Source: Lachnospiraceae bacterium
GTDB lineage: Bacteria; Bacillota; Clostridia; Lachnospirales; Lachnospiraceae
Assembly: GCA_024682835.1 (NCBI GenBank)
Contig: JAIKYU010000096.1
Location: 3,101 to 67,100, forward strand
Direction: 5' to 3'
DNA: 64,000 nt
A program made the translations under genes and the position numbers. The notes beneath the pieces are model-generated. The model did no database searches, was not told the origin of the DNA, and saw only the letters and a list, made by a program, of their open reading frames with translations. Below, piece by piece: positions 1-64,000 of the stretch. Each line of letters opens with the position of its first letter. The stretch's first letter is position 1.

Positions 1-146
1 ACCATCTCGTTTTTCTTATCCTCTTCCCGTCTGGCCTTCCACGCCTCGTAGCCTGCCGCACCAATCTTGGATGCTGCTTTGTAGAGCACATCCAGAATAT
101 TCAGCAGAAAATCCATGATATACTCCATCGGTGTCTTGTCACGCAT
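1..146 (-). CDS. Hypothetical protein, 5' part only (MRDKTPMEYIMDFLLNILDVLYKAASKIGAAGYEAWKARREEDKKNEM...)
   Basis: Read by hand, not in the ORF track; ATG at 146 preceded by a strong RBS (GAGGAGGAG); frame open to the window edge; same strand as the operon. Confidence 0.6.
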   Translation of the reverse strand, partial: MRDKTPMEYIMDFLLNILDVLYKAASKIGAAGYEAWKARREEDKKNEM

Positions 147-249
147 GACTCTTCTCCTCCTCTTTCCATTCACCTGCCGGTCACAGACACAACCCCTTCG
201 TATCTGATCAGTCGCTGCCGGTCACCCTCATCCATTCGAATCCGACCTG

Positions 250-549
250 TCACTGCCGGTTTCTGCCCGGCTGCTCCGCTTCCGCCGCTGTCTGTTTCAC
301 GCCGCCGAAGGAAAGCTCCACCGGATTCTTCACCACCCGTCTTTTTGCATGGGTCTCCGGTTCCGCGGTTCCGCTCTTTACCATCAGGTCGTCCAGCGAG
401 ATCTCCCGTACGTCAGATGCTTCCTTTGCCATTTCTTTCTTTTCCGCGGCTGAGCGTCCCGCCGTCGCCTGGAGCCTTCGCTTTAAATCGGTTTCCGCTG
501 AGAAATCAGCCCGTCTGATCACTTCCTCTGTATACTCCATTTCGGTCAC
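250..549 (-). CDS. Small charged hypothetical protein (99 aa)
   Basis: GTG start after a CAGGAGGG RBS; in operon context; no family recognised. Confidence 0.6.
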   Translation of the reverse strand: MTEMEYTEEVIRRADFSAETDLKRRLQATAGRSAAEKKEMAKEASDVREISLDDLMVKSGTAEPETHAKRRVVKNPVELSFGGVKQTAAEAEQPGRNRQ

Positions 550-630
550 CCTGTCCCTCCTGATCGATTGATCGTGTTCCGTCGTTCTGTATGATTATAT
601 GCGGCAGTGAGCAAAAAACCACGGAAACGA

Positions 631-3126
631 TCAGGAATCCTCGTTCGTCTCTTCCCCGTTGCCGCTTTGGATGTCATCCTCAGGTTTTGACGACGCAAAC
701 GGATCATCGTGATTGTCCGCAAGCGGATCCTTCTTCAGCTCCTCAAACGGATCCTTCTTCAGCTCCTCAAGCGGATCCTTCTTCAGATCGGCAAGCGGAT
801 CCTTTTTCATCTCTTCAAGCGGATCCTTCTTCAGCTCCTCAAGCGGATCCTTTTTCATCTCTTCAAGCGGATCCTTTTTCATCTCTTCAAGCGGATCCTT
901 TTTCATCTCTTCAAGCGGATCCTTTTTCATCTCTTCAAGCGGATCCTTTTTCATCTCTTCAAGTGGATCCTTTTTCATCTCTTCAAGCGGATCTCTCCTC
1001 AGCTCCTCAAGCGGATCCTTCTTCAGATCGGCAAGCGGATCCTGTCCGTCCAGAATATCGTGCATGGACAGATCGCCATCATCGAAGTCGCCATCGTTGA
1101 TGCTGCCGTCAACAAAGTCGCCCACGAGACCATCCCCGTTCAAATCCATTCCGGTAGAGCTCTCCGCCGCAAACTGTGCCATCTCATCAAGCTGCGACGA
1201 AAGCTGCTTCTCGTAAGCCTCCCGTTCCTTTCGTTCCTGCTCGTCCCGCTGACCGATCCAGACATACGGGTCCTGCTGGCTGCTGCCGGCATTGAGGAAG
1301 CCGTAATACGGCGTATCGAGGCCGCCGCCGGCGCCGGGCTCCCCATGGGTGTGCGGAGAAGCTGTTCCCGTAAAGGCCTGACTGCTCTCATCCGTCTCCT
1401 CATCGAAGAGACTCTTTCCTCCCACATCGAAGATGGTTTCAAATCCGTCATCCTCCGTTTCCCTGTGGGAGAGCAGATCCGACATCGCCTCATTCCGTTT
1501 CGGAGTGACCTGCGTATTTGTCGGCTTTCCTTCGTCGTTTTTGGTTCCCGTAAACTGGGTTCCTGTCTGCGGCGTGACAGAGCCCGGCTCGGTTTTGCTG
1601 CCGTTAAACTGCACATTTTCGGGTCCGTTTCCGGCATTCTTGCTGCCGAAGGCATCACCCACGCCGGGGGTGGGATTGCCGCCGCTCATCAGTCCCTTGT
1701 CCTTCAGATATCCCGTCACGGAGTCCACGCCCTTGTCAAAGACATAACCGGCAACTTTTTTCACCGGATAGGCGGCGATTTTCATGATTGACGTGGTGAT
1801 GGTCGCCCCCTGGGTCATCATGATGCCTTCCCGCCTTCCTGCTTCTGCGCTCAGAATTCCCGTCACCACGGGCCCCACCTGTGTGATGGCATAAGCGCCC
1901 GCAAGCGTAAAGGCCATCCTGGTGATATAATCCACTGCCGGCGTCGTTCCCTCCCCGAAAAATGCAATTTTACCCGAAAAAACCAGTCCGATCACGCTCA
2001 GGTAGACATTCATTCCCACAACGGTTCCGTAACCGGAAAACAGCCGTCCGAGGAACAGCTCCTGCCATTTTTTAAAGCGTTCGCCGTCGTCCATCGGCAT
2101 GGTCGCCGCAAAAAACGGTTCCACCAACAGCAGAAGAAGCGAATCAAAGATCCTCGCGATCATGCTGACCGCCATAATTCCCAGCAGATAGATGTAAAGA
2201 ATCGCCCCGCCGATGAGCAGGAGGTAGTCCATTCTCCGGATATCAAAGGTCTTCAGCACCTCGTAGAGGAGTGTCCGCTTCTTGTGATTGTAGATGCCGC
2301 TGTTTACGGAATCCCCCCGGTAGTAGGTCAGCCGGTATTTGTCCTCCAGGCCGAAATCGGCCACCTGCGATGCCTTTGACTTGTCTGCCTTGGAAAGCGC
2401 CGCCGACCGTGTCGAGGAGTTGTAATACACCGCATCGGCGAAGTCCTGTTCCCTGACCGCGTCCAGTGTGGACATCGTGAACAGGATATCCGACACCGCC
2501 GACTGATGCGGGTTGGTGGCAATGACAACGGCCTTCATCACCGCATCCCCCAGGGCGACCATAAACAATGCCATGACCGGAATGAGGATGAATCGAAGGA
2601 GCGCCTGTGCCGTCATGCGCATCACCTTGCCGACAGGTCGTCCTTTTTTGTCGCCCAGGCTGATATCGCCCACGGATTTGACGGTGGCGATGACCGCAAC
2701 CAGGAAACACAGTGCAAAACTCGCCAGAATCATTCCAAGCATGGCCTGCCGGATCACGTCCGACTTCACCAGTGCAAGGAGGAGGGAGCCCTGCCGTTCC
2801 ATTTTGCCCCCGTTCTGCACGTAGACGGGATCGATGCCCGCAAACATCCTGAAGGTCCCCTCCACCGCATCCAGCGCCCAGAGGACCACCCTTGAAACCT
2901 GAAACAGTTTGTCATAGATGAAGTTTTCAAAAAGCGTCTTAACCAGCTCCACCTGAATTGACAGGGCCGCTTCCAGAATCGGGAGCAGGATGTTCTCAAA
3001 CAAAAGCTTCATGATCTCGGACATGATGCTCTGGATTTTATTAAAGACAGGCGAAAGCGCGTGATCATACACCCAGTTGATCGCGTCCTGAAGCCAGCCC
3101 AGTTGAACGTAGGTCATCCCGTTCAT
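631..3126 (-). CDS. VirB6/TrbL-like polytopic membrane protein, paralog 1, with long acidic repeat tail
   Basis: Several hydrophobic segments; shares P[ML]DDGxxFKxWxE[LM]F with the two ORFs at 8206-11693; same operon as VirB4/VirD4. The VirB6 label rests on topology and context. Confidence 0.7.
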   Translation of the reverse strand: MNGMTYVQLGWLQDAINWVYDHALSPVFNKIQSIMSEIMKLLFENILLPILEAALSIQVELVKTLFENFIYDKLFQVSRVVLWALDAVEGTFRMFAGIDPVYVQNGGKMERQGSLLLALVKSDVIRQAMLGMILASFALCFLVAVIATVKSVGDISLGDKKGRPVGKVMRMTAQALLRFILIPVMALFMVALGDAVMKAVVIATNPHQSAVSDILFTMSTLDAVREQDFADAVYYNSSTRSAALSKADKSKASQVADFGLEDKYRLTYYRGDSVNSGIYNHKKRTLLYEVLKTFDIRRMDYLLLIGGAILYIYLLGIMAVSMIARIFDSLLLLLVEPFFAATMPMDDGERFKKWQELFLGRLFSGYGTVVGMNVYLSVIGLVFSGKIAFFGEGTTPAVDYITRMAFTLAGAYAITQVGPVVTGILSAEAGRREGIMMTQGATITTSIMKIAAYPVKKVAGYVFDKGVDSVTGYLKDKGLMSGGNPTPGVGDAFGSKNAGNGPENVQFNGSKTEPGSVTPQTGTQFTGTKNDEGKPTNTQVTPKRNEAMSDLLSHRETEDDGFETIFDVGGKSLFDEETDESSQAFTGTASPHTHGEPGAGGGLDTPYYGFLNAGSSQQDPYVWIGQRDEQERKEREAYEKQLSSQLDEMAQFAAESSTGMDLNGDGLVGDFVDGSINDGDFDDGDLSMHDILDGQDPLADLKKDPLEELRRDPLEEMKKDPLEEMKKDPLEEMKKDPLEEMKKDPLEEMKKDPLEEMKKDPLEELKKDPLEEMKKDPLADLKKDPLEELKKDPFEELKKDPLADNHDDPFASSKPEDDIQSGNGEETNEDS
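697..1041 (-). repeat. In-frame 24-bp tandem repeat, 15 DP[LF]-initiated units (consensus peptide DPLEEMKK)
   Basis: GGATC recurs every 24 nt from about 701 to 1041; AAGCGGATCCTTTTTCATCTCTTC is identical five times over 841-960 and once at 793-816. Confidence 0.97.
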
Positions 3127-3144
3127 GCAAATCCCATCCCGTCC

Positions 3145-4299
3145 CTATCGAACCCGTATCCTTTGTCCGGCCGTGAACACCAGCGCAGCCGCCGCAAGCA
3201 GCAGAACCGCCGCACAGATCCCCACAAGCTTCCAGGGAATCTCCCCGCGCCGTTCGATGACAAAACTATAAAACCGCATATTGCCTGTTGCATCGGATAC
3301 CGTGATATAGTAATGCCCGGCGGCAGCCAGCACGTGCGTGGGCGAAACGGCAGGCTGTCCGTTGTACAGGATCTCCACCTGTGCATCCTTCTCCGACACA
3401 TCAAAGGCCACCTCGCCGGTGAACATCCCGTTATGGATCTCCCCGTCCCACTTAATCGACGGCGGTGTCGTGTCCCGGACAAAGGTCTCCGAAAAGTCTT
3501 CGGGAAGACCGGTGATCCTGCTTTTGGGCCGGAAGCTCACTTCATAGAGTCCGTCCTGTATAAGCTCAAGGTATTTCCCGTCCTTCACCTCCACCGGCCG
3601 GTGATCCACTAAGACAGATGCGACCTCATAACTCTCCGGCGCCCACAGAAAGGATTCTGTCACGGGAATCTGCGTGCTGACGATCCGGAAGGTGCCCGAG
3701 ATATAGCTGCGCTGCTCCGCCTGGTCTCCATGGGCGATAAAGGCGTACTGTCCGGTCTCGCGAAAGAAATAATGCCCCTCCTCATCACAGGAGGCGGTCA
3801 CATCCTCACCGTCCCTTGTCACGGCAAAGATCGACATGCCGCCCTCCGGCATCAGCGCCACCGCATGATCCGCCCAGCTGCCCATCGGCGTCGACAGGCA
3901 AAGGGCGCTGCCGGTCGACAGGATATAGCGGTACAGGCCGCTTCCCCTGTCAAAACCAGTCTGAAACCCCGCAAGGGGCATGACCCTGTGATCCGAGTCC
4001 TCCACGAAGCGGTCCAGGATTTCATCGGACGGAAGCATCTCCCGGATCAGATTTCTGGCGTCCTCATCCTCAATCCCGTCATAGATGGAACCGGCGGGAT
4101 TGCTGCCGATGGTGTAGGGCGCATCCCGATCGATGTCCTCCTGCATCTCATCCAGCAGCTGCTGCTTCTCCTGCTCCGTCATGCCCTCCGGAAACTCATC
4201 CTCCTCCGCATAAACGGGAACAGACAGCCATGCGGTCACAAGCAGCACTGCTGCCAGACAGAGCCCGGTTTTTCCGACGCTTCCTGCCATCTTCCGCAC
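3145..4299 (-). CDS. Surface protein with signal peptide, Ig-like modules and C-terminal TM anchor (paralog of 11765-13726)
   Basis: N-terminal signal (..PVYA/EE); RDTTPP...VSDATGN Ig-like motif; C-terminal TM followed by QRIRVR. Confidence 0.75.
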   Translation of the reverse strand: MRKMAGSVGKTGLCLAAVLLVTAWLSVPVYAEEDEFPEGMTEQEKQQLLDEMQEDIDRDAPYTIGSNPAGSIYDGIEDEDARNLIREMLPSDEILDRFVEDSDHRVMPLAGFQTGFDRGSGLYRYILSTGSALCLSTPMGSWADHAVALMPEGGMSIFAVTRDGEDVTASCDEEGHYFFRETGQYAFIAHGDQAEQRSYISGTFRIVSTQIPVTESFLWAPESYEVASVLVDHRPVEVKDGKYLELIQDGLYEVSFRPKSRITGLPEDFSETFVRDTTPPSIKWDGEIHNGMFTGEVAFDVSEKDAQVEILYNGQPAVSPTHVLAAAGHYYITVSDATGNMRFYSFVIERRGEIPWKLVGICAAVLLLAAAALVFTAGQRIRVR

Positions 4300-4311
4300 A
4301 CGGCAAGGCGC

Positions 4312-4617
4312 TTAACGCCCCTTGCCGCCGATCTGTGCATGCGGCTGCATCTGAGGTTCCTGCATGACCTGTCTGGCCACCGCGCGAGCCTGACGAACAC
4401 GCTCCTGATGCCTGGCCTCCTCCTTGGCGACAAGCTGCTCAAAGGTGATGATCCGGACCCCGGGTCTTGCTTCCTCACTCTGCGCGGTGTCGCCGCCGAT
4501 CTTCAGGCGCTGCGCCGGCTTAAAGCCGTTCTGCTTTCTTCGATCCCGCTCCTGTTCAAGCACGGAGAGACGTTTTGCCCAGATCGCCTTGTTTTTTTCG
4601 CTGTCAAAGTATGCCAT
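4312..4617 (-). CDS. Small soluble charged hypothetical protein (101 aa)
   Basis: AGAGGTGG RBS and ATG; 12 and 21 nt gaps to neighbours. Confidence 0.75.
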   Translation of the reverse strand: MAYFDSEKNKAIWAKRLSVLEQERDRRKQNGFKPAQRLKIGGDTAQSEEARPGVRIITFEQLVAKEEARHQERVRQARAVARQVMQEPQMQPHAQIGGKGR

Positions 4618-4638
4618 ATCCCACCTCTTTTCGAATCC

Positions 4639-5469
4639 TTACTCCATGCCGGACAATACGGCATTCAGGAGCGTTGCCTGCGCGGCCTGTCTGCCGGAAA
4701 AAACCGCCACATAATGCTCCTTCGGACCGCCGGCGATCTCCTGCATCTGCAGTGCATTCGGGAAGCTCCTTACCAGCGAGATGGCGTCCCGCTCGGAAAA
4801 GATGCCCATATTGATCGCCCGGTCGCGGATATCCTCGCCGAGAGCGATGGCATCCGTATAGGTGCGCGGAGTGATGAAGCTGTAGTTGTCCGTCTTTTCC
4901 GCCGTCACCTGTACGGTATCCATGACGCCGACGGAATAGCCGGTCATCAGCGCCAGGGAGTCCGTGTAATCATGCAGCATCGTCACCAGGAACAGACCGC
5001 ATCGGCTGTATTCATCCGAGACGGCATAGCCCGTGAGATTCCGTTCGGAGGAAATCCTTCCGAAGGCCACATCCGCCGCACCGGTGTCAAGCATCGTCAG
5101 CGCCTCATTCACAGTGGACGTCTCAATGAGTTTCAGCTCCAGTCCCTCCGTTTCGGCCAGCGCGGCAGCAATTGAGGGTTCTGTTCCGGCAAGCTTTCCC
5201 GTGTCATCATGATAGGCGTAGCGGTCGTCTCCGAAAACCACCGCTGCCGTCAGCACGCCCGGCGTCACCAGCCTGACCTCTCTGCTTTTTCCTTTCCCGA
5301 TCGTTGCAACCGCTATCAACAGAATGATCAGAATGACCAGAACGAGTGCAATAACCGGCAAAACCCAGGGACGACCGCCAAGGAGACCGCCAGATTTCAG
5401 TTTGTCCGTAAGACCGGCAAGCAGACCGCCCGGACCCTTTTTTTCACCGTTTTTATTCTCTTCCGCCAT
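4639..5469 (-). CDS. Family 3 (polar amino acid) substrate-binding-like protein with N-terminal TM anchor
   Basis: G..Y.Y.D..G.L.G.E...A.ALA..EGL.L...L.TG.ADV...RISSER...SDEY pattern; single N-terminal TM and no lipobox. Confidence 0.75.
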   Translation of the reverse strand: MAEENKNGEKKGPGGLLAGLTDKLKSGGLLGGRPWVLPVIALVLVILIILLIAVATIGKGKSREVRLVTPGVLTAAVVFGDDRYAYHDDTGKLAGTEPSIAAALAETEGLELKLIETSTVNEALTMLDTGAADVAFGRISSERNLTGYAVSDEYSRCGLFLVTMLHDYTDSLALMTGYSVGVMDTVQVTAEKTDNYSFITPRTYTDAIALGEDIRDRAINMGIFSERDAISLVRSFPNALQMQEIAGGPKEHYVAVFSGRQAAQATLLNAVLSGME

Positions 5470-5484
5470 GATACTTTACCCCTT

Positions 5485-8202
5485 TCACATGGTGAACAAC
5501 GCTTCTATTCCGTCGCCCGCCACAATATTCACGTTGGTACGCTCGCTGGGCGAGGTGATGACAAAGGCCCGTCCGCGTCCGTTGTTGATGATGTCATCCT
5601 GTTCGCTTTCATTGATGGCGCCGGCATTCTCATAAAGCTTCACCAGATCGGTCATATCGTTGGGCGCCAGCGGGAAGATGAAGCTGTACTGGCTCGCGTT
5701 GATGATGGCCGTGGATTTGCGTGCCAGCTCCTCGGTGCCCACAAAATCCTTGATATTCTGCGTGATGACGATCTGCATACCGTTGTATTTCCGGATGCGC
5801 TTGGCCAGCTGGAACATGAAATCCAGCGCGATCGGGAATTTCTCGTCAATAAAGACATGCGCCTCATCGATGACGACGACGATCTTGCGGTTGGCGCCGT
5901 AGGCCATGTTGTATTCCCGGTTTTTGATGACCTCATTGTCAAGCCACTTCAGCACCAGCAGCATCTGCGCATTGGCCACTGTCCCGTTCTTGTTGGCAAG
6001 AAGAGACTGGAAATCGAAAACCACGAAGTTTTCATCGGTCGTGATGGACGCCGGTCCGTTCCAGAGCTGTGAATCTCTGCCGCCGGAGGCAAATTTGCTG
6101 ATGTAATTGGTCAGCACGCGCAGGTTGTTCTTGGAATAATCCCCCTTGGTCATCTGATAATCGTTCAGGATCTTGTCATACAGGTCGTCAAAGGTGGGAT
6201 AATCCTCCGCGGTGAGCTTTGACAGATCGGTGTACTCGTCGATCCCCTTTTCCTCGTACATCTGCGCCGTGACATTGTTCAACTGCTCCAGCGCGTCATT
6301 GCTGATCCCGGGCAGAATCTGCCGGTAAAACTCCTCCAGAAACTGCAGGTGAGTGGAGAAGCTCACCGCGCTCTCATTACCAAGGTTTCCGCTGTCCTCC
6401 CCGTTTTCCGTGTCATCGGAAAGGGAGGTGATGATGTGGAACGGGTTGAGGCGCCCCTGCGTGGCACTGCCCACATCGATCACCTTGCCGTGAAGTCCCT
6501 TGGCCATTTTCGTGTACTCGTTTTCCGGATCCAGAATAAAGATCTTGGAGTTTTCCGCGGCCAGCTGTGCCAGAATGGACTTGGTGGCATAGGATTTACC
6601 GGATCCGGATTTACCGATGATGACCGTATTGGAATTGACACGCTCGCTGTCTCTCTTAAAGAAGTCGACAAACACCGGCACACCGGCGGAATTGCCGATG
6701 AAAAGTCCGTTCTTGTCGTTCAGGCTCTTGTAAACAAAAGGAAAAGCCGCCGCAACGGAACCGGAATGGATGCCGCGCTCATACTTTTCGAAGGCATCAA
6801 AGCCGCCCATGGATCCTGACACATAGCCCTCGAATTCCTGCATGAACATATCCGTCACCTTGAAGCCCTCTTCGGCCAGCTGTCTGCGGACCTCCTTCTT
6901 CATGGCGTTCACCGCGCTGCTGTTCATCTTCACGCCGCTTTTGGTGGCCTCCGAGAGCTTGTAGTCATTCACCTGAATGTAGGTGTTCACATTGAAGAGC
7001 ATCTCGTTCTCGCCCTGCAGGAGTCTTAACACATTGGCCAGCGCCTGGATCTGGGTGTTGAGATCGATGATCTTGGAGGCGCGCCCGGTCTCGTTATGCT
7101 GGCTGCGCAGCTCCTCCAGGGACCGGTCAATCTGACGGATGGCCTTGCCGCGCTCCACCGGCGTCATGCGCATCACCACCTTGGTGCCGACATCATTGTA
7201 GAGCGTCGCCGCCCAGGCATTGCCCACCACCACCGGATAATCGCGCAACCTGAACTGATGAGTGATCAGATCATCATACCAGACCTGCCTCGTGGTGAAT
7301 TTGACCCTGTCCGGCAGAATCCAGTCCATGTACTGTTCGGGTGCCAGATGATCCGCCTCCCGCTCGTCAAAGGTCATGCCGTAGTTGTATTTGAGGAAGA
7401 CAGCCAGTTCCTTTCCGGTCAGCTGATGCGCTTCGATGTTGTTCTGATTAAACTGCGTGACACAGTTTTCCGCCTGGCTCTGAATCAGCGCGCGATCCTT
7501 GTCAATAAACACCACGTAATGGAAGGGTTGAAAGATCCTTTCCTTGAAGTTCATGGTCTTAAGCTGCTCGATGCGGTCCTGCACGATGCCCACCCGGACC
7601 GTCAGCTCATCATTGGTGAGCAGCCCGTTCATGTAGGCTTCCTCGAGGTCGGCAAGCTTGTCCTGTTCATTGGCGATACAGTCGTCATAGACCAGCGGCC
7701 TGTCCAGCTTGACTAACAGCACCTGCTCCCCATCCACCGCCGTCCGGAGGATTCCGCCGAACACACGGTCGATCATGCTGTTCTGCCGGTTTTCCGTGTA
7801 GAAGCGGAATTCCACGGAGGGAATATTGACCACCGTGGCGCAGTATTCTCCGCCGTATTCGATGAATTTCCCGTCAATTCCTGTGAAGGATGTGATGTCC
7901 TCCACGGAGAGCGCGTCCCCCTTTTTGCTCTCCCCGTCGCCCCGTTTTTTAAAGCTTCTGGGTCTGCCGAGATAGCGCAGGAAGTAGATGATCATCAGAT
8001 ATCCCTTGTCGTCGTCAATCGGGATGATCAGCGCCGCGGTAATCACCGCCACGATGATGGCCATAGCCCAGTGTCCGGGGACGTTGGCCATCGCCAGCAT
8101 CACCGTGAGTGCCGCGCCGATGGCTCCAACGAACACATCGACGACCTCCAGTCCCGGAAACAACTCCAGTCTGACTTTTGTTTTCTTAGGTATTACCCGC
8201 AT
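5485..8202 (-). CDS. virB4: VirB4-family T4SS ATPase with fused N-terminal PrgI/VirB3-like TM domain
   Basis: Walker A GKSGSGKS, Walker B VVVIDEAH, RIRKYNG and ITQNIKDF motifs; two N-terminal TM segments. Confidence 0.9.
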   Translation of the reverse strand: MRVIPKKTKVRLELFPGLEVVDVFVGAIGAALTVMLAMANVPGHWAMAIIVAVITAALIIPIDDDKGYLMIIYFLRYLGRPRSFKKRGDGESKKGDALSVEDITSFTGIDGKFIEYGGEYCATVVNIPSVEFRFYTENRQNSMIDRVFGGILRTAVDGEQVLLVKLDRPLVYDDCIANEQDKLADLEEAYMNGLLTNDELTVRVGIVQDRIEQLKTMNFKERIFQPFHYVVFIDKDRALIQSQAENCVTQFNQNNIEAHQLTGKELAVFLKYNYGMTFDEREADHLAPEQYMDWILPDRVKFTTRQVWYDDLITHQFRLRDYPVVVGNAWAATLYNDVGTKVVMRMTPVERGKAIRQIDRSLEELRSQHNETGRASKIIDLNTQIQALANVLRLLQGENEMLFNVNTYIQVNDYKLSEATKSGVKMNSSAVNAMKKEVRRQLAEEGFKVTDMFMQEFEGYVSGSMGGFDAFEKYERGIHSGSVAAAFPFVYKSLNDKNGLFIGNSAGVPVFVDFFKRDSERVNSNTVIIGKSGSGKSYATKSILAQLAAENSKIFILDPENEYTKMAKGLHGKVIDVGSATQGRLNPFHIITSLSDDTENGEDSGNLGNESAVSFSTHLQFLEEFYRQILPGISNDALEQLNNVTAQMYEEKGIDEYTDLSKLTAEDYPTFDDLYDKILNDYQMTKGDYSKNNLRVLTNYISKFASGGRDSQLWNGPASITTDENFVVFDFQSLLANKNGTVANAQMLLVLKWLDNEVIKNREYNMAYGANRKIVVVIDEAHVFIDEKFPIALDFMFQLAKRIRKYNGMQIVITQNIKDFVGTEELARKSTAIINASQYSFIFPLAPNDMTDLVKLYENAGAINESEQDDIINNGRGRAFVITSPSERTNVNIVAGDGIEALFTM

Positions 8203-8205
8203 ACG

Positions 8206-10230
8206 CTATTTCCTCGACTGATCGAACGGTTTGTTGCCGCCGTCCTGCTGCCCGCTGCCTGTCGCGTGATCATCCTTGAGCAAATCATCGCCGTCCAGAA
8301 GATCCTTCATGTCTAGCTTGCTGCTGTTTCTGCCGCCCGAAGTCAATATTGAAGACCTTGTGCTGCCTCCGGCGCCCTTTCCTGCGTTGCCGGCACCCGG
8401 TGCCAGCGACAGATCATCCAGATTCGGCTCCTCCATCAGGAGATCTTCCGCATCGTCGTCCCCGTCATTGATCCCGCCTCCGGTTGACATGGGAGGCGCC
8501 TGCTGACTCCCGGTGAAGGTGCCGCCGGTAGATTGTCTGGTGCTATCGGGAAGCGGCGTGTCTCCCGTCAGATCCGACGGGCCGATCTCTCCCGGTGTCA
8601 CGGACGACACGGAAGAATTGCTGTTCTGTGTCGTCCCCTGAGAAGTGGTGTTCGGGGTATCACTTTTCTTACCGGAGAACAGGTTGCTGTCGCCGGCTCC
8701 GCCGTCTGTTTTGCCGTCAGGTGTGATTGCGCTTCCGCCCTTGCCCGGGCCGCCTGAAAAGCTTTGGATAATACCGTCCGTCACCTTGTCGATTCCTTTT
8801 TTCATGCCAAACTTGGCAGGCGTGGCAGCAATGTCCATCATTTTGCCGGTAAACGCCATTCCCGCGGCGGACGACTCGCCTTCGATGCCGGCCGCTGCGC
8901 TGCTTAAGATGGAAGTGACAAGCGGGCCCGCCGAGACGATGGTTGCCGCGCCGCCGATCAGCAGGAGCATGCGCATGAGCATATCCGTCAGGATGTCTCC
9001 CATATCACCTCTCGAGGTAAAGGCGATCTTTCCGCTGAAGACCATCGAGCAGATCAGCAGGTAGATATACATCGCCACTACCATACCGTAGCCGGAGAAC
9101 AACCTGCCGAGGAACATCTCCTCCCACTTTTTGAAATGCTCTCCGTCGTCCAGCGGCATCGGAGCGATGAAGAACGGCTCGATAATCAGCAGGACGATCA
9201 CGTCAAAGAGGCGGCTGACAAACAGAAACAACGCGGTTCCAAGGACAAAGATAAAAAGAATCGCACCGCCGATGCCCACCAGATAGTCGAGCCTTCCCAC
9301 GTTGAAGGTAGCGTCCACATCCACGGAGCTCGCATAGTCCTTTTTCCCCGTGTAAAACGGTTCCCTGAACCTGTCCGTCAGGCCGTAGTCAGAGGCCTCG
9401 CCAGGATGCTTTTCCAGATAGGCCGAGCGGGTGCTGTAGTTGTAGCCTAAAAGCATATTGTCCCAGTCTCCGATCCGCGAACTGGCGGAGGCATACTGAT
9501 TTTTGAAGCTGAATTCCAGACGCTGTCCGCCTTTGTGTTTGACACCGTCCTTATCCACCGCGCCCAGCTCATCGTCCACCGCGTCCAGCGAGGAGATGAC
9601 AAACAGGGTCTGGGCAATGGTGACATTCTCCGACAGGGTCATGGCGTTGGTGACGGCGACCAGAACCGCATCTCCGAGAACGATCATAAAAAGGCCAAGA
9701 AGCGGTGCCGCGACCATCCGAAGCATCGCCCTGGCCAGATTCCGCAGCACCTGTCCCACCGGCTGCGAATTCTGGCCGCCCATCTCACCGATGGAACGCA
9801 CCGTCGCGACGATGGCAAACAGGAAACAGAGGACAAAGGAAATCATGATGACGATGCCCATGGTCTTCGTGACGAAGGGTGTGCGTACCAGCACCGACAG
9901 AAGCGACCCGTGGGCGCCCGTGGTGGTGTCCGTCACCTCGGTTTTCCCAGCCAGCACGTCAAACATGCTCTGCATCATTTCCAGAATGAGCAGAAAACCT
10001 TTTTCAATCGCATACATAAAACGCCCGTAGATCCGCATTATGTATTTTCCCACCGTCTGCATAATCAGGGAAAACGCGGTCTCCAGGAGCGGTCCCAGAA
10101 TGGTGTTGAACAGCCATTTGAAGACGTCCGACAGGAGGTTGGACACAAAGGAAAAAATCGGATTGAGCACCTTGTCAAAGACGTAATTAATGGCGTCCTG
10201 AATCCAGCCCAGTTGTACGAAGGTCATCAT
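8206..10230 (-). CDS. VirB6/TrbL-like polytopic membrane protein, paralog 2, with S/T/G-rich acidic tail
   Basis: QLGWIQDAIN start matches paralog 1 (QLGWLQDAIN); PLDDGEHFKKWEEMFLGRLFSGYG; many TM segments. Confidence 0.7.
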   Translation of the reverse strand: MMTFVQLGWIQDAINYVFDKVLNPIFSFVSNLLSDVFKWLFNTILGPLLETAFSLIMQTVGKYIMRIYGRFMYAIEKGFLLILEMMQSMFDVLAGKTEVTDTTTGAHGSLLSVLVRTPFVTKTMGIVIMISFVLCFLFAIVATVRSIGEMGGQNSQPVGQVLRNLARAMLRMVAAPLLGLFMIVLGDAVLVAVTNAMTLSENVTIAQTLFVISSLDAVDDELGAVDKDGVKHKGGQRLEFSFKNQYASASSRIGDWDNMLLGYNYSTRSAYLEKHPGEASDYGLTDRFREPFYTGKKDYASSVDVDATFNVGRLDYLVGIGGAILFIFVLGTALFLFVSRLFDVIVLLIIEPFFIAPMPLDDGEHFKKWEEMFLGRLFSGYGMVVAMYIYLLICSMVFSGKIAFTSRGDMGDILTDMLMRMLLLIGGAATIVSAGPLVTSILSSAAAGIEGESSAAGMAFTGKMMDIAATPAKFGMKKGIDKVTDGIIQSFSGGPGKGGSAITPDGKTDGGAGDSNLFSGKKSDTPNTTSQGTTQNSNSSVSSVTPGEIGPSDLTGDTPLPDSTRQSTGGTFTGSQQAPPMSTGGGINDGDDDAEDLLMEEPNLDDLSLAPGAGNAGKGAGGSTRSSILTSGGRNSSKLDMKDLLDGDDLLKDDHATGSGQQDGGNKPFDQSRK

Positions 10231-11693
10231 TTCGAGCCTCCTTTTGCGGACTTCATCAGACCGGACAGGACATCCGCTCCCTTCTGGACACCCTTGCTGA
10301 TTCCGCTGGTTGCGGCACCAAGGCCGGCACTCACACCCTTATCCACCACGCCGCTGGACATGCTGAGAAAACGCGAGACCTCAGGATTGATCAGATCCAG
10401 CATGAGTTTCTGACTCTTATACACCGCGAAGCCGCCGGCAGCAATAAAAAACAGCCGGAAAATGTATTCCGTCGCACTGACCGGAGTCACATCGTAGCCC
10501 TTGCTCGCCGAGGCAAGCAACGCCCGGGCCTGGGCCAGAACACCGGCTTCAAAGCCCAGATCCAGCGAGGAACTGGTCACCACGTAAGGCAAAAGCACCA
10601 GATAGGTCTTCATGGCGATGATCGGTCCAAAAACGCTGATGGTAAAGCCGACAAACATCTCCTTCCAGCGCTTGAATTTTGCCCCGTCGTCCAGCGGCAT
10701 CATGGCGACAAAATAGGGACTCACCACAAAGAGAATGAGCAGCATGAATACGCGCACCATACACTCGATGATGAGTTTGAGATAGATAAACAGTACCAGC
10801 AACACCTCAAAGAACGCATAGAGCCAGTTGATGTTTCCCACATCGATATCCTCGAGAGCCGCCGCCTCATTCTGGAAATGCTGACCGCTCAGATAGTAGG
10901 ATTCATTGGATTTGTCCCGAAGCGCATCCTTGACGATGAGATAAAAGATCAGATCGCAGGCGCGCGTGTCCTCGTTCGGTTTTGCCTGCCGCTTCGCCGC
11001 GATGGCTTTTTCAATCTGAGACTGCTTGGAACCTCTTCTGGGGTTTTCCGAATAGTTGGACAGTGCCTCGCTCACCAGACTTGCCGCATCCCTGTTGCTG
11101 CTCCCGTAGATGTTGTTGGGCATATACTTGGCCACGGAAGTGATGGTCACCCCCGCCAGCTTTACCGTAAAGATGCAGACCAGCGGGATCAGGGCAAAGG
11201 TGAGACAGGCCTTTGCCGTCTGTCTCAGCACATGACTCACCGGCTTCTTCATCTCTCCGATGCCCTCGCCCATGGACCGGATGACCGCAAAGATCGTGAT
11301 GATAAAACACAGGACAAAGGCTCCCGCGGTCATGCCAAGCACAGCATTGACCACCACGTCGCTCTGCATCAGCACATCGACCAGGGAGGAATTCTTCGTC
11401 ACATCCACATAGCCCGAGGTCGCCTCCATTTTTCCGGTAACGGTATTCTGCATATAAACACCGACCGTGCAGGAAAACACATCAAAAATCCGTTCAATGA
11501 TGAGCATGATCTTGAGCAGCAGGACGAAAATGGAGAAGAGGATGTGACCCAGTGCCGCCATGATCATGCCCGAAACCAGATCCCATAAAAAGTCGAACGC
11601 AATCATGATGACCGGCATCAGAAATTTGTTGAAAATATCCGCCAGCAGGTCCTCCAGCACCGATATAAAACTCAAGGAAACCGGAATGTTCAT
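10227..11693 (-). CDS. VirB6/TrbL-like polytopic membrane protein, paralog 3, short tail
   Basis: PLDDGAKFKRWKEMF motif; same TM layout; 4-nt ATGA overlap with paralog 2. Confidence 0.7.
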   Translation of the reverse strand: MNIPVSLSFISVLEDLLADIFNKFLMPVIMIAFDFLWDLVSGMIMAALGHILFSIFVLLLKIMLIIERIFDVFSCTVGVYMQNTVTGKMEATSGYVDVTKNSSLVDVLMQSDVVVNAVLGMTAGAFVLCFIITIFAVIRSMGEGIGEMKKPVSHVLRQTAKACLTFALIPLVCIFTVKLAGVTITSVAKYMPNNIYGSSNRDAASLVSEALSNYSENPRRGSKQSQIEKAIAAKRQAKPNEDTRACDLIFYLIVKDALRDKSNESYYLSGQHFQNEAAALEDIDVGNINWLYAFFEVLLVLFIYLKLIIECMVRVFMLLILFVVSPYFVAMMPLDDGAKFKRWKEMFVGFTISVFGPIIAMKTYLVLLPYVVTSSSLDLGFEAGVLAQARALLASASKGYDVTPVSATEYIFRLFFIAAGGFAVYKSQKLMLDLINPEVSRFLSMSSGVVDKGVSAGLGAATSGISKGVQKGADVLSGLMKSAKGGSK

Positions 11694-11764
11694 GTGTCCT
11701 CCTGTTCCTGTAGGTCAAAGGCTATATGATGATATATGCATCAGACCGGAAACATCCACGCGAC

Positions 11765-13726
11765 TCACCGCACCCGCACGGTGGTCTTGACCCTTCTGAG
11801 GAAGATGATCAGGCCGCCGATCAGCGCAATCACCATCACGATGGCCAGGATGGCAAACACATTGATCCGGTACTGCACGGCAAAATCATAACTGCTCTCA
11901 TTGCCTGCCTGATCCGCCACCACAAGATGGTACCGTCCCGCCTGGGTGACCAGCGTGATCAGCTGTCCGTCACTGATCACCTCATTGCCCCGTGTCAGTC
12001 TGGCGGACGCGATGTCATCGGACAGATAGTCAATATGCGCCGCGTTGGGCTCCGTGCGGATTCGCGCACGCGGAGGAACGGTATCCCGGACAAACGAGAC
12101 ACCTGTGGTTCCGGCATCGCCTTCAAAATCAATCTCCCATCTGCCGTCTTTGGATATGCTGGCCACCGTCCCGGAAATCAGCGCCTTGGTCGTGACGTCT
12201 TCATCCTCATACCGCACAGCAGCGATTTTCATGCTCTCCGGTGCATTGACAACACCCATATCCGGCACGCGTCCGTTTACAATACGGAAACGCATCATCG
12301 GCCGGTTTTGACGGTAAAAACTCTCATAATCCAGATTGTCGATCACCGGAATCAGAATGTAATCTCCGATTCCTTCAATATAGTCGCCGGCATTGTACTC
12401 GATCTTCTCCCCGCTGCGGTACAGCTCGTAACGCAGCTTCTCGGCAGGCAGGAAGACGACGGAGCTGTTTGTGACCATTCCGTCCGGAATACTGGACGAA
12501 AAGCTGTCTCCGGTCAGAAGCGAGATGCGGTAATATCCCGTTCCGGAATCGTACTCCGTCGACAGACCGTTTGCCGCGGACACAAACCCCACGGGTTCCT
12601 CTTTCTTTTCGGGTTCCGGTTCAGGCTCCGGCTCAGGCTCAGGCTCCTTCGTCTCCTCCGGATTGCCCGGGAGAAGCACCTGTTCCTCCTGTGCCAGATC
12701 GGCGAAAGACTGCAGCTCTGAAGGCTCCGGCGCCACAAGCGGCGTGCCGTCCAGTCCCGCCGTATACTGAATACGGAAGATGAAGCGTGCCCGCTCAATG
12801 GTCTGCTGCCATCCGGGAAGACTCTCCGAACCGTCCTGCGGCACATAGAACTGAACGACATAGGTACCCTCGTTCTTGATCTGTTCCTTGTTGGTAAAGC
12901 CGACTGCCTTGCCGTCTCTGGTCATGCGCACGGAGACGCCGCCCGGCACGTCAAAGATCGCCGGACGGTTGGAAATCGAGCCGTTGGCGATGTTGGTATA
13001 GATCGCGTAGAGGTCGTTGAAGCGCTCCTCATAGATCTGATAGTTGTCATGATAGGATTCGGAAAGCGTGACCGTATTGATGATGGGTCCCACCGGATCC
13101 GATTCCAGCGCGGCAATGTCCGGCGTCAGCGCCTGCGTCCACTGATCGATGGTGCTGCCCAGCGCCTGTTGCGTGATGGCATTGCCGGAAACATCCTTGC
13201 CGCCTCCGTTGACATACGAGTAATAGGCATTTCCGGATACGTCCACACTCTGTCTGAGCTGCTGCTGGACCTGCTGCTGGATGTTGATCCGCTGCTGCTG
13301 CTGGATGTTATACAGCGGGTAGTAGGTGATGACCCGTCTTCCGTTGACGGTGGTGTTGCCCCCGCCGCCTGTCGTGGTTCCGTAGGACGCACCACCGTTT
13401 AAGAAGCTCCCGGTCCCCATGGAGCTTGTCAGTCCGCCATTTCCGTATACACCGTTTAAGTACCCGCCGGTCTGTGTGGCGATCTGCCCCAGAGACGTGG
13501 TCTGGCCGCTGCTGAGCGCTCCGCTCGTCTGCGAAAGCCCGTTGGCGATCTGTCCAAGGGTCGCCGCCTGATTGTTTCCTGTGCTCTGCGTCCCGCCAAG
13601 AATCCCGGTCAGCGTGCTGTTGAGGCCGCCTCCCGTGATCGTGGCCTGTGCCGTTTCCCGGCACAGCGTTGTGCATGTGATTCCGCACAACAGAGCAATC
13701 GCCAGTTTTCCGGATAATTTCTTCAT
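11765..13726 (-). CDS. Large surface protein: signal peptide, G/T/N/Q-rich region, Ig-like modules, PE linker, C-terminal TM
   Basis: Signal peptide (..TAQA/T); RDTVPP...VADQAGN motif; EPEPEPEPEPEPE linker; TM followed by RRVKTTVRVR. Confidence 0.8.
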   Translation of the reverse strand: MKKLSGKLAIALLCGITCTTLCRETAQATITGGGLNSTLTGILGGTQSTGNNQAATLGQIANGLSQTSGALSSGQTTSLGQIATQTGGYLNGVYGNGGLTSSMGTGSFLNGGASYGTTTGGGGNTTVNGRRVITYYPLYNIQQQQRINIQQQVQQQLRQSVDVSGNAYYSYVNGGGKDVSGNAITQQALGSTIDQWTQALTPDIAALESDPVGPIINTVTLSESYHDNYQIYEERFNDLYAIYTNIANGSISNRPAIFDVPGGVSVRMTRDGKAVGFTNKEQIKNEGTYVVQFYVPQDGSESLPGWQQTIERARFIFRIQYTAGLDGTPLVAPEPSELQSFADLAQEEQVLLPGNPEETKEPEPEPEPEPEPEKKEEPVGFVSAANGLSTEYDSGTGYYRISLLTGDSFSSSIPDGMVTNSSVVFLPAEKLRYELYRSGEKIEYNAGDYIEGIGDYILIPVIDNLDYESFYRQNRPMMRFRIVNGRVPDMGVVNAPESMKIAAVRYEDEDVTTKALISGTVASISKDGRWEIDFEGDAGTTGVSFVRDTVPPRARIRTEPNAAHIDYLSDDIASARLTRGNEVISDGQLITLVTQAGRYHLVVADQAGNESSYDFAVQYRINVFAILAIVMVIALIGGLIIFLRRVKTTVRVR

Positions 13727-13743
13727 CTTCCCGTTCCTGTTCC

Positions 13744-16113
13744 TTACGCGCTTTGTGCCTTACGCACTGCCGCGGCGTCCTCATCCGAGAGCATTTTCTC
13801 AAAGCGGTTCAGCATGCGGTCCACATCATCCTCGCCATCCGCCGCTTCTTCCTCCGAATGACCGCCATCGTCATCATAATCAGATAAATCCTCCGGATCC
13901 ACGGTGATTCCTCCGTCTGTTGAATCGCCGTCCGATCCGTTTTCATCATCGCCGTCTCCCTCATCCTGTCCGGCTTCGAAGGATGTTTCCTCCGCATCCT
14001 CCCCCTCGGGCTCATCGTATCCTGCAGTTTCCTCTGTCGTCTCCGTCTGCGCGTCATCCGCCGCAGCCCCGCCGGCTTCTCCGTCTCCCTCCGCTCCGGC
14101 CATATCAAGAACAATGTAATTGCGTTCATCGAGATCGTAATAGATCTCGCTTCCGAAGAACACGTTGCTTCGCACGTCGGTCAGATCCATCTGCCCGAAT
14201 TCATAGAGCGGGCATTTGTAGCTCGGCGTAAACTTCGTCCTGAGCGGATAGTTGTTGAAGGTGACCACAATGGAATTTCCCGTGGACTTTGCGTTATTTA
14301 AGCGCGTAAGCTCCGAGGGGTAAATGAGTGGCCGCACCTGGGTCTGCGTGGACACATTGATGTTGTTCATCTTGTCCTTTAAGCCCGTGGAGGTGCTCTG
14401 TGTCCGGACGGTCATATTGCCGCACATCTTGGAGAACTCCTCACAGGTCGGAATGTCGTTGGAACCGATGAAGAGCTTGATGCCGCAGTTGCCCTTGACG
14501 ATATCCGCAACCGTTTCGCCATAGACATTCTTCAGCTGCGCGAAGGACTGCACGATCATCTCAAACCAGATCTTACGGGAACGGCCGACGGTGATCATCT
14601 TGTCAAACTTGTCGATCTTGGGCATGTTACCGAACTCATCCAGCAGGAAGAAGACGTTGCGCGGGAGAGACAGATCCTCCCTGGCGCTGGCCACTTTGAT
14701 GAGTGCCTTGTAGATGCAGAGAATAAAGACCGCCGCCAGCGCGTGTCGGGTGTCCTTTTCGTCCGGTATCTTCAGGAACAGAGCCGTCGGCTGATCCGCA
14801 AAGGTCCGGGGCATGATGTCCGTCGCACTGGTCAGTGCGCAGAGGCCTTCATCGTTGAACATGGAGAGCTTGTCCAGTGCGATACTCATATAGGAAGCCA
14901 GAGTCTGATCCGCGGCGGACAGCACCTGCCGCGAGAGGCCCGCCGCCTTGGAGAGCTTGTCCCTGCCGGTGAAGTAATCCTTGAGCGCCTTATACTCGTT
15001 TTCCGAATTGCCGATGGCTTTATTGATGTTGTAGAAGCAGAACTTATCCTTGGTCATCTCAAGCTTCGGATCCGCTGAATCCTCCAGCATGCCCAGGCAC
15101 ACGGCCATGATGATCGAACGCGCGCCCTTTTCCCAGACGGGATCCTTTTCATTCTCGATGGGGCAGATGACGGAAATCAGGTCATTTAAGTCCTCGTAGC
15201 ATTCGTCGTAGATCTTCTGCTTTTCCACACGGATCTTGTTGATGAGATCCGTGCCGACCGCCCAGGCGCAGCCGTCCCACTCGTACCAGTCCTCCGCGTC
15301 GGCAAACTGCTCATCGGAATGCATGCGTTTTAAGTCCGGATAGTCCGCGATGCTGTCCGTGTGCTCCCGGATCTTATTTCCCAGGTTTAAGTAAGCCTGG
15401 TAGTTATCGAAGATATCTCCCAGCGGATTCCAGCGGAAGGAGCTGTAGGGATCGCGCAGATCCAGCACCATGCAGTTATAGCCGTGGTCATGCAGAAGTT
15501 TTGAATGCATCTGGAAGAGCTCGCCCTTGGGATCCGTACAGATCATGGAGGATCCCGCCGCGCTGTGGCCAAGGATCTGCACTACCGGGTTGACAAAGGT
15601 GGTCGTTTTACCTGAACCGGTGGCACCGATGATAATGCCGTGCGCCGGGGAGATGATGTTGATGTCCATATCCCGCGTGCGCGGATTGTAGACCGCATAC
15701 AGCGGGACACCATCCTTTTTCAGCTCAGGAAGCTTCTTAAAGGTCTTTTTCGGGAAGAGCTCGTTGCGCTCCTTGTCGCTCATCCAGCGGGAGTTTTCCA
15801 GAGAGCCCTCCACGCGGTCGCGATCGCCGCTGGATCTGCCCTTCAGCAGACGGTTTGTGGATTCCGTGGTGAGGGACAGACGGTATACCACATACAGGAC
15901 GATCAGCACACCGAGTTCAATCAACCCGTAATACAGCTGTTCCTTCCCGAACAGCGTGCGGGCTGTGACGACCAGGCGAAAGGACTCGCCCGCCTGCCAT
16001 TCATTAAGAGACGCCAGAAGCACGCCCGAAATAGCGCCGAGCACAATGACGGAAGCGATTCCGCCGAGCAAATAGAGCAGCATCTGTCTGACATCAATTT
16101 CCGGCTTATCCAT
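13744..16113 (-). CDS. virD4: VirD4/TraG type IV coupling protein with acidic C-terminal tail
   Basis: Two N-terminal TM segments, GSLENSRW, Walker A GATGSGKT, TDPKGEL, FLLDEFGN, GRSRKI, IVQSFAQL. Confidence 0.92.
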   Translation of the reverse strand: MDKPEIDVRQMLLYLLGGIASVIVLGAISGVLLASLNEWQAGESFRLVVTARTLFGKEQLYYGLIELGVLIVLYVVYRLSLTTESTNRLLKGRSSGDRDRVEGSLENSRWMSDKERNELFPKKTFKKLPELKKDGVPLYAVYNPRTRDMDINIISPAHGIIIGATGSGKTTTFVNPVVQILGHSAAGSSMICTDPKGELFQMHSKLLHDHGYNCMVLDLRDPYSSFRWNPLGDIFDNYQAYLNLGNKIREHTDSIADYPDLKRMHSDEQFADAEDWYEWDGCAWAVGTDLINKIRVEKQKIYDECYEDLNDLISVICPIENEKDPVWEKGARSIIMAVCLGMLEDSADPKLEMTKDKFCFYNINKAIGNSENEYKALKDYFTGRDKLSKAAGLSRQVLSAADQTLASYMSIALDKLSMFNDEGLCALTSATDIMPRTFADQPTALFLKIPDEKDTRHALAAVFILCIYKALIKVASAREDLSLPRNVFFLLDEFGNMPKIDKFDKMITVGRSRKIWFEMIVQSFAQLKNVYGETVADIVKGNCGIKLFIGSNDIPTCEEFSKMCGNMTVRTQSTSTGLKDKMNNINVSTQTQVRPLIYPSELTRLNNAKSTGNSIVVTFNNYPLRTKFTPSYKCPLYEFGQMDLTDVRSNVFFGSEIYYDLDERNYIVLDMAGAEGDGEAGGAAADDAQTETTEETAGYDEPEGEDAEETSFEAGQDEGDGDDENGSDGDSTDGGITVDPEDLSDYDDDGGHSEEEAADGEDDVDRMLNRFEKMLSDEDAAAVRKAQSA

Positions 16114-17284
16114 CCAGAACCCCCCTTTCTCTTTCTCTTTTGTACAACAGAGCCATCAGCAGGGCCAATACCAATCCGACCGTTCCCGCAAGAAACGTCT
16201 GAAAGATGTCCGTCGCCCTGCCAAGGCTTTGTCTTTCAGGATGCAGAAACCAGATGAACCACTGCACAACGGACGGAAGATTAAATCCGGCATGGACAAA
16301 AATCCCGTAGAGGATATTCCCCTCCCACATGGAGATCCGTCCGATGATCCATCCCATCACAAACGCGTAGAGAAACCATACGCTGCTTCCGTGCATCACG
16401 GAAAAAATGATCGTCGTCACGATCAATGCCGGCAGATCGGCCCATCTGCGAAGCAGACGGTTCAGCATATATCCCCTGAAAATGATCTCCTCCACCAGAG
16501 GCGTCAGCACCGCACTTTCCACAATCGTGAGCAGGATGTCGTAGCGCTGGTAGATCCGGCTCACTTTTTCCTCATAGATCGCAAACACCCACACCTTGGG
16601 AATGAAGGTGAGCAGGGCCGAGAGAAACAGTGCGGCTCCGGTTCCGAACACCAGACCCATGCCGATTTTTTTCCAGGATATCGCACTGCGGTACAATGCG
16701 GCGTCCTCAAAAAAGGTGCTGCCGCTCTTCTTTGACTTCCGGTGCAGCCTTCTGAGTGTAAGAACCACGCCGATCGCCACCAGCAGATTGGAGCGGTCCG
16801 CGAGATACTCCGCGAAGCTGTAACGCATCATGCCGGACAGAGGATAGCCGACAATGATACAGGCTAACGTGATCAGAATGTAGGAAAACATCGGTCCGGC
16901 CGCATACAGAAGGTCGCGTATGCAATAGTAAACCATCTGCTGAACCGAGAGTGGCTCCGTCGACGTGCGGAAGCTCACCGGATCCTCATCGTCGATACCG
17001 CGCCGCCTGCGTTTGCCTGCGCGTTTCTTCTCTGAGGCGAAATCCCGCTCCCTGCTTTCACGGTCAGCATCCGGCGCCTCTTCTGTCGACCCGCCGTCTG
17101 CCGCGTCGCTTTCGTCTTTGCTGTCTGCTCCCTGTGCCGCGTTCTTCCCGATGTCCGCGCTGCCCGCATCCTGACTTACGGCTTCCTTTTCCGCGTCCTG
17201 TCTGCCGCCTGATCCCTCCTGTCCCTCCTCATGAAACAGATAGGAGAGCCAGCCGAAGGGATGGAAATCCTTCTTTCCGCTCAA
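16106..17284 (-). CDS. CPBP family (CAAX/Abi) intramembrane glutamic protease with disordered N-terminus
   Basis: EEIIFRG, FSVMH and HAGFN motifs; several TM segments; 8-nt overlap with the virD4 start. Confidence 0.88.
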   Translation of the reverse strand: MSGKKDFHPFGWLSYLFHEEGQEGSGGRQDAEKEAVSQDAGSADIGKNAAQGADSKDESDAADGGSTEEAPDADRESRERDFASEKKRAGKRRRRGIDDEDPVSFRTSTEPLSVQQMVYYCIRDLLYAAGPMFSYILITLACIIVGYPLSGMMRYSFAEYLADRSNLLVAIGVVLTLRRLHRKSKKSGSTFFEDAALYRSAISWKKIGMGLVFGTGAALFLSALLTFIPKVWVFAIYEEKVSRIYQRYDILLTIVESAVLTPLVEEIIFRGYMLNRLLRRWADLPALIVTTIIFSVMHGSSVWFLYAFVMGWIIGRISMWEGNILYGIFVHAGFNLPSVVQWFIWFLHPERQSLGRATDIFQTFLAGTVGLVLALLMALLYKRERERGVLDG

Positions 17285-17305
17285 AGCAACCGCTCCGGTC
17301 GAAGG

Positions 17306-17599
17306 TTACTCAATGGGCAGATATCCGGAAAGCCCGGTCACATCCAGCAGATCCCTGAGGGAATCACTGACATTACGCATCACAAAGCTTCCTTTCGCCG
17401 CACGCATCTTTTTCTGCACGACGGTAAGGGCCCGCAGACCGGCAGAGCTCAGATACCCGGTATCGGTCATATCAGCCACAAACATCGATCCCTCTCCCGC
17501 CGCAGTCGCCTCCGCGACAAGCGCAAGCATGGCCTCCTGCGTGGCAGCCGCGTTGTTGCCGTCGATGCGTTCCGGTGCTCTGTAAATCGTTTCCTGCAT
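17306..17599 (-). CDS. STAS-domain anti-sigma-factor antagonist
   Basis: DMTDTGYLSSAGLRAL motif with the phosphorylatable Ser; DLLDVTGL C-terminus; 97 aa. Confidence 0.88.
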   Translation of the reverse strand: MQETIYRAPERIDGNNAAATQEAMLALVAEATAAGEGSMFVADMTDTGYLSSAGLRALTVVQKKMRAAKGSFVMRNVSDSLRDLLDVTGLSGYLPIE

Positions 17600-17758
17600 C
17601 TCTTTCTCCTTTTCCGTTCCCTAAAGAACCCATAATCCATTCTATTTTAATAGATAATTTTATAAATAACAATAGAAATTTTTCATCCGCTTGTGGTATG
17701 ATGGATTCCGCGCTACTGTTCAATCAGAAACCGGACGCAGTCATGTATTCACAGGGAG

Positions 17759-18178
17759 ATGGAAATGAACACAATCGAAGAGGTGCGGGACTATTTCAGA
17801 AAGGATCTCTATGCCACGGAAACCACCGGGGCGGAGATCGAAGATGCCCGTCCGGGATATGCAAAAATCCGCTGCGCGATTGACGATCGCCACAGAAATG
17901 CCCGCGGAGCGGTGATGGGCGGCGTGTACCTCACGCTGGCGGATTTTGCCTGCGGGGTCGCCGGAAACTTCAATATCGGTGAGGAAGCGCCCTGCGTCTC
18001 CGCCACCCTGAATATGAGCTTTCTCACCGCAGCGAAAGGCGATGTGCTCTTCGCGGAGGCCAGGGCGGTCAAAAGCGGAAAAAGCCTGGTCTATCTGCAT
18101 GTCGATATCACCGACAACCTGGGGATACTGGTCGCACAGGCCAGCGGAACCAATTTCCGAATGACCCGCAGGGACTAG
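17759..18178 (+). CDS. PaaI family hotdog-fold thioesterase
   Basis: HRNARGAVMGGVYLTLADFACG motif. Confidence 0.9.
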   Translation: MEMNTIEEVRDYFRKDLYATETTGAEIEDARPGYAKIRCAIDDRHRNARGAVMGGVYLTLADFACGVAGNFNIGEEAPCVSATLNMSFLTAAKGDVLFAEARAVKSGKSLVYLHVDITDNLGILVAQASGTNFRMTRRD

Positions 18179-18180
18179 CA

Positions 18181-19458
18181 TCATCCGGACATCTGTCCGT
18201 CCCCTGTTTCCTCATACAGCACATCTCCCGCCTCCACCGCGCCCGGCACATCGGTAATCACCCGTACGCGCTCTTTTGGATGGACGGCTTCCCGGACCGG
18301 TTCACCGTCTTCTCCGTAAATAGCACGCACGCGCAGGCAGGGATCCTTTCCGAAGGTCCGCTTCATCGGCCGAATCACATCCCCGGCGGCAAAACGGTTC
18401 CGTTGTTCAAGATAAAAATCACCGGCTGTCGTTGTACCCTGTACAACCCCCAGAAAACGGCGAGTTCCGAGAGGTGCCTTTCCGGGATCACCCGCAGAAA
18501 GCTCTTCTTCAAAGTAAAAACCGGTGGTGAGTTCTCTCGTCGATACCGCGCGAACCTCCTTCAGAAGCGCCGGGATAGCTGCCCGGTATTCCTCCTCCCT
18601 TCCGTCCGTGATCAGATCAATGGCCGCCCGGTACGCCCTGGCCACCCCGCCCACATAAAGCGCATTTTTCATCCGTCCCTCTATCTTGAAGCTGTCAACG
18701 CCTGCTTCCATGAGCGCCGGCAAATGCTCCAGCATGCACAGATCATTTGAGGCAAGGATTTCCGTCCCCTGCGCATCCTCCTCCACAGGCATATACTCCC
18801 CGGGGCGTTTCTCCTCCACCAGCGCATACCGGTAGCGGCAGGGGTGCGCGCAGGCACCGCCGTTGGCGTCCCGTCCCGTCATGGCTCTGGAAAGCAGGCA
18901 TCTGCCGGAATAGGAAATGCACATAGCTCCGTGGACGAAGCATTCCAGGGAAAGCTCCCCGGGAACCTGTTCCCTGATCCCGCGGATCTGCGACAGTGAA
19001 AGCTCTCTGGCCAGCACCACCCGCCGGACGCCCGCGTCATACCAGAAACGGCAGGACAACGCATTGGTCGTGTTGGCCTGTGTGGAGAGATGGACGGGAA
19101 TCCCCGGACAGTGCTCTCCTGCCAGGACAAGCATCCCCGGATCTGCCACCAGAAGGCCGTCCGGCCGTGCATCAGGGGGAAGTCCCTGCAATTCCCTGAA
19201 AAAAGGGATCGCCTCCGCCAGATCGCTCTCCCGTGCAAAGATATTGGCGGTCACATAGACAAGAACGCCTTCCGCATGCGCCAGAAGGATCGCGTTCCGC
19301 AGCTCCTCTACGGTAAAATTATGCGCCTTTGCGCGAAGAGAAAGTTTCTTTCCGCCTGAATAGACCGCGTCTGCGCCATAGCGCACCGCGGTCTCCATTG
19401 TTTCCATGCTCCCTGCAGGGAGCAGCAATTCCGGTTTTCTCATGCCGCCCTCTCTCAT
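18181..19458 (-). CDS. U32 family protein (TrhP-like tRNA hydroxylase)
   Basis: PELLLPAGS, GADAVY, HGAMCISYSGRC, GACAHPCR, SFKIEGRMK. Confidence 0.9.
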   Translation of the reverse strand: MREGGMRKPELLLPAGSMETMETAVRYGADAVYSGGKKLSLRAKAHNFTVEELRNAILLAHAEGVLVYVTANIFARESDLAEAIPFFRELQGLPPDARPDGLLVADPGMLVLAGEHCPGIPVHLSTQANTTNALSCRFWYDAGVRRVVLARELSLSQIRGIREQVPGELSLECFVHGAMCISYSGRCLLSRAMTGRDANGGACAHPCRYRYALVEEKRPGEYMPVEEDAQGTEILASNDLCMLEHLPALMEAGVDSFKIEGRMKNALYVGGVARAYRAAIDLITDGREEEYRAAIPALLKEVRAVSTRELTTGFYFEEELSAGDPGKAPLGTRRFLGVVQGTTTAGDFYLEQRNRFAAGDVIRPMKRTFGKDPCLRVRAIYGEDGEPVREAVHPKERVRVITDVPGAVEAGDVLYEETGDGQMSG

Positions 19459-20000
19459 TCCTGCGGCGCCTCCCCGTCGGACGGTTCTTCTTCTCCCTGT
19501 CCCGCAACCGGCTCCTTCTCCGCCTGTGCTCCCTCTTCCGTCTCCTTGTCCGACTTTGTCTCCTTCTTCTTTTCCTGCTCCTTCTCCCTGGCCTTTGCTT
19601 CCTTTTCTTCCAGATTGGCCTTTTTGCGCGCCTCAACCGTGGGGGCGGCCATGATTTCAATCATCTGATCCGGTGTCATGGAGGGGGAAAGCTCATAGGT
19701 CCCCGCGCCGATCATCTCGTGATAGACGGACAGTCTCTCCTGAATCCAGAAAAGGCGGGCATCCTTGATCAAGCCCTTCTCTTCAAGCCCCCTGCCGATA
19801 TCCATGACGGAATCAGCCCCCGTGACGGTGAACACGATGGTGGATGTGTTCACCGCGGAAACCGGCTGCTGATCAAATATCTGAAGTCCCGTGTCGTAGG
19901 CATAGCGAATGCCGCGGATGATAAACATCACCGCGATGACTACCAGCACCACCTTACAGATGACGTCAACCGTATTGAAAATGATCCGTTTGACACTCAT
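19455..20000 (-). CDS. Short MltG/YceG-like protein (TM plus LysM-like part, no catalytic domain)
   Basis: LEEKGLI...GTYELSPSM motif of the MltG N-terminus; ends in a charged tail. Confidence 0.7.
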   Translation of the reverse strand: MSVKRIIFNTVDVICKVVLVVIAVMFIIRGIRYAYDTGLQIFDQQPVSAVNTSTIVFTVTGADSVMDIGRGLEEKGLIKDARLFWIQERLSVYHEMIGAGTYELSPSMTPDQMIEIMAAPTVEARKKANLEEKEAKAREKEQEKKKETKSDKETEEGAQAEKEPVAGQGEEEPSDGEAPQE

Positions 20001-20003
20001 CGC

Positions 20004-21701
20004 TTACGCCCGCGCATCCATGATAATCGGTATGATGATCGGCCTGCGCTCCGTCCTTCTCCACAGGAAATTGCCCAGCTCATCCTTCAGGATACCTCGC
20101 AGCTTGTTGCCATCCCGCACACCCTTGTCCAGCGCATGCTGCAACTCCCCGATCACCAGATCCATACAGTCTTCAATCAGTTCATCCGCCTCCCGCATGT
20201 ACACAAATCCGCGGGACTGGATGCTCGGCTCTCCGATCAGCTCGCCCGTCTCCCGGTCCAGCATGGCGGCGACGATGACGATGCCATCCTCTGAAAGATG
20301 CTGTCTGTCTCTCAGAACCGCGTTGCCCACATCGCCAACTCCCTTTCCATCGACCATGATGGCACCGACCGGCACTTTTTCCTTGCTGACAACGGCGCTT
20401 TTGGCCGAAAGCTCCAGCACATCACCGGAGCGCAGAATGAAAATATTTTCGGCAGGGATGCCCAGTTCCTCCGCCAGCTTTCCCTGTGCGATCAGGTGCT
20501 TGTACTCGCCGTGCACCGGCACCGCATATCTGGGCTGTACCAGGGTGTAGATCAGCTTGATATCCTCCTGGCAGGCATGTCCGGATACATGCACATCCTG
20601 CGACACCACATCAGCGCCCTTGAGCAGAAGGTCGTTGATGACGTGCGTCACCGCCTTCTCATTGCCGGGAATCGGATGTGACGAAAGAATCACCGTATCC
20701 CCCTGCTTGATGGTGATCTTTTTGTGCTGGCCGGCAGCCATCCTGGAGAGCGCGGCCATATTCTCGCCCTGGGAGCCTGTCGTGATAATGACCGTCTTAT
20801 TCTCGGGATAGTTTTTGAGCTGTTCGACATCGATGATCGTGTTTTCTGGTATGTGGATGCATTGCAGCTCCTGCGCGATCGTCATGATCGTCATCATGCT
20901 GCGCCCCTCAATGACCACCTTGCGGCCAAATTTGGATGCCGAGTTGATGATCTGCTGCACGCGGTCCACATTGGATGCAAAGGTCGCCACGATGATCCGC
21001 GTGTCGATATACTCCTGAAACAGATGGTCAAAGGTGCGGCCGACCGTCTTTTCGGACGCCGTAAAGCCAGGTCTCTCCACGTTGGTTGAGTCACAAAGAA
21101 GTGCCAGCACACCCCGGCGGCCGATCTCCGCAAAACGCTGCAAATCAATGGGATCCCCGTACACGGGCGTGTAATCGACCTTAAAATCACCGGTGTGCAC
21201 CACCGTGCCGGCAGGCGACGTGATCGCCAGCGCAGCCGCATCCACAATGGAATGGTTGGTCCTGATAAATTCGATGGAAAAAGCGCCCGCCTCGATGACA
21301 TCGCCGAATTTCACCACCTGGCGCGTGGTTGATTCCAGCAGCTGATGCTCCTCCAGCTTGTGCTCTATGATGCCCATCGTCAGCCTGGTGGCATAGAGCG
21401 GAGCATTTAACTGGTTTAAGATATACGGAATTGCACCGATATGATCCTCATGTCCGTGTGTGATAAAAAAGCCCTTCACCAGCTCGCGGTTATCCAGCAG
21501 ATAGGTGATATCCGGGATCACCAGGTCAACGCCCAGCATGTCATCGGTGGGAAAGGCCATGCCGAGATCCACGACAATGATGCTGTCCTCATAGCGAAAG
21601 GCCGTGATATTCATGCCGATCTGTTCCAGACCGCCCAGCGGGATAATCTGAAGCTTCGGCAGATCGTCGCGCTCCTCATTATGATGTTTTTTTCTGCTCA
21701 A
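20004..21701 (-). CDS. rnj: Ribonuclease J
   Basis: IIPLGGLEQIGMN, THGHEDHIG, HTGDFK, HVSGHA. Confidence 0.96.
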   Translation of the reverse strand: MSRKKHHNEERDDLPKLQIIPLGGLEQIGMNITAFRYEDSIIVVDLGMAFPTDDMLGVDLVIPDITYLLDNRELVKGFFITHGHEDHIGAIPYILNQLNAPLYATRLTMGIIEHKLEEHQLLESTTRQVVKFGDVIEAGAFSIEFIRTNHSIVDAAALAITSPAGTVVHTGDFKVDYTPVYGDPIDLQRFAEIGRRGVLALLCDSTNVERPGFTASEKTVGRTFDHLFQEYIDTRIIVATFASNVDRVQQIINSASKFGRKVVIEGRSMMTIMTIAQELQCIHIPENTIIDVEQLKNYPENKTVIITTGSQGENMAALSRMAAGQHKKITIKQGDTVILSSHPIPGNEKAVTHVINDLLLKGADVVSQDVHVSGHACQEDIKLIYTLVQPRYAVPVHGEYKHLIAQGKLAEELGIPAENIFILRSGDVLELSAKSAVVSKEKVPVGAIMVDGKGVGDVGNAVLRDRQHLSEDGIVIVAAMLDRETGELIGEPSIQSRGFVYMREADELIEDCMDLVIGELQHALDKGVRDGNKLRGILKDELGNFLWRRTERRPIIIPIIMDARA

Positions 21702-21707
21702 AACGTT

Positions 21708-21983
21708 TTATTCCTCCAGTGAAATGTCCTCTTCCTCAAGGATGCCTTGAAAGATAAGGGCCGCCTCGTCCCTCTCCGCGTCATCCGATACCATGGTGTA
21801 GCATGCCTCCGCATCCGCTTCGGCGGAATCGTCGCGCAGAATAAACGCCTCCGTGTCCTCCTCTCCCTCCGGATCGGTGTCCGTCACCAGCAGGTAGGAA
21901 CGGCCCTTGATCAGGGTCTGCGCCACGACATAAAATTCAACCGGCGCCTGTCCCTGCGCCGGAATAAAGGATAGTTTTTCCAT
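21708..21983 (-). CDS. DUF1292 family acidic protein
   Basis: Acidic 91-aa protein, FYVV...Y.LV pattern, usual position after ruvX. Confidence 0.8.
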   Translation of the reverse strand: MEKLSFIPAQGQAPVEFYVVAQTLIKGRSYLLVTDTDPEGEEDTEAFILRDDSAEADAEACYTMVSDDAERDEAALIFQGILEEEDISLEE

Positions 21984-22389
21984 TCAGATAGTCCTGTAAG
22001 ATAATCTCTGCAGCGATGCTGTCGATGCTTGCCTTCCACTCCCGTTTCGGAATCCCCCGCATGCGCAGCAGCTCCTCCGCTTCCACGCTTGTCAGGCGTT
22101 CGTCCTGCATCACGACCGGCAGCCCCAGGCGCGCATGAAGCTTTTCACCAAAGGAGAGCGTAATTTTCGCACGCTCCGACATGCATCCGTCCAAATGAAG
22201 CGGAAGCCCCAGCACGATCAGCTCCGCACCGGTCTCAGAAACCAGCTCCTCCAGCCGCCTGAACGTCGGCCGAAGCTTGTTTTCCGCATCCCTGCGGATG
22301 ATTTCGCGGGCGGAAGCAATCGTTCCGGTCGCGTCAGAAACAGCGACCCCGACCGTGTATCTGCCGTAGTCCAGCCCGATCACACGCAA
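21937..22389 (-). CDS. ruvX: RuvX/YqgF pre-16S rRNA nuclease
   Basis: IGLDYG, GVAVSD, LGLP, DERLTS, DSIAA..IL. Confidence 0.93.
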   Translation of the reverse strand: MRVIGLDYGRYTVGVAVSDATGTIASAREIIRRDAENKLRPTFRRLEELVSETGAELIVLGLPLHLDGCMSERAKITLSFGEKLHARLGLPVVMQDERLTSVEAEELLRMRGIPKREWKASIDSIAAEIILQDYLNGKTILYSGAGTGAG

Positions 22390-22408
22390 GCCGCGTCCCC
22401 TTTTTCCG

Positions 22409-22681
22409 TCAGTCAGACCAGCCGTTGGTGCGGATATACTCGTTCAGCATCTCCTCGACCAGCTCGTCACGCTCCACCTTCATGATGAGGCTTCTTGCAC
22501 CCTTATAGCTGGTGATGTAGGTCGGATCACCGGACATGATGTAGCCCACAATCTGATTCACCGGGTCGTAACCCTTTTCGGAAAGTGCCTCGTACACGAC
22601 AGACAGCACCTTCTTGGCTCCCGTTTCGGGATCCGGCTGCACCTTGAAATACTGTGTCTGACCCAAATCCTGTTCCTGCAT
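22409..22681 (-). CDS. ireB: IreB family regulatory phosphoprotein
   Basis: VYEAL.EKGYDPVNQIVGYIMSGDPTYIT; start moved to the ATG after a GAAGGGGG RBS. Confidence 0.92.
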   Translation of the reverse strand: MQEQDLGQTQYFKVQPDPETGAKKVLSVVYEALSEKGYDPVNQIVGYIMSGDPTYITSYKGARSLIMKVERDELVEEMLNEYIRTNGWSD

Positions 22682-22794
22682 GATATCCCCCTTCAAAAAA
22701 ACACTTACAATCCAGCGCTTCGCCGGCGCTGAATGGAAACACAAACAGTTCTATATATTGTAGCGGAATCTTCTCCCTTTTGCAATAGCAGGTG

Positions 22795-24174
22795 TTACGA
22801 TTTGATCAACAAAATCTCATCCGTCAAAAAACGCTCCGCCACCCCTTCCGTGACTGTCCCGGCAGGATTGCCGTCGGATATAAAGGCATCATACGGGACG
22901 GCTGCCCGGACGTAACGCTCGGTGTGTCCTGTCAGATAGCGGATTCCGTCAACCGTCTCATCATCCTCCCAGAGAATCTTCAGCCTCTCGCCGATAAACA
23001 GCGCCCGGTATGCGCGGGCCTGCGAAGCGGTCATGGACAGGAGATCCGCGCTTCGGCTCTCTTTCACAGCACGTGTGCACTGTCCGGGCATGGAACAGGC
23101 GATCGTTCCCTCCCTTCTGGAATAGGGAAAAACATGCATTTCATAGAGTCCCAGTGCCTGCAGAAACTGTCTGGTCGCCAGAAACTCCTCCTCCGTCTCC
23201 CCGGGGAATCCCGTGATGATATCGGTCGTGATGGCCGGGCGGTCGATACAGTTTCTTAAAAATTCTACGCTTCGCGCATACTGTTTCACCGTGTAGTGCC
23301 GGTTCATCCTGCGCAGGGTCTCATCACAGCCGCTCTGAAGAGAAAGATGAAAATGAGGGCAGAGCTTCCCGCCCTGTGCCGGATCTGAAAGCGCCGCAAA
23401 CGCCCGTGCGATCTCTTCCGTGATCAGACGGGGCTCCAGAGACCCCAGACGGATACGCGCAATCCCATCGATTGGCGACAGACGTTCGATCAGCCGGATG
23501 AGCGGACGCCCGTCAAAGGTGTTCGCGTTTTCCTTCGCACCGTAGGAGGACAGGTGTATACCCGTGAGCACGATTTCCCGCACCCCCTGCGCGGCAAGAC
23601 GGGATACCTCGGCTTCGATATCCGCCGCATCCCTGCTGCGTGCGCGGCCTCTTGCGTACGGAATCACACAATAGGTGCAGAACTGATTGCAGCCGTCCTG
23701 CACCTTGATCCAGGCGCGTGTTCTGGAAAAAGGCTCCTTTGTCAGCCCCGTCTCTCCTGCGGTCTCATAGGTGATCTCCTCCAGCGGCATCCGCCTGGTT
23801 TCTGTCTTTTTCCCGTGCGTCAGGTACTCCTCCACGATCTCCGCGATCCGTGCCTTCTGGAGGTTACCCACCGCGAGATCCACCGGCGTGTCCCCCGCCA
23901 GAGCTGCCGATCCCGTTTCGACAAAACAGCCTGCGGCCACCACAACCGCATCGGGATTCAGCCTGCGCGCGCGATGCAGCATCTGCCGGCTTTTCTTGTC
24001 CGCAATCCGAGTCACGGTGCAGGTGTTGACGACGTAGATATCCGCTTTTTGTTCAAATGTCACAATTTCATATCCCTTTTCACGGAAGCTTTGCAGCATA
24101 ATTTCCGCTTCATAGCCGTTGACCTTGCAGCCGAGATTGTGAAATGCGACACGTTTTCCGTTCTTTTCGCTCAT
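22795..24174 (-). CDS. mtaB: tRNA t6A37 methylthiotransferase
   Basis: LGCKVN, NTCTVT, radical-SAM QDGCNQFCTYC; start moved to MSEKNGK. Confidence 0.93.
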   Translation of the reverse strand: MSEKNGKRVAFHNLGCKVNGYEAEIMLQSFREKGYEIVTFEQKADIYVVNTCTVTRIADKKSRQMLHRARRLNPDAVVVAAGCFVETGSAALAGDTPVDLAVGNLQKARIAEIVEEYLTHGKKTETRRMPLEEITYETAGETGLTKEPFSRTRAWIKVQDGCNQFCTYCVIPYARGRARSRDAADIEAEVSRLAAQGVREIVLTGIHLSSYGAKENANTFDGRPLIRLIERLSPIDGIARIRLGSLEPRLITEEIARAFAALSDPAQGGKLCPHFHLSLQSGCDETLRRMNRHYTVKQYARSVEFLRNCIDRPAITTDIITGFPGETEEEFLATRQFLQALGLYEMHVFPYSRREGTIACSMPGQCTRAVKESRSADLLSMTASQARAYRALFIGERLKILWEDDETVDGIRYLTGHTERYVRAAVPYDAFISDGNPAGTVTEGVAERFLTDEILLIKS

Positions 24175-24194
24175 ATTTTTGTTCGTATTACCGA

Positions 24195-24223
24195 TTGACT
24201 TTTCCCTGCGCACCGATTATGAT
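24195..24223 (+). promoter_or_regulatory. Sigma-A promoter of the HPr-like gene
   Basis: TTGACT-17-TATGAT, then an AAAGGAGG RBS. Confidence 0.75.
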
Positions 24224-24248
24224 AGGGGCAGAAAGGAGGCTAACACCT

Positions 24249-24479
24249 ATGAAAACCGTAAAGATTTCTCTTAATTCGATCGACAAGGTAAAGAGCTTTG
24301 TCAATGACATCACAAAGTTCGACAATGACTTTGATCTGGTCTCCGGCAGGTATGTCATCGATGCGAAGTCCATCATGGGCATCTTTTCGCTCGATCTTTC
24401 CAAGCCGATCGACCTCAACATTCATGCGGATGATGACGCGGAAAACGTCATGAAGGCGTTACAGCCTTATCTGGTCTGA
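24249..24479 (+). CDS. HPr-family protein lacking His15
   Basis: IDAKSIMGIFSL (Ser46 motif); no GLHARP; 76 aa. Confidence 0.88.
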   Translation: MKTVKISLNSIDKVKSFVNDITKFDNDFDLVSGRYVIDAKSIMGIFSLDLSKPIDLNIHADDDAENVMKALQPYLV

Positions 24480-24530
24480 ATTCAGCCATGATCTCTCAGG
24501 CTTTCCTGAGGGATCCGCAAGAAGTTTTCC

Positions 24531-24557
24531 AAGCCCCGGCACATTGCCGGGGTTTTT
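24531..24557 (+). terminator. Rho-independent terminator after the HPr-like gene
   Basis: CCCCGGCA-CAT-TGCCGGGG followed by TTTTT. Confidence 0.75.
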
Positions 24558-24596
24558 CCTTTCTCCGAAAGCCTTTGGGGCTCTATCCGCGGTCCT

Positions 24597-25826
24597 CTAC
24601 AGCGGAGCATATCCTTCCGCGCGGGAGTCCGTCACGGTCACAACCTCCTCCTGTGCAATCGCCTCCCGCATCAGTTCATCCAGCTCCCCTGCAATCGCTT
24701 TTTCATGGCGCATGATGATGTCCAGCCGCGGATGGGTTACGGGATGTTTGGCCACAAAGATCGTGCAGCAGTCCTCATACGGCAGGATCGAAGTTTCATA
24801 GGTGCCGATCCGCTCGGAAATCGTGATGATATCCTGCTTGTCATGCGCGATCAGCGGCCGGTAAACAGGAAGCGAATGCACCGCTTCATCCGTCACCATA
24901 AGACTCTGCATGGTCTGTGAAGCCACCTGACCGATGCTCTCTCCGGTGATCAGGCCGATACAGCCGTTGGCCAGCGCCAGTTCCTCCGCGATATGCATCA
25001 TACAGCGCCGCATGATGATGGTCAGCTCATCCCGCGGGCATTTCTCGTAGATTGCCAGCTGCGTCGCCGTAAAATTCACGATATGAAGGCGGATCGGGCC
25101 GGAAAAGCGTGCCACCAGCTCCGCGAGATCCACGACCTTCTGCTTTGCACGGTCGCTGGTGTACGGCGGCGCATGGAAATACACCGCTTCAAGCTGTGCC
25201 CCCCGTCTGGCGATCTGATACCCGGCCACCGGGGAATCGATTCCGCCGGACAGAAGGAGCATGGCCTTTCCCGCCGTGCCGGTGGGGAGACCGCCGGGAC
25301 CCGGGATCTCCTCGGAGAAGAGATTGACCTGTTCCCTGAGCTCCACATGAAAAAGAATCTCGGGATGGTGTACATCCACCCTCAGGGAAGGCAGCGCATC
25401 GAGGAGCTTTTCTCCCAGCGCAGCGCCCACTTCCATGGAATCCAGCGGATAGCTTTTATCCACGCGCCTGCAGGTCACCTTGAAGGTCTTTGCGCAGTCC
25501 GGACCGTAAATCTCCGAAAAATAGCGGATCGCCGCCTCTCCCAATGCATTGATATCCGGAAGCCTGTGTTCCCTGCGCGGAATCGTCACCGCCGGACAGA
25601 TGCCCAGCACACCGAACACGCATGTAAGGGCGGCAATAGCCTCCTCGTATACGAATTCCCTTCTTGCCTCGACGTAGAGGCGTCCCGCAATGCAGGTGAC
25701 ACGAAACTCCCCCACGGGATCCAGCGCGTGTTGAATCCGCTGCACCAGCGCGTCCTCAAAAATGTGACGGTTCTTTCCCTTGACGCCGATCTCGGCATAT
25801 TTGATGATAAACGCTTCGTATTTCAT
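24597..25826 (-). CDS. thiI: tRNA 4-thiouridine synthase
   Basis: IKYAEIGVKGKNR, THUMP domain, LLSGGIDSPVA, DCCTIF; start moved to MKYEAF. Confidence 0.95.
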   Translation of the reverse strand: MKYEAFIIKYAEIGVKGKNRHIFEDALVQRIQHALDPVGEFRVTCIAGRLYVEARREFVYEEAIAALTCVFGVLGICPAVTIPRREHRLPDINALGEAAIRYFSEIYGPDCAKTFKVTCRRVDKSYPLDSMEVGAALGEKLLDALPSLRVDVHHPEILFHVELREQVNLFSEEIPGPGGLPTGTAGKAMLLLSGGIDSPVAGYQIARRGAQLEAVYFHAPPYTSDRAKQKVVDLAELVARFSGPIRLHIVNFTATQLAIYEKCPRDELTIIMRRCMMHIAEELALANGCIGLITGESIGQVASQTMQSLMVTDEAVHSLPVYRPLIAHDKQDIITISERIGTYETSILPYEDCCTIFVAKHPVTHPRLDIIMRHEKAIAGELDELMREAIAQEEVVTVTDSRAEGYAPL

Positions 25827-25873
25827 TCTCTCCACCTGAAAACCGCAGGAAACCCATATACCGCGCGCATCCT

Positions 25874-27085
25874 TCACCCCGGCTGAAATCGTCTCAGAGA
25901 CGGCACCAGCTCCGCGATCGCGCAGGCAGCCGAATGGAGCTCCTCTTTCGTGGTATCCTTTGACAGACTCACACGGATGGTCGATTCCAGATATCGCTCC
26001 TCAAGGCCGATTGCCCGAAGCGTCGCGGTCCCCGGCTTATTCTTTGCCGCGTGGGAGGAACAGGCGCTGCCGGCGGACACGTAGATTCCCTTCTCCTCCA
26101 GCGCATGCAGCAAAACCTCGGCGCGCACCCCCGGAAACGACAGGCTCACGATATGCGGCGCCGCCTTCTCCCGGAAGGATGAACTGCCGTCATCCGGCAA
26201 ACAACCCGCCGGACCGTTGACGCGGATATCCTCCGTCGTCTCCCTCACCTCTTTGATAAAACCATCCCTCAGTTCTTCAAGGCGCCGCATCGTATCCTGC
26301 TGTCCGGCGAAGGCGCGTCCGGCCGCCGCCGCCAGTCCCACCGCGCCCGGCACATGATCGGTTCCGGACCTGAGGCCGTTCTGCTGTCCGCCGCCGTACA
26401 GGATCGGCAAAAGCTTCACGCCCTTCCGGATATAGAGAAAGCCGCATCCCTTCGGACCGTGAAACTTGTGTCCGCTCACTGAGAGCAGATCGATCCCGGC
26501 TGTCTTTACATCGATCGGCACCTTTCCATAAGCCTGCACGGCGTCCGTGTGAAACAGCACATCCGGTTTCTTTGCTCTGACCGCGCGGGAAATGGCGGGA
26601 AGATCCTGCACGGAGCCGATCTCGTTATTGACCGCCATCACGGAGATCAGAACGGTGTCCTCACGCACCGCTTCTGCCGCCGCGGACGGATCCACGAGGC
26701 CGAAGGAATCAACCGGGAGCACGGTCAGTTCAAATCCCTCCTGTACCAATGCCTCCATGGTCTTCGCCACCGCCGCGTGCTCGATGGATGTGGTGATCAG
26801 ATGCCTGCCTCTGCGCGCATTCGCCCGCGCACAGCCCAAAAGCGCCAGATTGTCGGATTCTGTCCCACCCGAGGTGAAAAGGATCTCCGCGGGTGTCACG
26901 CGGAGGGTCCCCGCAAGCGTCTTCCTGGCACTGTTCATCAGCTGTTGCGCCTCAAAACCCTTCCGATGCATGCTGGACGGATTGCCGTAATCCGTCCGGA
27001 AAGCCCCGGTCATCGCCGAAAGCACTTCCTCGTCGCAGCGCGTCGTGGCCGCGTTATCAAGGTAAATCTCCGTCTGCTTCGCCAT
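25874..27085 (-). CDS. iscS: Cysteine desulfurase (IscS/NifZ type, partner of ThiI)
   Basis: YLDNAATT, HTDAVQ, SGHKFHGPKG, SAGSACSS. Confidence 0.92.
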   Translation of the reverse strand: MAKQTEIYLDNAATTRCDEEVLSAMTGAFRTDYGNPSSMHRKGFEAQQLMNSARKTLAGTLRVTPAEILFTSGGTESDNLALLGCARANARRGRHLITTSIEHAAVAKTMEALVQEGFELTVLPVDSFGLVDPSAAAEAVREDTVLISVMAVNNEIGSVQDLPAISRAVRAKKPDVLFHTDAVQAYGKVPIDVKTAGIDLLSVSGHKFHGPKGCGFLYIRKGVKLLPILYGGGQQNGLRSGTDHVPGAVGLAAAAGRAFAGQQDTMRRLEELRDGFIKEVRETTEDIRVNGPAGCLPDDGSSSFREKAAPHIVSLSFPGVRAEVLLHALEEKGIYVSAGSACSSHAAKNKPGTATLRAIGLEERYLESTIRVSLSKDTTKEELHSAACAIAELVPSLRRFQPG

Positions 27086-27105
27086 CCGTGATCACTTTCC
27101 TTCGT

Positions 27106-27861
27106 CTACCGATCCAGCGTAAACACAAGCCAGGACAGCACGGTCATGGCTGCCGTCTCGGTTCTTAAGATCCTTCGTCCCAGCGTGATCGGCAAAAAGC
27201 CTGCCTCCCGCGCCCTTCGCACCTCATCCTCCGAAAAGCCCCCCTCCGGGCCGATGAACACCGTGACGCGCTGCCCCGGCCGCACATCTTTGATGATCGA
27301 ACGCGTTTCCTCCATGGAAGCGCCCTGCTCTCCCGCAAGCTCCCACGGGATCAGGCGCACGTCCGCATCTGCGCACATCGAGAGGGCCTCCGCAAAGGAC
27401 ACCGGCGCCGTGACCTCAGGGATCAACGCCCGATGGGATTGCTTTGCGGCAGACTCCGCGATCTTCTGCCAGCGCGCGCGCTTCCCTTCCCCCCGCTTCT
27501 CATCCAGCCTGACGACACTCCTTTCGCAGGCAACAGGAACTATCCGGGAGGCTCCCAGCTCGATCGTCTTCTGAATGACCGTCTCCATCTTATCCGCTTT
27601 GGGAAGTCCCTGCAAGACCGTTACAGGACAGGGCAGCTCGACATCCGCTTCCTTTACAAAATAAAGGCGGCAGAACGCCGCATCTGACTCGATCCGCTCG
27701 ATTCCGTAGCGATACTCCGCCGTCTCCCCGGTGAAGCAGACAGACAGTTCCTCTCCCACCCGCATGCGCAGCACCTGCACGATGTGATGGAAATTCTCCC
27801 CCGTAAGCGTCAGGGTGTTGTCATCCGCTCTTTCCGAAGGTTCACAGAAAATCTGTACCAT
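27106..27861 (-). CDS. rsmE: 16S rRNA m3U1498 methyltransferase
   Basis: HIVQVLRM, ELGAS, IGPEGG, LGRRILRTETA. Confidence 0.95.
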   Translation of the reverse strand: MVQIFCEPSERADDNTLTLTGENFHHIVQVLRMRVGEELSVCFTGETAEYRYGIERIESDAAFCRLYFVKEADVELPCPVTVLQGLPKADKMETVIQKTIELGASRIVPVACERSVVRLDEKRGEGKRARWQKIAESAAKQSHRALIPEVTAPVSFAEALSMCADADVRLIPWELAGEQGASMEETRSIIKDVRPGQRVTVFIGPEGGFSEDEVRRAREAGFLPITLGRRILRTETAAMTVLSWLVFTLDR

Positions 27862-28925
27862 CAGCGCACCGCCGTGAGGGCGCACCACTCACCGAGCTCC
27901 TCCCTGTCCTGCAGGGAAAAACCGGCCTGTGAAAGCGCGGAGATCACCTCGTCCGCGATGGAAATGAGAATACCGGAATAGATCAGCACGCCTTTCTCTT
28001 CCATGAGCGAAGGCACCACCGGGGTGAGGGGCAAAAGCACATTCGGAAGAATATTGGCGACCACAATCGAATAACCGGACGTCACCCCGCTGATCTTAGC
28101 CCTGAACGCTTCATCGCGGATCAGATCGCCCTGAAAGACATCCATCTCTTTCCCGGAATGGCCATTGCGATCCCTGTTTTCAATTGCCGCGGAGCACGCC
28201 AGCGGATCCAGATCCACCCCAACCGCAAAATCCGCACCGAACATCAGGGAGAGAATCGACAATACCCCGCTCCCCGTCCCGATATCCAGGACGGATAAGC
28301 TTCCTGCCTCCCGTCCCGCTTTCTTCGCGTCAATCACACGCCGCAGCGCGCGCACGGCGAGCTTTGTCGTCTCATGAAGTCCCGTGCCGAAGGCGGCTCC
28401 CGGATCCATGTGCAGCACATAGGCCGCGCTCTTTTGATCCTCCTCTCCCATCTCCTCCCAGGAGGGAAGCACCAGAACATCATCGATGGTAAACTTGTGA
28501 AAATACTGCTTCCAGTTGTCGCGCCAGTCAATATCCTCGGTCACGGACACGGTGACGGTGCCCTCTCCGATATCGGAATACTGCCGCAGCGAATCCAGCT
28601 CCTCCCGCATCCGGGTAAGCACTTCCTCCGGGGTCACGGGCTCTTCCTCATTACTTATGATCAGTTTAAGACCGTCTCCTGCGCGATTCGCATCTGGTTC
28701 GGCAATTTCGACATAAAAATTCAGACAGGCGAGATCCTCCTCCCCGTTGTCATCCTCAATCACAGGGAGAGGTGCCTCGTCAACAAAGAGTTCCTCGAGT
28801 TCCCGCCCCGAGAGAGGCACTTTATCCTCAATCTCGGCGCCGCCAAGCCCGATATCCGACATCGTGCTCACGATGATATCTTCCGATTCGGCGTTGGTTC
28901 GCACTCTGAATCTCATCCACTTCAT
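27861..28925 (-). CDS. prmA: Ribosomal protein L11 methyltransferase
   Basis: WRDNWKQYFH, DPGAAFGTGLHETT, LDIGTGSG, VANIL. Confidence 0.95.
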   Translation of the reverse strand: MKWMRFRVRTNAESEDIIVSTMSDIGLGGAEIEDKVPLSGRELEELFVDEAPLPVIEDDNGEEDLACLNFYVEIAEPDANRAGDGLKLIISNEEEPVTPEEVLTRMREELDSLRQYSDIGEGTVTVSVTEDIDWRDNWKQYFHKFTIDDVLVLPSWEEMGEEDQKSAAYVLHMDPGAAFGTGLHETTKLAVRALRRVIDAKKAGREAGSLSVLDIGTGSGVLSILSLMFGADFAVGVDLDPLACSAAIENRDRNGHSGKEMDVFQGDLIRDEAFRAKISGVTSGYSIVVANILPNVLLPLTPVVPSLMEEKGVLIYSGILISIADEVISALSQAGFSLQDREELGEWCALTAVR

Positions 28926-28931
28926 GGAGGT

Positions 28932-30134
28932 TTACCCGAAGAATCCCTTCTTTTTCTTTTTTGAACCGCCTTTTGCGCCGCCCTCCGGGCCGGTCCTGTC
29001 CGGGCCGTCCTGCCCGTCCGGTTCGTGACCGGTTCGTAAGGTGTTCCCTGTCAGCTCATCAAACTGACGCAGCAGATCTTTGGCCTCCTTGGGCAGCTTC
29101 TCCGGCACCTGCACGATCAGCGTCACGTAATGATCCCCGCGTACGTTTTTATCACGCAGCGAAGGCACGCCCTTGCCGCGGAGGCGCACACGCGTGTCCG
29201 TCGCCGTCCCCGCCTTGACGTCATAGGCGACCTTGCCGTCCACCGTGTCAATCAAAACCGTGCCGCCGAGGGTGGCCACCGCAAAGGACATCGGCACCGC
29301 CGAATAGATGTTGTAGCCGTCGCGCTGGAAAATCGGATGCTCGGCAATGATGACCTCCACCAGAAGATCGCCGCGCGGTCCGCCGTTTGTCCCCGGTTCG
29401 CCCTTTTCCCTGATCCGGACGCTCTGTCCGTTATCGATGCCCGCAGGGATGGATACCTGGATCTTTTTCCTGCTGGCGATATAGCCCGTTCCACGGCAGT
29501 CCGGACACTTCTCCTTGACGGTTTTCCCGCTGCCGCCGCATTCCGGACAGGTCTGCACATTCCGAACGGTACCGAAAAAGGACTGCTGCGTGAACACGAC
29601 CTGACCCTTGCCTCCGCATTTGGAGCAGGTCTCGGGTGTCGTGCCGGGCTTTGCCCCTGTCCCCTTGCACTTGGGGCAAGGATCCTTTAAGGTCAGTTCC
29701 AGTTCCTTGTCGACGCCGAAAACCGCCTCCAAAAAGGTGATCCGTACGCTCGTGCGGATATTGGCGCCCTTGGAGGGTGCATTGCGCGCCGCGCCGGAGC
29801 GTCTGGCCCCGCCAAAGAAATCCCCGAAGATATCGCCGAAGATATCACCGAAATCCGCGCCTGTGAAATCAAAGCCGCCTCCGCCGAAGCCTCCGGCTCC
29901 GTCAAAGGCCGCATGCCCGAACTGGTCATATTGTCTGCGCTTCTCCGGATCGGAAAGCACCGCATAAGCCTCAGAGGCCTCCTTGAATTTTTCCGCCGCG
30001 GAAGCATCGCCCGGATTCATATCCGGGTGATATTTCTTGGCCAGTACACGGTACGCCTTTTTAATATCATCCTCGGAGGCGCCTTTGGCGACTCCGAGGA
30101 CCTCGTAATAATCTCTTTTCTGTTCCTGTGCCAT
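28932..30134 (-). CDS. dnaJ: Chaperone DnaJ
   Basis: J domain with HPD, G/F-rich region, four CxxCxGxG motifs. Confidence 0.98.
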
Positions 30135-30168
30135 TTCTATCCCCTCACGAGCGTGCGGCCCGGCACCA

Positions 30169-32070
30169 TCACACCTCTCTGTAGTCTCCGTCGACTACAT
30201 CGTCGTTGCTGCCTCCTGCCTGAGACGAGCCCTGCGCACCGGCGCCCATATCCGGTCCCATACCGCCCATGCCGCTCATATCGGGACCGGCACCGCCCGC
30301 AGCGCCCTGGGCATTCTCATAAACCTTGGCAAACAGCGCCTGGGCATCATTCATCAGTTTTTCCTTCCGGGTCTTGATGTCGTCAATCTCCCCGTCCGTC
30401 AGCTCTCTGTCCTTGGTCTGCTCAAGCACTTCCTTGAGTCCCTTCAGATCATCCTCCACGGTCGCCTTCTGTGCCGGATCAATCTTGTCGCCGACATCCT
30501 TTAAGGCCTTCTCCGTCTGGAACACGAAGCTGTCAGCCTCATTTCTCGCGTCGATTCCCTCCTTGCGCTTCTTATCCTGCGCCTCAAACTCAGCGGCTTC
30601 CTTGATCGCCTTCTCAATGTCGGAATCGCTCATGTTGGAACCGGCTGTGATCGTGATATGCTGCTCCTTGCCGGTGCCCAGATCCTTCGCGGAGACATTG
30701 ACGATTCCGTTGGCGTCGATATCAAAGGTGACCTCGATCTGGGGCACCCCGCGCATGGCCGGCGGAATGCCGTCCAGACGGAACTGACCGAGCGATTTAT
30801 TGTCCCGCGCGAACTGACGCTCGCCCTGCAGGACGTTGATGTCCACCGCCGTCTGATTGTCGGCCGCGGTCGAGAAGACCTGGCTCTTCTTGGTCGGGAT
30901 CGTCGTGTTGCGCTCAATCAGTCTCGTTGCGACACCGCCCATGGTCTCGATGGACAAGGACAGCGGCGTGACGTCCAGTAACAGAATATCGCCGGCACCT
31001 GCATCACCCGCGAGCTTGCCGCCCTGTACGGAAGCGCCGATCGCAACGCACTCGTCGGGATTGAGGGTCTTGGACGGCTCCTTGCCGGTCAGCTGCTTCA
31101 CCTTCTCCACCACACAGGGAACGCGCGTTGATCCGCCAACCAGCAGAACCTGACCGAGATCGGAATTGGAAAGACCCGCGTCCTTCATCGCGTTCTGCAC
31201 CGGAATCGCCGTCTTTTCGACGAGGTCATTGATCAGTTCCTCAAACTTTGCACGGGACAGATCCATGTCAAAGTGCTTCGGCCCGTCCGCCGTCGCCGTG
31301 ATAAACGGCAGGTTGATGTTGGTGGTCGTCGTGGAGGAGAGCTCCTTCTTAGCCTTCTCGGCGGCCTCCTTCAGCCGCTGCATGGCCATCTTGTCGCCGG
31401 AGAGATCCACGCCCTCCTTCTTCTTAAACTCCTCAACCATCCAGTTCATGATGCGGTTATCGAAGTCATCGCCGCCCAGATGCGTGTCACCGTTGGTGGC
31501 CAGCACTTCGATGACGCCGTCGCCGATCTCGATGATGGAGACATCAAAGGTGCCGCCGCCGAGATCGTAGACCATGATCTTCTGTTCCTTCTCGTTGTCC
31601 AGACCGTATGCCAGCGCTGCCGCCGTGGGCTCGTTGATGATACGCTTGACCTCAAGACCCGCGATCTTACCGGCATCCTTGGTCGCCTGACGCTGGGCAT
31701 CATTGAAATACGCAGGCACGGTGATGACCGCCTCGCTCACCGATTCGCCGAGGTACTGCTCGGCGTCGGCCTTCAGCTTCTGCAGAATCATCGCAGAAAT
31801 CATCTGCGGTGAGTATTTCTTGTCATCGATATTGCGTCCGTGATCCGTTCCCATATCACGTTTGATCGAGGCGATGGTCCGATCCGCATTGGTCACGGCC
31901 TGACGTTTTGCAGGCTCGCCAACCAGGCGCTCACCGGTCTTGGTGAAGGCCACGATCGACGGTGTGGTGCGCGCACCCTCAGCATTTGCGATGACGGTGG
32001 GCTTTCCGCCCTCCATAACTGCCACGCAGCTGTTTGTGGTACCCAGATCGATTCCGATAATCTTGCTCAT
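30169..32070 (-). CDS. dnaK: Chaperone DnaK
   Basis: [19 protein letters not shown], full Hsp70 sequence. Confidence 0.99.
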
Positions 32071-32163
32071 TTTGATCCCTCCCTTTTTACTTAAGTGAGT
32101 ACGCTGCGATCCGAAGGAACCGCTTCGTACAGATCTGATAAACTCTGTGAAAGGTCACACCGC

Positions 32164-32817
32164 CTATCCGGCGACCGACACCATGCTGTGCCGGATGACG
32201 GTATCGTGATACAGATACCCTTTCTGCATCTCCTGAGCGACCGTGCCGGCAGGAAACTCCTCCGTCGCCTCCGTCTGCATGACCGCGTTGTGGAAATTCG
32301 GATCAAATTCCCTGCCAAGCGCTTCGATCGGTGTGACACCGAGATCCTCAAGCGCCTTGGAAAGCTGCTTGTAGATCATGCTCATCCCGTCCGCGAACGC
32401 TTTGTTTTCCTCATTTTTGGGAGCCGATGCCAGTCCCCGTTCAAAATTGTCGACCACCGGCAGAATTCTCTCAATGACATGAGCGGCGCCGGTATCAAAC
32501 ATCTGGGATTTCTCCCTGTCCGTGCGCTTGCGGAAGTTTTCGAACTCCGCCATCTGCCGCATGCATTTGTCTTGCAGCTCTTTGATCTGCTCTTTAAGCG
32601 GATCAGCCTTGTCCGCCTTGCCCTTGTCCTTTTTCTTGCCGAACAGGGGCTTCTTACCATCGGGAGCGGCTTCATCCCCCTTCTTTTCTTCTGAAGTGCC
32701 TTCCGCTTCTGCCTCTTCAGCAGCGGTCTCCTTCCCTTCCTCCGTCACAGGGACTTTCTGTTCCTCTGCCTGCTCAGGCATCCGTTCCATGTCCTGTTCC
32801 TTTTCGCTGTCCGCCAT
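32164..32817 (-). CDS. grpE: Nucleotide exchange factor GrpE
   Basis: AEFENFRKR, LPVVDNFERG, FDPNFHNAV; start moved to MADSEK after an RBS. Confidence 0.96.
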   Translation of the reverse strand: MADSEKEQDMERMPEQAEEQKVPVTEEGKETAAEEAEAEGTSEEKKGDEAAPDGKKPLFGKKKDKGKADKADPLKEQIKELQDKCMRQMAEFENFRKRTDREKSQMFDTGAAHVIERILPVVDNFERGLASAPKNEENKAFADGMSMIYKQLSKALEDLGVTPIEALGREFDPNFHNAVMQTEATEEFPAGTVAQEMQKGYLYHDTVIRHSMVSVAG

Positions 32818-32839
32818 TGCTTTTTCCCTCCTGCCTGTA

Positions 32840-33868
32840 TCATTTCCTGTACAGCTCATCCAGTCTGCGCATGACATTTTTCATGATGGTCACCACCCGG
32901 TCATAATCCATCCGTTTGGGACCGATGACACCGATGGTTCCGCGCATTCCCTCCCCGAGATCATAGGTGGCCGTCACCACGCTGCAATCCTGCATCGTCG
33001 CCGTCGGCGCCTCGCTTCCGATGTAGATCTGAATTCCGTCTGCCTGATCCGTCTCAGAAAGAGATTTCAACGCGATGCTCTCCAGCTCTGTCTTTTCCTC
33101 AAAGGTCGTGATCAGCGCCGAAGCGCGTCCCTTGTCCGCAAGTTCCGGATACCGGAAGATGTTGTTTGTACCACTCGTGTAAATCTCAAGGTTGTCATTG
33201 TCCCGGATCGTCTCCGCAGCCGCATCAATCACTCTGGTCACGATCTCGCTGTGCTGACCTGCCTCCAGCTTCAGTGCCGCGATCATACCGAGATTGATCT
33301 CATCCACCGAAAGGCCGTTCAGGCGCGTGTTGAGCAGCATGTTGAGTTTCATGATCGTCTCGTCATCCGGATTCTCCTCCACGTCAACCATGCGGTTTTT
33401 GATGACATTGCCCTCCATCACCACCGTCGCCAGCAGATGAGCGCCGTCCACGCGGGAAATCTGAATAAACTTCAGGCGCTTGCCCTTCAGGGCCGGAGCG
33501 GAAATCATCGTCGCATAATTGGTGTTAAGCGCCAAAAGCCTCGCCACCTGCTTGAGCATGTTTTCCAGCTTCTCCTCACGGGAAAGCAGAAGCTCTTTCA
33601 TCTCGTCAACTTCGCGCTCCTTGCTCTTTAGCATCTCGTCGACATAGATGCGGTAGCCCTGATCCGAAGGAATCCGCCCCGCCGAGGTGTGCGGCTGGAT
33701 GATCAGCCCCATCTCCTCCAGATCCGCCATCTCGTTGCGAATCGTCGCAGAGCTCAGATTCAGATCCGTATCCTTGGAGATCGTGCGCGAACCCACCGGC
33801 TCGCCGGTGGACAGATAATTTCGCACGATCGCGTGCAGGATTTTCATTTTCCGTTCGTCCAGGATCAT
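32840..33868 (-). CDS. hrcA: Heat-inducible repressor HrcA
   Basis: EPVGSRT, SSATIRNEMADLEE, HTSAGRIPS, GPKRMDY; start moved to MILDER. Confidence 0.97.
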   Translation of the reverse strand: MILDERKMKILHAIVRNYLSTGEPVGSRTISKDTDLNLSSATIRNEMADLEEMGLIIQPHTSAGRIPSDQGYRIYVDEMLKSKEREVDEMKELLLSREEKLENMLKQVARLLALNTNYATMISAPALKGKRLKFIQISRVDGAHLLATVVMEGNVIKNRMVDVEENPDDETIMKLNMLLNTRLNGLSVDEINLGMIAALKLEAGQHSEIVTRVIDAAAETIRDNDNLEIYTSGTNNIFRYPELADKGRASALITTFEEKTELESIALKSLSETDQADGIQIYIGSEAPTATMQDCSVVTATYDLGEGMRGTIGVIGPKRMDYDRVVTIMKNVMRRLDELYRK

Positions 33869-33894
33869 CCGGATTCCTTTCTTTTCTCCGGGTG

Positions 33895-33921
33895 TTAGCA
33901 CTCGTCTTGCGTGAGTGCTAA
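33895..33921. promoter_or_regulatory. CIRCE operator
   Basis: Perfect TTAGCACTC-N9-GAGTGCTAA directly upstream of hrcA. Confidence 0.98.
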
Positions 33922-33935
33922 CACTGTATGATGAT

Positions 33936-33964
33936 AAAATAACACGCCGCATCCATGATGTCAA
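33936..33964 (-). promoter_or_regulatory. Sigma-A promoter of the hrcA-dnaK operon
   Basis: TTGACA-17-TATTTT with extended TGn, 14 nt upstream of CIRCE. Confidence 0.8.
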
Positions 33965-34052
33965 CAAGGATGCAGCGTGATTTTTATGAAAAAAGTATAA
34001 AGAGGCAGATTTCGAATTACTGTTTAGAGAACCCCACCCGCATTCGCAGGTT

Positions 34053-34748
34053 TTATGACATGTCGAATGATCCGCTGGTGTTGCCGTTGACAACGTAGTA
34101 TACCTTGTTCTCCTCCGGCTTGACGTAGAGCTCCAGCTTCTTGATATCGGAGACCTTGCCGCCCAGATCGTTGCGCCAGACATTCTTGGCCTTGTCGACC
34201 AGATCCTTCTGGGGCAGGCTCCTGTCCCCGTACTGAAGGACAAAATTGACCTTCTTTACCAGGCTGATGGTCGATTCGACGGAACGCTTTTTCTTCGGGG
34301 CGACCTTCTTCACTGTCTGTTTTGCGACGACCGGCTTCTTTTCTGCCGCCTTCTTAGCTGCGGTCGCTTTTTTCTCTGCCGGCTTCTTTTCCTCTGCTGC
34401 CTTCTTTACAGCGGTCACCTTCTTTTCCGCCGGCTTCTTTGCTGCGGTCTTCTTTGCAGCGGTCGCTTTCTTTTCCGCCGGCTTTTTCGCTGCCGTCGTC
34501 TTCTTCTCCGCCGCCTTCTTTTCCTCTGCAGCCTTCACCGCGGGAGCCTGCTTTGCGGGCTTCTCCTCCGGTTTTTTGACCTCTGCGGCCTTCACGGGCT
34601 CCTTTCCTTCTGCAGCCGGCATGGCCGCCACAGGCTTTCTTGCCACCGGCTTGGGCGCGGGAACCTTTTTTGCGGGCGCGGCTGCTGCCGCAGTCTTAAC
34701 CTCAGAAGCACCGGTTGTTGTCGGCGTTACTTTTTTTGTTTCCTGCAT
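34053..34748 (-). CDS. Lys/Ala-rich protein with DUF6465-like C-terminal domain
   Basis: AAKK/PAEKK repeats followed by LELYVKPEENKVYYVVN; GAGGAGG RBS. Confidence 0.8.
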   Translation of the reverse strand: MQETKKVTPTTTGASEVKTAAAAAPAKKVPAPKPVARKPVAAMPAAEGKEPVKAAEVKKPEEKPAKQAPAVKAAEEKKAAEKKTTAAKKPAEKKATAAKKTAAKKPAEKKVTAVKKAAEEKKPAEKKATAAKKAAEKKPVVAKQTVKKVAPKKKRSVESTISLVKKVNFVLQYGDRSLPQKDLVDKAKNVWRNDLGGKVSDIKKLELYVKPEENKVYYVVNGNTSGSFDMS

Positions 34749-34910
34749 TTCTCGTCCTCCTCAATTCTTGCTCAACACCATCTGAATCCATTCGCCCGGA
34801 GCCGAACCGTCGCCATGTCTTCTCCAAAGGCACACACCCGACTCCCCGGTCTCTGCAGGTCATCGTAGATACAGTCGCATCTACATAAGGGATAATCCGC
34901 ACTACCCATT

Positions 34911-34939
34911 ACAATAGTACACTTTATCCGCGTTGTCAA
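34911..34939 (-). promoter_or_regulatory. Sigma-A promoter of the Lys/Ala-rich gene
   Basis: TTGACA-17-TATTGT; implies a leader of about 150 nt. Confidence 0.65.
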
Positions 34940-34961
34940 ACCTTTGCTGTCATGTATCCCT

Positions 34962-35825
34962 TTATCCGGCGACAAGCGCGCGGATGCCGGTGACCAGAAG
35001 CACCAGAATGCCCAGTGCAATGCGGTACCATCCGAAGACTTTGAAATCATGCTTGCGGATATAGCCCAGGAAAAACCGGATCACGACGATGGACACCGCA
35101 AACGCAACGATCATACCGACCGCCAGCAGGCTGATCTGCGCACCGGTAAAGTGCAGACCCGCGGCGATAAATTTCACGATTTTCAGCAGACTTGCACCGA
35201 ACATCACCGGAACGGCAAGGAAAAAGGTGAATTCCGTCGCGGTTTCCCGCGCCACGCCGATCAGCAGCGCGCCGAGTATCGTAGCACCGGAGCGGGACGT
35301 TCCGGGGAAAACCGCGGCCAGCACCTGGCAGGCGCCGATGAGCAGGGCCGTTTTGATGTCGATCTCCTCCAGACAGTAGATCCGCGGCTTCTTTCCGCGG
35401 TTTCTGTTTTCTATCAGGATGAAGCCGATACCGAACACGATCAGCGCAAGTGCCACCGGTATCGGTTTGTAGAAAAGCGCTTCAAAGAAATCATCCAGCG
35501 TCAGTCCGATAATCACCGCAGGCAGACAGGCGATGATGATCAGCACCCAAAGGCCGATGATCTCGGGTTTGACCGCGATGCTGCTCTTTCTCCTTTTTCG
35601 GTTCCGCTTCATATAGAATGGCCAGAGTCTGGACCAGTACAGCACCAGCACCGCCATGACGGCCCCCAGCTGAATCACCACCAGAAAGACCTCCCAGAAT
35701 TCCTCCGGCACATCGAGGCGCACGAACATATCCAGCAGAATCATATGTCCCGTTGAGCTGATCGGCAGCCACTCCGTGATCCCCTCAACAATACCGTACA
35801 GGATTGCCTTCAGCACATTGATCAT
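34962..35825 (-). CDS. uppP: Undecaprenyl-diphosphatase
   Basis: GIVEGITEWLPISSTGH, PGTSRSG. Confidence 0.95.
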   Translation of the reverse strand: MINVLKAILYGIVEGITEWLPISSTGHMILLDMFVRLDVPEEFWEVFLVVIQLGAVMAVLVLYWSRLWPFYMKRNRKRRKSSIAVKPEIIGLWVLIIIACLPAVIIGLTLDDFFEALFYKPIPVALALIVFGIGFILIENRNRGKKPRIYCLEEIDIKTALLIGACQVLAAVFPGTSRSGATILGALLIGVARETATEFTFFLAVPVMFGASLLKIVKFIAAGLHFTGAQISLLAVGMIVAFAVSIVVIRFFLGYIRKHDFKVFGWYRIALGILVLLVTGIRALVAG

Positions 35826-37012
35826 TTCCCATATTCCTCCCTGGTGAATTTTTCCAAAGCAGGAAGCGAACGCCTCACCTTCTCCGTATCGATGCAGTAT
35901 GCCATGCGGAAGAATCCCGGAGCGCCAAAGCCATCCGCCGGAACCAGAATCAGGTCATATTTCTTTGCTTTTTCACAGAAGGCCACCGAGTCCTCCTCCA
36001 TCGCCTTCGGCATGATATAGAAGGTACCGCCCGGCTTTTCCACCGTGTAGCCAAGCTCCGTCAGCTTATCATAGAGCAGATTCCGGTTGATCTCATACAC
36101 GGAGAGATCGCTGGTCAGATCGCAGGTGTTGCTCACCGCGATCTGAATGATCGAAGGCGGGCAGTTGTGTCCCAGTCCGCGCGAAATCTGTCCGCACATC
36201 GGCACGATCTTGTCCGCCTTCTCGCACGCGGGGTGAACCGCCACGTAGCCGATCCGCTCCCCGGGAAGCGAGAGCGCCTTGGAAAAGGAATAGCAGGACA
36301 GCGTGTGATCATAAAACTTCGATACATACGGTGCTTCCCTGCCGTCGAAAACGATCTCCCGATAGGGCTCGTCGGAGATCAGGAAAATGCGGTGGCCAAA
36401 CCTCTGTGAACGATTCTCAAGGAACGACGCAAGCCTTTTCAAAGTCTCTTCGGAGTAGACGACGCCGGAGGGATTGTTGGGGGTGTTGATCAGCACCGCC
36501 GCAACCTGTTCATCCATGAGCTTTTCCAGTTCCGAAAAATTGATCTGGAAATGCTCCCTGTCCGCGGGCACTACACGAAGCGTAAGACCGGCTCCGGTGA
36601 TATAGGGTTGATACTCCGGAAAGTACGGTGCGAAGGTGAGCACCGTATCACCGGGCTTTGTCACCGCCCTGACCGCATGGGCAATGGCTCCCGCCGCTCC
36701 GGTTGTGGGGAAAATGTGTCCGGCCGTGTAGTGCATATCGAATCTCCGGTTCAGGGAAGCAGCAATTTGCTCCTTGTACGCGGGATTGCCCAGTGTGGGA
36801 GAATACCCGTGCAGCGCCATGGGGTCCTCCTCCCGAAGAAGCCGGATCATCTCGTCGGTAAAGGCCTGCGGCGCCGGTACGGACGGATTGCCGAGACTGT
36901 AATCGAACACGTTGTCGTATCCGATCTCCTCTCCCCTGGCTGTGGCAAATTCCGACAGCACGCGAATGATATTTTTGGCATTCAGCATGCTTTCGTAGGT
37001 TTCATTGATCAT
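35822..37012 (-). CDS. PLP-dependent class I/II aminotransferase
   Basis: NTPNNPSG, ISDEPY, SFSKALSLPGERIG. Confidence 0.92.
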   Translation of the reverse strand: MINETYESMLNAKNIIRVLSEFATARGEEIGYDNVFDYSLGNPSVPAPQAFTDEMIRLLREEDPMALHGYSPTLGNPAYKEQIAASLNRRFDMHYTAGHIFPTTGAAGAIAHAVRAVTKPGDTVLTFAPYFPEYQPYITGAGLTLRVVPADREHFQINFSELEKLMDEQVAAVLINTPNNPSGVVYSEETLKRLASFLENRSQRFGHRIFLISDEPYREIVFDGREAPYVSKFYDHTLSCYSFSKALSLPGERIGYVAVHPACEKADKIVPMCGQISRGLGHNCPPSIIQIAVSNTCDLTSDLSVYEINRNLLYDKLTELGYTVEKPGGTFYIMPKAMEEDSVAFCEKAKKYDLILVPADGFGAPGFFRMAYCIDTEKVRRSLPALEKFTREEYGK

Positions 37013-37046
37013 TTCTTTCCTCCTCTATAAAAACAATGTTTTACAC

Positions 37047-40000
37047 TTATCTGCCGCCATCCGGGCTCAAAAGCAGCCGTTCCATGGCGGTTATCAATTC
37101 CTCTGCGCGGGACAGCAGCACCGCTTCCCCCGCCTTTCCGGTTTCCACCGCGCGATAGGCAAGGACAAACTCCGGTGTCCCAGTAGCATAAAACGTGAGT
37201 GAACCGTTGTACTGGGTGAGCAACGGTGCGATTCCGGCCGCGTTTACCTTCGCGTCCTTGCGGAGCTTGACGGAGATACTGCCGGGCCGGCCGGTCATCT
37301 GCACGATGTACAGCCGGTGTGCTCTCCCGCGCAGCACACTGATCCGGAGCAGGTTTTCGACGGGCTGCGGGGGCGTCCCGAACCGGTCGTTCAGCTCCTG
37401 TGTCATGTCGTCCTTTTCCGCTTCCCCCTCCACCGAGGCAATTCGCTTGTAGACCTCCAGCTTCTGCTCCTCGTTGAGGATGTATTCCGCCGGAATGAAA
37501 GCGTCCGCCGTGAGATCCACCGACGTGGTAAACATCGAAAGCCTGTCCGGCTCCCCGGCGTCCTCCTTCTTTTCTCTGACCGCCTGGGAGAGCAGCTTGC
37601 AGTATAGATCGTATCCGATCTCCCTGATGTGTCCGCTCTGGCTCTTTCCCAGCAGATTGCCCGCGCCGCGGATCTCCAGATCCCGCATGGCGATCTTGTA
37701 ACCGCTTCCGAGATCCGTAAACTCCCTGATTGCCAGCAATCGCTTCTCAGCGACCTCCCGCAAGAGCTTGTCCCGCTGGTACAGAAGAAAGGCATAGGCC
37801 GTCCGGTTGGAACGGCCGACGCGTCCGCGCAGCTGGTAGAGCTGCGACAGACCCATTTTATCGGCATCATGAATGATCATCGTGTTGACGTTTGGAATGT
37901 CCAGTCCGGTTTCGATGATCGTCGTCGATACCAGCACGTCAATCTGCCCGTCGATGAAATCATACATGATTTTTTCAAGCTCGTGCTCGGGCATCTGACC
38001 GTGCGCATAGGCGATCCGGGCATTCGGAATCAGCGCCTGAAGAGAGGCTGCCGTCTCCGCAATCCGGTTGACTCTGTTATAAACATAGTACACCTGCCCT
38101 TTTCTTGCAAGCTCTCTCGTGATCGCTTCCCGCACCAGTTCCTCGTGATACTCCGTGACATAGGTCTGAATCGGGAGGCGATCGTTCGGCGCCTCCTCCA
38201 GCAGGCTCATGTCGCGGATTCCGACCAGACTCATATGCAGGGTTCTGGGAATCGGCGTGGCAGACAGGGTCAGGACATCCACATTCTCCCGGAGCTTTTT
38301 GATTTTTTCTTTATGTGCCACCCCGAAGCGCTGCTCCTCATCGACGATCAGCAGTCCGAGATCCGAAAAATGCATATCCTTTGAGAGCAGACGATGGGTG
38401 CCGATGACGATGTCCACCGTTCCTTTTCCCACACCCTCGACCGTTTTTTTCTGTTCGGCCTGCGTCCTGAAACGCGAGAGCAGCTCGATACGGACGGGAT
38501 AGTTCTGCATGCGCCGCACAAAGGTGTTGTAATGCTGCTGTGCCAGAATCGTCGTGGGAACAAGAAGCGCCACCTGCTTGCCGTCCTGAACGGCCTTAAA
38601 GGCCGCGCGAATCGCGATCTCCGTCTTACCGAAGCCGACATCGCCGCAGATCAGTCGATCCATGATGCGGGAGGATTCCATGTCCTCCTTGACCGCCTCG
38701 ATGGCATCCAGCTGATCCGCCGTTTCCTCAAAGGGAAAGGAATCCTCAAATTCCTTCTGCCACACCGAATCGCGTCCGAAGGCGAAGCCCTTTTCGCCCT
38801 GGCGTCTGGCGTAAAGCTCCACCAGATCCTGGGCGATCTCGTCCACGGCACTGCGGACCCGGGACTTGGTGTGCTGCCATTCGGTGCCGCCCAGCCTGTT
38901 GAGCTTTACCCTGCGCGGTTTGCCCTCCTCATCCGCGCCCGCGGCATATTTCTGCAGAACGTCCACGCCCGTCGCCAGCACATATAGAATGCCGCCGTCT
39001 CCGTATTCCACCTTGACGTAATCGCGCACGGCCGCGTCCGTTTCGATCTTTTCAATTCCCCGGTAGATACCCAGTCCGTGATCCTCATGAACCACGTAAT
39101 CGCCGGGCTTGAGCTCCGCAAAGCTCCCGATCTTTTCCCCGCGGTAGGTGGATCGCTTCTTTCTTCGCTGCTTTCTGTCCTGCGTGAAGATATCGCCCTC
39201 GGAAATCAGGGAAAAACGGGCCTCGGGAAGTGCAAACCCCCGCGTCAGCTGCCCGTAATAGAGCATGGTCTCACCGGGCTGCAGCACACGCATCGGATCC
39301 TCGTTGTAGAAGGCCGTGATATCGAAATCCCGCAGTTCCTCCACCAGACGCTTTGCACGCGAACGGATGCCGGAGATGAGAATGACTTTCTCCTTATGCT
39401 GCGTCTTTTTTCTGACCTCCGCCGCAAGGCTGGCAAAATCATTGTTGTAGGAGGGAATGCCCGTCGTATGGACAAAGAAGCTTTTTTCCGGCTTCAGGTT
39501 TTCCTCGCCGGAGGGAAGCTCCAGTGCGCTCACGGCGAGATACCGTCTCTGTCCCAGCGCGGCAAATGCACTTTCGGGCGGCATTAAAAGTTCACCCTCC
39601 CCCGGCAGACACAGCCCCGCCATCGTCCGGTGCGCCTGGCTCTCCGCAAACTCCCGGTAGATCTCTCTTGCCTGCTCTAAAACCCGCGCCGGCTCATCAA
39701 GGAATATTGCGCTCTCCTCCGGCGGAAAATAATCCGGAAGACTCACCGGCCTGTCACAGAAATAGCGCAGATACGGATCCGCATTGACACTGCCGGGCGT
39801 TTCGCGCATCGCTTCCAGCAGTGCCTCCATGTCGGCTTTCAGCCGGTGCGCCTCTTTGGTCAGCATCTGTCCGCGCAGCTTTTCTTCCGTTTCCGCCGCC
39901 TCTTTTGCAATCCGCGCCAGTCCGCGCTCCTTCTCCTTTTGTGTGAGAATCAGCTCCGTCGCGGGATAGATCGTTACTGTCTCCAGTTTTTCAAAGGAGC

Positions 40001-40628
40001 GCTGGGAGAGGATATCAAAGCTTCGGATGGACGTGATCTCATCTCCCCAGAACTCAAAACGATACGGTGTATCCTGCGTCAGGTCAAAGACATCCAGAAT
40101 ATCCCCCCGGACCGCATATTGCCCCGGTGCCTCGACAAACGGCGTCCGCTGGTATCCCAGCTCGATCAGACGGGGAATCAGTGTCTCCTCGGATAACGGT
40201 TTTCTCCTATCCACCTGGATTCTTGCTTCCCTGTAGACCTCCAGCGGGAGCTGCGGGGTGAGGAGGGAAGCCGCCGCAGCCACAAGCGTCATCGGTCTGC
40301 CGTCAATCCGCCTTCTGAGTGCGCGCAGTCTTTCTGCTTCAATTTCATTGCTGTGGATATCCGCCTGGAAGAAAATGACGTCCTTGGACGGCCAGGCAAC
40401 GGTGTTGCGATCATAGAAGCGGTATTCCTCCGCGAGCTCCCGGCAGCGCAGCTCATTGTGCGTGATGATCAGCCGGTAGCGCGTCCCCGCGGAAAGCGCA
40501 TCAAAAAACGCGCCCTTTGCCGCATCCTGCGGTCCCACCAGACCTAAGGGGCCCTCTGCACCCTCCCACGCACTTTTCAGTTCCCGAAAGCTCCCGATTT
40601 CCAGGAGCGCCGCTTCGATCGCTCTCAT
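37047..40628 (-). CDS. mfd: Transcription-repair coupling factor
   Basis: UvrB-like N-terminus, CarD/RID domain, GDVGFGKTE, VDEEQRFG, QLRGRVGRS. Confidence 0.98.
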   Translation of the reverse strand: MRAIEAALLEIGSFRELKSAWEGAEGPLGLVGPQDAAKGAFFDALSAGTRYRLIITHNELRCRELAEEYRFYDRNTVAWPSKDVIFFQADIHSNEIEAERLRALRRRIDGRPMTLVAAAASLLTPQLPLEVYREARIQVDRRKPLSEETLIPRLIELGYQRTPFVEAPGQYAVRGDILDVFDLTQDTPYRFEFWGDEITSIRSFDILSQRSFEKLETVTIYPATELILTQKEKERGLARIAKEAAETEEKLRGQMLTKEAHRLKADMEALLEAMRETPGSVNADPYLRYFCDRPVSLPDYFPPEESAIFLDEPARVLEQAREIYREFAESQAHRTMAGLCLPGEGELLMPPESAFAALGQRRYLAVSALELPSGEENLKPEKSFFVHTTGIPSYNNDFASLAAEVRKKTQHKEKVILISGIRSRAKRLVEELRDFDITAFYNEDPMRVLQPGETMLYYGQLTRGFALPEARFSLISEGDIFTQDRKQRRKKRSTYRGEKIGSFAELKPGDYVVHEDHGLGIYRGIEKIETDAAVRDYVKVEYGDGGILYVLATGVDVLQKYAAGADEEGKPRRVKLNRLGGTEWQHTKSRVRSAVDEIAQDLVELYARRQGEKGFAFGRDSVWQKEFEDSFPFEETADQLDAIEAVKEDMESSRIMDRLICGDVGFGKTEIAIRAAFKAVQDGKQVALLVPTTILAQQHYNTFVRRMQNYPVRIELLSRFRTQAEQKKTVEGVGKGTVDIVIGTHRLLSKDMHFSDLGLLIVDEEQRFGVAHKEKIKKLRENVDVLTLSATPIPRTLHMSLVGIRDMSLLEEAPNDRLPIQTYVTEYHEELVREAITRELARKGQVYYVYNRVNRIAETAASLQALIPNARIAYAHGQMPEHELEKIMYDFIDGQIDVLVSTTIIETGLDIPNVNTMIIHDADKMGLSQLYQLRGRVGRSNRTAYAFLLYQRDKLLREVAEKRLLAIREFTDLGSGYKIAMRDLEIRGAGNLLGKSQSGHIREIGYDLYCKLLSQAVREKKEDAGEPDRLSMFTTSVDLTADAFIPAEYILNEEQKLEVYKRIASVEGEAEKDDMTQELNDRFGTPPQPVENLLRISVLRGRAHRLYIVQMTGRPGSISVKLRKDAKVNAAGIAPLLTQYNGSLTFYATGTPEFVLAYRAVETGKAGEAVLLSRAEELITAMERLLLSPDGGR

Positions 40629-41215
40629 TCGCTCCCCGGTTCCGCCTGAGTTTTTCTGTTAAAACGGTTCATTGCCGCATCCATTCCTTCCGCTATCACG
40701 GTTTCCACGCAGTCCGCCGCCAGATCCAGCGCGGCATTCATCTCTTCCCAGTCCGCGCGGTCAAACGTTCCCAGAACGTGGGGGATCAGATTCCCTCCGG
40801 CAACCGCCTCCCCCACCCCCAGACGCAGTCTGGGAAAGCGGTCCGTTCCGAGCATCGAAATGATATTTTTAAGCCCGTTGTGACCGCCTGCGCTGCCTCC
40901 CTTTCTGAGACGCAGCATCCCCGTCGGAAGGTGGATGTCATCAACGATCACGAGCAGTCCCGTCTCGGGATCAATCCGGTAATAGGCCGTCAGCGCCTGC
41001 AGGCTCTCCCCGCTGGCGTTCATATAGGTCTGCGGTTTGCACAGAAGCACCTTTTCCCCCGCGATCACACCGGTTCCGGTGAGGGCCTTTCCCTCGCGCT
41101 TTGCCATCGTGATCCCATATCTGTCCGCCAGGCGCTCCACGGCCAGAAAACCCGTGTTGTGACGGGTTGCCGCGTACCGGTTCTCCGGATTGCCAAGACC
41201 TGCTATCAGAAGCAT
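40625..41215 (-). CDS. pth: Peptidyl-tRNA hydrolase
   Basis: GLGNP, TRHNTG, KPQTYMN, GGHNGLK. Confidence 0.97.
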   Translation of the reverse strand: MLLIAGLGNPENRYAATRHNTGFLAVERLADRYGITMAKREGKALTGTGVIAGEKVLLCKPQTYMNASGESLQALTAYYRIDPETGLLVIVDDIHLPTGMLRLRKGGSAGGHNGLKNIISMLGTDRFPRLRLGVGEAVAGGNLIPHVLGTFDRADWEEMNAALDLAADCVETVIAEGMDAAMNRFNRKTQAEPGSE

Positions 41216-41367
41216 CTGTTCCCGTTCCCTTCCGTCAGCGGCAGCTCATACTTATGCGGCATGCCGCAACAAAGAGGAACGATTCCAACGAACCGTCCCT
41301 GTGTCCGTGTTGTACAGCCGGATTCCTTTCGTGAAACCCGTCAGATCTGTCTAGATCCGCAAGTCGT

Positions 41368-41667
41368 CTAGCCGATCGTGTCTTCAGGCGAATCGGAGTA
41401 CTCGTCCATGGAGGCCAGCGCCTCACGATAACCCGCCAGAATCTGCTCCTGAATCACCGCCCGCATCTCCTTGTTGATCGGATGAGCCACGTCACGGTAT
41501 GTGCCGTCCGCCGACTTCTTGCTCGGCATTGCGATAAACAGGCCGCTGTCGCCGTCGATCACCTTGATGTCGTGCACAACGAACTCGTTGTCAAACGTCA
41601 CGGATACAACCGCTCTCATCTTGCCCTCACGGGTCACCTTGCGCACACGTACATCTGTAATTTGCAT
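41368..41667 (-). CDS. spoVG: SpoVG family nucleic-acid-binding regulator
   Basis: [30 protein letters not shown]. Confidence 0.95.
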
Positions 41668-41702
41668 CTCCCCTTCTCCTTCCCCCCAGGATTGTTGATC
41701 AG

Positions 41703-41731
41703 ATTATACAGATATCTGACGATTTTTACAA
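41703..41731 (-). promoter_or_regulatory. Sigma-A promoter of spoVG
   Basis: TTGTAA-17-TATAAT, overlapping the glgD stop codon. Confidence 0.7.
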
Positions 41732-42844
41732 TACAAACCTTTCATTGTTTTCCTCCACAATACGGACCTCTCCCTCGCTTTTGAAGAACGAGTTGGTCTG
41801 CAGGGTGCTGTGGCTCTCCACGATACAATTTTCAATGTAGGTATTGTCTCCGACATAGATATCATCCAGCAGAATGGAATTCTTAATAAAGCAGTTGCTC
41901 CCGATAAAAGTCCCCTTAAAGAGCACCGAATCCTCCACCACACCGTTGATGATGCAGCCACTGGAGATGAGACTGTTCTGCACTTTGGCGCCGACGTTGT
42001 ACTTGGCGGGCGGTCTGTCCTCCACTTTGGTGTAGATATCCGGATGTGTCCGGAAAAACCAGGTGCGAATCTCCGGCTTCAGGAAATCCATATTCGTGGA
42101 GAAGTAATCGTCCACCGAGGCAATATTGCTCCAGTAACCGTCGAAAAGATACCCGTAGATCTTTTTCGAGCTGCGGTAACGGATCAGGATGTCCCGCACG
42201 AAATCATAACGCCCCTCCAGATCGCTCTGCTCAATGAGTTCGATGAGCTGTCTGCGCCTGATCACATAGATCCCGCAGGAAATGGTGTTTGAGTGGGCAA
42301 CGATGGGTTTTTCCTCAAATTCCTCTATGCGGCCGTTTTCATCCATACGCAGCGTTCCGTAACGCTCCGTGTCATAATCACCGGAAACCTCCTTGCAGAC
42401 AACGGTAATATCCGCATTCTTCTCGATGTGATAATCGAGGACCCGGTTATAATCCATCTTATACACGCAGTCACCGGAGGTGATGATGACATACGGCTCA
42501 TGGCATTCCTTGAGAAAATGAAGATTCTGTGCGATTGCATCCGCGGTTCCGCGGTACCAGAAGCCGTTCTCTGCCGTGATTGCCGGCGTAAAGGTGTAAA
42601 GACCGCCCTGTTTACGCCCGAAATCCCACCACTTGGAGCTGGAGAGATGCTCATTAAGACTGCCCGCATGGTACTGGGTGAAAACAGCAACGGTCTGAAT
42701 ATGGGAATTGGACATATTGCTCAGTGCAAAATCAATCGACCTGTAAAAGCCCGCGATGGGCATGGCACACACCGCGCGCTTTCTGGAGAGTTCCCTCATT
42801 CTGCTGCTGCCGCCGCCGGCAAGTATGATTCCTATCGCTTTCAA
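41726..42844 (-). CDS. glgD: Glucose-1-phosphate adenylyltransferase subunit GlgD
   Basis: GlgC paralog with a degenerate catalytic loop, next to glgC. Confidence 0.92.
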   Translation of the reverse strand: MKAIGIILAGGGSSRMRELSRKRAVCAMPIAGFYRSIDFALSNMSNSHIQTVAVFTQYHAGSLNEHLSSSKWWDFGRKQGGLYTFTPAITAENGFWYRGTADAIAQNLHFLKECHEPYVIITSGDCVYKMDYNRVLDYHIEKNADITVVCKEVSGDYDTERYGTLRMDENGRIEEFEEKPIVAHSNTISCGIYVIRRRQLIELIEQSDLEGRYDFVRDILIRYRSSKKIYGYLFDGYWSNIASVDDYFSTNMDFLKPEIRTWFFRTHPDIYTKVEDRPPAKYNVGAKVQNSLISSGCIINGVVEDSVLFKGTFIGSNCFIKNSILLDDIYVGDNTYIENCIVESHSTLQTNSFFKSEGEVRIVEENNERFVL

Positions 42845-42846
42845 GC

Positions 42847-44109
42847 CTACATCCTCGATAATGTCCTGCCGCTCGCCAGCTCTCCGTGGGGATAATCGGT
42901 CGCGGCAGTCTGTCCGAAAATCATCACGTTTTTTCCAATGGTCACACCGTCCGGAATGACACTGCCCTCGCCGATCGTGCAGAGTCCGTCGCAGTAAATA
43001 TGCGGATCCGTCTCGTTGTCCCGCTCCTCGAAGGCACCGATACGCACATTGTCGCCGATGTGCACCTCTTCCGCAGCGATCACTTTGTCCAGCTCGCAGC
43101 CTTTTCCGATCACACAGTCATTCATCAGAATGGAATTTCTCACGCGTGCCCCCTCGCCGATATGCACGCCACAGCCGATGACCGAGCCCTCGACATCACC
43201 GTAAATCTCAGCGCCTTCGCCGATGATTGAGCGCTCGATGCGTGCGTCGCGGCCGAAATACTGCGGCGGCTGCGGGAGACTCTTCGTGTAGATTTTCCAG
43301 TATTCCTCATAGAGGTTGAATTCCGGAACGATATCGATCAGCTCCATATTGGCCTGCCAGTAGGAGGTCAGCGTCCCGACATCCTTCCAGTAGCCCTCGA
43401 ATTCCCATGCATACAATGCATACCCCGCCTTCTTGCACCAGGGAATGACATGCTTTCCGAAATCCAGTCCCGACTGACGGGCATTCTCGGAGAGGGATCG
43501 CCGCAGCGCGTCTCTGGAAAAGATATAGATGCCCATGGAAGCCAGATTGCTGCGCGGATTTTCCGGCTTTTCCTCAAAATCCACGATCCGGCCGGAGCCG
43601 TCCGTGATCATGATGCCGAAGCGTTTCGCCTCCTCCATCGGAACGGGCATGACGGCAATGGTCACATCCGCACCGCTCTTCTTATGGTAGAAGAGCATCT
43701 GTTCATAGTCCATCTTGTAGATATGGTCGCCGGAGAGAATCAGCACATAGTCCGGATGATAGCTCTCCATATATTCCATATTCTGGTAGATGGCATTGGC
43801 TGTGCCGGTGTACCACTCGGTATTGGAAATCTTTTCATAGGGGGGAAGCACGGTAACGCCGCCGACGTTGCGGTCCAGATCCCACGGGATGCCGATGCCG
43901 ATGTGGGAATTGAGCCTTAAGGGCTGATACTGCGTCAGCACACCCACCGTATCGATCCCGGAATTGATGCAGTTGCTCAAGGGGAAATCAATGATCCGGT
44001 ACTTGCCCCCGAAGGACACCGCCGGCTTTGCCATTCTGGCCGTGAGCACTCCGAGTCTGCTGCCCTGGCCGCCCGCCAGAAGCATGGCGATCATTTCCTT
44101 TTTTACCAC
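42847..44109 (-). CDS. glgC: Glucose-1-phosphate adenylyltransferase
   Basis: [35 protein letters not shown]. Confidence 0.96.
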
Positions 44110-44408
44110 TGCCGCTCCTTGTTTCTTTGTCAGAAAACCTGTGCAACGTCTTTGATTACAGGAAACAGTATAGCACAGACCGCGGAAAAAGTGAAGTGTA
44201 CAAATCAGGAGTTAATACTTATAATAATGATGTCAGGGTCTATGCTCATGCGTCGCTCATGCTTCCTGTTGACGCAAAAGTGCAACGAAATCAACGATTT
44301 CCGCACTTCCAGTGTGCATGAAACGCCACATGAGCCTGGAATCCGCCCGAAGCGGAGCAATCCGTGGACATCGTTTTCTGTAAAAAAATAACCATCCGGG
44401 AGGCTTCT

Positions 44409-45824
44409 ATGTACAAAATTGATTTCAATCATCCCATCCATGTCCACTTCATCGGCATCGGCGGCGTCTCCATGAGCGGACTGGCAGAGATGCTGGCAAG
44501 CCGGGGTTTTACCGTCACCGGCTCCGACCGTTCGCCGTCCGGGCTCACGGACAGGCTTGAGGCCGGCGGCATCGAGGTGTCCTTTCCGCAGTGCGCCGAA
44601 AACATCACCAGGTATTCGGGCACGGATGCGATCGATCTCGTGGTTTTCACGGCGGCCATCCATGAGGACAATCCGGAGTATGCCGCAGCCCGGGAGAGCG
44701 GCATCCCCATGATGACCCGGGCGGCGCTGTTAGGGCAGATCATGGCACAGTACCCCCATTCCTTTGCCGTCGCCGGGACGCACGGCAAAACCACCACCAC
44801 TGCCATGATCACGCAGATTCTGTCCGCGCCGGATATTGATCCGACGGTTTCCATCGGCGCCGTATACCCCGCCCTCGGCGGAAACTACCGCATCGGAAAG
44901 GGAGATACCTTCATTGCGGAGGCCTGCGAATATACGAACAGCTTTTTAAGCCTCTTCCCGAAGGTCGGCGTCATTCTGAATATCGAAGCAGATCACCTGG
45001 ATTTCTTCCGGGATCTGGCGGATATACGCGCCTCCTTCCGCTGCTTTGCCGCGCAGATTCCCGAAGACGGGACGCTGGTGATCGGCTCGGAGATCGATAA
45101 TCTCCGTGAGATCACGGACGGACTTCCCTGCAAAAACATCGTCACCTTCGGTCTTGGCGGTGAAGCCGATGTCCGGGCGACGGACATTCGTCCGACTCTT
45201 TCCCCCGACGGAGAGACACTGACCTCATTCCGGGTCGTCTTTCGGGACGGAAGCAGTCCCGTCACGATCACCCTTCGCGTTCCCGGCCTTCACAATGTAA
45301 AAAACGCGCTGGCCGCCATTGCCGCCGCCCGTGTCCGTGAACCCGATACGGGCCGGATTGTCAGCGGGCTGGAAGACTTTCGCGGCGCCAGCCGCCGTTT
45401 TGAACGTCTTGGCGTGTGGCATGGCATCACAATCGTTGACGATTACGCGCATCACCCCACAGAGATCACTGCAACGCTTACCGCTGCGCGCTCCATGGGT
45501 TTTAAACGCATCTGGTGTGCGTTCCAGCCGCACACCTATTCCCGCACGAAAGCGCTGATGGAGGAGTTTGCCGCGGCACTCTCGGGCGCGGACCGCGTCG
45601 TGCTGTCCGATATCTACGCCGCACGCGAGACGGATCATCTGGGTATTTCCTCCCGCACGCTACAGGAAAAAATACGGGATTCCGGTCATGAATGTGACTA
45701 TTTTCCGTCTTTTTCGGAGATCCGGCAATTTCTTTCAGAAAATTGTTCGGAGGGAGATCTGTTGATATTCATGGGTGCCGGAGAAATCGACAAAATCGGT
45801 ATTTCCATGCTGGCTGACGATTGA
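44409..45824 (+). CDS. murC: UDP-N-acetylmuramate-L-alanine ligase
   Basis: HFIGIGGVSMSG, GTHGKTTTT, EACEY, DDYAHHPTE; start moved to MYKIDF. Confidence 0.95.
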   Translation: MYKIDFNHPIHVHFIGIGGVSMSGLAEMLASRGFTVTGSDRSPSGLTDRLEAGGIEVSFPQCAENITRYSGTDAIDLVVFTAAIHEDNPEYAAARESGIPMMTRAALLGQIMAQYPHSFAVAGTHGKTTTTAMITQILSAPDIDPTVSIGAVYPALGGNYRIGKGDTFIAEACEYTNSFLSLFPKVGVILNIEADHLDFFRDLADIRASFRCFAAQIPEDGTLVIGSEIDNLREITDGLPCKNIVTFGLGGEADVRATDIRPTLSPDGETLTSFRVVFRDGSSPVTITLRVPGLHNVKNALAAIAAARVREPDTGRIVSGLEDFRGASRRFERLGVWHGITIVDDYAHHPTEITATLTAARSMGFKRIWCAFQPHTYSRTKALMEEFAAALSGADRVVLSDIYAARETDHLGISSRTLQEKIRDSGHECDYFPSFSEIRQFLSENCSEGDLLIFMGAGEIDKIGISMLADD

Positions 45825-45985
45825 TTATCCACTTTTTCCCCAACCGGACCCTGTGTTTTTTCCCGATCACCCGGTGGGAAAGGAAGAACGAAATCTGTGT
45901 GTGCGGAGCGATTCCTCCACGGTTTCCACATTTCCCACACGCAGTCGGAACGCCCGTCGTTTCAGCGTTTGCGGCTATTTTGCAC

Positions 45986-46015
45986 TTGGCTTTTCACGAA
46001 ACGCTATGCTATAAT
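45986..46015 (+). promoter_or_regulatory. Sigma-A promoter of dnaD-dnaC
   Basis: TTGGCT-18-TATAAT with extended TGn. Confidence 0.65.
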
Positions 46016-46085
46016 CACCCATACGGGGAGACGGGCGAGGCGACAAACCTCACGTATGCCGCCCCGCACTTGGGAGAATAAGCTT

Positions 46086-47147
46086 ATGATGGGACGGGTT
46101 TCAATCAATCGGGAACAGGTGCCGGAGACAGATACTACCGCTGTTTCCAACGTGTTTATCGATAAATATATGACGCAGGCCAATGACGCGCAACTCAAGA
46201 TCTACCTTTATCTTCTTCGCATGATGCGTGCGGGTCTTCCGACGAGTCTGTCGGATCTGGCCGACCGCTTCAACCTCACGGAAAAGGATGTGACACGCGC
46301 GCTGAAATTCTGGGAAAAGCGCGGCATCCTGTCGATGGAGTATGACAGCGACAAGAAGCTGTCCGGGATTCATGTCGAGGATCTTTCGTCGCATGAGACT
46401 GTCGGGGAGACGGCACCGTCCGCACACACGGCCGACGCAGAAGACGATTTTCCGGAGGATACGCAGGCGCCCGCACCGGTTTTCAAGACCCCGGGAAAGA
46501 CGGACAGCGACTGCTCCCAGCTGCTTTTCATTGCCGAGCAGTATCTGGGCCGGCCGCTCAGCGTCGCCGACACCCGGTCCCTTCTTTATATCCATGACAA
46601 TCTTCAGTTTTCCGATGCTCTGCTGGACTATCTTCTGCAGTATTGCGTGGAGCGCGGCAAGAAGGATTTTCGCTATATGGAGCGCGTTGCCGTCCGCTGG
46701 AGGGAATCCGGCTATGAGACACCCGAGCAGGCCAGACGCGGCAGCTTCAAGTATGACAAACGGATCTACGAGATTATGGATCTGCTGGGACTGAACAATC
46801 TGCCCACCGCCACGGAAGCGGAATTTGTCAATCGGTGGATCTGCGAGTATCACATGCCAATCGATATCATCCGGGAGGCGTGCGCGCGCACGGTTCGGGC
46901 CACGCAGAAGCACCGTCTGGAATACGCTGACAAGATTCTGCTCAACTGGCATCAGGCAGGCGTCAGCAGGAAAAACGACATCAGACAGCTGGACGAAATG
47001 CACGAGGGTCGCAAAAAGGCATCCGCCGAATCCGCCCCCGCTGCCGGAAGCACATCCGCCGGAGGTGCCCGCAACACCCGGATTCACAACTTTCCGGAAC
47101 GCAACTACGATTTTTCACTGCTGGAAAAGCAGCTGGTTCAAAACTGA
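46086..47147 (+). CDS. dnaD: DnaD/DnaB_C domain primosomal protein
   Basis: VSNVFIDKYM, winged-helix N-terminus, two DnaD domains (YMERVA..W; YADKILLNW). Confidence 0.85.
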   Translation: MMGRVSINREQVPETDTTAVSNVFIDKYMTQANDAQLKIYLYLLRMMRAGLPTSLSDLADRFNLTEKDVTRALKFWEKRGILSMEYDSDKKLSGIHVEDLSSHETVGETAPSAHTADAEDDFPEDTQAPAPVFKTPGKTDSDCSQLLFIAEQYLGRPLSVADTRSLLYIHDNLQFSDALLDYLLQYCVERGKKDFRYMERVAVRWRESGYETPEQARRGSFKYDKRIYEIMDLLGLNNLPTATEAEFVNRWICEYHMPIDIIREACARTVRATQKHRLEYADKILLNWHQAGVSRKNDIRQLDEMHEGRKKASAESAPAAGSTSAGGARNTRIHNFPERNYDFSLLEKQLVQN

Positions 47148-47159
47148 GGAGTTCGCGAT

Positions 47160-48122
47160 TTGGCGCTGACCAACGAACAATATGACCGGATCATGCGGGA
47201 TTATGAGCAAAAGCAGCGCGAAGCCCGCCGCGAGCATGACCGCAGACTTGAAGAAATCCTCCGGAAGATTCCGGAGTTCGGCGAGTTAAGCCAGTCCGCC
47301 GCTTCTGCTGTCGCCGCCTTTTCCGCCGGTCTCATGAACAGCGAGTCCGACGCATCCGGCACCAGAGAGCGGCTGCGTTCTATCGCCGGTCAGCGCGAAG
47401 CCCTGTTAACGAAGGCCGGTTTTCCCGCCGATTATCTGGAAGCCGTCTATTCCTGTCCGGACTGTCAGGATACCGGCTTCATCGGCCGTGAGAAATGCCA
47501 TTGCTTCAGGCAGAAGGAAGTGGCTCTTTTGTACAGTCAGTCCCATTTGGGGAGTGTCTCCGATGAATCCCGCTTTTCCAGCCTTCGCGAGGACGTCTAC
47601 GGAGACGATACGGAATCCCTGCGCCGTTTTCAAAACGCGCGGGATGCTTCGCTTGCATTCGTCCGCGCATTTCCGGACAATGACAAAAACCTGCTCTTTA
47701 TGGGCGGTGTCGGCACAGGCAAGACGACGCTTTCCGGCTGTATCGCCCGTGAATTGCTGGATCGCGGATTTTCAGTCATCTACTTCAGTGCCGTCGCTTT
47801 GTTTGAGCATCTCGCAGAGATCCGGTTTTCCAGAGAATCCGACGATGAAAGGACAGATCCCCACGGGGATCTGTATGACTGTGACCTGCTGGTCATCGAT
47901 GATCTCGGTACCGAGCTGACCAATGCCTTCTCGGCCGAGCAGCTGTTCAACCTGCTGAATGAGCGCATTTTCCGCAAAAAGCACATGATCATCTCGACCA
48001 ATCTTGGTCTGGATGAGCTCCAGCGCGTCTACGCGGAACGGATTTTCTCTCGCATCACCAGCAGCTTCTCCATCTGGAAGCTGACCGGCAACGATATCAG
48101 ACTGAGGATACGCATGCAGTAA
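47160..48122 (+). CDS. DnaC/DnaI-like helicase loader ATPase
   Basis: CPDC...C.C zinc site, GGVGTGKT, LVIDDLGTE, ISTNL. Confidence 0.88.
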   Translation: MALTNEQYDRIMRDYEQKQREARREHDRRLEEILRKIPEFGELSQSAASAVAAFSAGLMNSESDASGTRERLRSIAGQREALLTKAGFPADYLEAVYSCPDCQDTGFIGREKCHCFRQKEVALLYSQSHLGSVSDESRFSSLREDVYGDDTESLRRFQNARDASLAFVRAFPDNDKNLLFMGGVGTGKTTLSGCIARELLDRGFSVIYFSAVALFEHLAEIRFSRESDDERTDPHGDLYDCDLLVIDDLGTELTNAFSAEQLFNLLNERIFRKKHMIISTNLGLDELQRVYAERIFSRITSSFSIWKLTGNDIRLRIRMQ

Positions 48123-48255
48123 ACGTATTTTGTAACTTATACTGGTTCACGTTATTGATTGCCGCAGGAAGTCGATTACGTGAACTGCATATACCGTGGA
48201 GACAAATTGAATTCTGCAGTTAACTTCGTTTGCGAGTATAGGAGGAACGCCGGAT

Positions 48256-49449
48256 ATGGCAAAGAATCACGAAGAAAAAAGAAATCTCGAAAACATCCCC
48301 GTAGGCTCTCTGGGTCTGATCGCCTTAAGCGGCTGCAAAACGCTGGGCGAACGCGTCGACAAATATCTGGTCAGATGGCGGGCCGAGCGGGAAAACGAGC
48401 ATAAGGGAAGCCTGGCCTTCACGGGCTATGAGCGTCCGTCCTATCTGCTTTCCGCGGAGACACCGCGCTTCGGAACAGGTGAGGGCAAGGGTGTCATCAA
48501 TCAGTCGGTCCGCGGCGCCGATCTGTATCTTCTGGTGGATGTGACCAACTACAGCCTGACCTACAAGCTGTTCGGCATGCAGAATCACATGTCGCCCGAT
48601 GATCATTATCAGGATCTGAAGCGCATCATTTCGGCAGTCGGAGGAAAAGCGCGAAGGATCACGGTCATCATGCCGTTCCTCTACGAGAGCAGACAGGACA
48701 AGCGCACCTCCCGTGAATCTCTGGACTGCGCAATCGCGCTTCAGGAGCTGGTAAAGATGGGCGTGGACAACATCATCACCTTTGAGGCCCACGAGCCCCG
48801 CGTGCAGAATGCCATCCCGCTCTCCGGCTTTGAGACCGTCCGCACCACCTATCAGTTTATCAAAGGTCTGCTGCTGAACGTGCAGGGGCTTAAGATCGAT
48901 GCGGAGCACATGATGGCCATCAGCCCGGATGAAGGCGGCATGAACCGTGCTGTCTATCTCGGTAGTGTTCTTGGACTCGATGTCGGCATGTTCTACAAGC
49001 GGCGTGACTACACCCAGGTCGTCGACGGCAGGAATCCGATCCTTGCGCACGAGTTCCTTGGAGCCTCCGTGGAGCACAAGGACGTGATCATCATCGACGA
49101 CATGATCTCCTCGGGAGACACTGTCATTGAGGTCGCAAAGGCACTGAAGCAGAGGAAAGCGGCACGGGTTTTCGTGTTTGCCACCTTCGGTCTCTTTACC
49201 GCCTCCCTTGCTCCCTTCGACAAAGCCTACGAAGCCGGTTTCATTGAGCGGATTCTCACAACCAACCTGATCTACCAGTCCCCGGAGCTCTTATCCCGGG
49301 AATGGTACATCAGCTGCGACATGAGCAAGTACATCGCCTACCTCATCGACACCCTGAATCACGATGCCTCGATCAGCGATCTGCTCAATCCGGTGGAGCG
49401 TATCACAAGCTTTGTGTCACGCTATCATGAAGGAACATTATCAGACTGA
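48256..49449 (+). CDS. prs: Ribose-phosphate pyrophosphokinase
   Basis: PFLYESRQDK, SPDEGG, IIIDDMISSGDT. Confidence 0.92.
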   Translation: MAKNHEEKRNLENIPVGSLGLIALSGCKTLGERVDKYLVRWRAERENEHKGSLAFTGYERPSYLLSAETPRFGTGEGKGVINQSVRGADLYLLVDVTNYSLTYKLFGMQNHMSPDDHYQDLKRIISAVGGKARRITVIMPFLYESRQDKRTSRESLDCAIALQELVKMGVDNIITFEAHEPRVQNAIPLSGFETVRTTYQFIKGLLLNVQGLKIDAEHMMAISPDEGGMNRAVYLGSVLGLDVGMFYKRRDYTQVVDGRNPILAHEFLGASVEHKDVIIIDDMISSGDTVIEVAKALKQRKAARVFVFATFGLFTASLAPFDKAYEAGFIERILTTNLIYQSPELLSREWYISCDMSKYIAYLIDTLNHDASISDLLNPVERITSFVSRYHEGTLSD

Positions 49450-51998
49450 TAATAGGTGATAAACCGGTTCCCGTTTTCCCTGAATAACTGATTTCCATGC
49501 GAGCGCGTGATTTTATATACGCGCTCGCCCGCATTTTTCCGCGGATCGACAATCACCAGCTCCGTGTCATTGTAGCCGATGACGAGCAGGGCGGAGCCGT
49601 CCTGCATGGAAACCAGCACCGGAATATCCTGATTGACATAGTATAGCACAATCGGCAGACTGCAGCCCGTCAGCGTGAGCGATCTGCAGTCCGACATGCT
49701 GCGATCCAGAATCTCCGACAGGGAGTCTCCTCTCTCCAGCATATCATTCACGTCCCTGCTGATCCCCCTGTGCTCCAGAATCAGCTTCAGGCAAAATGCC
49801 GCCGTTCCCTCTCCCTCGCTGAACACGGCAGATTCCGCGGAGTGAGTGATGGCCATGATCTGATTCCTGGATGCCAGATTCTTCTTTTCCCATACGTACC
49901 GGTCGTCGCCGTCCACCACCGCACAGTTTTCGTCGTAAGCCGCCAGAACAGCCGCCGCCTCTTCCTCATAGATTCCCTCAATTGAACCATCGTTTCGATA
50001 GACATAAAAGCCGCCGAAGGTCTCCCTTTTCCTGAATACCTCCAGTCCCTCCTCCTTTGGCAGAACAAGCGACGGTGTGAGAATCTTGACGGAAGAAGCT
50101 TTGATATCCTGCCTGCAGTCTATCACCGTCGTCTTTTCCCACTGCTCCGTGACCACCGTCACCAGCCGGTTGGTTTTGGACTTGGCCTCTAACGTATTGA
50201 TAATCTGATCCTCCGCGGCATCCTCATAATACCCGGTCTCCTCATTGAGCGTCACCCGATGGAGCCGGATCTGGTTCCCCTCGACGATGGCATCGACCAC
50301 GTAATGCCCGGGACTTTTATAGTTTTCCAGAATATTGCCGAAGGCGTCACGGATCAGCACGGTCTCCATGGCATAGACGTCGTTTCCCGTCTGATCCCTG
50401 CGGATATCCCCGTCGTTTACCACGCCGTAAACAAGATCCTCCTGCATGAATCCGAGCGGAATCACCTGGGTGCCCGGCTCCGCTTCCACCTGGGACATTT
50501 CGCCGCTGTTAAACTGGATCAGCGTGATCCTGTCCCCGATGCTTCCGTCTGTGCGCGCAAACAGCGCACCGGATTCCGAACGGAAATAGGGTGTTTTCGC
50601 CGCGTCCGCGATCACCGTGCTGACGCTCTGATTCGCGGAATCCACGAGAACCACGTCGTCCCCCAGCATCAGATAGAGCTCGCCCTCTCCGCTGACATGA
50701 GCCATCCGGCTCACGTACGCTCTGAGGATTTCCGGCGAGACATCCACCGGCAAAAACAGTTTTTCCTCCAGCTGTTTGATGGAAGAGCGGTAGTGATAAT
50801 ACGCCACTCCGACCCTTCCCTCGTGGATTCCCCGGTTCATATAGCCGGCCACCAGAAAATGAATATCCCCGTTCTCATCCGCGCGGAGCAGATGAAAATC
50901 ATAATTCTGCCAGGTGCACCGCTCGTCCGCGTTCTCATTGTCCTCAAAGGAAAAGATCACCGCCAGCTCGTTGTTTTCCTTGCTGTAGGAAAAGAGCCTG
51001 CGCCCGGCGGAAAATGCAAGCACACTGCCGTCGCTGTTTTCAATCAGGGGCACGTTTTCCGGTGTGATGAACAGTTCGATCTTATCCCCTGAAAAGTCGG
51101 CCGCATCCCCGGAAAACCGGTATTTCATCGATCTGTCATAGTCCAGCAGATAGATCCTGCTCTTTCCTCTCCGCAGTCTGAACGTCTCCGTCACATCGCA
51201 GGGGAGCTGACGGTCGTCGTCTCCGCGAAGAACGATGCTGCCCGTCAGGGAAAGCGTGATGATATCGCCCCGCACGTCCCAAAGCTGCAGAGATGGAGAA
51301 TCATGGGAGACCACCGGCAGATCCCCCCAGACGACCTGTTTGATACTGGAGTGAATATTGACGCGTGCATAGGTCGAATTATCCCCGGAGCGGTCCGGTT
51401 CCATGTAGGCAGCCAGCCTCTCCCGCCCTGTTTCGTCGAAGGTGCTCTCATGGAAATCCGCAGCGAACGCAGCTGCCTCCTGTGCGAAGGAGACGCTCTC
51501 ATCCCCGGGAAGAATCACGCGGGTGTAATAGGAGACCGTCTGGTCTGCGATGTCGGCACGCAGAATCAGAATGTATTCCGTATCCGGAGCCACCAGATCC
51601 TTGACGGCAAAGGAAGCCTCAAGATCTCCGAATACGGTCTCCCGAAAGGAGGACAGGGGCGTCTGTTCCACGAGGTTTTCACCGGTGATGTCCCGCACCT
51701 CAAAACGCATCCCGTCCAGAGCCTGTCCGTAGGCAAGAACGGTGAGCCTGACCGTCCGGTCTGAAGCAAGCGGCAGAATGCCGCCCCGGACGGAACGGAC
51801 ATCCATTTCATCCAGATAACCGTGGAGCGTCCCCGCCTCTCTCCCGTCCGGCAGATAGAGTCTGACGAGCGGAAGGGAAGCACTTCCCATCACAGCGGTC
51901 TGATCCTCCGTCTCATCACTCATCAGACGGGCAAACAGGAAAAGAAAGAGAAAAAATACCGCAATAATATACAGGATTTTTATAATCAATCTGCGCAT
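49425..51998 (-). CDS. Large membrane-anchored exported protein with degenerate C39-like C-terminal domain
   Basis: N-terminal TM; 857 aa; C-terminal PVLV...LVIGYND..VIVDP pattern. Confidence 0.75.
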   Translation of the reverse strand: MRRLIIKILYIIAVFFLFLFLFARLMSDETEDQTAVMGSASLPLVRLYLPDGREAGTLHGYLDEMDVRSVRGGILPLASDRTVRLTVLAYGQALDGMRFEVRDITGENLVEQTPLSSFRETVFGDLEASFAVKDLVAPDTEYILILRADIADQTVSYYTRVILPGDESVSFAQEAAAFAADFHESTFDETGRERLAAYMEPDRSGDNSTYARVNIHSSIKQVVWGDLPVVSHDSPSLQLWDVRGDIITLSLTGSIVLRGDDDRQLPCDVTETFRLRRGKSRIYLLDYDRSMKYRFSGDAADFSGDKIELFITPENVPLIENSDGSVLAFSAGRRLFSYSKENNELAVIFSFEDNENADERCTWQNYDFHLLRADENGDIHFLVAGYMNRGIHEGRVGVAYYHYRSSIKQLEEKLFLPVDVSPEILRAYVSRMAHVSGEGELYLMLGDDVVLVDSANQSVSTVIADAAKTPYFRSESGALFARTDGSIGDRITLIQFNSGEMSQVEAEPGTQVIPLGFMQEDLVYGVVNDGDIRRDQTGNDVYAMETVLIRDAFGNILENYKSPGHYVVDAIVEGNQIRLHRVTLNEETGYYEDAAEDQIINTLEAKSKTNRLVTVVTEQWEKTTVIDCRQDIKASSVKILTPSLVLPKEEGLEVFRKRETFGGFYVYRNDGSIEGIYEEEAAAVLAAYDENCAVVDGDDRYVWEKKNLASRNQIMAITHSAESAVFSEGEGTAAFCLKLILEHRGISRDVNDMLERGDSLSEILDRSMSDCRSLTLTGCSLPIVLYYVNQDIPVLVSMQDGSALLVIGYNDTELVIVDPRKNAGERVYKITRSHGNQLFRENGNRFITYYQSDNVPS

Positions 51999-52060
51999 GA
52001 CACGTGAAATATGCTATAATATCAGATAAATATTGCTCGTCTTTTTCGCAAGGAGGTTCG

Positions 52061-52543
52061 ATGGATCATCCGATTCTCTACCGGAAGCGCATCATTCCCG
52101 CCGAATGCGTGTTGTTGAAGGACGACCGGATCCTGTTTCTTGACGATTCCGTGATTGTGACCGGCTGGCAGGCGCTGCATCCCAAGCCTGACCTTGCGTG
52201 CGGTTTTTCCTGCTACTATCTGGACGAAGGCTTCAAAATCAGCAAATTCTGCCGCGAAGACAAATCCCTGATCCACTGGTATTGCGATATCGTCGACTTC
52301 GGCGACGGCATCCGGGACGGAAAGCTTATCGCCACGGATCTGCTGGCCGATGTCATCATCTCCCCAGACGGGGCCGTTCGCATCGTGGATCTCGATGAAC
52401 TGGAGGATGCCTTTAACCGCGGGCTCATCAACAGTCTTCAGTTTGAAACGTGCCTCAGTCATCTGGCCCATCTCCTTATGCGGCTTCGCACGGACGGCAT
52501 AGACCGCCTCACGGAGCCGATCGGAAGGTTTAGTGATCAGTAG
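52061..52543 (+). CDS. DUF402 family protein
   Basis: WYCDIV, TDLLADVII.PDG...DLDEL; AGGAGG RBS before the ATG at 52061. Confidence 0.85.
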   Translation: MDHPILYRKRIIPAECVLLKDDRILFLDDSVIVTGWQALHPKPDLACGFSCYYLDEGFKISKFCREDKSLIHWYCDIVDFGDGIRDGKLIATDLLADVIISPDGAVRIVDLDELEDAFNRGLINSLQFETCLSHLAHLLMRLRTDGIDRLTEPIGRFSDQ

Positions 52544-53712
52544 AACACATGTCCTCCGATATTGATTCCCTTAAGCCCCGGAACCGGCGTGCGAAAATAC
52601 ACACAGTTTCCGACATTGGTGTAGCCCTTCATCACCTCATCCGCAGCACGGTAGCAATCTGCGGTCGCGCGTCCCTCCGCCAGCGCAAGCGCCAGTCTTC
52701 CCGTCGAAACAGGAGAAAACTGATGTGCCTGATAGATCACCCCCACCACGGTGTCCGGGTAGATCCCCGACCGCACGCGATTGATCACCACCGAACCGAC
52801 GCCCAGCTTTCCCTCGTAGGACTCCGCCCCGGCCTCGCAGTAGATGATACTGGCAAGCAGATACCGGTCCCCCTCCGCAAAGGTGATGGCGGAGATGTCG
52901 CGCCAGAAGCTCTTTTTAGCCAGCTGTGACAGACGGATTTCCTCGGCAAGCTTTTCCTCCAGTTTCCTGATATCCTCCTCCTCCTCCCTGAGGCGTTCGG
53001 AAATCTGGTCGGCCACCGCCTCCGCGGTGTCAATCTGTCCCTCATAATTGCGGATCGAGCCGGAGGTCCGGGTCACCAGCCCCGATACCCTGTTCTGCTC
53101 CGCCTGCTGCCTCGATTGATACTCCGTAAGCAGCTCAAGATCCTTTTCCAGCTGTTCCTTTTTCTCTTCAATCTGCTCGCCGTTGTCGATGTAGGCCTCC
53201 AGCATCCTTCGGTCATAGGCGGAAAGCCGCTCGATATAATGGTTCTGATTCAGAAAATCCGCAAAGCTCCGGCTTCCGAGAAGCATATCCGTAACCAGAA
53301 AATTCTGTTTTTCATAGATAAACTGGACGCGCTTCTTCATGGCCGCGTACTGCTCTTCCTGAATCCGGATCGCCTCGGCCAGCTCCCCCTCCGTCGTGTT
53401 GATCTCCTGCTCCTTGTGGTGGATCTGTGACTCGATTTCCTCGAGGGATTCGCTGACCTCCGTGAGCTGCGTATTCAGATTGGAAAGCTGTCCGATCAGG
53501 GAGTCCTTTTCCGCGTTGAGGTGATTGATATTGTTCTCCTGTACCGTGAGCTCGTTTTTGCTCTGCTCATGCTGATTCTTTGCCTCCTCCAGCGCTTTCT
53601 TCGTCGCCTCCGAAGCGTGTGCGGGCACCTGCAGCAGAAATGTCACAAGCAGGGTACAGAAGAGCCATCCGGCGAGCAGCCGGTGTTTTTTCCGGAGGGA
53701 TCCCGCTTTCAC
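52537..53712 (-). CDS. Coiled-coil cell wall hydrolase (PcsB/CwlO-like N-terminus plus Hydrolase_2/SleB-type domain)
   Basis: Signal peptide, long coiled coil, LASIIYCEAG...VVINRV...IYQAHQF. Confidence 0.88.
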   Translation of the reverse strand: MKAGSLRKKHRLLAGWLFCTLLVTFLLQVPAHASEATKKALEEAKNQHEQSKNELTVQENNINHLNAEKDSLIGQLSNLNTQLTEVSESLEEIESQIHHKEQEINTTEGELAEAIRIQEEQYAAMKKRVQFIYEKQNFLVTDMLLGSRSFADFLNQNHYIERLSAYDRRMLEAYIDNGEQIEEKKEQLEKDLELLTEYQSRQQAEQNRVSGLVTRTSGSIRNYEGQIDTAEAVADQISERLREEEEDIRKLEEKLAEEIRLSQLAKKSFWRDISAITFAEGDRYLLASIIYCEAGAESYEGKLGVGSVVINRVRSGIYPDTVVGVIYQAHQFSPVSTGRLALALAEGRATADCYRAADEVMKGYTNVGNCVYFRTPVPGLKGINIGGHVFY

Positions 53713-54191
53713 AGCAGTATATGGATCTCCCGTCCCGTCCGGCTGTATGAATAGTACCGGACGCCCGCCGCGTCAAACATCCGTTTGGATGCCCTGGTTG
53801 CGGGAGTCGCGGCATATTTATCGCTGTCATAGACCACCGTGCGGATCCCCGCCTGAATGATCGCTTTGGCACATTCATTGCATGGGAACAGGGAGACATA
53901 GAGTTTTGCTCCCTCCAGGCTTCCCCCGCGGTAATTGAGAATCGCGTTCAGCTCGCTGTGAACGACAAAAGGATATTTCGTGGCAAGCGGATCATCGCCC
54001 TCCCTGTCCCAGGGAAAATCGTCGTCGTCGCACCCCGCCGGAAGTCCGTTATAGCCCATGGAGAGAATTTTGTTGTCCTCACTGACAATACAGCATCCGA
54101 CCTGGGTGTTGGGATCCTTGGAGCGCATCCCCGAGAGGGCGGCGACTCCCATGAAATACTCGTCCCAGGAAATATAATCCGCCCGCTTCAT
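53709..54191 (-). CDS. dCMP deaminase
   Basis: RSKDPNTQVG, HSELNAI, PCNECAK. Confidence 0.93.
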   Translation of the reverse strand: MKRADYISWDEYFMGVAALSGMRSKDPNTQVGCCIVSEDNKILSMGYNGLPAGCDDDDFPWDREGDDPLATKYPFVVHSELNAILNYRGGSLEGAKLYVSLFPCNECAKAIIQAGIRTVVYDSDKYAATPATRASKRMFDAAGVRYYSYSRTGREIHILL

Positions 54192-54640
54192 TTCGACTGC
54201 TCCGCTTCCGTGATTTTGTTGATGCGGCGCACATGCTTTTCCTCCCCGGAAAAGGGCGTGTCCAGAAAGACATCCACGATCTCAAAAGCGAGCAGCGGTC
54301 CGGTAAACCCGCCGCCAAGCGCGATCATATTGGCGTCGTTATGCTCTCTGGTCAGCCTTGCGGACGTCGTCTCGTGAAGCAGCGCGCAACGGATACCCGG
54401 GATTTTATTGGCCGCGATGGAGATTCCGATTCCGGTCGTGCAGACGAGAATCCCCCGGTCACAGCTGTGATCCGCCACCGCACGGGCGGCAGCCAGTCCG
54501 AAATCCGGATAATCGCAGGAGGTTTTTTCATGTGTCCCGAAATCACGTACTGTCTCTCCGCGTGCTTCCAGATGGGCTTTGATCGCCTCCTTGAGTTCAA
54601 AGCCGCCGTGATCACTCGCCAATGCTATTGTCATACTCAT
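54188..54640 (-). CDS. rpiB: Ribose-5-phosphate isomerase B
   Basis: SDHGG, CTTGIG, ANK..GIR, REHNDAN, RHxRR-like end (KHVRR). Confidence 0.93.
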   Translation of the reverse strand: MSMTIALASDHGGFELKEAIKAHLEARGETVRDFGTHEKTSCDYPDFGLAAARAVADHSCDRGILVCTTGIGISIAANKIPGIRCALLHETTSARLTREHNDANMIALGGGFTGPLLAFEIVDVFLDTPFSGEEKHVRRINKITEAEQSK

Positions 54641-55739
54641 GCTCCTTTCTGTTGTCTCTGTATCCGGAGGGCACACGGACGATCCTGTGTCCGCTTGCCT
54701 TTTCCATCCGATTCATGATTGCTGCGGACAGTTCCCCCTCGTGAAAGGTCTCCGCATAGATCTCCTCCGCACGGTCCTCATCACACTGTCTCAGGATTCG
54801 AAACAGGTTTCTGGCCACCTCGTCGGGAACCTGTCTTCTCCCCGCCAGATACACAGGAAGCTCCCCGTAACGGGAGGCTGTCTCCGCCGAGGCGATAACC
54901 GCCACGCGTCGCCCTGCTTCCTGCGCCTCTTTGGCCCTGTCACAGATATACGCCGCCACCTCGTCGTCGTCTCCCTCCACAAGCGTCATGGTGCCGCGCG
55001 GCGCGTAATGCCGGTATTTCATCCCAGGCGCCTTCGGTCTGAAAGAAGCGTCCTCCGGTCCCTCCCGGGGCAGAATCGCCGGATCCGTGTCCACATCACC
55101 GAGAATCCTTTTCAGCATTGCGCCGGTGATATACCCCGGCCTGAGAATCACCGGTCTCTCCTCCGTCAGGTCGACAATGCTTGACTCCACGCCGATTCCC
55201 ACCGGTCCGCCGTCCAGAATCAGATCCACCCGGCCGTCCAGATCCTCTGCGCAATGGGACGCAAGGGTCGGCGAGGGTCTGCCCGATGCGTTGGCGCTGG
55301 GCGCCGCAATGAAACCGCCGCCTGCGGCAATCACCGCCTGTGCCACCGGATGGGAGGGAAAACGAACCGCCACCGTGGACAGCCCGCCTGTTGTCTCATC
55401 CGGCAGCTCCGGACGCTTTTTCAGAATCATCGTGAGCGGTCCCGGCCAGAAGCTTTCAGCCAGCAGCCGCGCCTCCTCTGGAATCTCCGCGGCGACCCGC
55501 TCCAGATCATCCATTTCCGCGATATGCACAATCAACGGATTGTCGGACGGCCGTCCCTTGGCCGCATAAATCTTTTCCGAGGCATGCGGATCAAAGGCAT
55601 TGCCGCCCAGCCCGTAGACGGTTTCCGTCGGAAAGGCCACCAGTCCGCCGTTTTTTAAGATATCTCCGGCCAGTGCTATCGCGCGCTTCGCATCCGCTGT
55701 CTCCAGATGCTCCGGATTGACGGTAAGAAGTGTCGTCAT
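54612..55739 (-). CDS. sua5: L-threonylcarbamoyladenylate synthase (Sua5)
   Basis: FPTETVYGLG, KGRPSDNPLIVH, APSAN.SGRPS, SPGMKY-like APGMKYRHY; start moved to MTTLLT. Confidence 0.95.
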   Translation of the reverse strand: MTTLLTVNPEHLETADAKRAIALAGDILKNGGLVAFPTETVYGLGGNAFDPHASEKIYAAKGRPSDNPLIVHIAEMDDLERVAAEIPEEARLLAESFWPGPLTMILKKRPELPDETTGGLSTVAVRFPSHPVAQAVIAAGGGFIAAPSANASGRPSPTLASHCAEDLDGRVDLILDGGPVGIGVESSIVDLTEERPVILRPGYITGAMLKRILGDVDTDPAILPREGPEDASFRPKAPGMKYRHYAPRGTMTLVEGDDDEVAAYICDRAKEAQEAGRRVAVIASAETASRYGELPVYLAGRRQVPDEVARNLFRILRQCDEDRAEEIYAETFHEGELSAAIMNRMEKASGHRIVRVPSGYRDNRKEHEYDNSIGE

Positions 55740-57448
55740 CCGAGTGCCTGCGCAATCGCGCTCCAGATTTCCGGTTTTTCGTAGCCCAGTCGCCAGGCGG
55801 CCACGCCGGCGATATGATAGGTGCCCATGACTGTGATTTTCGTGCGGATCGACTCCGCATCCTCCATCCAGACCTGCCTGAGGGTTCCGTCCTTTTCCGT
55901 GAACTCGCCGTAATTCTGACAGGTCTCTTCGTCCCAGGAAAGCTGAACCTCCCGCTGCGAAACCCACTCCTGCGCGGAATTCATGTCCAGCGCGTCAGAA
56001 TCCACGCTGCCGTCTCTGGTCGCCCAAACCCGCGTATAGAAAGGAATCCCGCCGATCACCTTTTCTGCCGGCACCTCATCCACCGTTCTCCGGATTCCTT
56101 CCTCCACGAAACCGATCGATGCGACGCTTCCGGCCTCCTTGCTCCCCTTGTAGTGCTCATCGTATGCCATGACGATGACATAGTCCGCGACGATGCCCTG
56201 CTCTTTTCTGTTGTAATGATCATTCAACGCGCCCATCGGCACGTAATTGTCTATGGACAGCACCAGCTGCTTCTTCCTGCAGGCGATGGAAAGCTCGCGG
56301 ATAAATTCGATATAATCCTCACCCGAATCAGCCGGTATTCCCTCAAAATCCACATTGATGCCATCCAGACCGCAGGCATCAGACTCCTCCATCAGGCGGT
56401 CGATCAGCCGGCTTCGGTATGCTCTGCGCGAAAGCACCTCGGCGGCGTCCCCGTCACCGTTGAAATTGTCCACGGCAGCCCAGACCGCCACGCCCTTATC
56501 GTGCGCCTTATTTACATACGAAGCGGATGCGAAGCTGTTGATGTTGCCCTCGTTATCCGACAGAGAAAACCAGGTCGGCGAAATGGTGTTGAGGCCGTTT
56601 TTTTCACCGGCATTGGTCGCCGCTATCAGTTCATCCAGCGTGTCATTGCCGGCGGCGCCGGCCACCGCATGCCACGCGAGCACCACCGGCTGATCGGAGG
56701 AAATGCTCGTGTATTCCGGCTGCTTTGATTCGGGAGCGACCGCTTCCACCGTGACCGGCGCGGAGAGCCGTTTGTTTTCGACATAGCCGACCATGGCGTC
56801 CTTCGTGCAGACCTTGGTCCACGTCTCCATCTGCTCCAGCACGGTGACATGCTCTCCCCTTTCCAACTGGCGCATCACCTCGCTCTTGACGCCGCCAAGC
56901 AGGCGGAGGGATGTCTTCCGGGTGATATCGGCCTGTTCAAAGGACTGCCATTCCGTCGTCAGACGCAGGCGATTTGGTTTCGTAAACAACTCCCAGGTAA
57001 AATCCGAGTAACGCGCCACAAAGTCGATCAGAAGCCACAGGTTCTCTCCCTCCTTACGGGCAATTGCATGCTTTTCCTTCCCGTCCGTGCCATCCGATGC
57101 CGTGTAGGAGGGCTGCCCGATCTCTGCGGTGATCACGGTGTCCGGCGTGGTATAGATCAGGCAGTTGTCCGCCTCGCTGTAATAAAAGCGGCTGTTAAGC
57201 AGCTCATGCGTGTCCGTAAGTGTCAGATAGCAGGCATCGTCCAGCATTTTTGCATGCACGTCAATGAACGAATCATTGAGCATGACCGCCACGTCGTCCG
57301 GACCGGTGAGCCCGTAATACTCATTGAGATCCGCCTTCTCCCTGCTGTATGAATAGCGGTCCAACAGGGTCTGGCCAAAATAAAAGCCGCCGATCAATAA
57401 AATGAGGACGACGGCCAAAAGTGCGGGAATGATCTTTTTCATTCGCAA
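55736..57448 (-). CDS. Membrane-anchored SH3 plus glycoside hydrolase family 18 protein
   Basis: N-terminal TM, SH3b-like segment, LDGINVDFE catalytic motif, VMAYDEH. Confidence 0.88.
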   Translation of the reverse strand: MRMKKIIPALLAVVLILLIGGFYFGQTLLDRYSYSREKADLNEYYGLTGPDDVAVMLNDSFIDVHAKMLDDACYLTLTDTHELLNSRFYYSEADNCLIYTTPDTVITAEIGQPSYTASDGTDGKEKHAIARKEGENLWLLIDFVARYSDFTWELFTKPNRLRLTTEWQSFEQADITRKTSLRLLGGVKSEVMRQLERGEHVTVLEQMETWTKVCTKDAMVGYVENKRLSAPVTVEAVAPESKQPEYTSISSDQPVVLAWHAVAGAAGNDTLDELIAATNAGEKNGLNTISPTWFSLSDNEGNINSFASASYVNKAHDKGVAVWAAVDNFNGDGDAAEVLSRRAYRSRLIDRLMEESDACGLDGINVDFEGIPADSGEDYIEFIRELSIACRKKQLVLSIDNYVPMGALNDHYNRKEQGIVADYVIVMAYDEHYKGSKEAGSVASIGFVEEGIRRTVDEVPAEKVIGGIPFYTRVWATRDGSVDSDALDMNSAQEWVSQREVQLSWDEETCQNYGEFTEKDGTLRQVWMEDAESIRTKITVMGTYHIAGVAAWRLGYEKPEIWSAIAQALG

Positions 57449-57796
57449 TCTCCTTTCCGACGTCCTCCATTATACCATAATTTCCCTGTGATATCGAAGA
57501 AATCATGGATGCCACCCGTTTTCGTTTTCTTTACGGACACCGATGGGGTTCGCGCCCGGTTTTTGACTGATCCTTAGCCGGCAGAGAAGCCTGCCATTCG
57601 GAGCTTCTTCCCGTGAAAACATCCCGGTCCTGCCTCTCTGTCGGATGGGTGGTATAAGCGTGAAATGTTCCGGCCGCGTCATGCACATCCCCGGCACAGA
57701 AACAAACCGGGAACAAATGATTATCGCGGGTACAAATGAATCTTGTTAAAAGAATGAATTGGGATAATAAGTGAATTTACTGATGATGTTGACAGA

Positions 57797-57879
57797 TTGA
57801 AAGTCGTTCCGCTCCTGCGAACGACTGGAAAAATCAGTCACCTCCTTTCGGACGCCGATTCGCCGGAGACATCTCACGC
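57797..57879 (-). ncRNA. Candidate small RNA or attenuator leader of about 80 nt
   Basis: TTGCTT-18-TATAAC promoter with extended TGn upstream (57885-57914); terminal hairpin 57802-57826 followed by UUCAAU; no family recognised. Confidence 0.3.
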
Positions 57880-57979
57880 GTATGGTTATAGCACGACTGC
57901 CTGACAAAAAGCAAGATAAAATCCGTAATTTCCGAAAAACCGTCAGATTGCACAAAAACAGAAGTCCGATCAGGGCGTA

Positions 57980-58008
57980 TTGACAGAAGCCAAAACATCG
58001 GATAGTAT
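57980..58008 (+). promoter_or_regulatory. Sigma-A promoter of mecA
   Basis: TTGACA-17-TAGTAT. Confidence 0.75.
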
Positions 58009-58050
58009 CAAATTGCACAAAAAATAAGAGAAAAAAGAGGTTCTTTTTCT

Positions 58051-59091
58051 ATGAAGATTGAACGACTGAATGATCGCCAGATCCGGTGCACGCTCACGCG
58101 CGAGGATCTTGATAAACGGGGGCTTCGTCTGAGCGAGTTTGCCTACGGCACCAAAAAGGCGCGCGCCCTGTTTCAGGATATGATGGAGCAGGCACGCTAT
58201 GAGGTCGGTTTTGATGCGGAAAACTATCCGCTGATGATCGAGGCCGTCCCCATGGGTGCGGAATGTCTGGTGCTTGTAGTGACCGCCGTCGAGGATCCTG
58301 AGGAGCTGGATACCCGTTTTTCCGCGTTCGGTCCCATCATGGACGAGGAGGATGAGGACGACGGAGACGACTATGAAGGCGAGGACAACGAGGAGGACAA
58401 CACCTTCTACCGCATGCTTCGCGGCATGCAGGAGGGCGATTTCTCCGGTATCTCCGAGCAGTTTGCGGCCCGCCTCAATCCCAGCAGTGTGCGGCAGGCC
58501 ACCGGCAAACAGCCCCCCGCAAAAAACAAACCGGGCAGAAAGACGCCGGGTGTCCGGATTTTCTGTTTTTCCTCGATCCACGAGGTTCGCCGCGCCGCTT
58601 CCATGACCATGGGACAGACGAACGGTATTCTCAACACCCTTTACCGGGATCCGTCAAACCGTCGTTTCTTCCTGTGCCTTGAACAGCCGGTCCGCCAGGA
58701 CAATACGGATGAGGCCCCGCAGGCGTCCCGCGAGGATGCTTCGGAAAAGGACGCCCAGGTGACCCGGACTGCACAGGTCGGAAACAATGTGCGGATTGTC
58801 GTGACCGTCACGACGAAGGATGCCGCAGATGCCCCGGATCCCCAGGCGGATTCCGCGGCAAAAGCGGATGCTGCTACTGTCCCCGACCCGGTTTCCGATT
58901 CCGCGCCGGAACAGAAAAACAAGCCGAACCATGCGCACCGCACACCGGCAACTTCCTTCCCCGCCCTGTGTGCCATTCTCGCGGAATACGGCAGCGCAGC
59001 CGCAGCCGGCAGCATCTCGGAAGAATATCTCGAGGAACACTGCGAGGCGCTGATGCGTGGCGACGCGCTGCAAAAGCTCGCGGCACTCTGA
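58051..59091 (+). CDS. mecA: ClpC adaptor protein MecA
   Basis: MKIERLNDRQIRCTL, LMIEAVP, CAILAEYG. Confidence 0.92.
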   Translation: MKIERLNDRQIRCTLTREDLDKRGLRLSEFAYGTKKARALFQDMMEQARYEVGFDAENYPLMIEAVPMGAECLVLVVTAVEDPEELDTRFSAFGPIMDEEDEDDGDDYEGEDNEEDNTFYRMLRGMQEGDFSGISEQFAARLNPSSVRQATGKQPPAKNKPGRKTPGVRIFCFSSIHEVRRAASMTMGQTNGILNTLYRDPSNRRFFLCLEQPVRQDNTDEAPQASREDASEKDAQVTRTAQVGNNVRIVVTVTTKDAADAPDPQADSAAKADAATVPDPVSDSAPEQKNKPNHAHRTPATSFPALCAILAEYGSAAAAGSISEEYLEEHCEALMRGDALQKLAAL

Positions 59092-59143
59092 GAGGGATTC
59101 GCTGTTCGCTTCCCTTTCATCCGACTCTTGCTTTCACCAAAAC

Positions 59144-59176
59144 AAAACTGCCCCGGATTTCTCCGGGGCAGTTTTT
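59144..59176. terminator. Bidirectional terminator between mecA and PFOR
   Basis: AAAACTGCCCCGGA-TTTC-TCCGGGGCAGTTTT. Confidence 0.9.
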
Positions 59177-59194
59177 GATTCTGTGTGTCTGCGA

Positions 59195-62100
59195 TTACTT
59201 CTGACTGTAATCGTAGAGATCGACCAGGCGCTGCAGGTAGGCCAGACGATCCTTCGCGTTCTCCGCAGAGGCCGCATAGAGCTTCTCCGCATTTTCCGGA
59301 TTGGCCTTGCGCAGGGAGAGGTAACGCACCTCGCCGTCCAGGAAATCCTGATAATCGCCGGTCGGCGCCTTGGAATCCAGCGTGAACTTCTTCTCCGCAA
59401 GCGGATTATAACGGAACAGATGCCAGTAACCGGCTTCTACCGCACGCTTCTCCTCGGTCTGCACCTTGGACATGCCGCCCTTGATCTTGAGGCCGTGGTT
59501 GATGCAGGGCGCGTAAGCGATGATCAGCGACGGTCCCGGATAGGCCTCCGCCTCCGCAAACGCCTTGAGGGTCTGATTCATGTCGGCGCCCATGGAGATC
59601 TGCGCCACATAGACATACCCATAGCTCATGGCAATCGAAGCGAGATCCTTCTGCTTGACCTGCTTGCCGCCCGCGGCAAACTGTGCCACCGCACCGATAG
59701 GGGTCGCCTTGCTGGACTGACCGCCGGTGTTGGAGTATACCTCGGTGTTGACCACGAGGACATTGATATCCTTGCCGGAAGCAAGCACGTGATCCAGACC
59801 GCCGAAGCCGATATCGAATGCCCAGCCGTCGCCGCCCAGAACCCACTGGCTCTTCTTGGCCGCAAACTGCTCATTCTTCTTGATGAACTTCGCCGCCTCG
59901 GAACTGTCGTCCTTGATGGCCGCGATCAGTTCATCGGTAGCAGCTCCGTTGGTTGCGCCCACAGCGAAGGTATCCAGCCACTTCTGCGCTGCGCTCTTCT
60001 CCGCGTCGGATCCGTCGGCGATGATCTTTTCCACCTGCTCCTTGATCTCATCGCGGATCGCGTTCTGCGCCAGCACCATACCGAAGCCGAACTCGGCGTT
60101 GTCCTCGAACAGGGAGTTGTCCCATGCCGGTCCCTTGCCCTCTTCGTTGACGGTGTAAGGGGTGGACGGGGAACTGTTGCCCCAGATGGAGGTGCAGCCC
60201 GTCGCGTTGGCCACATACATGCGGTCGCCGAACAGCTGGGTCGCAAGCTTGACATACGGGGTCTCGCCGCAGCCGGCGCAGGCACCGGAGAACTCAAGCA
60301 GCGGCTTCTTAAACTGCACGCCCTTGATCGTGGTCTCCTTGAACTTCTCCACCACTTCCTTCTTGGTGGGAAGGGTGACGGCATAATTGAAGAAGGCCTG
60401 CTGATACTGGTTGGCTGCGAGAGCGCCCATCACCAGCGTGGAAGGCTTCTCCTCCTTCTTTTCCGCCATGACATTGGCCATACAGACATTTGCGCAGGAG
60501 CCGCAGCCCGTGCAGTCGAGCGCGGAAACGACAATCGCAAACTTGTAGCCCGGCATGCCGGTCATATCCTTGATCTGCATATCCGCGGGCGCCTTGGCGG
60601 CCTCCTCCTCGGTCATGGCCACCGGACGGATCGCGGCGTGCGGGCAGACCAGCGAGCAGACATTACACTGAATACACTTCTCGGGATCCCACTTCGGCAC
60701 ATTGACCGCGATGCCGCGCTTCTCGTAGGCAGCGGCGCCGGAAGGCGTGGAGCCGTCCACGTAGGGCAGGACATCGGAGACCTTGAGGGTGTTGCCCTCC
60801 TGCGCGCTGACCTTGATCTGGATGTTGTTGACAAAGTCGATGACATCCTTGCGGCCTTCCGTCGCCTTCTTGAAATCAAGTCCTTCATCCTTGGCGTCCT
60901 TCCAGGACTCCGGGATGTCGACCTTGATCAGGTTCTTCGGATCCGCGCCGGCGTCGATGGCGGCCCAGTTCTTTTCCACCACGTCCTGACCCTTGTTGCC
61001 GTAGGTCTTCTGTGCGGCATCCTTCATGAATTTGATGGCATCCGCCTCGGGAATGATCTTGGTGATGTTGAAGAAGGCGGACTGCAGGATCGTGTTGATC
61101 CTTGTCGGTCCCATGCCGACCTCCACACCGATCTTCGAACCGTTCATGATGTAGAAATTGATCTTGTGATCATACATGAACTTCTTGACCTGTCCGGGAA
61201 TCTCCGCATCCAGCTGATCAACCGTCCAGGGGCAGTTGAGCAGGAAGGAACCGCCGTCGACGAGCTCCTGAACCATATTGAACTTACGGATGTAGCTCGG
61301 ATTGTGGCAAGCCACGAAATCCGCCTTATGGATGAGGTAGGTGGACTTGATGGGCTTTTTGCCGAAGCGCAGATGGGACATGGTGACGCCGCCCGACTTC
61401 TTGGAATCATAGTCGAAATAGGCCTGCGCATACATATCCGTGTTGTCGCCGATGATCTTGATGGAGTTCTTGTTGGCGCCGACCGTGCCGTCCGCACCGA
61501 GACCCCAGAATTTGCAGTTGGTCGTGCCCTCGGGAGCCGTGCTGATCGGATCGCCCGCATCGAGGGAGAAATTGGTCACATCGTCTGTGATGCCGATGGT
61601 GAATTCCGGCTTGTCGGTGTTGTGGAAGACCGCGACGATCTGCTCCGGCGTGGCATCCTTGGAGCCCAGGCCGTAGCGCCCGCCGAATACCGGAACCGAC
61701 TCAAACTTCGTGCCCTTGATGGCAGCAATGACATCCAGTGCCAGCGGCTCGTAGAGAGAGCCGGGCTCCTTGGTGCGGTCGAGCACCTCGATGCGCTTCA
61801 CCGAATCCGGAAGAGCCGCTACCAGCGCGTCCTTCGCGAAGGGTCTGAACAGGCGGACCTTGACCACGCCGACCTTCTCTCCCTTTGCCATCAGATAATC
61901 GATTGTCTCCTCGATGGTGTCACAGACGGAACCCATGGCGATGATGACCACCTCGGCATCCTTCGCGCCGTAGTAGTTGAACAGCTTGTAGTCCGTGCCG
62001 ATCTTTGCGTTGATCTTGTCCATGTACTTCTGGACGATGGCAGGCATCTCCTCATAACCGGTATTGCAGGCCTCGCGGGTCTGGAAGAAGATATCCGGAT

Positions 62101-62767
62101 TCTGTGCGGAGCCCATCTGGCGGGGATGATTCGGATTGAGCGCATTGGCCTTGAACGCGTCGATCGCCTCGTGGTTGACCATTTCGTTCAGATCCTTGTA
62201 GTCGGCATCCCAGACCTCGATTTTCTGAATCTCATGGGATGTGCGGAAACCGTCAAAGAAATTGATGAAGGGAAGCTTGCCCTCAATGGCAGCCATGTAG
62301 GCGACGGGCGTGAGATCCATGACCTCCTGGACGCTGGATTCGCAGAGCATCGCCGCGCCGGTCTGACGGCAGGCATAGATATCGGAGTGATCACCGAAAA
62401 TGTTCAGCGCGTGCGTTGCGACGCAGCGGGCGGACACATTGAACACACCCGGGAGACGCTCACCGGCGACCTTGTAGATATCGGGAATCATCAGCAGCAG
62501 GCCCTGAGAAGCGGTATAGGTGCTGGTCAGCGCTCCTGCAACCAGTGAACCATGCACGGCACCGGCGGCACCGGCCTCAGACTGCATCTCGGTGATCTGC
62601 ACCGTGCGCCCGAAGAGATTCTTCTTTCCCCTGGTCGCCCACTCGTCGACATGCTCCGGCATGACGGACGAGGGCGTGATCGGATACATGGCAGCGACTT
62701 CCGTAAACGCATAGGATGCGTATGCGGCAGCTTCGTTGCCGTCCATGGTTTTCTTGTTTCTTGCCAT
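59195..62767 (-). CDS. nifJ: Pyruvate:ferredoxin (flavodoxin) oxidoreductase
   Basis: MDGNEAAA, YPITPSS, MQSEAGAAG, two 4Fe-4S motifs, GACAGCGETPY, GGDGWAFDIG; start moved to MARNKK. Confidence 0.98.
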   Translation of the reverse strand: MARNKKTMDGNEAAAYASYAFTEVAAMYPITPSSVMPEHVDEWATRGKKNLFGRTVQITEMQSEAGAAGAVHGSLVAGALTSTYTASQGLLLMIPDIYKVAGERLPGVFNVSARCVATHALNIFGDHSDIYACRQTGAAMLCESSVQEVMDLTPVAYMAAIEGKLPFINFFDGFRTSHEIQKIEVWDADYKDLNEMVNHEAIDAFKANALNPNHPRQMGSAQNPDIFFQTREACNTGYEEMPAIVQKYMDKINAKIGTDYKLFNYYGAKDAEVVIIAMGSVCDTIEETIDYLMAKGEKVGVVKVRLFRPFAKDALVAALPDSVKRIEVLDRTKEPGSLYEPLALDVIAAIKGTKFESVPVFGGRYGLGSKDATPEQIVAVFHNTDKPEFTIGITDDVTNFSLDAGDPISTAPEGTTNCKFWGLGADGTVGANKNSIKIIGDNTDMYAQAYFDYDSKKSGGVTMSHLRFGKKPIKSTYLIHKADFVACHNPSYIRKFNMVQELVDGGSFLLNCPWTVDQLDAEIPGQVKKFMYDHKINFYIMNGSKIGVEVGMGPTRINTILQSAFFNITKIIPEADAIKFMKDAAQKTYGNKGQDVVEKNWAAIDAGADPKNLIKVDIPESWKDAKDEGLDFKKATEGRKDVIDFVNNIQIKVSAQEGNTLKVSDVLPYVDGSTPSGAAAYEKRGIAVNVPKWDPEKCIQCNVCSLVCPHAAIRPVAMTEEEAAKAPADMQIKDMTGMPGYKFAIVVSALDCTGCGSCANVCMANVMAEKKEEKPSTLVMGALAANQYQQAFFNYAVTLPTKKEVVEKFKETTIKGVQFKKPLLEFSGACAGCGETPYVKLATQLFGDRMYVANATGCTSIWGNSSPSTPYTVNEEGKGPAWDNSLFEDNAEFGFGMVLAQNAIRDEIKEQVEKIIADGSDAEKSAAQKWLDTFAVGATNGAATDELIAAIKDDSSEAAKFIKKNEQFAAKKSQWVLGGDGWAFDIGFGGLDHVLASGKDINVLVVNTEVYSNTGGQSSKATPIGAVAQFAAGGKQVKQKDLASIAMSYGYVYVAQISMGADMNQTLKAFAEAEAYPGPSLIIAYAPCINHGLKIKGGMSKVQTEEKRAVEAGYWHLFRYNPLAEKKFTLDSKAPTGDYQDFLDGEVRYLSLRKANPENAEKLYAASAENAKDRLAYLQRLVDLYDYSQK

Positions 62768-62851
62768 ATTCGGTTTCCTCCTACTTTGTGATTTTTGACC
62801 TGACACCGCGCACCGGTCATCGGGCACAGCGCAGACGCATTGCCGAATAAC

Positions 62852-62880
62852 ATAATAGCATCCGACACCCAAACTGTCAA
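62852..62880 (-). promoter_or_regulatory. Sigma-A promoter of PFOR
   Basis: TTGACA-17-TATTAT with extended TGn. Confidence 0.75.
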
Positions 62881-62933
62881 CGCCGACAAATGCGTGCGGA
62901 GATGTTATCATCCGCTAATTTTTCCGGTATCTA

Positions 62934-62962
62934 TTGAATTTTCCAGATGAATCCGTTATGAT
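62934..62962 (+). promoter_or_regulatory. Sigma-A promoter of the ferredoxin gene
   Basis: TTGAAT-17-TATGAT. Confidence 0.7.
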
Positions 62963-63004
62963 TATCTCTGTTGGCAGTAACACTTCAGAGGAAGGAGATT
63001 AATC

Positions 63005-63175
63005 ATGGCCTATGTGATCAATGACACCTGCATCAGCTGTGGATCCTGCGCGGCACAGTGCCCGGTGAGCGCGATTTCCCAGGGAGATGCCCAGTACAAC
63101 ATCGACGCGGACACCTGCATCGACTGCGGTTCCTGCGCCGGCCAGTGCCCTGTGGGCGCGATCAGCCAGGGCTGA
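63005..63175 (+). CDS. Clostridial-type 2[4Fe-4S] ferredoxin, 56 aa
   Basis: Hand translation MAYVINDTCISCGSCAAQCPVSAISQGDAQYNIDADTCIDCGSCAGQCPVGAISQG; two CxxCxxCxxxCP motifs; GAAGGAG RBS; absent from the ORF track. Confidence 0.97.
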   Translation: MAYVINDTCISCGSCAAQCPVSAISQGDAQYNIDADTCIDCGSCAGQCPVGAISQG

Positions 63176-63220
63176 GCCTTTCCATAAGGCTCGCCGATCA
63201 GCGAATTTACGCACAGAGCC

Positions 63221-63252
63221 AAAGAACGTCCCTCTTCGGGACGTTCTTTTTT
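63221..63252. terminator. Terminator between the ferredoxin gene and dnaB
   Basis: AAAGAACGTCCC-TCTTC-GGGACGTTCTTT followed by TTT. Confidence 0.9.
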
Positions 63253-63324
63253 GATGACTGTGATGACTGTTTTTTGATAACCGCTATGTGATAAAAATGT
63301 CCTGCTGCCGGTCATCCGCCGCGC

Positions 63325-64000
63325 TCAGCGGTCCTTTGTCTCAAATTTGGTGTACTTCGGCAGCCACACCAGCTCGATCGTCGCCACGGGACCGTTTCTC
63401 TGCTTGGCGATGATGATATCCGCCAGTCCCTTCCGCTCCGTATCCTTCTTATAATAATCTTCTCTGTAGATAAACATGACCACGTCCGCGTCCTGCTCGA
63501 TGGCACCGGACTCACGCAGGTCGGACAGCATCGGCCGCTTGTCAGGCCGCTGCTCCACCGCACGGGAAAGCTGCGACAGGGCAATGACGGGAATGTTAAG
63601 CTCGCGGGCAAGGGCCTTCAGCGAGCGCGAAATCTCCGATATTTCCTGCTGTCTGGATTCCGACGAGCGCTTTCCGCTGCCTGTCATCAGCTGCAGGTAG
63701 TCGATAAAAACGGCGCTGATATTCTTTTCCGCTTTGTATCTGCGGCACCTTGAGCGCAGCTCCCCGACCGATATGCCAGCCGTATCGTCAATGATCAGCT
63801 CCGTCCGGCTGTAGAGGTCCGCACTCTCCACCAGACTGGACCAGTCGTTTTCTGAAAGCTGACCGGTGCGGATATTCTGGGAATCCACCCGGGAATGCAT
63901 GGCAAGAAGCCGCTTTACCAGCTGTTCTCTGGACATTTCCAGCGAAAACAGCGCCACCGACTGATGCCCGCGCAGGATCATATTCTGGGCGATGTTGAGC
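63325..64000 (-). CDS. dnaB: Replicative DNA helicase, 3' part
   Basis: FSLEMS, IDYLQL, LSQLSR, DLRESGAIEQDAD, KQRNGP; frame stays open to the window end. Confidence 0.96.
   Translation of the reverse strand, partial: LNIAQNMILRGHQSVALFSLEMSREQLVKRLLAMHSRVDSQNIRTGQLSENDWSSLVESADLYSRTELIIDDTAGISVGELRSRCRRYKAEKNISAVFIDYLQLMTGSGKRSSESRQQEISEISRSLKALARELNIPVIALSQLSRAVEQRPDKRPMLSDLRESGAIEQDADVVMFIYREDYYKKDTERKGLADIIIAKQRNGPVATIELVWLPKYTKFETKDR

Follow-up and report, generated by a model that had tools for sequence, protein, structure and literature searches.

Nearly all known functions of type IV secretion systems (T4SSs) in Gram-positive bacteria concern DNA transfer, and dedicated effector translocators among them are a long-standing open question (PMC12857230). 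The closest characterised relatives of the locus described here belong to the integrative and conjugative elements (ICEs) of Mollicutes, namely ICEA of Mycoplasma agalactiae and ICEB of M. bovis, whose T4SS includes the VirD4 protein CDS5, the proteins CDS15 to CDS17 and the lipoprotein CDS14. These elements conjugate without an identified relaxase and require a surface lipoprotein for mating (PMC6030558). The general idea of relaxase-less (“MOBless”) T4SSs as protein exporters has been known since 2011, when Guglielmini et al. proposed this role and noted such systems outside Proteobacteria (PMC3158045). The class is defined by a VirB4 plus T4CP cluster with no relaxase in the neighbourhood, as in the present locus, but it is a computational one of which no Firmicute member has been studied by experiment, and that paper describes nothing like the conserved accessory genes or the regulation reported below (PMC3158045).

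Three further systems are comparable in part. The T4SS of Patescibacteria (CPR) is likewise monoderm, MPF-FATA-related, chromosomal and mostly relaxase-less, uses VirB2-like pilins and has been proposed to be co-opted to a non-conjugative role; however, it is near-ubiquitous in its phylum, essential for epibiotic growth and free of VirB3-VirB4 fusions (PMC12102498), whereas the present cassette is rare, multi-copy in some genomes and bears a sigma/PP2C/STAS module. The “type IVC” system of Streptococcus suis 89K is a minimal Gram-positive T4SS (VirB1/B4/B6/D4) with reported secretion of SspA-1 (PMC3464263, PMC3132442, PMC12857230), but 89K is a pathogenicity island that can be transferred by mobility functions of its own (PMC3464263, PMC3132442) and has no accessory genes or regulation in common with the cassette. 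The non-conjugative, chromosomal rvh T4SS of Rickettsiales likewise has several VirB6-position paralogs in tandem, whose C-terminal tails are long, repeat-rich and graded; it is diderm and of another MPF class, so that this likeness is an analogy only (PMC2653234, PMC7648143).

The window, i.e. the whole stretch of 64,000 nucleotides that was analysed, stems from a rumen Lachnospiraceae genome with two complete copies of the cassette. We regard the locus as one of these two copies of a chromosomal MOBless T4SS cassette from a monoderm lineage related to the Mollicutes ICEs, a reading that we hold, including the mechanism proposed below, to be probable, if by no great measure. Its gene organization is presented in Table 1. 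Positions 250-17599 comprise 12 minus-strand ORFs in one direction with intergenic gaps of -8 to +81 nt, which encode a STAS protein, a CPBP protease, VirD4, a TM-anchored VirB4, three polytopic paralogs, two anchored Ig-like proteins, an SBP-like protein and two small charged proteins. The tight operon reported in a preliminary description of this DNA is thus present as claimed. A putative RBS (GGAGAAAGAG) precedes the STAS start in the upstream intergenic region, where sigma-70-like hexamers are predicted as consensus matches only.

Table 1. Features of the cassette copy and its upstream region in the window.
Feature	Position	Strand	Support
AT-rich intergenic region, presumed promoter	17600..17758	-	divergent PaaI-like gene on one side, first operon gene on the other
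STAS protein, 97 aa, anti-sigma-factor-antagonist type, SSAG serine motif	17306..17599	-	PF01740 41.5 bits
CPBP (Rce1-like) intramembrane glutamic protease, 392 aa	16106..17284	-	PF02517 69.6 bits
VirD4-type coupling protein, 789 aa	13744..16113	-	PF02534 168.9, PF12696 109.8, PF10412 91.2 bits
Long Ig-like protein, 653 aa: signal peptide, extracellular Ig-like part, C-terminal TM, basic tail VRVR	11765..13726	-	
B6a polytopic membrane protein, 488 aa	10227..11693	-	NF045848 170.9 (cut-off 90), NF045889 82.1 bits (cut-off 70)
B6b polytopic membrane protein, 674 aa	8206..10230	-	NF045848 156.9, NF045889 80.7 bits
VirB4-type ATPase, 905 aa	5485..8202	-	PF19044 (P-loop_TraG) 67.9, PF01935 (DUF87) 45.9 bits
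SBP-like protein, TM-anchored, family 3, 276 aa	4639..5469	-	PF00497 (SBP_bac_3) 31.2 bits, cut-off 26.4
Small charged cytoplasmic protein, 101 aa	4312..4617	-	alignment of 31 orthologs
Short Ig-like protein, 384 aa: signal peptide, 3 Ig-like domains, C-terminal TM, tail RVR	3145..4299	-	
B6c polytopic membrane protein, 831 aa	631..3126	-	NF045848 150.1, NF045889 81.5 bits
Small charged protein, 99 aa	250..549	-	ORF call, motif common with the 101-aa protein
K/E-rich repeat protein, 535 aa (first 57 codons in window)	1..173	-	

Both ATPases of the monoderm minimal T4SS, a VirD4-type coupling protein and a VirB4-family protein, are encoded with preserved catalytic motifs. VirD4 scores 281.5 bits against NF045973 of the conjugative CD1115 family (cut-off 250) and has TM helices at its N-terminus, both Walker motifs and, over its last ~130 aa, an acidic tail. 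VirB4 aligns end to end with NF045975, the Mbov_0397 family of Mollicutes ICEs (552 bits, model positions 5-884 of 894, below the equivalog cut-off of 590), with an intact Walker A (GKSGSGKS at 530) and Walker B (VVVIDE at 775); an exact-sequence look-up of this protein in public assemblies gave no match. Its N-terminus forms a TM hairpin in VirB3-like position. The preliminary description had taken this part for a PrgI-VirB4 fusion; the two TM helices and the architecture of the family as a whole agree with this, but nothing further backs the PrgI assignment.

The three polytopic proteins are paralogs with 24-37% pairwise identity (37% between B6b and B6c), and each of them passes the thresholds for both ICE families, MMCAP2_0566 and Mbov_0396. 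B6a, with 5-7 TM helices, is VirB6-like by family and by its position beside virB4. The top Foldseek match of its AF2 model (pLDDT 68) is TrwI/VirB6 of R388, but it is non-significant (E ~1, probability 0.2), and a VirB6 fold is therefore not claimed for B6a; comparison with PDB sequences returned nothing useful, and none of the B6 proteins matches Pfam TrbL/VirB6. The designation of three VirB6-like genes in the preliminary description accordingly stands for paralogy, ICE families and position and not for the fold. B6b ends in a disordered G/S/T/D-rich tail of ~200 aa, and B6c in an acidic tail of ~400 aa with a coding repeat of 24 bp x 13.5 at 720-1043 that yields KKDPLEEM units (TRF). A pilin-like protein of the Mbov_0395 family (PF18895; NF045849 50.2 bits, cut-off 40) is not encoded in the window but on contig C13 of the same genome and in 31 related loci. 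An IS-like fragment lies beside the pilin-like gene on C13. No VirB8-like protein was recognised.

The cassette thus contains proteins of the CDS15/16/17 families of Mycoplasma-type ICEs, with the polytopic (NF045889, 81-82 bits vs 70) and pilin-like (NF045849) members above and VirB4 (NF045975) below the family cut-offs, and it shares with these ICEs a large surface lipoprotein and the lack of any identified relaxase (PMC6030558). The differences are also clear. Neither the Mutator-like DDE transposase CDS22 nor the ParA-like CDSG was found in the scanned cassette or flank proteins, and the giant lipoprotein has no detectable homology to CDS14. Furthermore, the host is walled, and a wall hydrolase, Ig-like proteins, CPBP protease, SBP-like protein and sigma/partner-switching module are added to the core.

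The 653-aa and 384-aa Ig-like proteins are paralogs (26% identity over ~250 aa). While the longer one has no match in Pfam, NCBIfam or PDB sequences, the AF2 model of the shorter one (pLDDT 83.8) comprises three beta-sandwich domains with Foldseek matches to Ig-domain arrays and bacterial adhesins, which supports a predicted Ig-like fold. A C-terminal TM segment followed by a [KR]x[VM][KR][VI][RVIL]-COOH tail is conserved in both families (74 members compared). The CPBP protein, whose gene overlaps the start of virD4 by 8 nt, has a disordered N-terminus of ~110 aa and visible catalytic motifs EExxxR, FxxxH and HxxxN; its similarity to the sorting proteases MrtJ, MrtS and MrtC is weak, with all scores under the cut-offs. 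It may process the TM-plus-basic-tail C-termini of the Ig-like proteins. The SBP-like protein has weak PDB matches to amino-acid-binding proteins and is encoded 3' of virB4 in 41 related loci, and no ABC permease or ATPase gene is found near it.

The 101-aa protein is characterised by an invariant N-terminal MAYFDSxKNxAxW and an internal VRxIxhxxL (31 orthologs aligned). Its family counts 242 representatives among 1.84 billion proteins and has no relative in the PDB. A VRxIS/TLxxL motif is common to the 99-aa and 101-aa proteins; it occurs in one of 2718 ORF picks of the own genome and in 19 of 30 orthologs of the 101-aa protein. The cassette revealed neither a substrate nor a secretion signal nor a toxin/immunity pair. 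Candidate substrates are limited to the 101-aa and 99-aa proteins, which have a VRxIxLxxL motif in common, and the K/E-rich protein.

The operon extends beyond base 1 of the window onto positions 1-3100 of contig C148, where an ECF sigma factor and the N-terminal part of the giant lipoprotein are encoded. From there it almost certainly continues into contig C84: the contig ends do not overlap, but the two lipoprotein halves match the 1796-aa ortholog of the closest relative (G128), on which the predicted join is based. Besides the second of these halves, C84 encodes a HATPase_c_2 anti-sigma kinase, a PP2C phosphatase and a wall hydrolase with a 3D domain. In the cultured Butyrivibrio sp. WCD3002, PP2C phosphatase, 3D hydrolase and anti-sigma kinase are located on one contig with the cassette. 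The 3D-domain protein (60.9 bits on C84, 58 bits beside the second copy) is also present in most related loci, and a Peptidase_M15_4 protein takes its place in G035. Hence, the peptidoglycan hydrolase of the VirB1/TcpG/PrgK role lies outside the window on the inferred continuation, and the lack of a hydrolase noted in the preliminary description is true only inside the window and represents a window-edge artefact.

The sigma factor (PF04542/PF04545; TIGR02937 86 bits, cut-off 42.9) consists of regions 2 and 4 only and is nearest to the BldN family. Since it is ECF-type, a sporulation sigma-F module was dropped as an interpretation. Together with the STAS protein, which scores 47.8 bits against TIGR00377 (under the cut-off of 53.45), PP2C, HATPase_c_2 and sigma factor form a jointly encoded partner-switching set of the RsbU/V/W type. 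As in RsbU-RsbV-RsbW and SpoIIE-SpoIIAA-SpoIIAB, there is a PP2C of the SpoIIE family, a serine-bearing STAS antagonist, a HATPase_c_2 kinase and a sigma factor; in contrast to these modules the sigma factor is not of the sigma-B/sigma-F type, and the module forms part of a secretion cassette. The cassette is predicted to be wired to this PP2C/STAS/anti-sigma kinase/ECF sigma module.

In profile searches, none of the ORFs of the window matched a family of relaxases, integrases, transposases or replication proteins, in agreement with what the preliminary description stated for its first 17.6 kb. The protein-by-protein inspection of the flanks (3.1 kb to the left, C84, the second copy, WCD3002, G035, G278 and G487) revealed no relaxase, integrase or transposase either, and contigs C124 and C85 are likewise free of relaxase families. 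None of these functions recurs across ~60 syntenic loci, and no relaxase is listed in a tally of 99 flank proteins. The genome-wide relaxase search, which covered MOBP, MOBT and MOBQ, found no MOBP or MOBT protein (PF03432, PF02486) and a single MOBQ relaxase (PF03389) on contig C100, away from the cassette. All seven tyrosine recombinases of the genome are located on contigs without the cassette, a MOBP relaxase is absent altogether from four of ten carrier genomes, and 72,556 plasmids contain no full-length relatives. In terms of tyrosine recombinases and flank tallies, the cassette therefore lacks the neighbouring relaxase and the integrase, recombinase or transposase of an ICE or a conjugative plasmid.

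Since Mycoplasma ICEs conjugate without an identified relaxase, its absence here is weaker evidence than the preliminary description assumed. A DNA-transfer machine that moves chromosomal DNA and possibly itself between related cells is in our view possible but rather unlikely. It would rely on a cassette-encoded relaxase that escapes recognition, on one provided in trans, or on no relaxase at all, as in the chromosomal transfer of Mycoplasma. The ICE families of VirB4, the polytopic and the pilin-like proteins point in this direction, as do the presence of a giant lipoprotein, the retention of a CD1115-family VirD4 and the lone MOBQ relaxase elsewhere in the genome; one of the genes without annotation (101-aa, 99-aa, K/E-rich) might also encode a DNA-processing protein that goes unrecognised. 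The flanks without DDE transposase, ParA, integrase or relaxase families and the missing plasmid relatives argue against it. Dedicated partner-switching sigma modules, moreover, are unusual for conjugative elements.

Relaxase-less DNA importers based on VirB4 are known as well, namely ComB of Helicobacter pylori and the archaeal Ced system, and a device for DNA uptake or release would find some backing in a weak NCBIfam CedD match of the P-loop region. However, this match spans only ~65 residues around Walker A, the cassette contains no ComEC-, DprA- or nuclease-like genes, and to our knowledge none of the known VirB4-based importers has a VirD4, which makes such a function very improbable.

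The residence of the cassette bears on the same question. Its GC content (0.556) is close to that of the rest of the window (0.563) and follows the host everywhere, with VirB4 GC3 spanning 0.27 to 0.81; the host-like composition claimed in the preliminary description thus holds for every host. As regards the congruence of VirB4 with core genes, a test suggested there, the divergence of VirB4 runs parallel to that of RNase J (Pearson 0.93, 38 genomes). Matching GC and parallel divergence, which speak against DNA transfer, leave no sign of recent spread. Patchy distribution and variable insertion sites, which the preliminary description had named as evidence against its own interpretation, were both found. 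The cassette is present in seven of the 88 species of the genus and in 18 of 401 Lachnospiraceae genomes (~4%), and its insertion site differs from that in the closest relative, G128. G128 and G017 retain the genes RNase J-U32-PaaI, but the sequence beyond is different in each genome, and thus no clean empty site, insertion boundary or att site is definable in the nearest relatives. The low prevalence rules out a core domesticated trait of the family. Being rare, patchy and located at different sites in close relatives, the cassette is an accessory island and no fixed trait, a pattern that is expected for moving DNA as well as for DNA that is often lost.

Synteny of the cassette was established for 56 loci plus G035, G278, G487 and the closed genome of Lachnospiraceae bacterium C1.1 (~60 loci), whose hosts belong to Lachnospirales, Oscillospirales and other Bacillota. 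Besides WCD3002 and C1.1, cultured carriers are Lachnospiraceae bacterium AD3010, Hungatella effluvii DSM 24995 and Enterocloster lavalensis KCTC 15153. Almost all genes are intact down to 41% VirB4 identity, with a single in-frame TAG in virB4 of G487 as the lone exception, and the accessory non-T4SS genes are conserved as well as the core. The paralog clades A and B comprise the same four related species, indicating that both copies were present in their common ancestor; clade B is sister to copies of other Lachnospiraceae and not to clade A, which would fit DNA transfer. A decaying ICE remnant that has lost relaxase and integrase would explain the absent mobility genes, and the IS-like fragment on C13 could be cited in its favour, but the gene set is intact in both copies of the present genome, and the paralogs were kept in parallel in four species. 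We have rejected this explanation, which is hardly credible for a cassette that is intact and syntenic across ~60 loci. The domesticated non-conjugative machine of the preliminary description accordingly survives as an intact, relaxase-less and host-like cassette, while its patchiness, variable sites and conjugative relaxase-less ICE relatives stand against that label.

For the MOBless cassette that we favour, we propose the following mechanism. An envelope or contact signal would be sensed by the membrane PP2C phosphatase with its HAMP domain and lead to dephosphorylated STAS protein, which would sequester the HATPase_c_2 anti-sigma kinase, thereby freeing the ECF-type sigma factor and switching on the operon. 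The 3D-domain hydrolase would make an opening in the wall. The TM-anchored VirB4 would form the membrane channel together with the pilin-like protein and two or three of the polytopic proteins in VirB6 position. The wall-spanning and contact part would be built from the giant lipoprotein and the pair of tail-anchored Ig-like proteins, whose conserved TM-plus-basic-tail C-termini the CPBP protease may process. VirD4 would finally load a cytoplasmic substrate into the channel. As cargo we favour protein rather than DNA. Soluble products of the cassette, either the small ones or the K/E-rich one, may be what is delivered on cell contact; this choice of cargo is the weakest step of the scheme.

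Alternatively, the T4SS core might deliver no cargo and chiefly serve attachment to plant fibre or other cells, by exporting or displaying the pilin-like protein and by keeping the Ig-like proteins and the lipoprotein at the surface. The constant presence of two anchored Ig-like proteins, a surface protein of 1400-1900 aa and a pilin-like gene is in line with such an assembly or adhesion apparatus; its hosts are mostly fibre-associated Lachnospiraceae of rumen and gut, and the giant protein of G278 contains InlB-type B-repeats. However, Ig-like proteins and lipoprotein have Sec-type signal peptides and hence need no T4SS for their export. VirD4 is present with intact ATPase motifs in all 34 loci that reach its position, and this retention points to a cytoplasmic substrate. 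An adhesion apparatus is therefore quite improbable.

With an intact and conserved gene set, a switch of its own and no recognisable genes for DNA processing or integration, the cassette is a testable candidate for a non-conjugative Gram-positive T4SS. In its most specific form, our proposal would be a contact-dependent, non-conjugative T4SS of some Clostridia (Lachnospiraceae, Oscillospiraceae and relatives) that is switched by a sigma cascade, combines a core of the Mollicutes-ICE type with a wall part of CPBP-processed Ig-like proteins and a lipoprotein, and delivers cassette-encoded soluble proteins to neighbours; in this full detail it is speculative and, on our own estimate, unlikely. 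Should the cassette move DNA, it would document relaxase-independent or novel-relaxase conjugation in walled Firmicutes, akin to the machinery of Mycoplasma ICEs. If, on the other hand, contact-dependent protein delivery is true, Gram-positive commensals would have their first genuine family of effector-translocating T4SSs.

The T4SS-type operon of the window comprises 12 head-to-tail ORFs, whose spacing ranges from an 8-nt overlap to an 81-nt gap (Table). The three polytopic membrane proteins in VirB6 position all score above the cut-offs of two models, "MMCAP2_0566 family conjugal transfer protein" and "Mbov_0396 family ICE transmembrane protein". VirB4 is matched along its full length, N-terminal TM hairpin included, by the "Mbov_0397 family ICE conjugal transfer ATPase" model, with a score of 552 bits that lies below the cut-off of 590, and the Walker A and Walker B motifs are intact in both VirB4 and VirD4. 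The VirD4 C-terminus is an acidic, low-complexity D/E/G-rich extension of ~130 residues past the conserved TraG-D_C domain. The tails of the polytopic paralogs differ widely in length (about 50, 200 and 400 aa), and the acidic tail of the third one contains 13.5 copies (90% match) of a 24-bp tandem repeat in the coding sequence, specifying KKDPLEE[ML] units. To the right of position 17600 follow housekeeping genes for a PaaI-like protein, U32 peptidase, YceG, RNase J, DUF1292, RuvX, a MiaB-like radical-SAM methylthiotransferase (UPF0004 and Radical_SAM domains), ThiI and a cysteine desulfurase.

Table. Coordinates of the cassette genes in the window and of related features on other contigs of the source genome
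Feature	Location	Position (nt)	Strand	Basis or remark
STAS protein	window	17306-17599	-	Pfam/NCBIfam profiles
CPBP/Rce1-like protease	window	16106-17284	-	Pfam/NCBIfam profiles
VirD4 coupling protein	window	13744-16113	-	NF045973, 281 bits (cut-off 250)
VirD4 acidic extension	window	13744-14150	-
Ig-like protein, longer	window	11765-13726	-	signal peptide, extracellular region, C-terminal TM helix
Polytopic protein, first	window	10227-11693	-	paralogs, 24-37% mutual identity
Polytopic protein, second	window	8206-10230	-	as first
VirB4 ATPase	window	5485-8202	-	Pfam/NCBIfam profiles
SBP_bac_3-like protein	window	4639-5469	-	Pfam/NCBIfam profiles
101-aa small charged protein	window	4312-4617	-
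Ig-like protein, shorter	window	3145-4299	-	signal peptide, extracellular region, C-terminal TM helix
Polytopic protein, third	window	631-3126	-	as first
Tandem repeat in third polytopic protein	window	720-1043
99-aa small charged protein	window	250-549	-
Whole operon	window	250-17599	-
Second cassette copy, part 1	C124	18566-29779
Second cassette copy, part 2	C85	536-12182
Region with pilin-like gene, response regulator and STAS/PP2C/HATPase_c_2 set	C13	4838-12009
Region with MobA_MobL relaxase	C100	42-2207
CRISPR-Cas-like gene set	C84	20104-28000		by eye

The window begins 3100 bases into its contig C148, and these bases encode the remainder of a K/E-rich repeat protein 535 aa in length, an ECF-type sigma factor and a lipoprotein that is cut off by the contig end after 373 codons. 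The orthologous lipoprotein of the closest relative G128 is 1796 aa long. The C148 fragment corresponds to its residues 1-397 (59%), and an open-ended ORF of 905 aa, with which contig C84 starts, to residues 904-1780 (62%). Because the two halves thus match both contig ends, the cassette almost certainly runs on from C148 into C84, with ~500 codons missing between them; no sequence overlap of the ends was found, so that we infer this join. The gene order on C84 is PP2C (a HAMP-containing SpoIIE-family phosphatase), a 267-aa protein, a 3D-domain protein, a four-TM protein and a HATPase_c_2 anti-sigma kinase, followed by unrelated genes for MscS and hybrid kinases. Among relatives of the 267-aa protein, a weak match to the cell-wall-binding repeat Choline_bind_2 was obtained in Lachnospiraceae bacterium C1.1, and repeats are also visible by eye. 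The preliminary description had reported the lack of a hydrolase, which applies to the window itself; a 3D-domain wall hydrolase is encoded on this presumed continuation. About 12 kb past the cassette end, C84 carries what resembles a type I CRISPR-Cas gene set, with a Cas3-like protein of 851 aa followed by smaller Cas5/7/8- and Cas1-like proteins.

A scan of species-representative genomes retrieved 56 loci with VirB4 identities of 41-91%, most of them from rumen and gut Lachnospiraceae, and others from Catonella, Oribacterium, Hungatella effluvii, Enterocloster lavalensis, Oscillospiraceae and Acutalibacteraceae. Gene order hardly varies among them: (wall-binding protein, 3D hydrolase, four-TM protein), STAS, CPBP, VirD4, Ig-like protein, two polytopic proteins, VirB4, SBP-like protein, (STAS), 101-aa protein, Ig-like protein, pilin-like protein and giant surface protein, with the PP2C, anti-sigma kinase and sigma factor genes nearby. 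One example is Butyrivibrio sp. WCD3002, which harbors the same full gene set inside a single 478-kb contig; another is strain C1.1, whose cassette is located on a closed 4.08-Mb chromosome. Both strains are cultured, as are the carriers Lachnospiraceae bacterium AD3010 and Hungatella effluvii DSM 24995. The more distant cassettes of genomes G035 (57% identity), G278 and G487 (about 50%) are shorter, recognisably the same and located among housekeeping genes, and VirB4 of the latter two is C-terminally extended. In the VirB4 band of ~50% identity (G278 and about ten other Lachnospiraceae) the frames span about 1000-1600 aa, most of them exceeding 1270 aa; the extra length of G278, the genome of this band that was inspected, is a C-terminal extension without Pfam match. 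The virB4 gene of G487 is interrupted by a single in-frame TAG. A record titled Succinatimonas sp. CAG:777 combines a Firmicute cassette with an RNase J 57% identical to that of the window, and this bin is probably mislabelled or mixed.

The source genome contains a second complete, diverged copy, which is split across two contigs. C124 carries the genes for the 3D-domain protein, STAS, CPBP, Ig-like protein, VirD4 (77% identical) and three polytopic proteins, and C85 those for VirB4 (73-75%), the SBP-like protein, 101-aa protein, Ig-like protein, a 1917-aa lipoprotein and the sigma factor. This copy occupies a different chromosomal site, with PolC and polysaccharide-utilisation genes flanking it on the left. 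Related species have two or three copies per genome. The pilin-like gene is absent from both copies and found on contig C13 (Mbov_0395 family, 50.2 bits, cut-off 40), where it comes after a response regulator and another STAS/PP2C/HATPase_c_2 set; it is followed by an apparent IS transposase start at the contig end.

Is the cassette mobile or resident? No relaxase, integrase or transposase was detected in any scanned cassette or flank protein of the source genome (C148, C84, C124, C85), WCD3002, G035, G278 and G487; the flanks of WCD3002, about 18 kb on each side, lack relaxases and integrases, and the best 25 of 54 families in a flank tally of 99 proteins include none of the three. MOBP relaxases are absent genome-wide from four of ten carrier genomes, and in the others every match lies on a contig number other than the one expected for the cassette, which was confirmed for WCD3002 and H. 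effluvii. The source genome (98% complete) has neither MOBP nor MOBT, and its cassette contigs are devoid of tyrosine recombinases. A single MOBQ relaxase is located beside a recombinase on contig C100; this MobA_MobL gene, the sole relaxase recognised in the assembly by genome-wide MOBP, MOBT and MOBQ searches, adjoins a tyrosine recombinase. Together with an ordinary distant VirB4 on C80 (27-30% identical) it probably belongs to a conventional mobile element that has no connection with the cassette. A search of 72,556 plasmids yielded no VirB4 that exceeded about 31% identity or covered 80% of the query. The cluster GC equals that of the host in the source genome and WCD3002, which bears out the earlier impression of a host-like composition, and the GC3 of VirB4 ranges from 0.27 to 0.81 across hosts, with locus GC moving accordingly. 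VirB4 identity correlates with RNase J identity (Pearson 0.93, Spearman 0.80; 38 carrier genomes). The VirB4 tree places the two source-genome copies in separate clades, each of which also includes copies from the same trio of related species, thus indicating that both were present in the common ancestor.

The distribution is nevertheless patchy. The cassette occurs in seven of 88 species of the genus and in 18 of the 401 genomes of an even Lachnospiraceae sample (17 of 347 genera). Judged by RNase J identity, the five nearest relatives include three with the cassette, and the two without it are MAGs of 81% and 86% completeness. The orthologous copy of G128 (91% VirB4 identity) has a different neighbourhood, and its PaaI-adjacent site holds other genes. 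The low prevalence and this site difference point to mobility or frequent loss. Given the lack of mobility genes, the host-like GC and the tracking of RNase J, yet a patchy distribution and variable site, the cassette is an accessory island, long resident where present, and not a fixed lineage trait. The reported absence of relaxase and integrase stands for the window and the scanned left continuation. Patchiness and a differing site, named beforehand as signs against a domesticated machine, were both observed.

The shorter Ig-like protein was modelled with AF2 from a 34-sequence alignment (pLDDT 83.8) and shows three Ig-like sandwiches; structure searches returned Ig-domain arrays and bacterial adhesins, with no T4SS subunit among the matches. 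A comparison of 74 members revealed that both Ig-like families share a C-terminal module "...G.Y.h.V.D.AGN....F.h.Y", a TM helix and a short basic tail, [KR]x[VM][KR][VI][RVIL]-COOH. This module may be a docking motif, or else a sorting signal for the CPBP protease of the same cassette, whose matches to Mrt-type sorting protease models are all sub-threshold. The two small charged proteins have no known relatives in Pfam and NCBIfam profile searches, and the 101-aa protein is a specific cassette marker (242 representatives in 1.84 billion proteins). Both contain VRxI[ST][LF]xxL, a short motif with a possible role in docking or recognition. It occurs in only one of 2718 ORF picks of the source genome, and 19 of the 30 orthologs compared for the 101-aa protein contain it.

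The regulatory genes constitute a classical partner-switching set, namely a HAMP-containing membrane PP2C, a STAS protein whose serine is conserved and a HATPase_c_2 kinase, joined to the ECF-type sigma factor; their natural reading would be a signal-gated switch of the operon. VirD4, TM-anchored VirB4, two or three VirB6-position proteins, a pilin-like protein and the wall hydrolase would provide a minimal monoderm channel. The retention of VirD4 argues for a cytoplasmic substrate, and the two small proteins sharing VRxIxLxxL and the K/E-rich protein are candidates. The nearest relatives of the cassette core are the transfer genes of Mollicutes ICEs, which conjugate, need a surface lipoprotein and use a DDE transposase, their relaxase still being unidentified (PMC6030558). 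This precedent weakens the argument that a missing relaxase precludes DNA transfer, and speaks for a cryptic form of it; in contrast to these ICEs, neither a DDE transposase nor ParA was found in the cassette, and we consider cryptic DNA transfer unlikely.

In 2011, VirB4 clusters lacking a relaxase were assigned to a class of putative protein exporters (PMC3158045), and a comparable co-opted monoderm system has been described for Patescibacteria (PMC12102498). Our literature search retrieved no publication on the present cassette, and a 2025 review regards dedicated Gram-positive effector translocators as an open question (PMC12857230). The preliminary description of a domesticated, non-conjugative T4SS-like machine was largely right in its observation and is partly supported in its interpretation. 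The cassette represents a putative functional, signal-gated, relaxase-less T4SS, and a non-conjugative contact or translocation machine is the reading towards which we lean slightly.

Follow-up and report, generated by a model that had tools for sequence, protein, structure and literature searches.

A conserved C-terminal tail in paralogous Ig-like proteins of a Lachnospiraceae type IV secretion operon: a possible docking motif

Two paralogous proteins with Ig-like domains, here called Big384 and Big653, are encoded in a type IV secretion system (T4SS) operon of a Lachnospiraceae bacterium and end in a transmembrane (TM) helix followed by a short tail that is predicted to be cytoplasmic. Judged from the relatives compared, the tail is conserved far more than the remainder of the protein. 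It may be a cytoplasmic docking or retention motif that escapes cleavage and keeps an adhesin or stalk spanning the wall attached to the membrane complex of the T4SS, a reading that is offered tentatively and falls a little short of probable. The window analysed is a stretch of 64,000 nucleotides (GCA_024682835.1 JAIKYU010000096.1:3101-67100), and the features discussed lie on its minus strand (Table 1).

Table 1. Features of the T4SS operon and of its two Ig-like proteins (positions counted from the first nucleotide of the window).
Feature	Position	Strand	Basis
Third VirB6-like protein, 831 aa, long acidic repeat-bearing tail, directly after Big384	631..3126	-	NCBIfam MMCAP2_0566 family
Big384, 384-aa type I membrane protein	3145..4299	-	ORF
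Big384 predicted cytoplasmic tail AGQRIRVR	3148..3171	-	Stop codon 3145-3147
Big384 C-terminal TM helix, aa 356-376	3172..3234	-	Hydropathy; AF2 helix 356-379
Small charged 101-aa protein, directly upstream of Big384	4312..4617	-	ORF; position conserved
TM-anchored SBP_bac_3-like protein, 276 aa	4639..5469	-	Conserved position between VirB4 and Big384
VirB4-type ATPase, two N-terminal hydrophobic segments	5485..8202	-	NCBIfam VirB4_plasma; Pfam P-loop_TraG; hydropathy
Second VirB6-like protein, 674 aa	8206..10230	-	NCBIfam; 37% identity to 831-aa paralog
VirB6-like polytopic membrane protein, 488 aa, directly after Big653	10227..11693	-	MMCAP2_0566 family, 171 bits vs cut-off 90
Big653, 653-aa type I membrane protein	11765..13726	-	ORF
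Big653 predicted cytoplasmic tail LRRVKTTVRVR	11768..11800	-	Stop codon 11765-11767
Big653 C-terminal TM helix, aa 622-642	11801..11863	-	Hydropathy and AF2 model
VirD4-type coupling ATPase, immediately upstream of Big653 (17-nt gap)	13744..16113	-	Pfam T4SS-DNA_transf 2e-49
CPBP (Rce1-like) intramembrane protease, overlaps virD4 start	16106..17284	-	Pfam PF02517 3e-19
STAS-domain protein, operon head	17306..17599	-	Pfam STAS 1e-10; same position in related loci

The type IV secretion operon

The operon is a Gram-positive-type, mycoplasma-ICE-like T4SS of which Big384 and Big653 are conserved structural parts. It runs from the STAS gene through CPBP, VirD4, Big653, two VirB6-like proteins, VirB4, the SBP-like protein, the small protein and Big384 to a third VirB6-like protein. 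VirD4 scores 281 bits on the NCBIfam model conju_CD1115, over the cut-off of 250, and VirB4 scores 552 bits on VirB4_plasma, a model of the mycoplasma ICE type with a cut-off of 590. All three VirB6-like proteins are polytopic, the 488-aa protein having at least six hydrophobic segments, and score 150-171 bits against a cut-off of 90 for the MMCAP2_0566 family of conjugal transfer proteins. Pfam TrbL does not match them, so that the label VirB6-like rests on position and topology; a PDB sequence search finds no relative of the three. The window shows neither a DDE transposase nor a relaxase, and tblastn for relaxases of the MobL type finds none in this genome. Conserved synteny with VirB4-, VirD4- and VirB6-type genes identifies Big384 and Big653 as putative T4SS-associated surface proteins.

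Domains, fold and shared ending of the two proteins

Big384 begins with a signal peptide (aa 1-31), which leads into a helical acidic region (aa 42-103). Its three beta-sandwich domains (aa ~110-206, 215-275 and 280-350) come next, then the TM helix and the tail. In Big653 the signal peptide is followed by a disordered G/T/S/Q-rich region (aa ~29-212), a module A (215-320), a PEPEPE linker (344-385), a duplicated module A' (388-482) and two more beta-sandwich domains (492-547 and 554-617), after which come the TM helix and the tail. The initial annotation took the two for Ig-like paralogs with a common ending, the larger carrying an extra copy of the first module, and this description is borne out. 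BLASTP aligns residues 111-369 of Big384 with residues 387-634 of Big653 (26% identity, E 5e-19), and the alignment contains every motif pair on which the claim of paralogy was based (FDRGSGLYR/YDSGTGYYR, FRIV...APES in both, RDTTPP/RDTVPP and AGHY..SDATGN/AGRY..ADQAGN). The extra copy is recovered by profile-profile comparison with hhalign, which pairs residues ~241-320 with ~408-483 (probability 97.2%, E 3.6e-11).

Structure prediction yields the tandem beta-sandwich fold expected of Ig-like proteins. The AF2 model of Big384 has a pLDDT of 78.7, and the folded domains of the Big653 model lie between 80 and 92. Foldseek likens the Big384 model to tandem Ig/FN3 arrays (E ~1e-6), its PDB matches being Sidekick-2 Ig1-4, SiiE, NCAM and GhpA at E 5e-7 to 1e-4. 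By predicted fold, both proteins belong to the bacterial Ig-like/FN3-like beta-sandwich surface arrays. A Pfam scan of the two returns only low-complexity noise, with no named Ig-like family (Big_x, HYR, DUF5011 and others) above gathering score, an NCBIfam scan gives 0 families at E <= 0.01 and no CTERM model among them, and a PDB sequence search with a 34-sequence profile of the surface-protein family finds no relatives.

The ending is shared as had been claimed: a TM helix, preceded in Big653 by a conserved Y-R-I-N boundary motif, and then a tail closing on IRVR or VRVR at the stop codon. LPxTG is indeed absent: the pattern [LINSV]P.[TSA][GANS] has no match in either protein, which by the pentapeptide criterion are not LPXTG sortase substrates. 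RVR ends seven of 10,076 six-frame ORFs of at least 100 aa in this 3.2-Mb genome, and only Big384 and Big653 combine it with a C-terminal TM helix, so their common ending is more than chance; the RVR-type tail is not general among membrane proteins of this genome. The last codons differ between the paralogs (CGG GTT CGA vs CGG GTG CGG), which places the conservation at the protein level. An RBS or other nucleotide-level constraint on these codons was rejected on the same ground, the intergenic gaps being 18 and 71 nt.

Conservation of the tail

The RVR terminus is kept in orthologs, as a conserved signal should be; the exact [IV]RVR form is not, and the real motif is the broader aliphatic-x-[VI]-R-COOH. 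The strict definition was given up for aliphatic-x-[VI]-R in view of distant relatives and of a second paralogous system in the same genome, where the tails end in VTVR and LTVV. Among 12 homologs of Big384 (24-98% identity), nine end in R-[VI]-R, one in MRVL and two in an extended form (...M[KN]V[QK]Q..). Big653 has 20 homologs, and the 36 distinct tails of its lineage have Val at the penultimate position (P-1) in every case, Arg at the last (P0) in 35 and an aliphatic residue at P-3 in all 36, at an overall identity that drops to 25% within the set. A wider sample of 60 representatives of at most 900 aa, clustered at 50% identity, has Val or Ile at P-1 in 53, Arg at P0 in 40 and an aliphatic residue at P-3 in 52. 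Tail entropy is lowest at P-1, with 1.22 bits vs 2.1-3.2 at P-2 to P-7, and the predicted cytoplasmic length is restricted to 7-14 residues. P0 varies among R, L, V and K, and P-2 also accepts many residues. A few members carry five additional residues after the motif, and a free C-terminal carboxylate is therefore not essential. Other tail types (RRIKAA, NPYKKK and KKRKK) occur in giant relatives. After its basic cluster, the end of the tail (aliphatic, basic or any residue, Val/Ile, Arg, COOH) reads as a putative short strand of alternating hydrophobic and basic residues.

The initial annotation regarded the ending as an undescribed C-terminal sorting or docking signal. An undescribed C-terminal signal is a fair description, because orthologs keep the ending, the remainder of the genome rarely has it and no Pfam or NCBIfam model matches it. 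Of the two roles docking fits better than sorting: there is no sortase motif, the CPBP is generic and the tail is kept without a CPBP within 8-10 kb. Literature searches gave no specific description of this T4SS type or of the tail; Tn1549-type ICEs and the 'Hodor' megaplasmid modules differ.

The family and its genomic neighbourhood

A profile search at E <= 1e-30 places 1,220 cluster representatives in the surface-protein family. In 24 of 24 foreign loci virD4 is followed immediately, on its own strand, by the 653-type gene, and in about half of these the two genes overlap by 4 nt. This adjacency extends to giant relatives (2,000-4,000 aa) on conjugative elements that also encode ParA, MobL, SSB, ArdC and a T4SS pilin. 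The order is reversed in the second system of this genome, where the 653-type gene comes directly upstream of virD4. Big384-type genes are not adjacent to virD4. Of the co-occurrence expected with both T4SS and CPBP genes, that with T4SS genes is found; a CPBP gene is adjacent in some loci and absent within 8-10 kb in others.

A repeated building block of surface protein plus VirB6 had been proposed. Within the window each surface gene does precede a VirB6-like gene, 18 nt after Big384 and 71 nt after Big653, with the positional and topological meaning of that label. The block is weak as a fixed unit: the invariant neighbour of the 653-type gene is VirD4, a pilin gene intervenes between the 384-type and VirB6-like genes in Butyrivibrio, and the 384-type gene of the genome's second system precedes a 1,917-aa protein instead. 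The VirB6-like tree, (488,(674,831)), is compatible with a two-gene duplication of surface protein and VirB6 and does not require it.

The T4SS of the window is patchy in its family (3 of 81 genera) and present in two copies in this genome, a distribution that looks more like horizontal spread. In tblastn searches of the PLSDB plasmids the shared C-terminal 267 aa find no match, a giant relative only two weak partial matches, and VirB4 no more than 30% identity across 66% of its length; this system is therefore on no plasmid of that collection.

Possible roles of the tail

Under the docking reading, a Sec signal peptide would export an ectodomain of three (Big384) or four (Big653) Ig-like beta-sandwich domains, the single C-terminal helix would remain in the membrane and 8-11 residues would stay in the cytoplasm. 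There the tail, left uncleaved, would be a short linear motif specific to the family, one that holds the surface protein to the T4SS membrane complex on the cytoplasmic side. Both proteins are probably surface-exposed, and their Ig-like stalk would reach through the cell wall and serve in contact, either as an adhesin or as a scaffold. The VirD4 coupling ATPase, which is encoded beside the surface-protein family in every locus examined, is the best candidate partner of the tail; the VirB6-like proteins and VirB4 may come next. In the AF2 model of Big384 the pLDDT of residues 381-384 is below 50, a low confidence that would be expected of a motif folding only on a partner. That the tail docks, with which partner, and that it stays uncleaved are inferences. 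Gene adjacency is weak evidence of physical contact, and giant relatives with RRIKAA and NPYKKK tails keep it, so that adjacency is independent of this motif. Part of the tail conservation may also come from shared ancestry and the positive-inside rule.

Further extended, aliphatic-x-Val-Arg-COOH would be a dedicated coupling signal that ties a wall-spanning, contact-sensing Ig stalk to the VirD4/VirB4 motors, Big653 serving VirD4 and Big384 serving VirB4, and engagement of a target cell outside would gate substrate transfer. This would make it a previously unrecognised outside-in module of a very large class of Clostridia T4SSs, conjugative elements with versions of 2,000-5,000 aa included, a proposal that is quite unlikely as it stands.

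Another account, possible though rather unlikely, takes the tail for a generic stop-transfer anchor without a partner, its topology set by the positive-inside rule and its V-R end by descent and a mild interface preference. The Arg and Lys content of the tails, high as it is at C-terminal anchors generally, the different tails of giant relatives in the same genomic context and the many residues accepted at P0 and P-2 all agree with it. The positive-inside rule, however, predicts neither a fixed aliphatic residue nor a fixed end. Yet in both the 60 representatives and the Big653 lineage no tail position is as conserved as the penultimate Val/Ile, which two paralogous lineages at ~25% identity retain while adjacent positions vary freely, and the end point almost always lies exactly one residue past it.

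It is decidedly unlikely that the ending is a new sorting signal processed by the CPBP of the operon, in the manner of myxosortase, MrtJ and MrtS on CTERM domains. The protease would cut at or near the TM helix or trim a tetrapeptide as in Rce1/CAAX processing, and the proteins would be released or re-anchored. The ending does look tripartite (Y-R-I-N boundary motif, TM helix, basic tail), and a CPBP gene directly precedes virD4 in 17 chromosomal-type loci as well as in the genome's second system. A weak similarity links the CPBP to MrtJ and MrtS, but its scores are far under the cut-offs (MrtJ 40.2 vs 75, MrtS 34.7 vs 130, Mrt_core 24.2 vs 100, MrtC 19 vs 195), and by these it would be a generic family member only, outside the Mrt families. 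Neither surface protein matches an NCBIfam CTERM model, and the boundary motif is unlike between the paralogs (YRIN vs IPW). Three Defluviitaleaceae-type loci (L022-L024) with LRVR or VRVR tails have no CPBP within 10 kb by tblastn; their genomes encode several CPBPs each elsewhere by whole-genome Pfam search, in a contig numbering that cannot be matched to the loci. The conjugative elements L026-L029, with the end RRRIKMRIR among their tails, have none within 8-10 kb. Conversely, a CPBP gene follows the relative at L021, whose tail is long and acidic and does not carry the motif. Retention of the tail where CPBP is absent at this distance makes a CPBP-cleaved signal unlikely.

C-terminal residues are known determinants of proteolysis, and the tail could instead tune recognition by FtsH, ClpXP or a C-terminal processing protease and so set copy number. 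The strong constraint on its short length and the -KAA end of one giant-relative tail class, which resembles non-polar degrons, agree with such a stability or quality-control signal, but the alternating aliphatic/basic pattern and the link to T4SS genes are left unexplained, and the idea is very improbable. Scarcely credible is a T4SS translocation signal on VirD4-recruited substrates: many T4SS substrates do have positively charged C-terminal signals recognised by the coupling protein, and the genes adjoin virD4, but N-terminal Sec-type signal peptides and a stop-transfer helix that leaves only ~10 (8-11) residues in the cytoplasm are the architecture of a resident membrane protein, not of a soluble substrate.

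Relation to known systems

Sortase-anchored conjugation adhesins, such as PrgB (aggregation substance of pCF10) and the thioester adhesin of pLS20, are T4SS-encoded surface proteins with Ig-like domains that promote mating contact. Big384 and Big653 resemble them in coding context and domains. The adhesins, however, carry LPXTG and are covalently linked to peptidoglycan, whereas Big384 and Big653 lack it and are predicted to remain membrane-anchored, so that the tail could reach cytoplasmic parts of the machine. The boundary motif, TM helix and C-terminal basic cluster also recall the tripartite systems (LPXTG/sortase, PEP-CTERM/exosortase and the Myxo-, JDVT- and Synerg-CTERM domains with CPBP-type Mrt proteases), and a CPBP gene within the operon recalls the last of these. 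Unlike in those systems, no domain model matches, the CPBP is under every Mrt cut-off, the conserved feature is at the cytoplasmic end and not at the outer boundary, and the motif is also found without a nearby CPBP.

Patescibacteria carry chromosomal, relaxase-less T4SSs that are related to MPF_FATA and to which roles beyond conjugation have been ascribed as a proposal (PMC12102498). Compared by description, the cluster of the window likewise shows no adjacent relaxase, but it belongs to another phylum and another VirB4 clade and is patchy and duplicated in its genome. A further parallel is the conjugation module of the mycoplasma ICE (ICEA/MICE), where the channel module (CDS5 to CDS19) includes CDS5 (VirD4), the membrane proteins CDS15, CDS16 and CDS19, and CDS17 (VirB4), and where, in ICEA, mating requires the surface lipoprotein CDS14, for which a role in bringing donor and recipient into contact has been proposed (PMC6030558). 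The likeness lies in VirB4, by its score on the mycoplasma-ICE model, in the three polytopic proteins, which are above cut-off on the mycoplasma MMCAP2_0566/Mbov_0396 models, and in a dedicated, here predicted, surface-exposed protein encoded beside membrane channel genes. As this related ICE requires CDS14, the docking reading has a functional precedent. CDS14 differs in being lipid-anchored at its N-terminus, and no sequence similarity to Big384 or Big653 is detected; here there are two paralogs with an Ig-like ectodomain array and a C-terminal TM anchor with a conserved tail, neither DDE transposase nor relaxase is seen in the window, and the host has a cell wall.

Significance

It is poorly understood how Gram-positive T4SS and conjugation machines get through the thick wall and how they recognise a partner cell. 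To our knowledge, the known conjugation adhesins are attached by sortase and stand physically apart from the membrane machine. The present analysis defines a large family, without a Pfam or NCBIfam model, of membrane-anchored Ig-like proteins whose genes lie beside the coupling ATPase on chromosomes of rumen and gut Clostridia and on conjugative elements, and most of whose short members (<= 900 aa) have a short conserved cytoplasmic end in common. Even if the tail is an anchor only, the family remains useful for marking this type of T4SS. If the tail docks, it would provide a sequence signature for annotating these systems and, in a major group of gut bacteria, a testable handle on how surface contact is coupled to DNA or protein transfer.

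The operon and its two Ig-like surface proteins

The T4SS in the window is encoded by one long minus-strand operon of eleven genes, running from STAS to an 831-aa VirB6-like protein, and is flanked by housekeeping genes (4HBT thioesterase, peptidase U32, YceG, RNase J, a MiaB-type enzyme and ThiI). Two of its products, Big384 (384 aa) and Big653 (653 aa), are paralogs that align over about 270 residues with 26% identity (E 5e-19). This alignment contains all the motif pairs quoted in the initial annotation, and the extra copy of the first module claimed for Big653 is recovered by profile-profile comparison (probability 97.2%, E 3.6e-11). As described there, a hydrophobic helix is followed by AGQRIRVR-stop in Big384 or LRRVKTTVRVR-stop in Big653, and an LPxTG-like motif is absent from both.

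Searches of Pfam, NCBIfam and PDB sequences returned no model covering either protein. AlphaFold2, given an ortholog alignment, models Big384 (mean pLDDT 78.7) as a signal-peptide helix, a helical acidic N-terminal segment, three beta-sandwich domains, a TM helix and a tail of low confidence. Foldseek matches of this model in the PDB are solely tandem Ig/FN3 arrays (Sidekick-2, SiiE, NCAM and GhpA; E 5e-7 to 1e-4). The Big653 model begins with a long, disordered region rich in G/T/S/Q, followed by a first beta-sandwich module, a disordered PEPEPE linker, three further beta-sandwich domains and a TM helix. Given these predicted layouts and the Foldseek matches, "Ig-like surface proteins" is a fair label for both. 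The (PE)n linker EPEPEPEPEPEPEKKEEP (window 12587-12691) sits between the duplicated first module and the remaining ectodomain, and its length differs among orthologs.

Genes of the T4SS operon (window coordinates) and predicted segments of the two Ig-like proteins (residues)
Feature	Position	Strand	Basis
STAS	17306-17599	-	
CPBP protease	16106-17284	-	
VirD4	13744-16113	-	
653-aa protein (Big653)	11765-13726	-	
VirB6-like, 488 aa	10227-11693	-	
VirB6-like, 674 aa	8206-10230	-	
VirB4	5485-8202	-	
TM-anchored SBP_bac_3-like protein	4639-5469	-	
101-aa protein	4312-4617	-	
384-aa protein (Big384)	3145-4299	-	
VirB6-like, 831 aa	631-3126	-	
Big384 beta-sandwich domains	aa ~110-206, 215-275, 280-350		AlphaFold2
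Big384 TM helix	aa 356-379		AlphaFold2
Big653 first beta-sandwich module	aa 215-320		predicted model
Big653 three further beta-sandwich domains	aa 388-617		predicted model
Big653 TM helix	aa 623-645		predicted model

Each Big gene in the window is followed by a VirB6-like gene, which had suggested a repeated "surface protein plus VirB6" building block. Both pairs exist, but the unit is not constant in other loci. In Butyrivibrio the 384-type and VirB6-like genes are separated by a T4SS pilin gene, and the genes of giant relatives in conjugative elements have small genes or a pilin gene after them. Of the three VirB6-like proteins, those of 674 and 831 aa are nearest to each other (37% identity, E 4e-110), and the one of 488 aa is equally far from either (24-26% identity). 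These identities allow, but do not require, duplication of a two-gene unit. No pilin gene occupies the Butyrivibrio position in the window operon. Elsewhere in the genome, at the end of a contig (C13:11413-11733) and beside another STAS gene, lies a T4SS_pilin (VirB2-like) homolog that shares 51-65% identity with pilin genes from related loci.

The 831-aa protein has a very acidic C-terminal tail with about 15 tandem DPLEE[ML]KK octapeptide repeats (window 697-1041, from translation), and the C-terminal tails of VirD4 and the 674-aa protein are likewise long and acidic. Speculatively, these could be electrostatic partners of the basic Big tails.

Conservation of the C-terminal tail

Nine of 12 Big384 homologs end in R-[VI]-R, one in MRVL, and two keep M-[KN]-V plus five added residues; 18 of 20 Big653 homologs end in T-x-V-R-V-R, the others in VQVR and, in a distant homolog, NFKVR. 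A scan of one genome per species added 22 loci from Lachnospiraceae, Butyrivibrio, Enterocloster, Lachnoclostridium, Oribacterium, Clostridiaceae and Defluviitaleaceae. In the pooled Big653 lineage (36 distinct tails) the penultimate residue, P-1, is always V and P-3 always aliphatic, with R at the last position, P0, in 35. The Big384 lineage (25 distinct tails) has V/I at P-1 in 21 and R, L or K at P0 in 15, 5 and 3, respectively.

A profile of the shared C-terminal 270 residues, searched against 1.84 billion cluster representatives, matches 13,744 proteins at E <= 1e-3 and 1,220 at E <= 1e-30. The 60 best representatives that have a C-terminal TM helix and no more than 900 aa carry V/I at P-1 in 53 cases (entropy 1.22 bits versus 2.1-3.2 bits at P-2 to P-7), an aliphatic residue at P-3 in 52 and R at P0 in 40. 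Tail length after the TM helix is constrained to 7-14 residues, and aliphatic and basic residues alternate in the manner of a short strand. Because the tail is kept both in the pooled lineages and in these 60 representatives, the concern that the RVR terminus might be lost in orthologs falls away, and the motif read from these alignments is wider than RVR (aliphatic-x-[VI]-R-COOH). Nor does this genome lend support to a motif common in unrelated membrane proteins: Big384 and Big653 are the only ORFs in the 3.2-Mb assembly with a C-terminal TM helix and an RVR end.

The whole system occurs a second time in the genome, outside the window, as a paralogous copy split over contigs C124 (18566-29714; STAS, CPBP, a 581-aa Big, VirD4 and VirB6-like genes) and C85 (536-11404; VirB4, an SBP-like protein, a small protein and a 393-aa Big). 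Its VirD4 and VirB4 are 77% and 73% identical to those of the window. Its Big tails, SSVTVR and RRRLTVV, depart from "RVR" yet conform to the generalised motif. Gene order differs from that of the window: the Big653-type gene comes before virD4, and after the Big384-type gene, where the window has a VirB6-like gene, this copy encodes a secreted protein of 1,917 aa whose signal peptide is of the lipoprotein type. Just upstream of STAS lies the gene of a 417-aa protein whose C-terminus resembles, by eye, a 3D (MltA-like) domain.

VirD4 linkage, giant relatives and distribution

In 24 of 24 foreign loci examined, virD4 is immediately followed on its own strand by the 653-type gene, and the two overlap by 4 nt in about half (a figure that depends on the analyst's ORF calls). 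Seventeen foreign loci keep the gene order from STAS to Big384. Carriers of the locus include a cultured organism, Butyrivibrio sp. WCD3002 (L010). The profile search also recovers proteins of 2,000-5,000 aa in which the same module is repeated dozens of times; many of them share the terminal module, TM helix and basic tail. All three that were looked up follow virD4 directly in clear conjugative-element contexts: P0056 (2,226 aa, ...RRRIKMRIR; with ParA, a large SNF2/methylase protein, MobL relaxase and SSB), P0039 (3,957 aa, ...RRIKAA; ArdC-N protein and T4SS pilin) and P0043 (2,981 aa, ...NPYKKNK; T4SS pilin). In the giants (2,226-3,957 aa) on metagenome/MAG contigs (L026-L029), the Ig-like module recurs as ...TDxAGN...F.ID.T.P and these tails form distinct classes.

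In a subfamily of 740-870-aa relatives (L021:7574-10788, L020, P0127, P0129, P0160 and P0177) the V-R ending is replaced by long, highly acidic tails with repeated D-D-W-E motifs. The next gene at L021 encodes a CPBP, and the stretch examined shows no T4SS gene.

Strong Big homologs are patchy, occurring in 3 of 81 genera of the host's family. Between genera, VirD4 (58-87%) and VirB4 (54-91%) are conserved far above the other operon proteins. PLSDB plasmids contain no close relative of the window T4SS.

Docking, anchoring or sorting

The conserved information sits at the cytoplasmic end of the protein. Together with the constrained tail length, the aliphatic/basic alternation and the universal virD4 adjacency, this favours a tail that would stay uncleaved and dock or retain the protein where the T4SS faces the cytoplasm. 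A generic membrane anchor keeps substantial weight, as docking is inferred, P0 varies, a few tails carry extra residues and the giant relatives use other tails. Sorting is harder to sustain. Some CPBP (Rce1-like) proteases process C-terminal sorting domains, which makes the operon CPBP a tempting partner, but five results oppose it: the enzyme scores far under every cut-off for Mrt, the CPBP-type sorting proteases; no CTERM model matches either Big protein; the paralogs do not share an outer boundary motif (YRIN in one, IPW in the other); CPBP is missing within 10 kb of Defluviitaleaceae-type loci with LRVR/VRVR tails and within 8-10 kb in conjugative elements with RRRIKMRIR tails; and one relative whose gene precedes a CPBP gene lacks the motif and ends in a long acidic tail. 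The shared ending is not a side effect of a ribosome-binding site either, since its codons differ between the two genes and the next start codons lie 18 nt (Big384) and 71 nt (Big653) beyond the stop. Thus, of the "undescribed C-terminal sorting or docking signal" first proposed, a conserved cytoplasmic tail without a database model stands, with docking or retention preferred to CPBP sorting; the initial observation is confirmed and its interpretation supported in part.

Relation to known systems

Mycoplasma ICE is the nearest characterised system. On the mycoplasma-ICE VirB4 model (cut-off 590) the window VirB4 reaches 552 bits, compared with only 155 bits on the Clostridioides CD1110 model, and all three polytopic proteins exceed the cut-offs of the mycoplasma membrane-protein models MMCAP2_0566/Mbov_0396. 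These scores suggest that the transfer machinery of the mycoplasma ICE has a relative in this Lachnospiraceae genome. The VirB4 N-terminus has two hydrophobic segments, as if VirB3 were fused. In mycoplasma ICE the surface lipoprotein CDS14, encoded beside a membrane-protein module including VirD4 and VirB4 homologs, is essential for transfer and appears to aid cell contact (PMC6030558). Neither a relaxase nor an integrase turned up in the window or in the 10-kb flanks of the chromosomal-type loci; relaxase-less chromosomal T4SSs are known in Patescibacteria (PMC12102498).

The new element is a surface protein predicted to be retained in the membrane with a conserved cytoplasmic end. Gram-positive plasmid adhesins such as PrgB, in contrast, are sortase-anchored. 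Because virD4 adjacency holds both in foreign loci and for the giants of conjugative elements, the Big family is a general VirD4-linked, putative surface component of one class of Clostridia T4SSs, and the short proteins in the window are its minimal members. Overall, the window encodes T4SS-associated surface proteins whose conserved cytoplasmic tail carries a motif not described before, and their large family is beyond database models.
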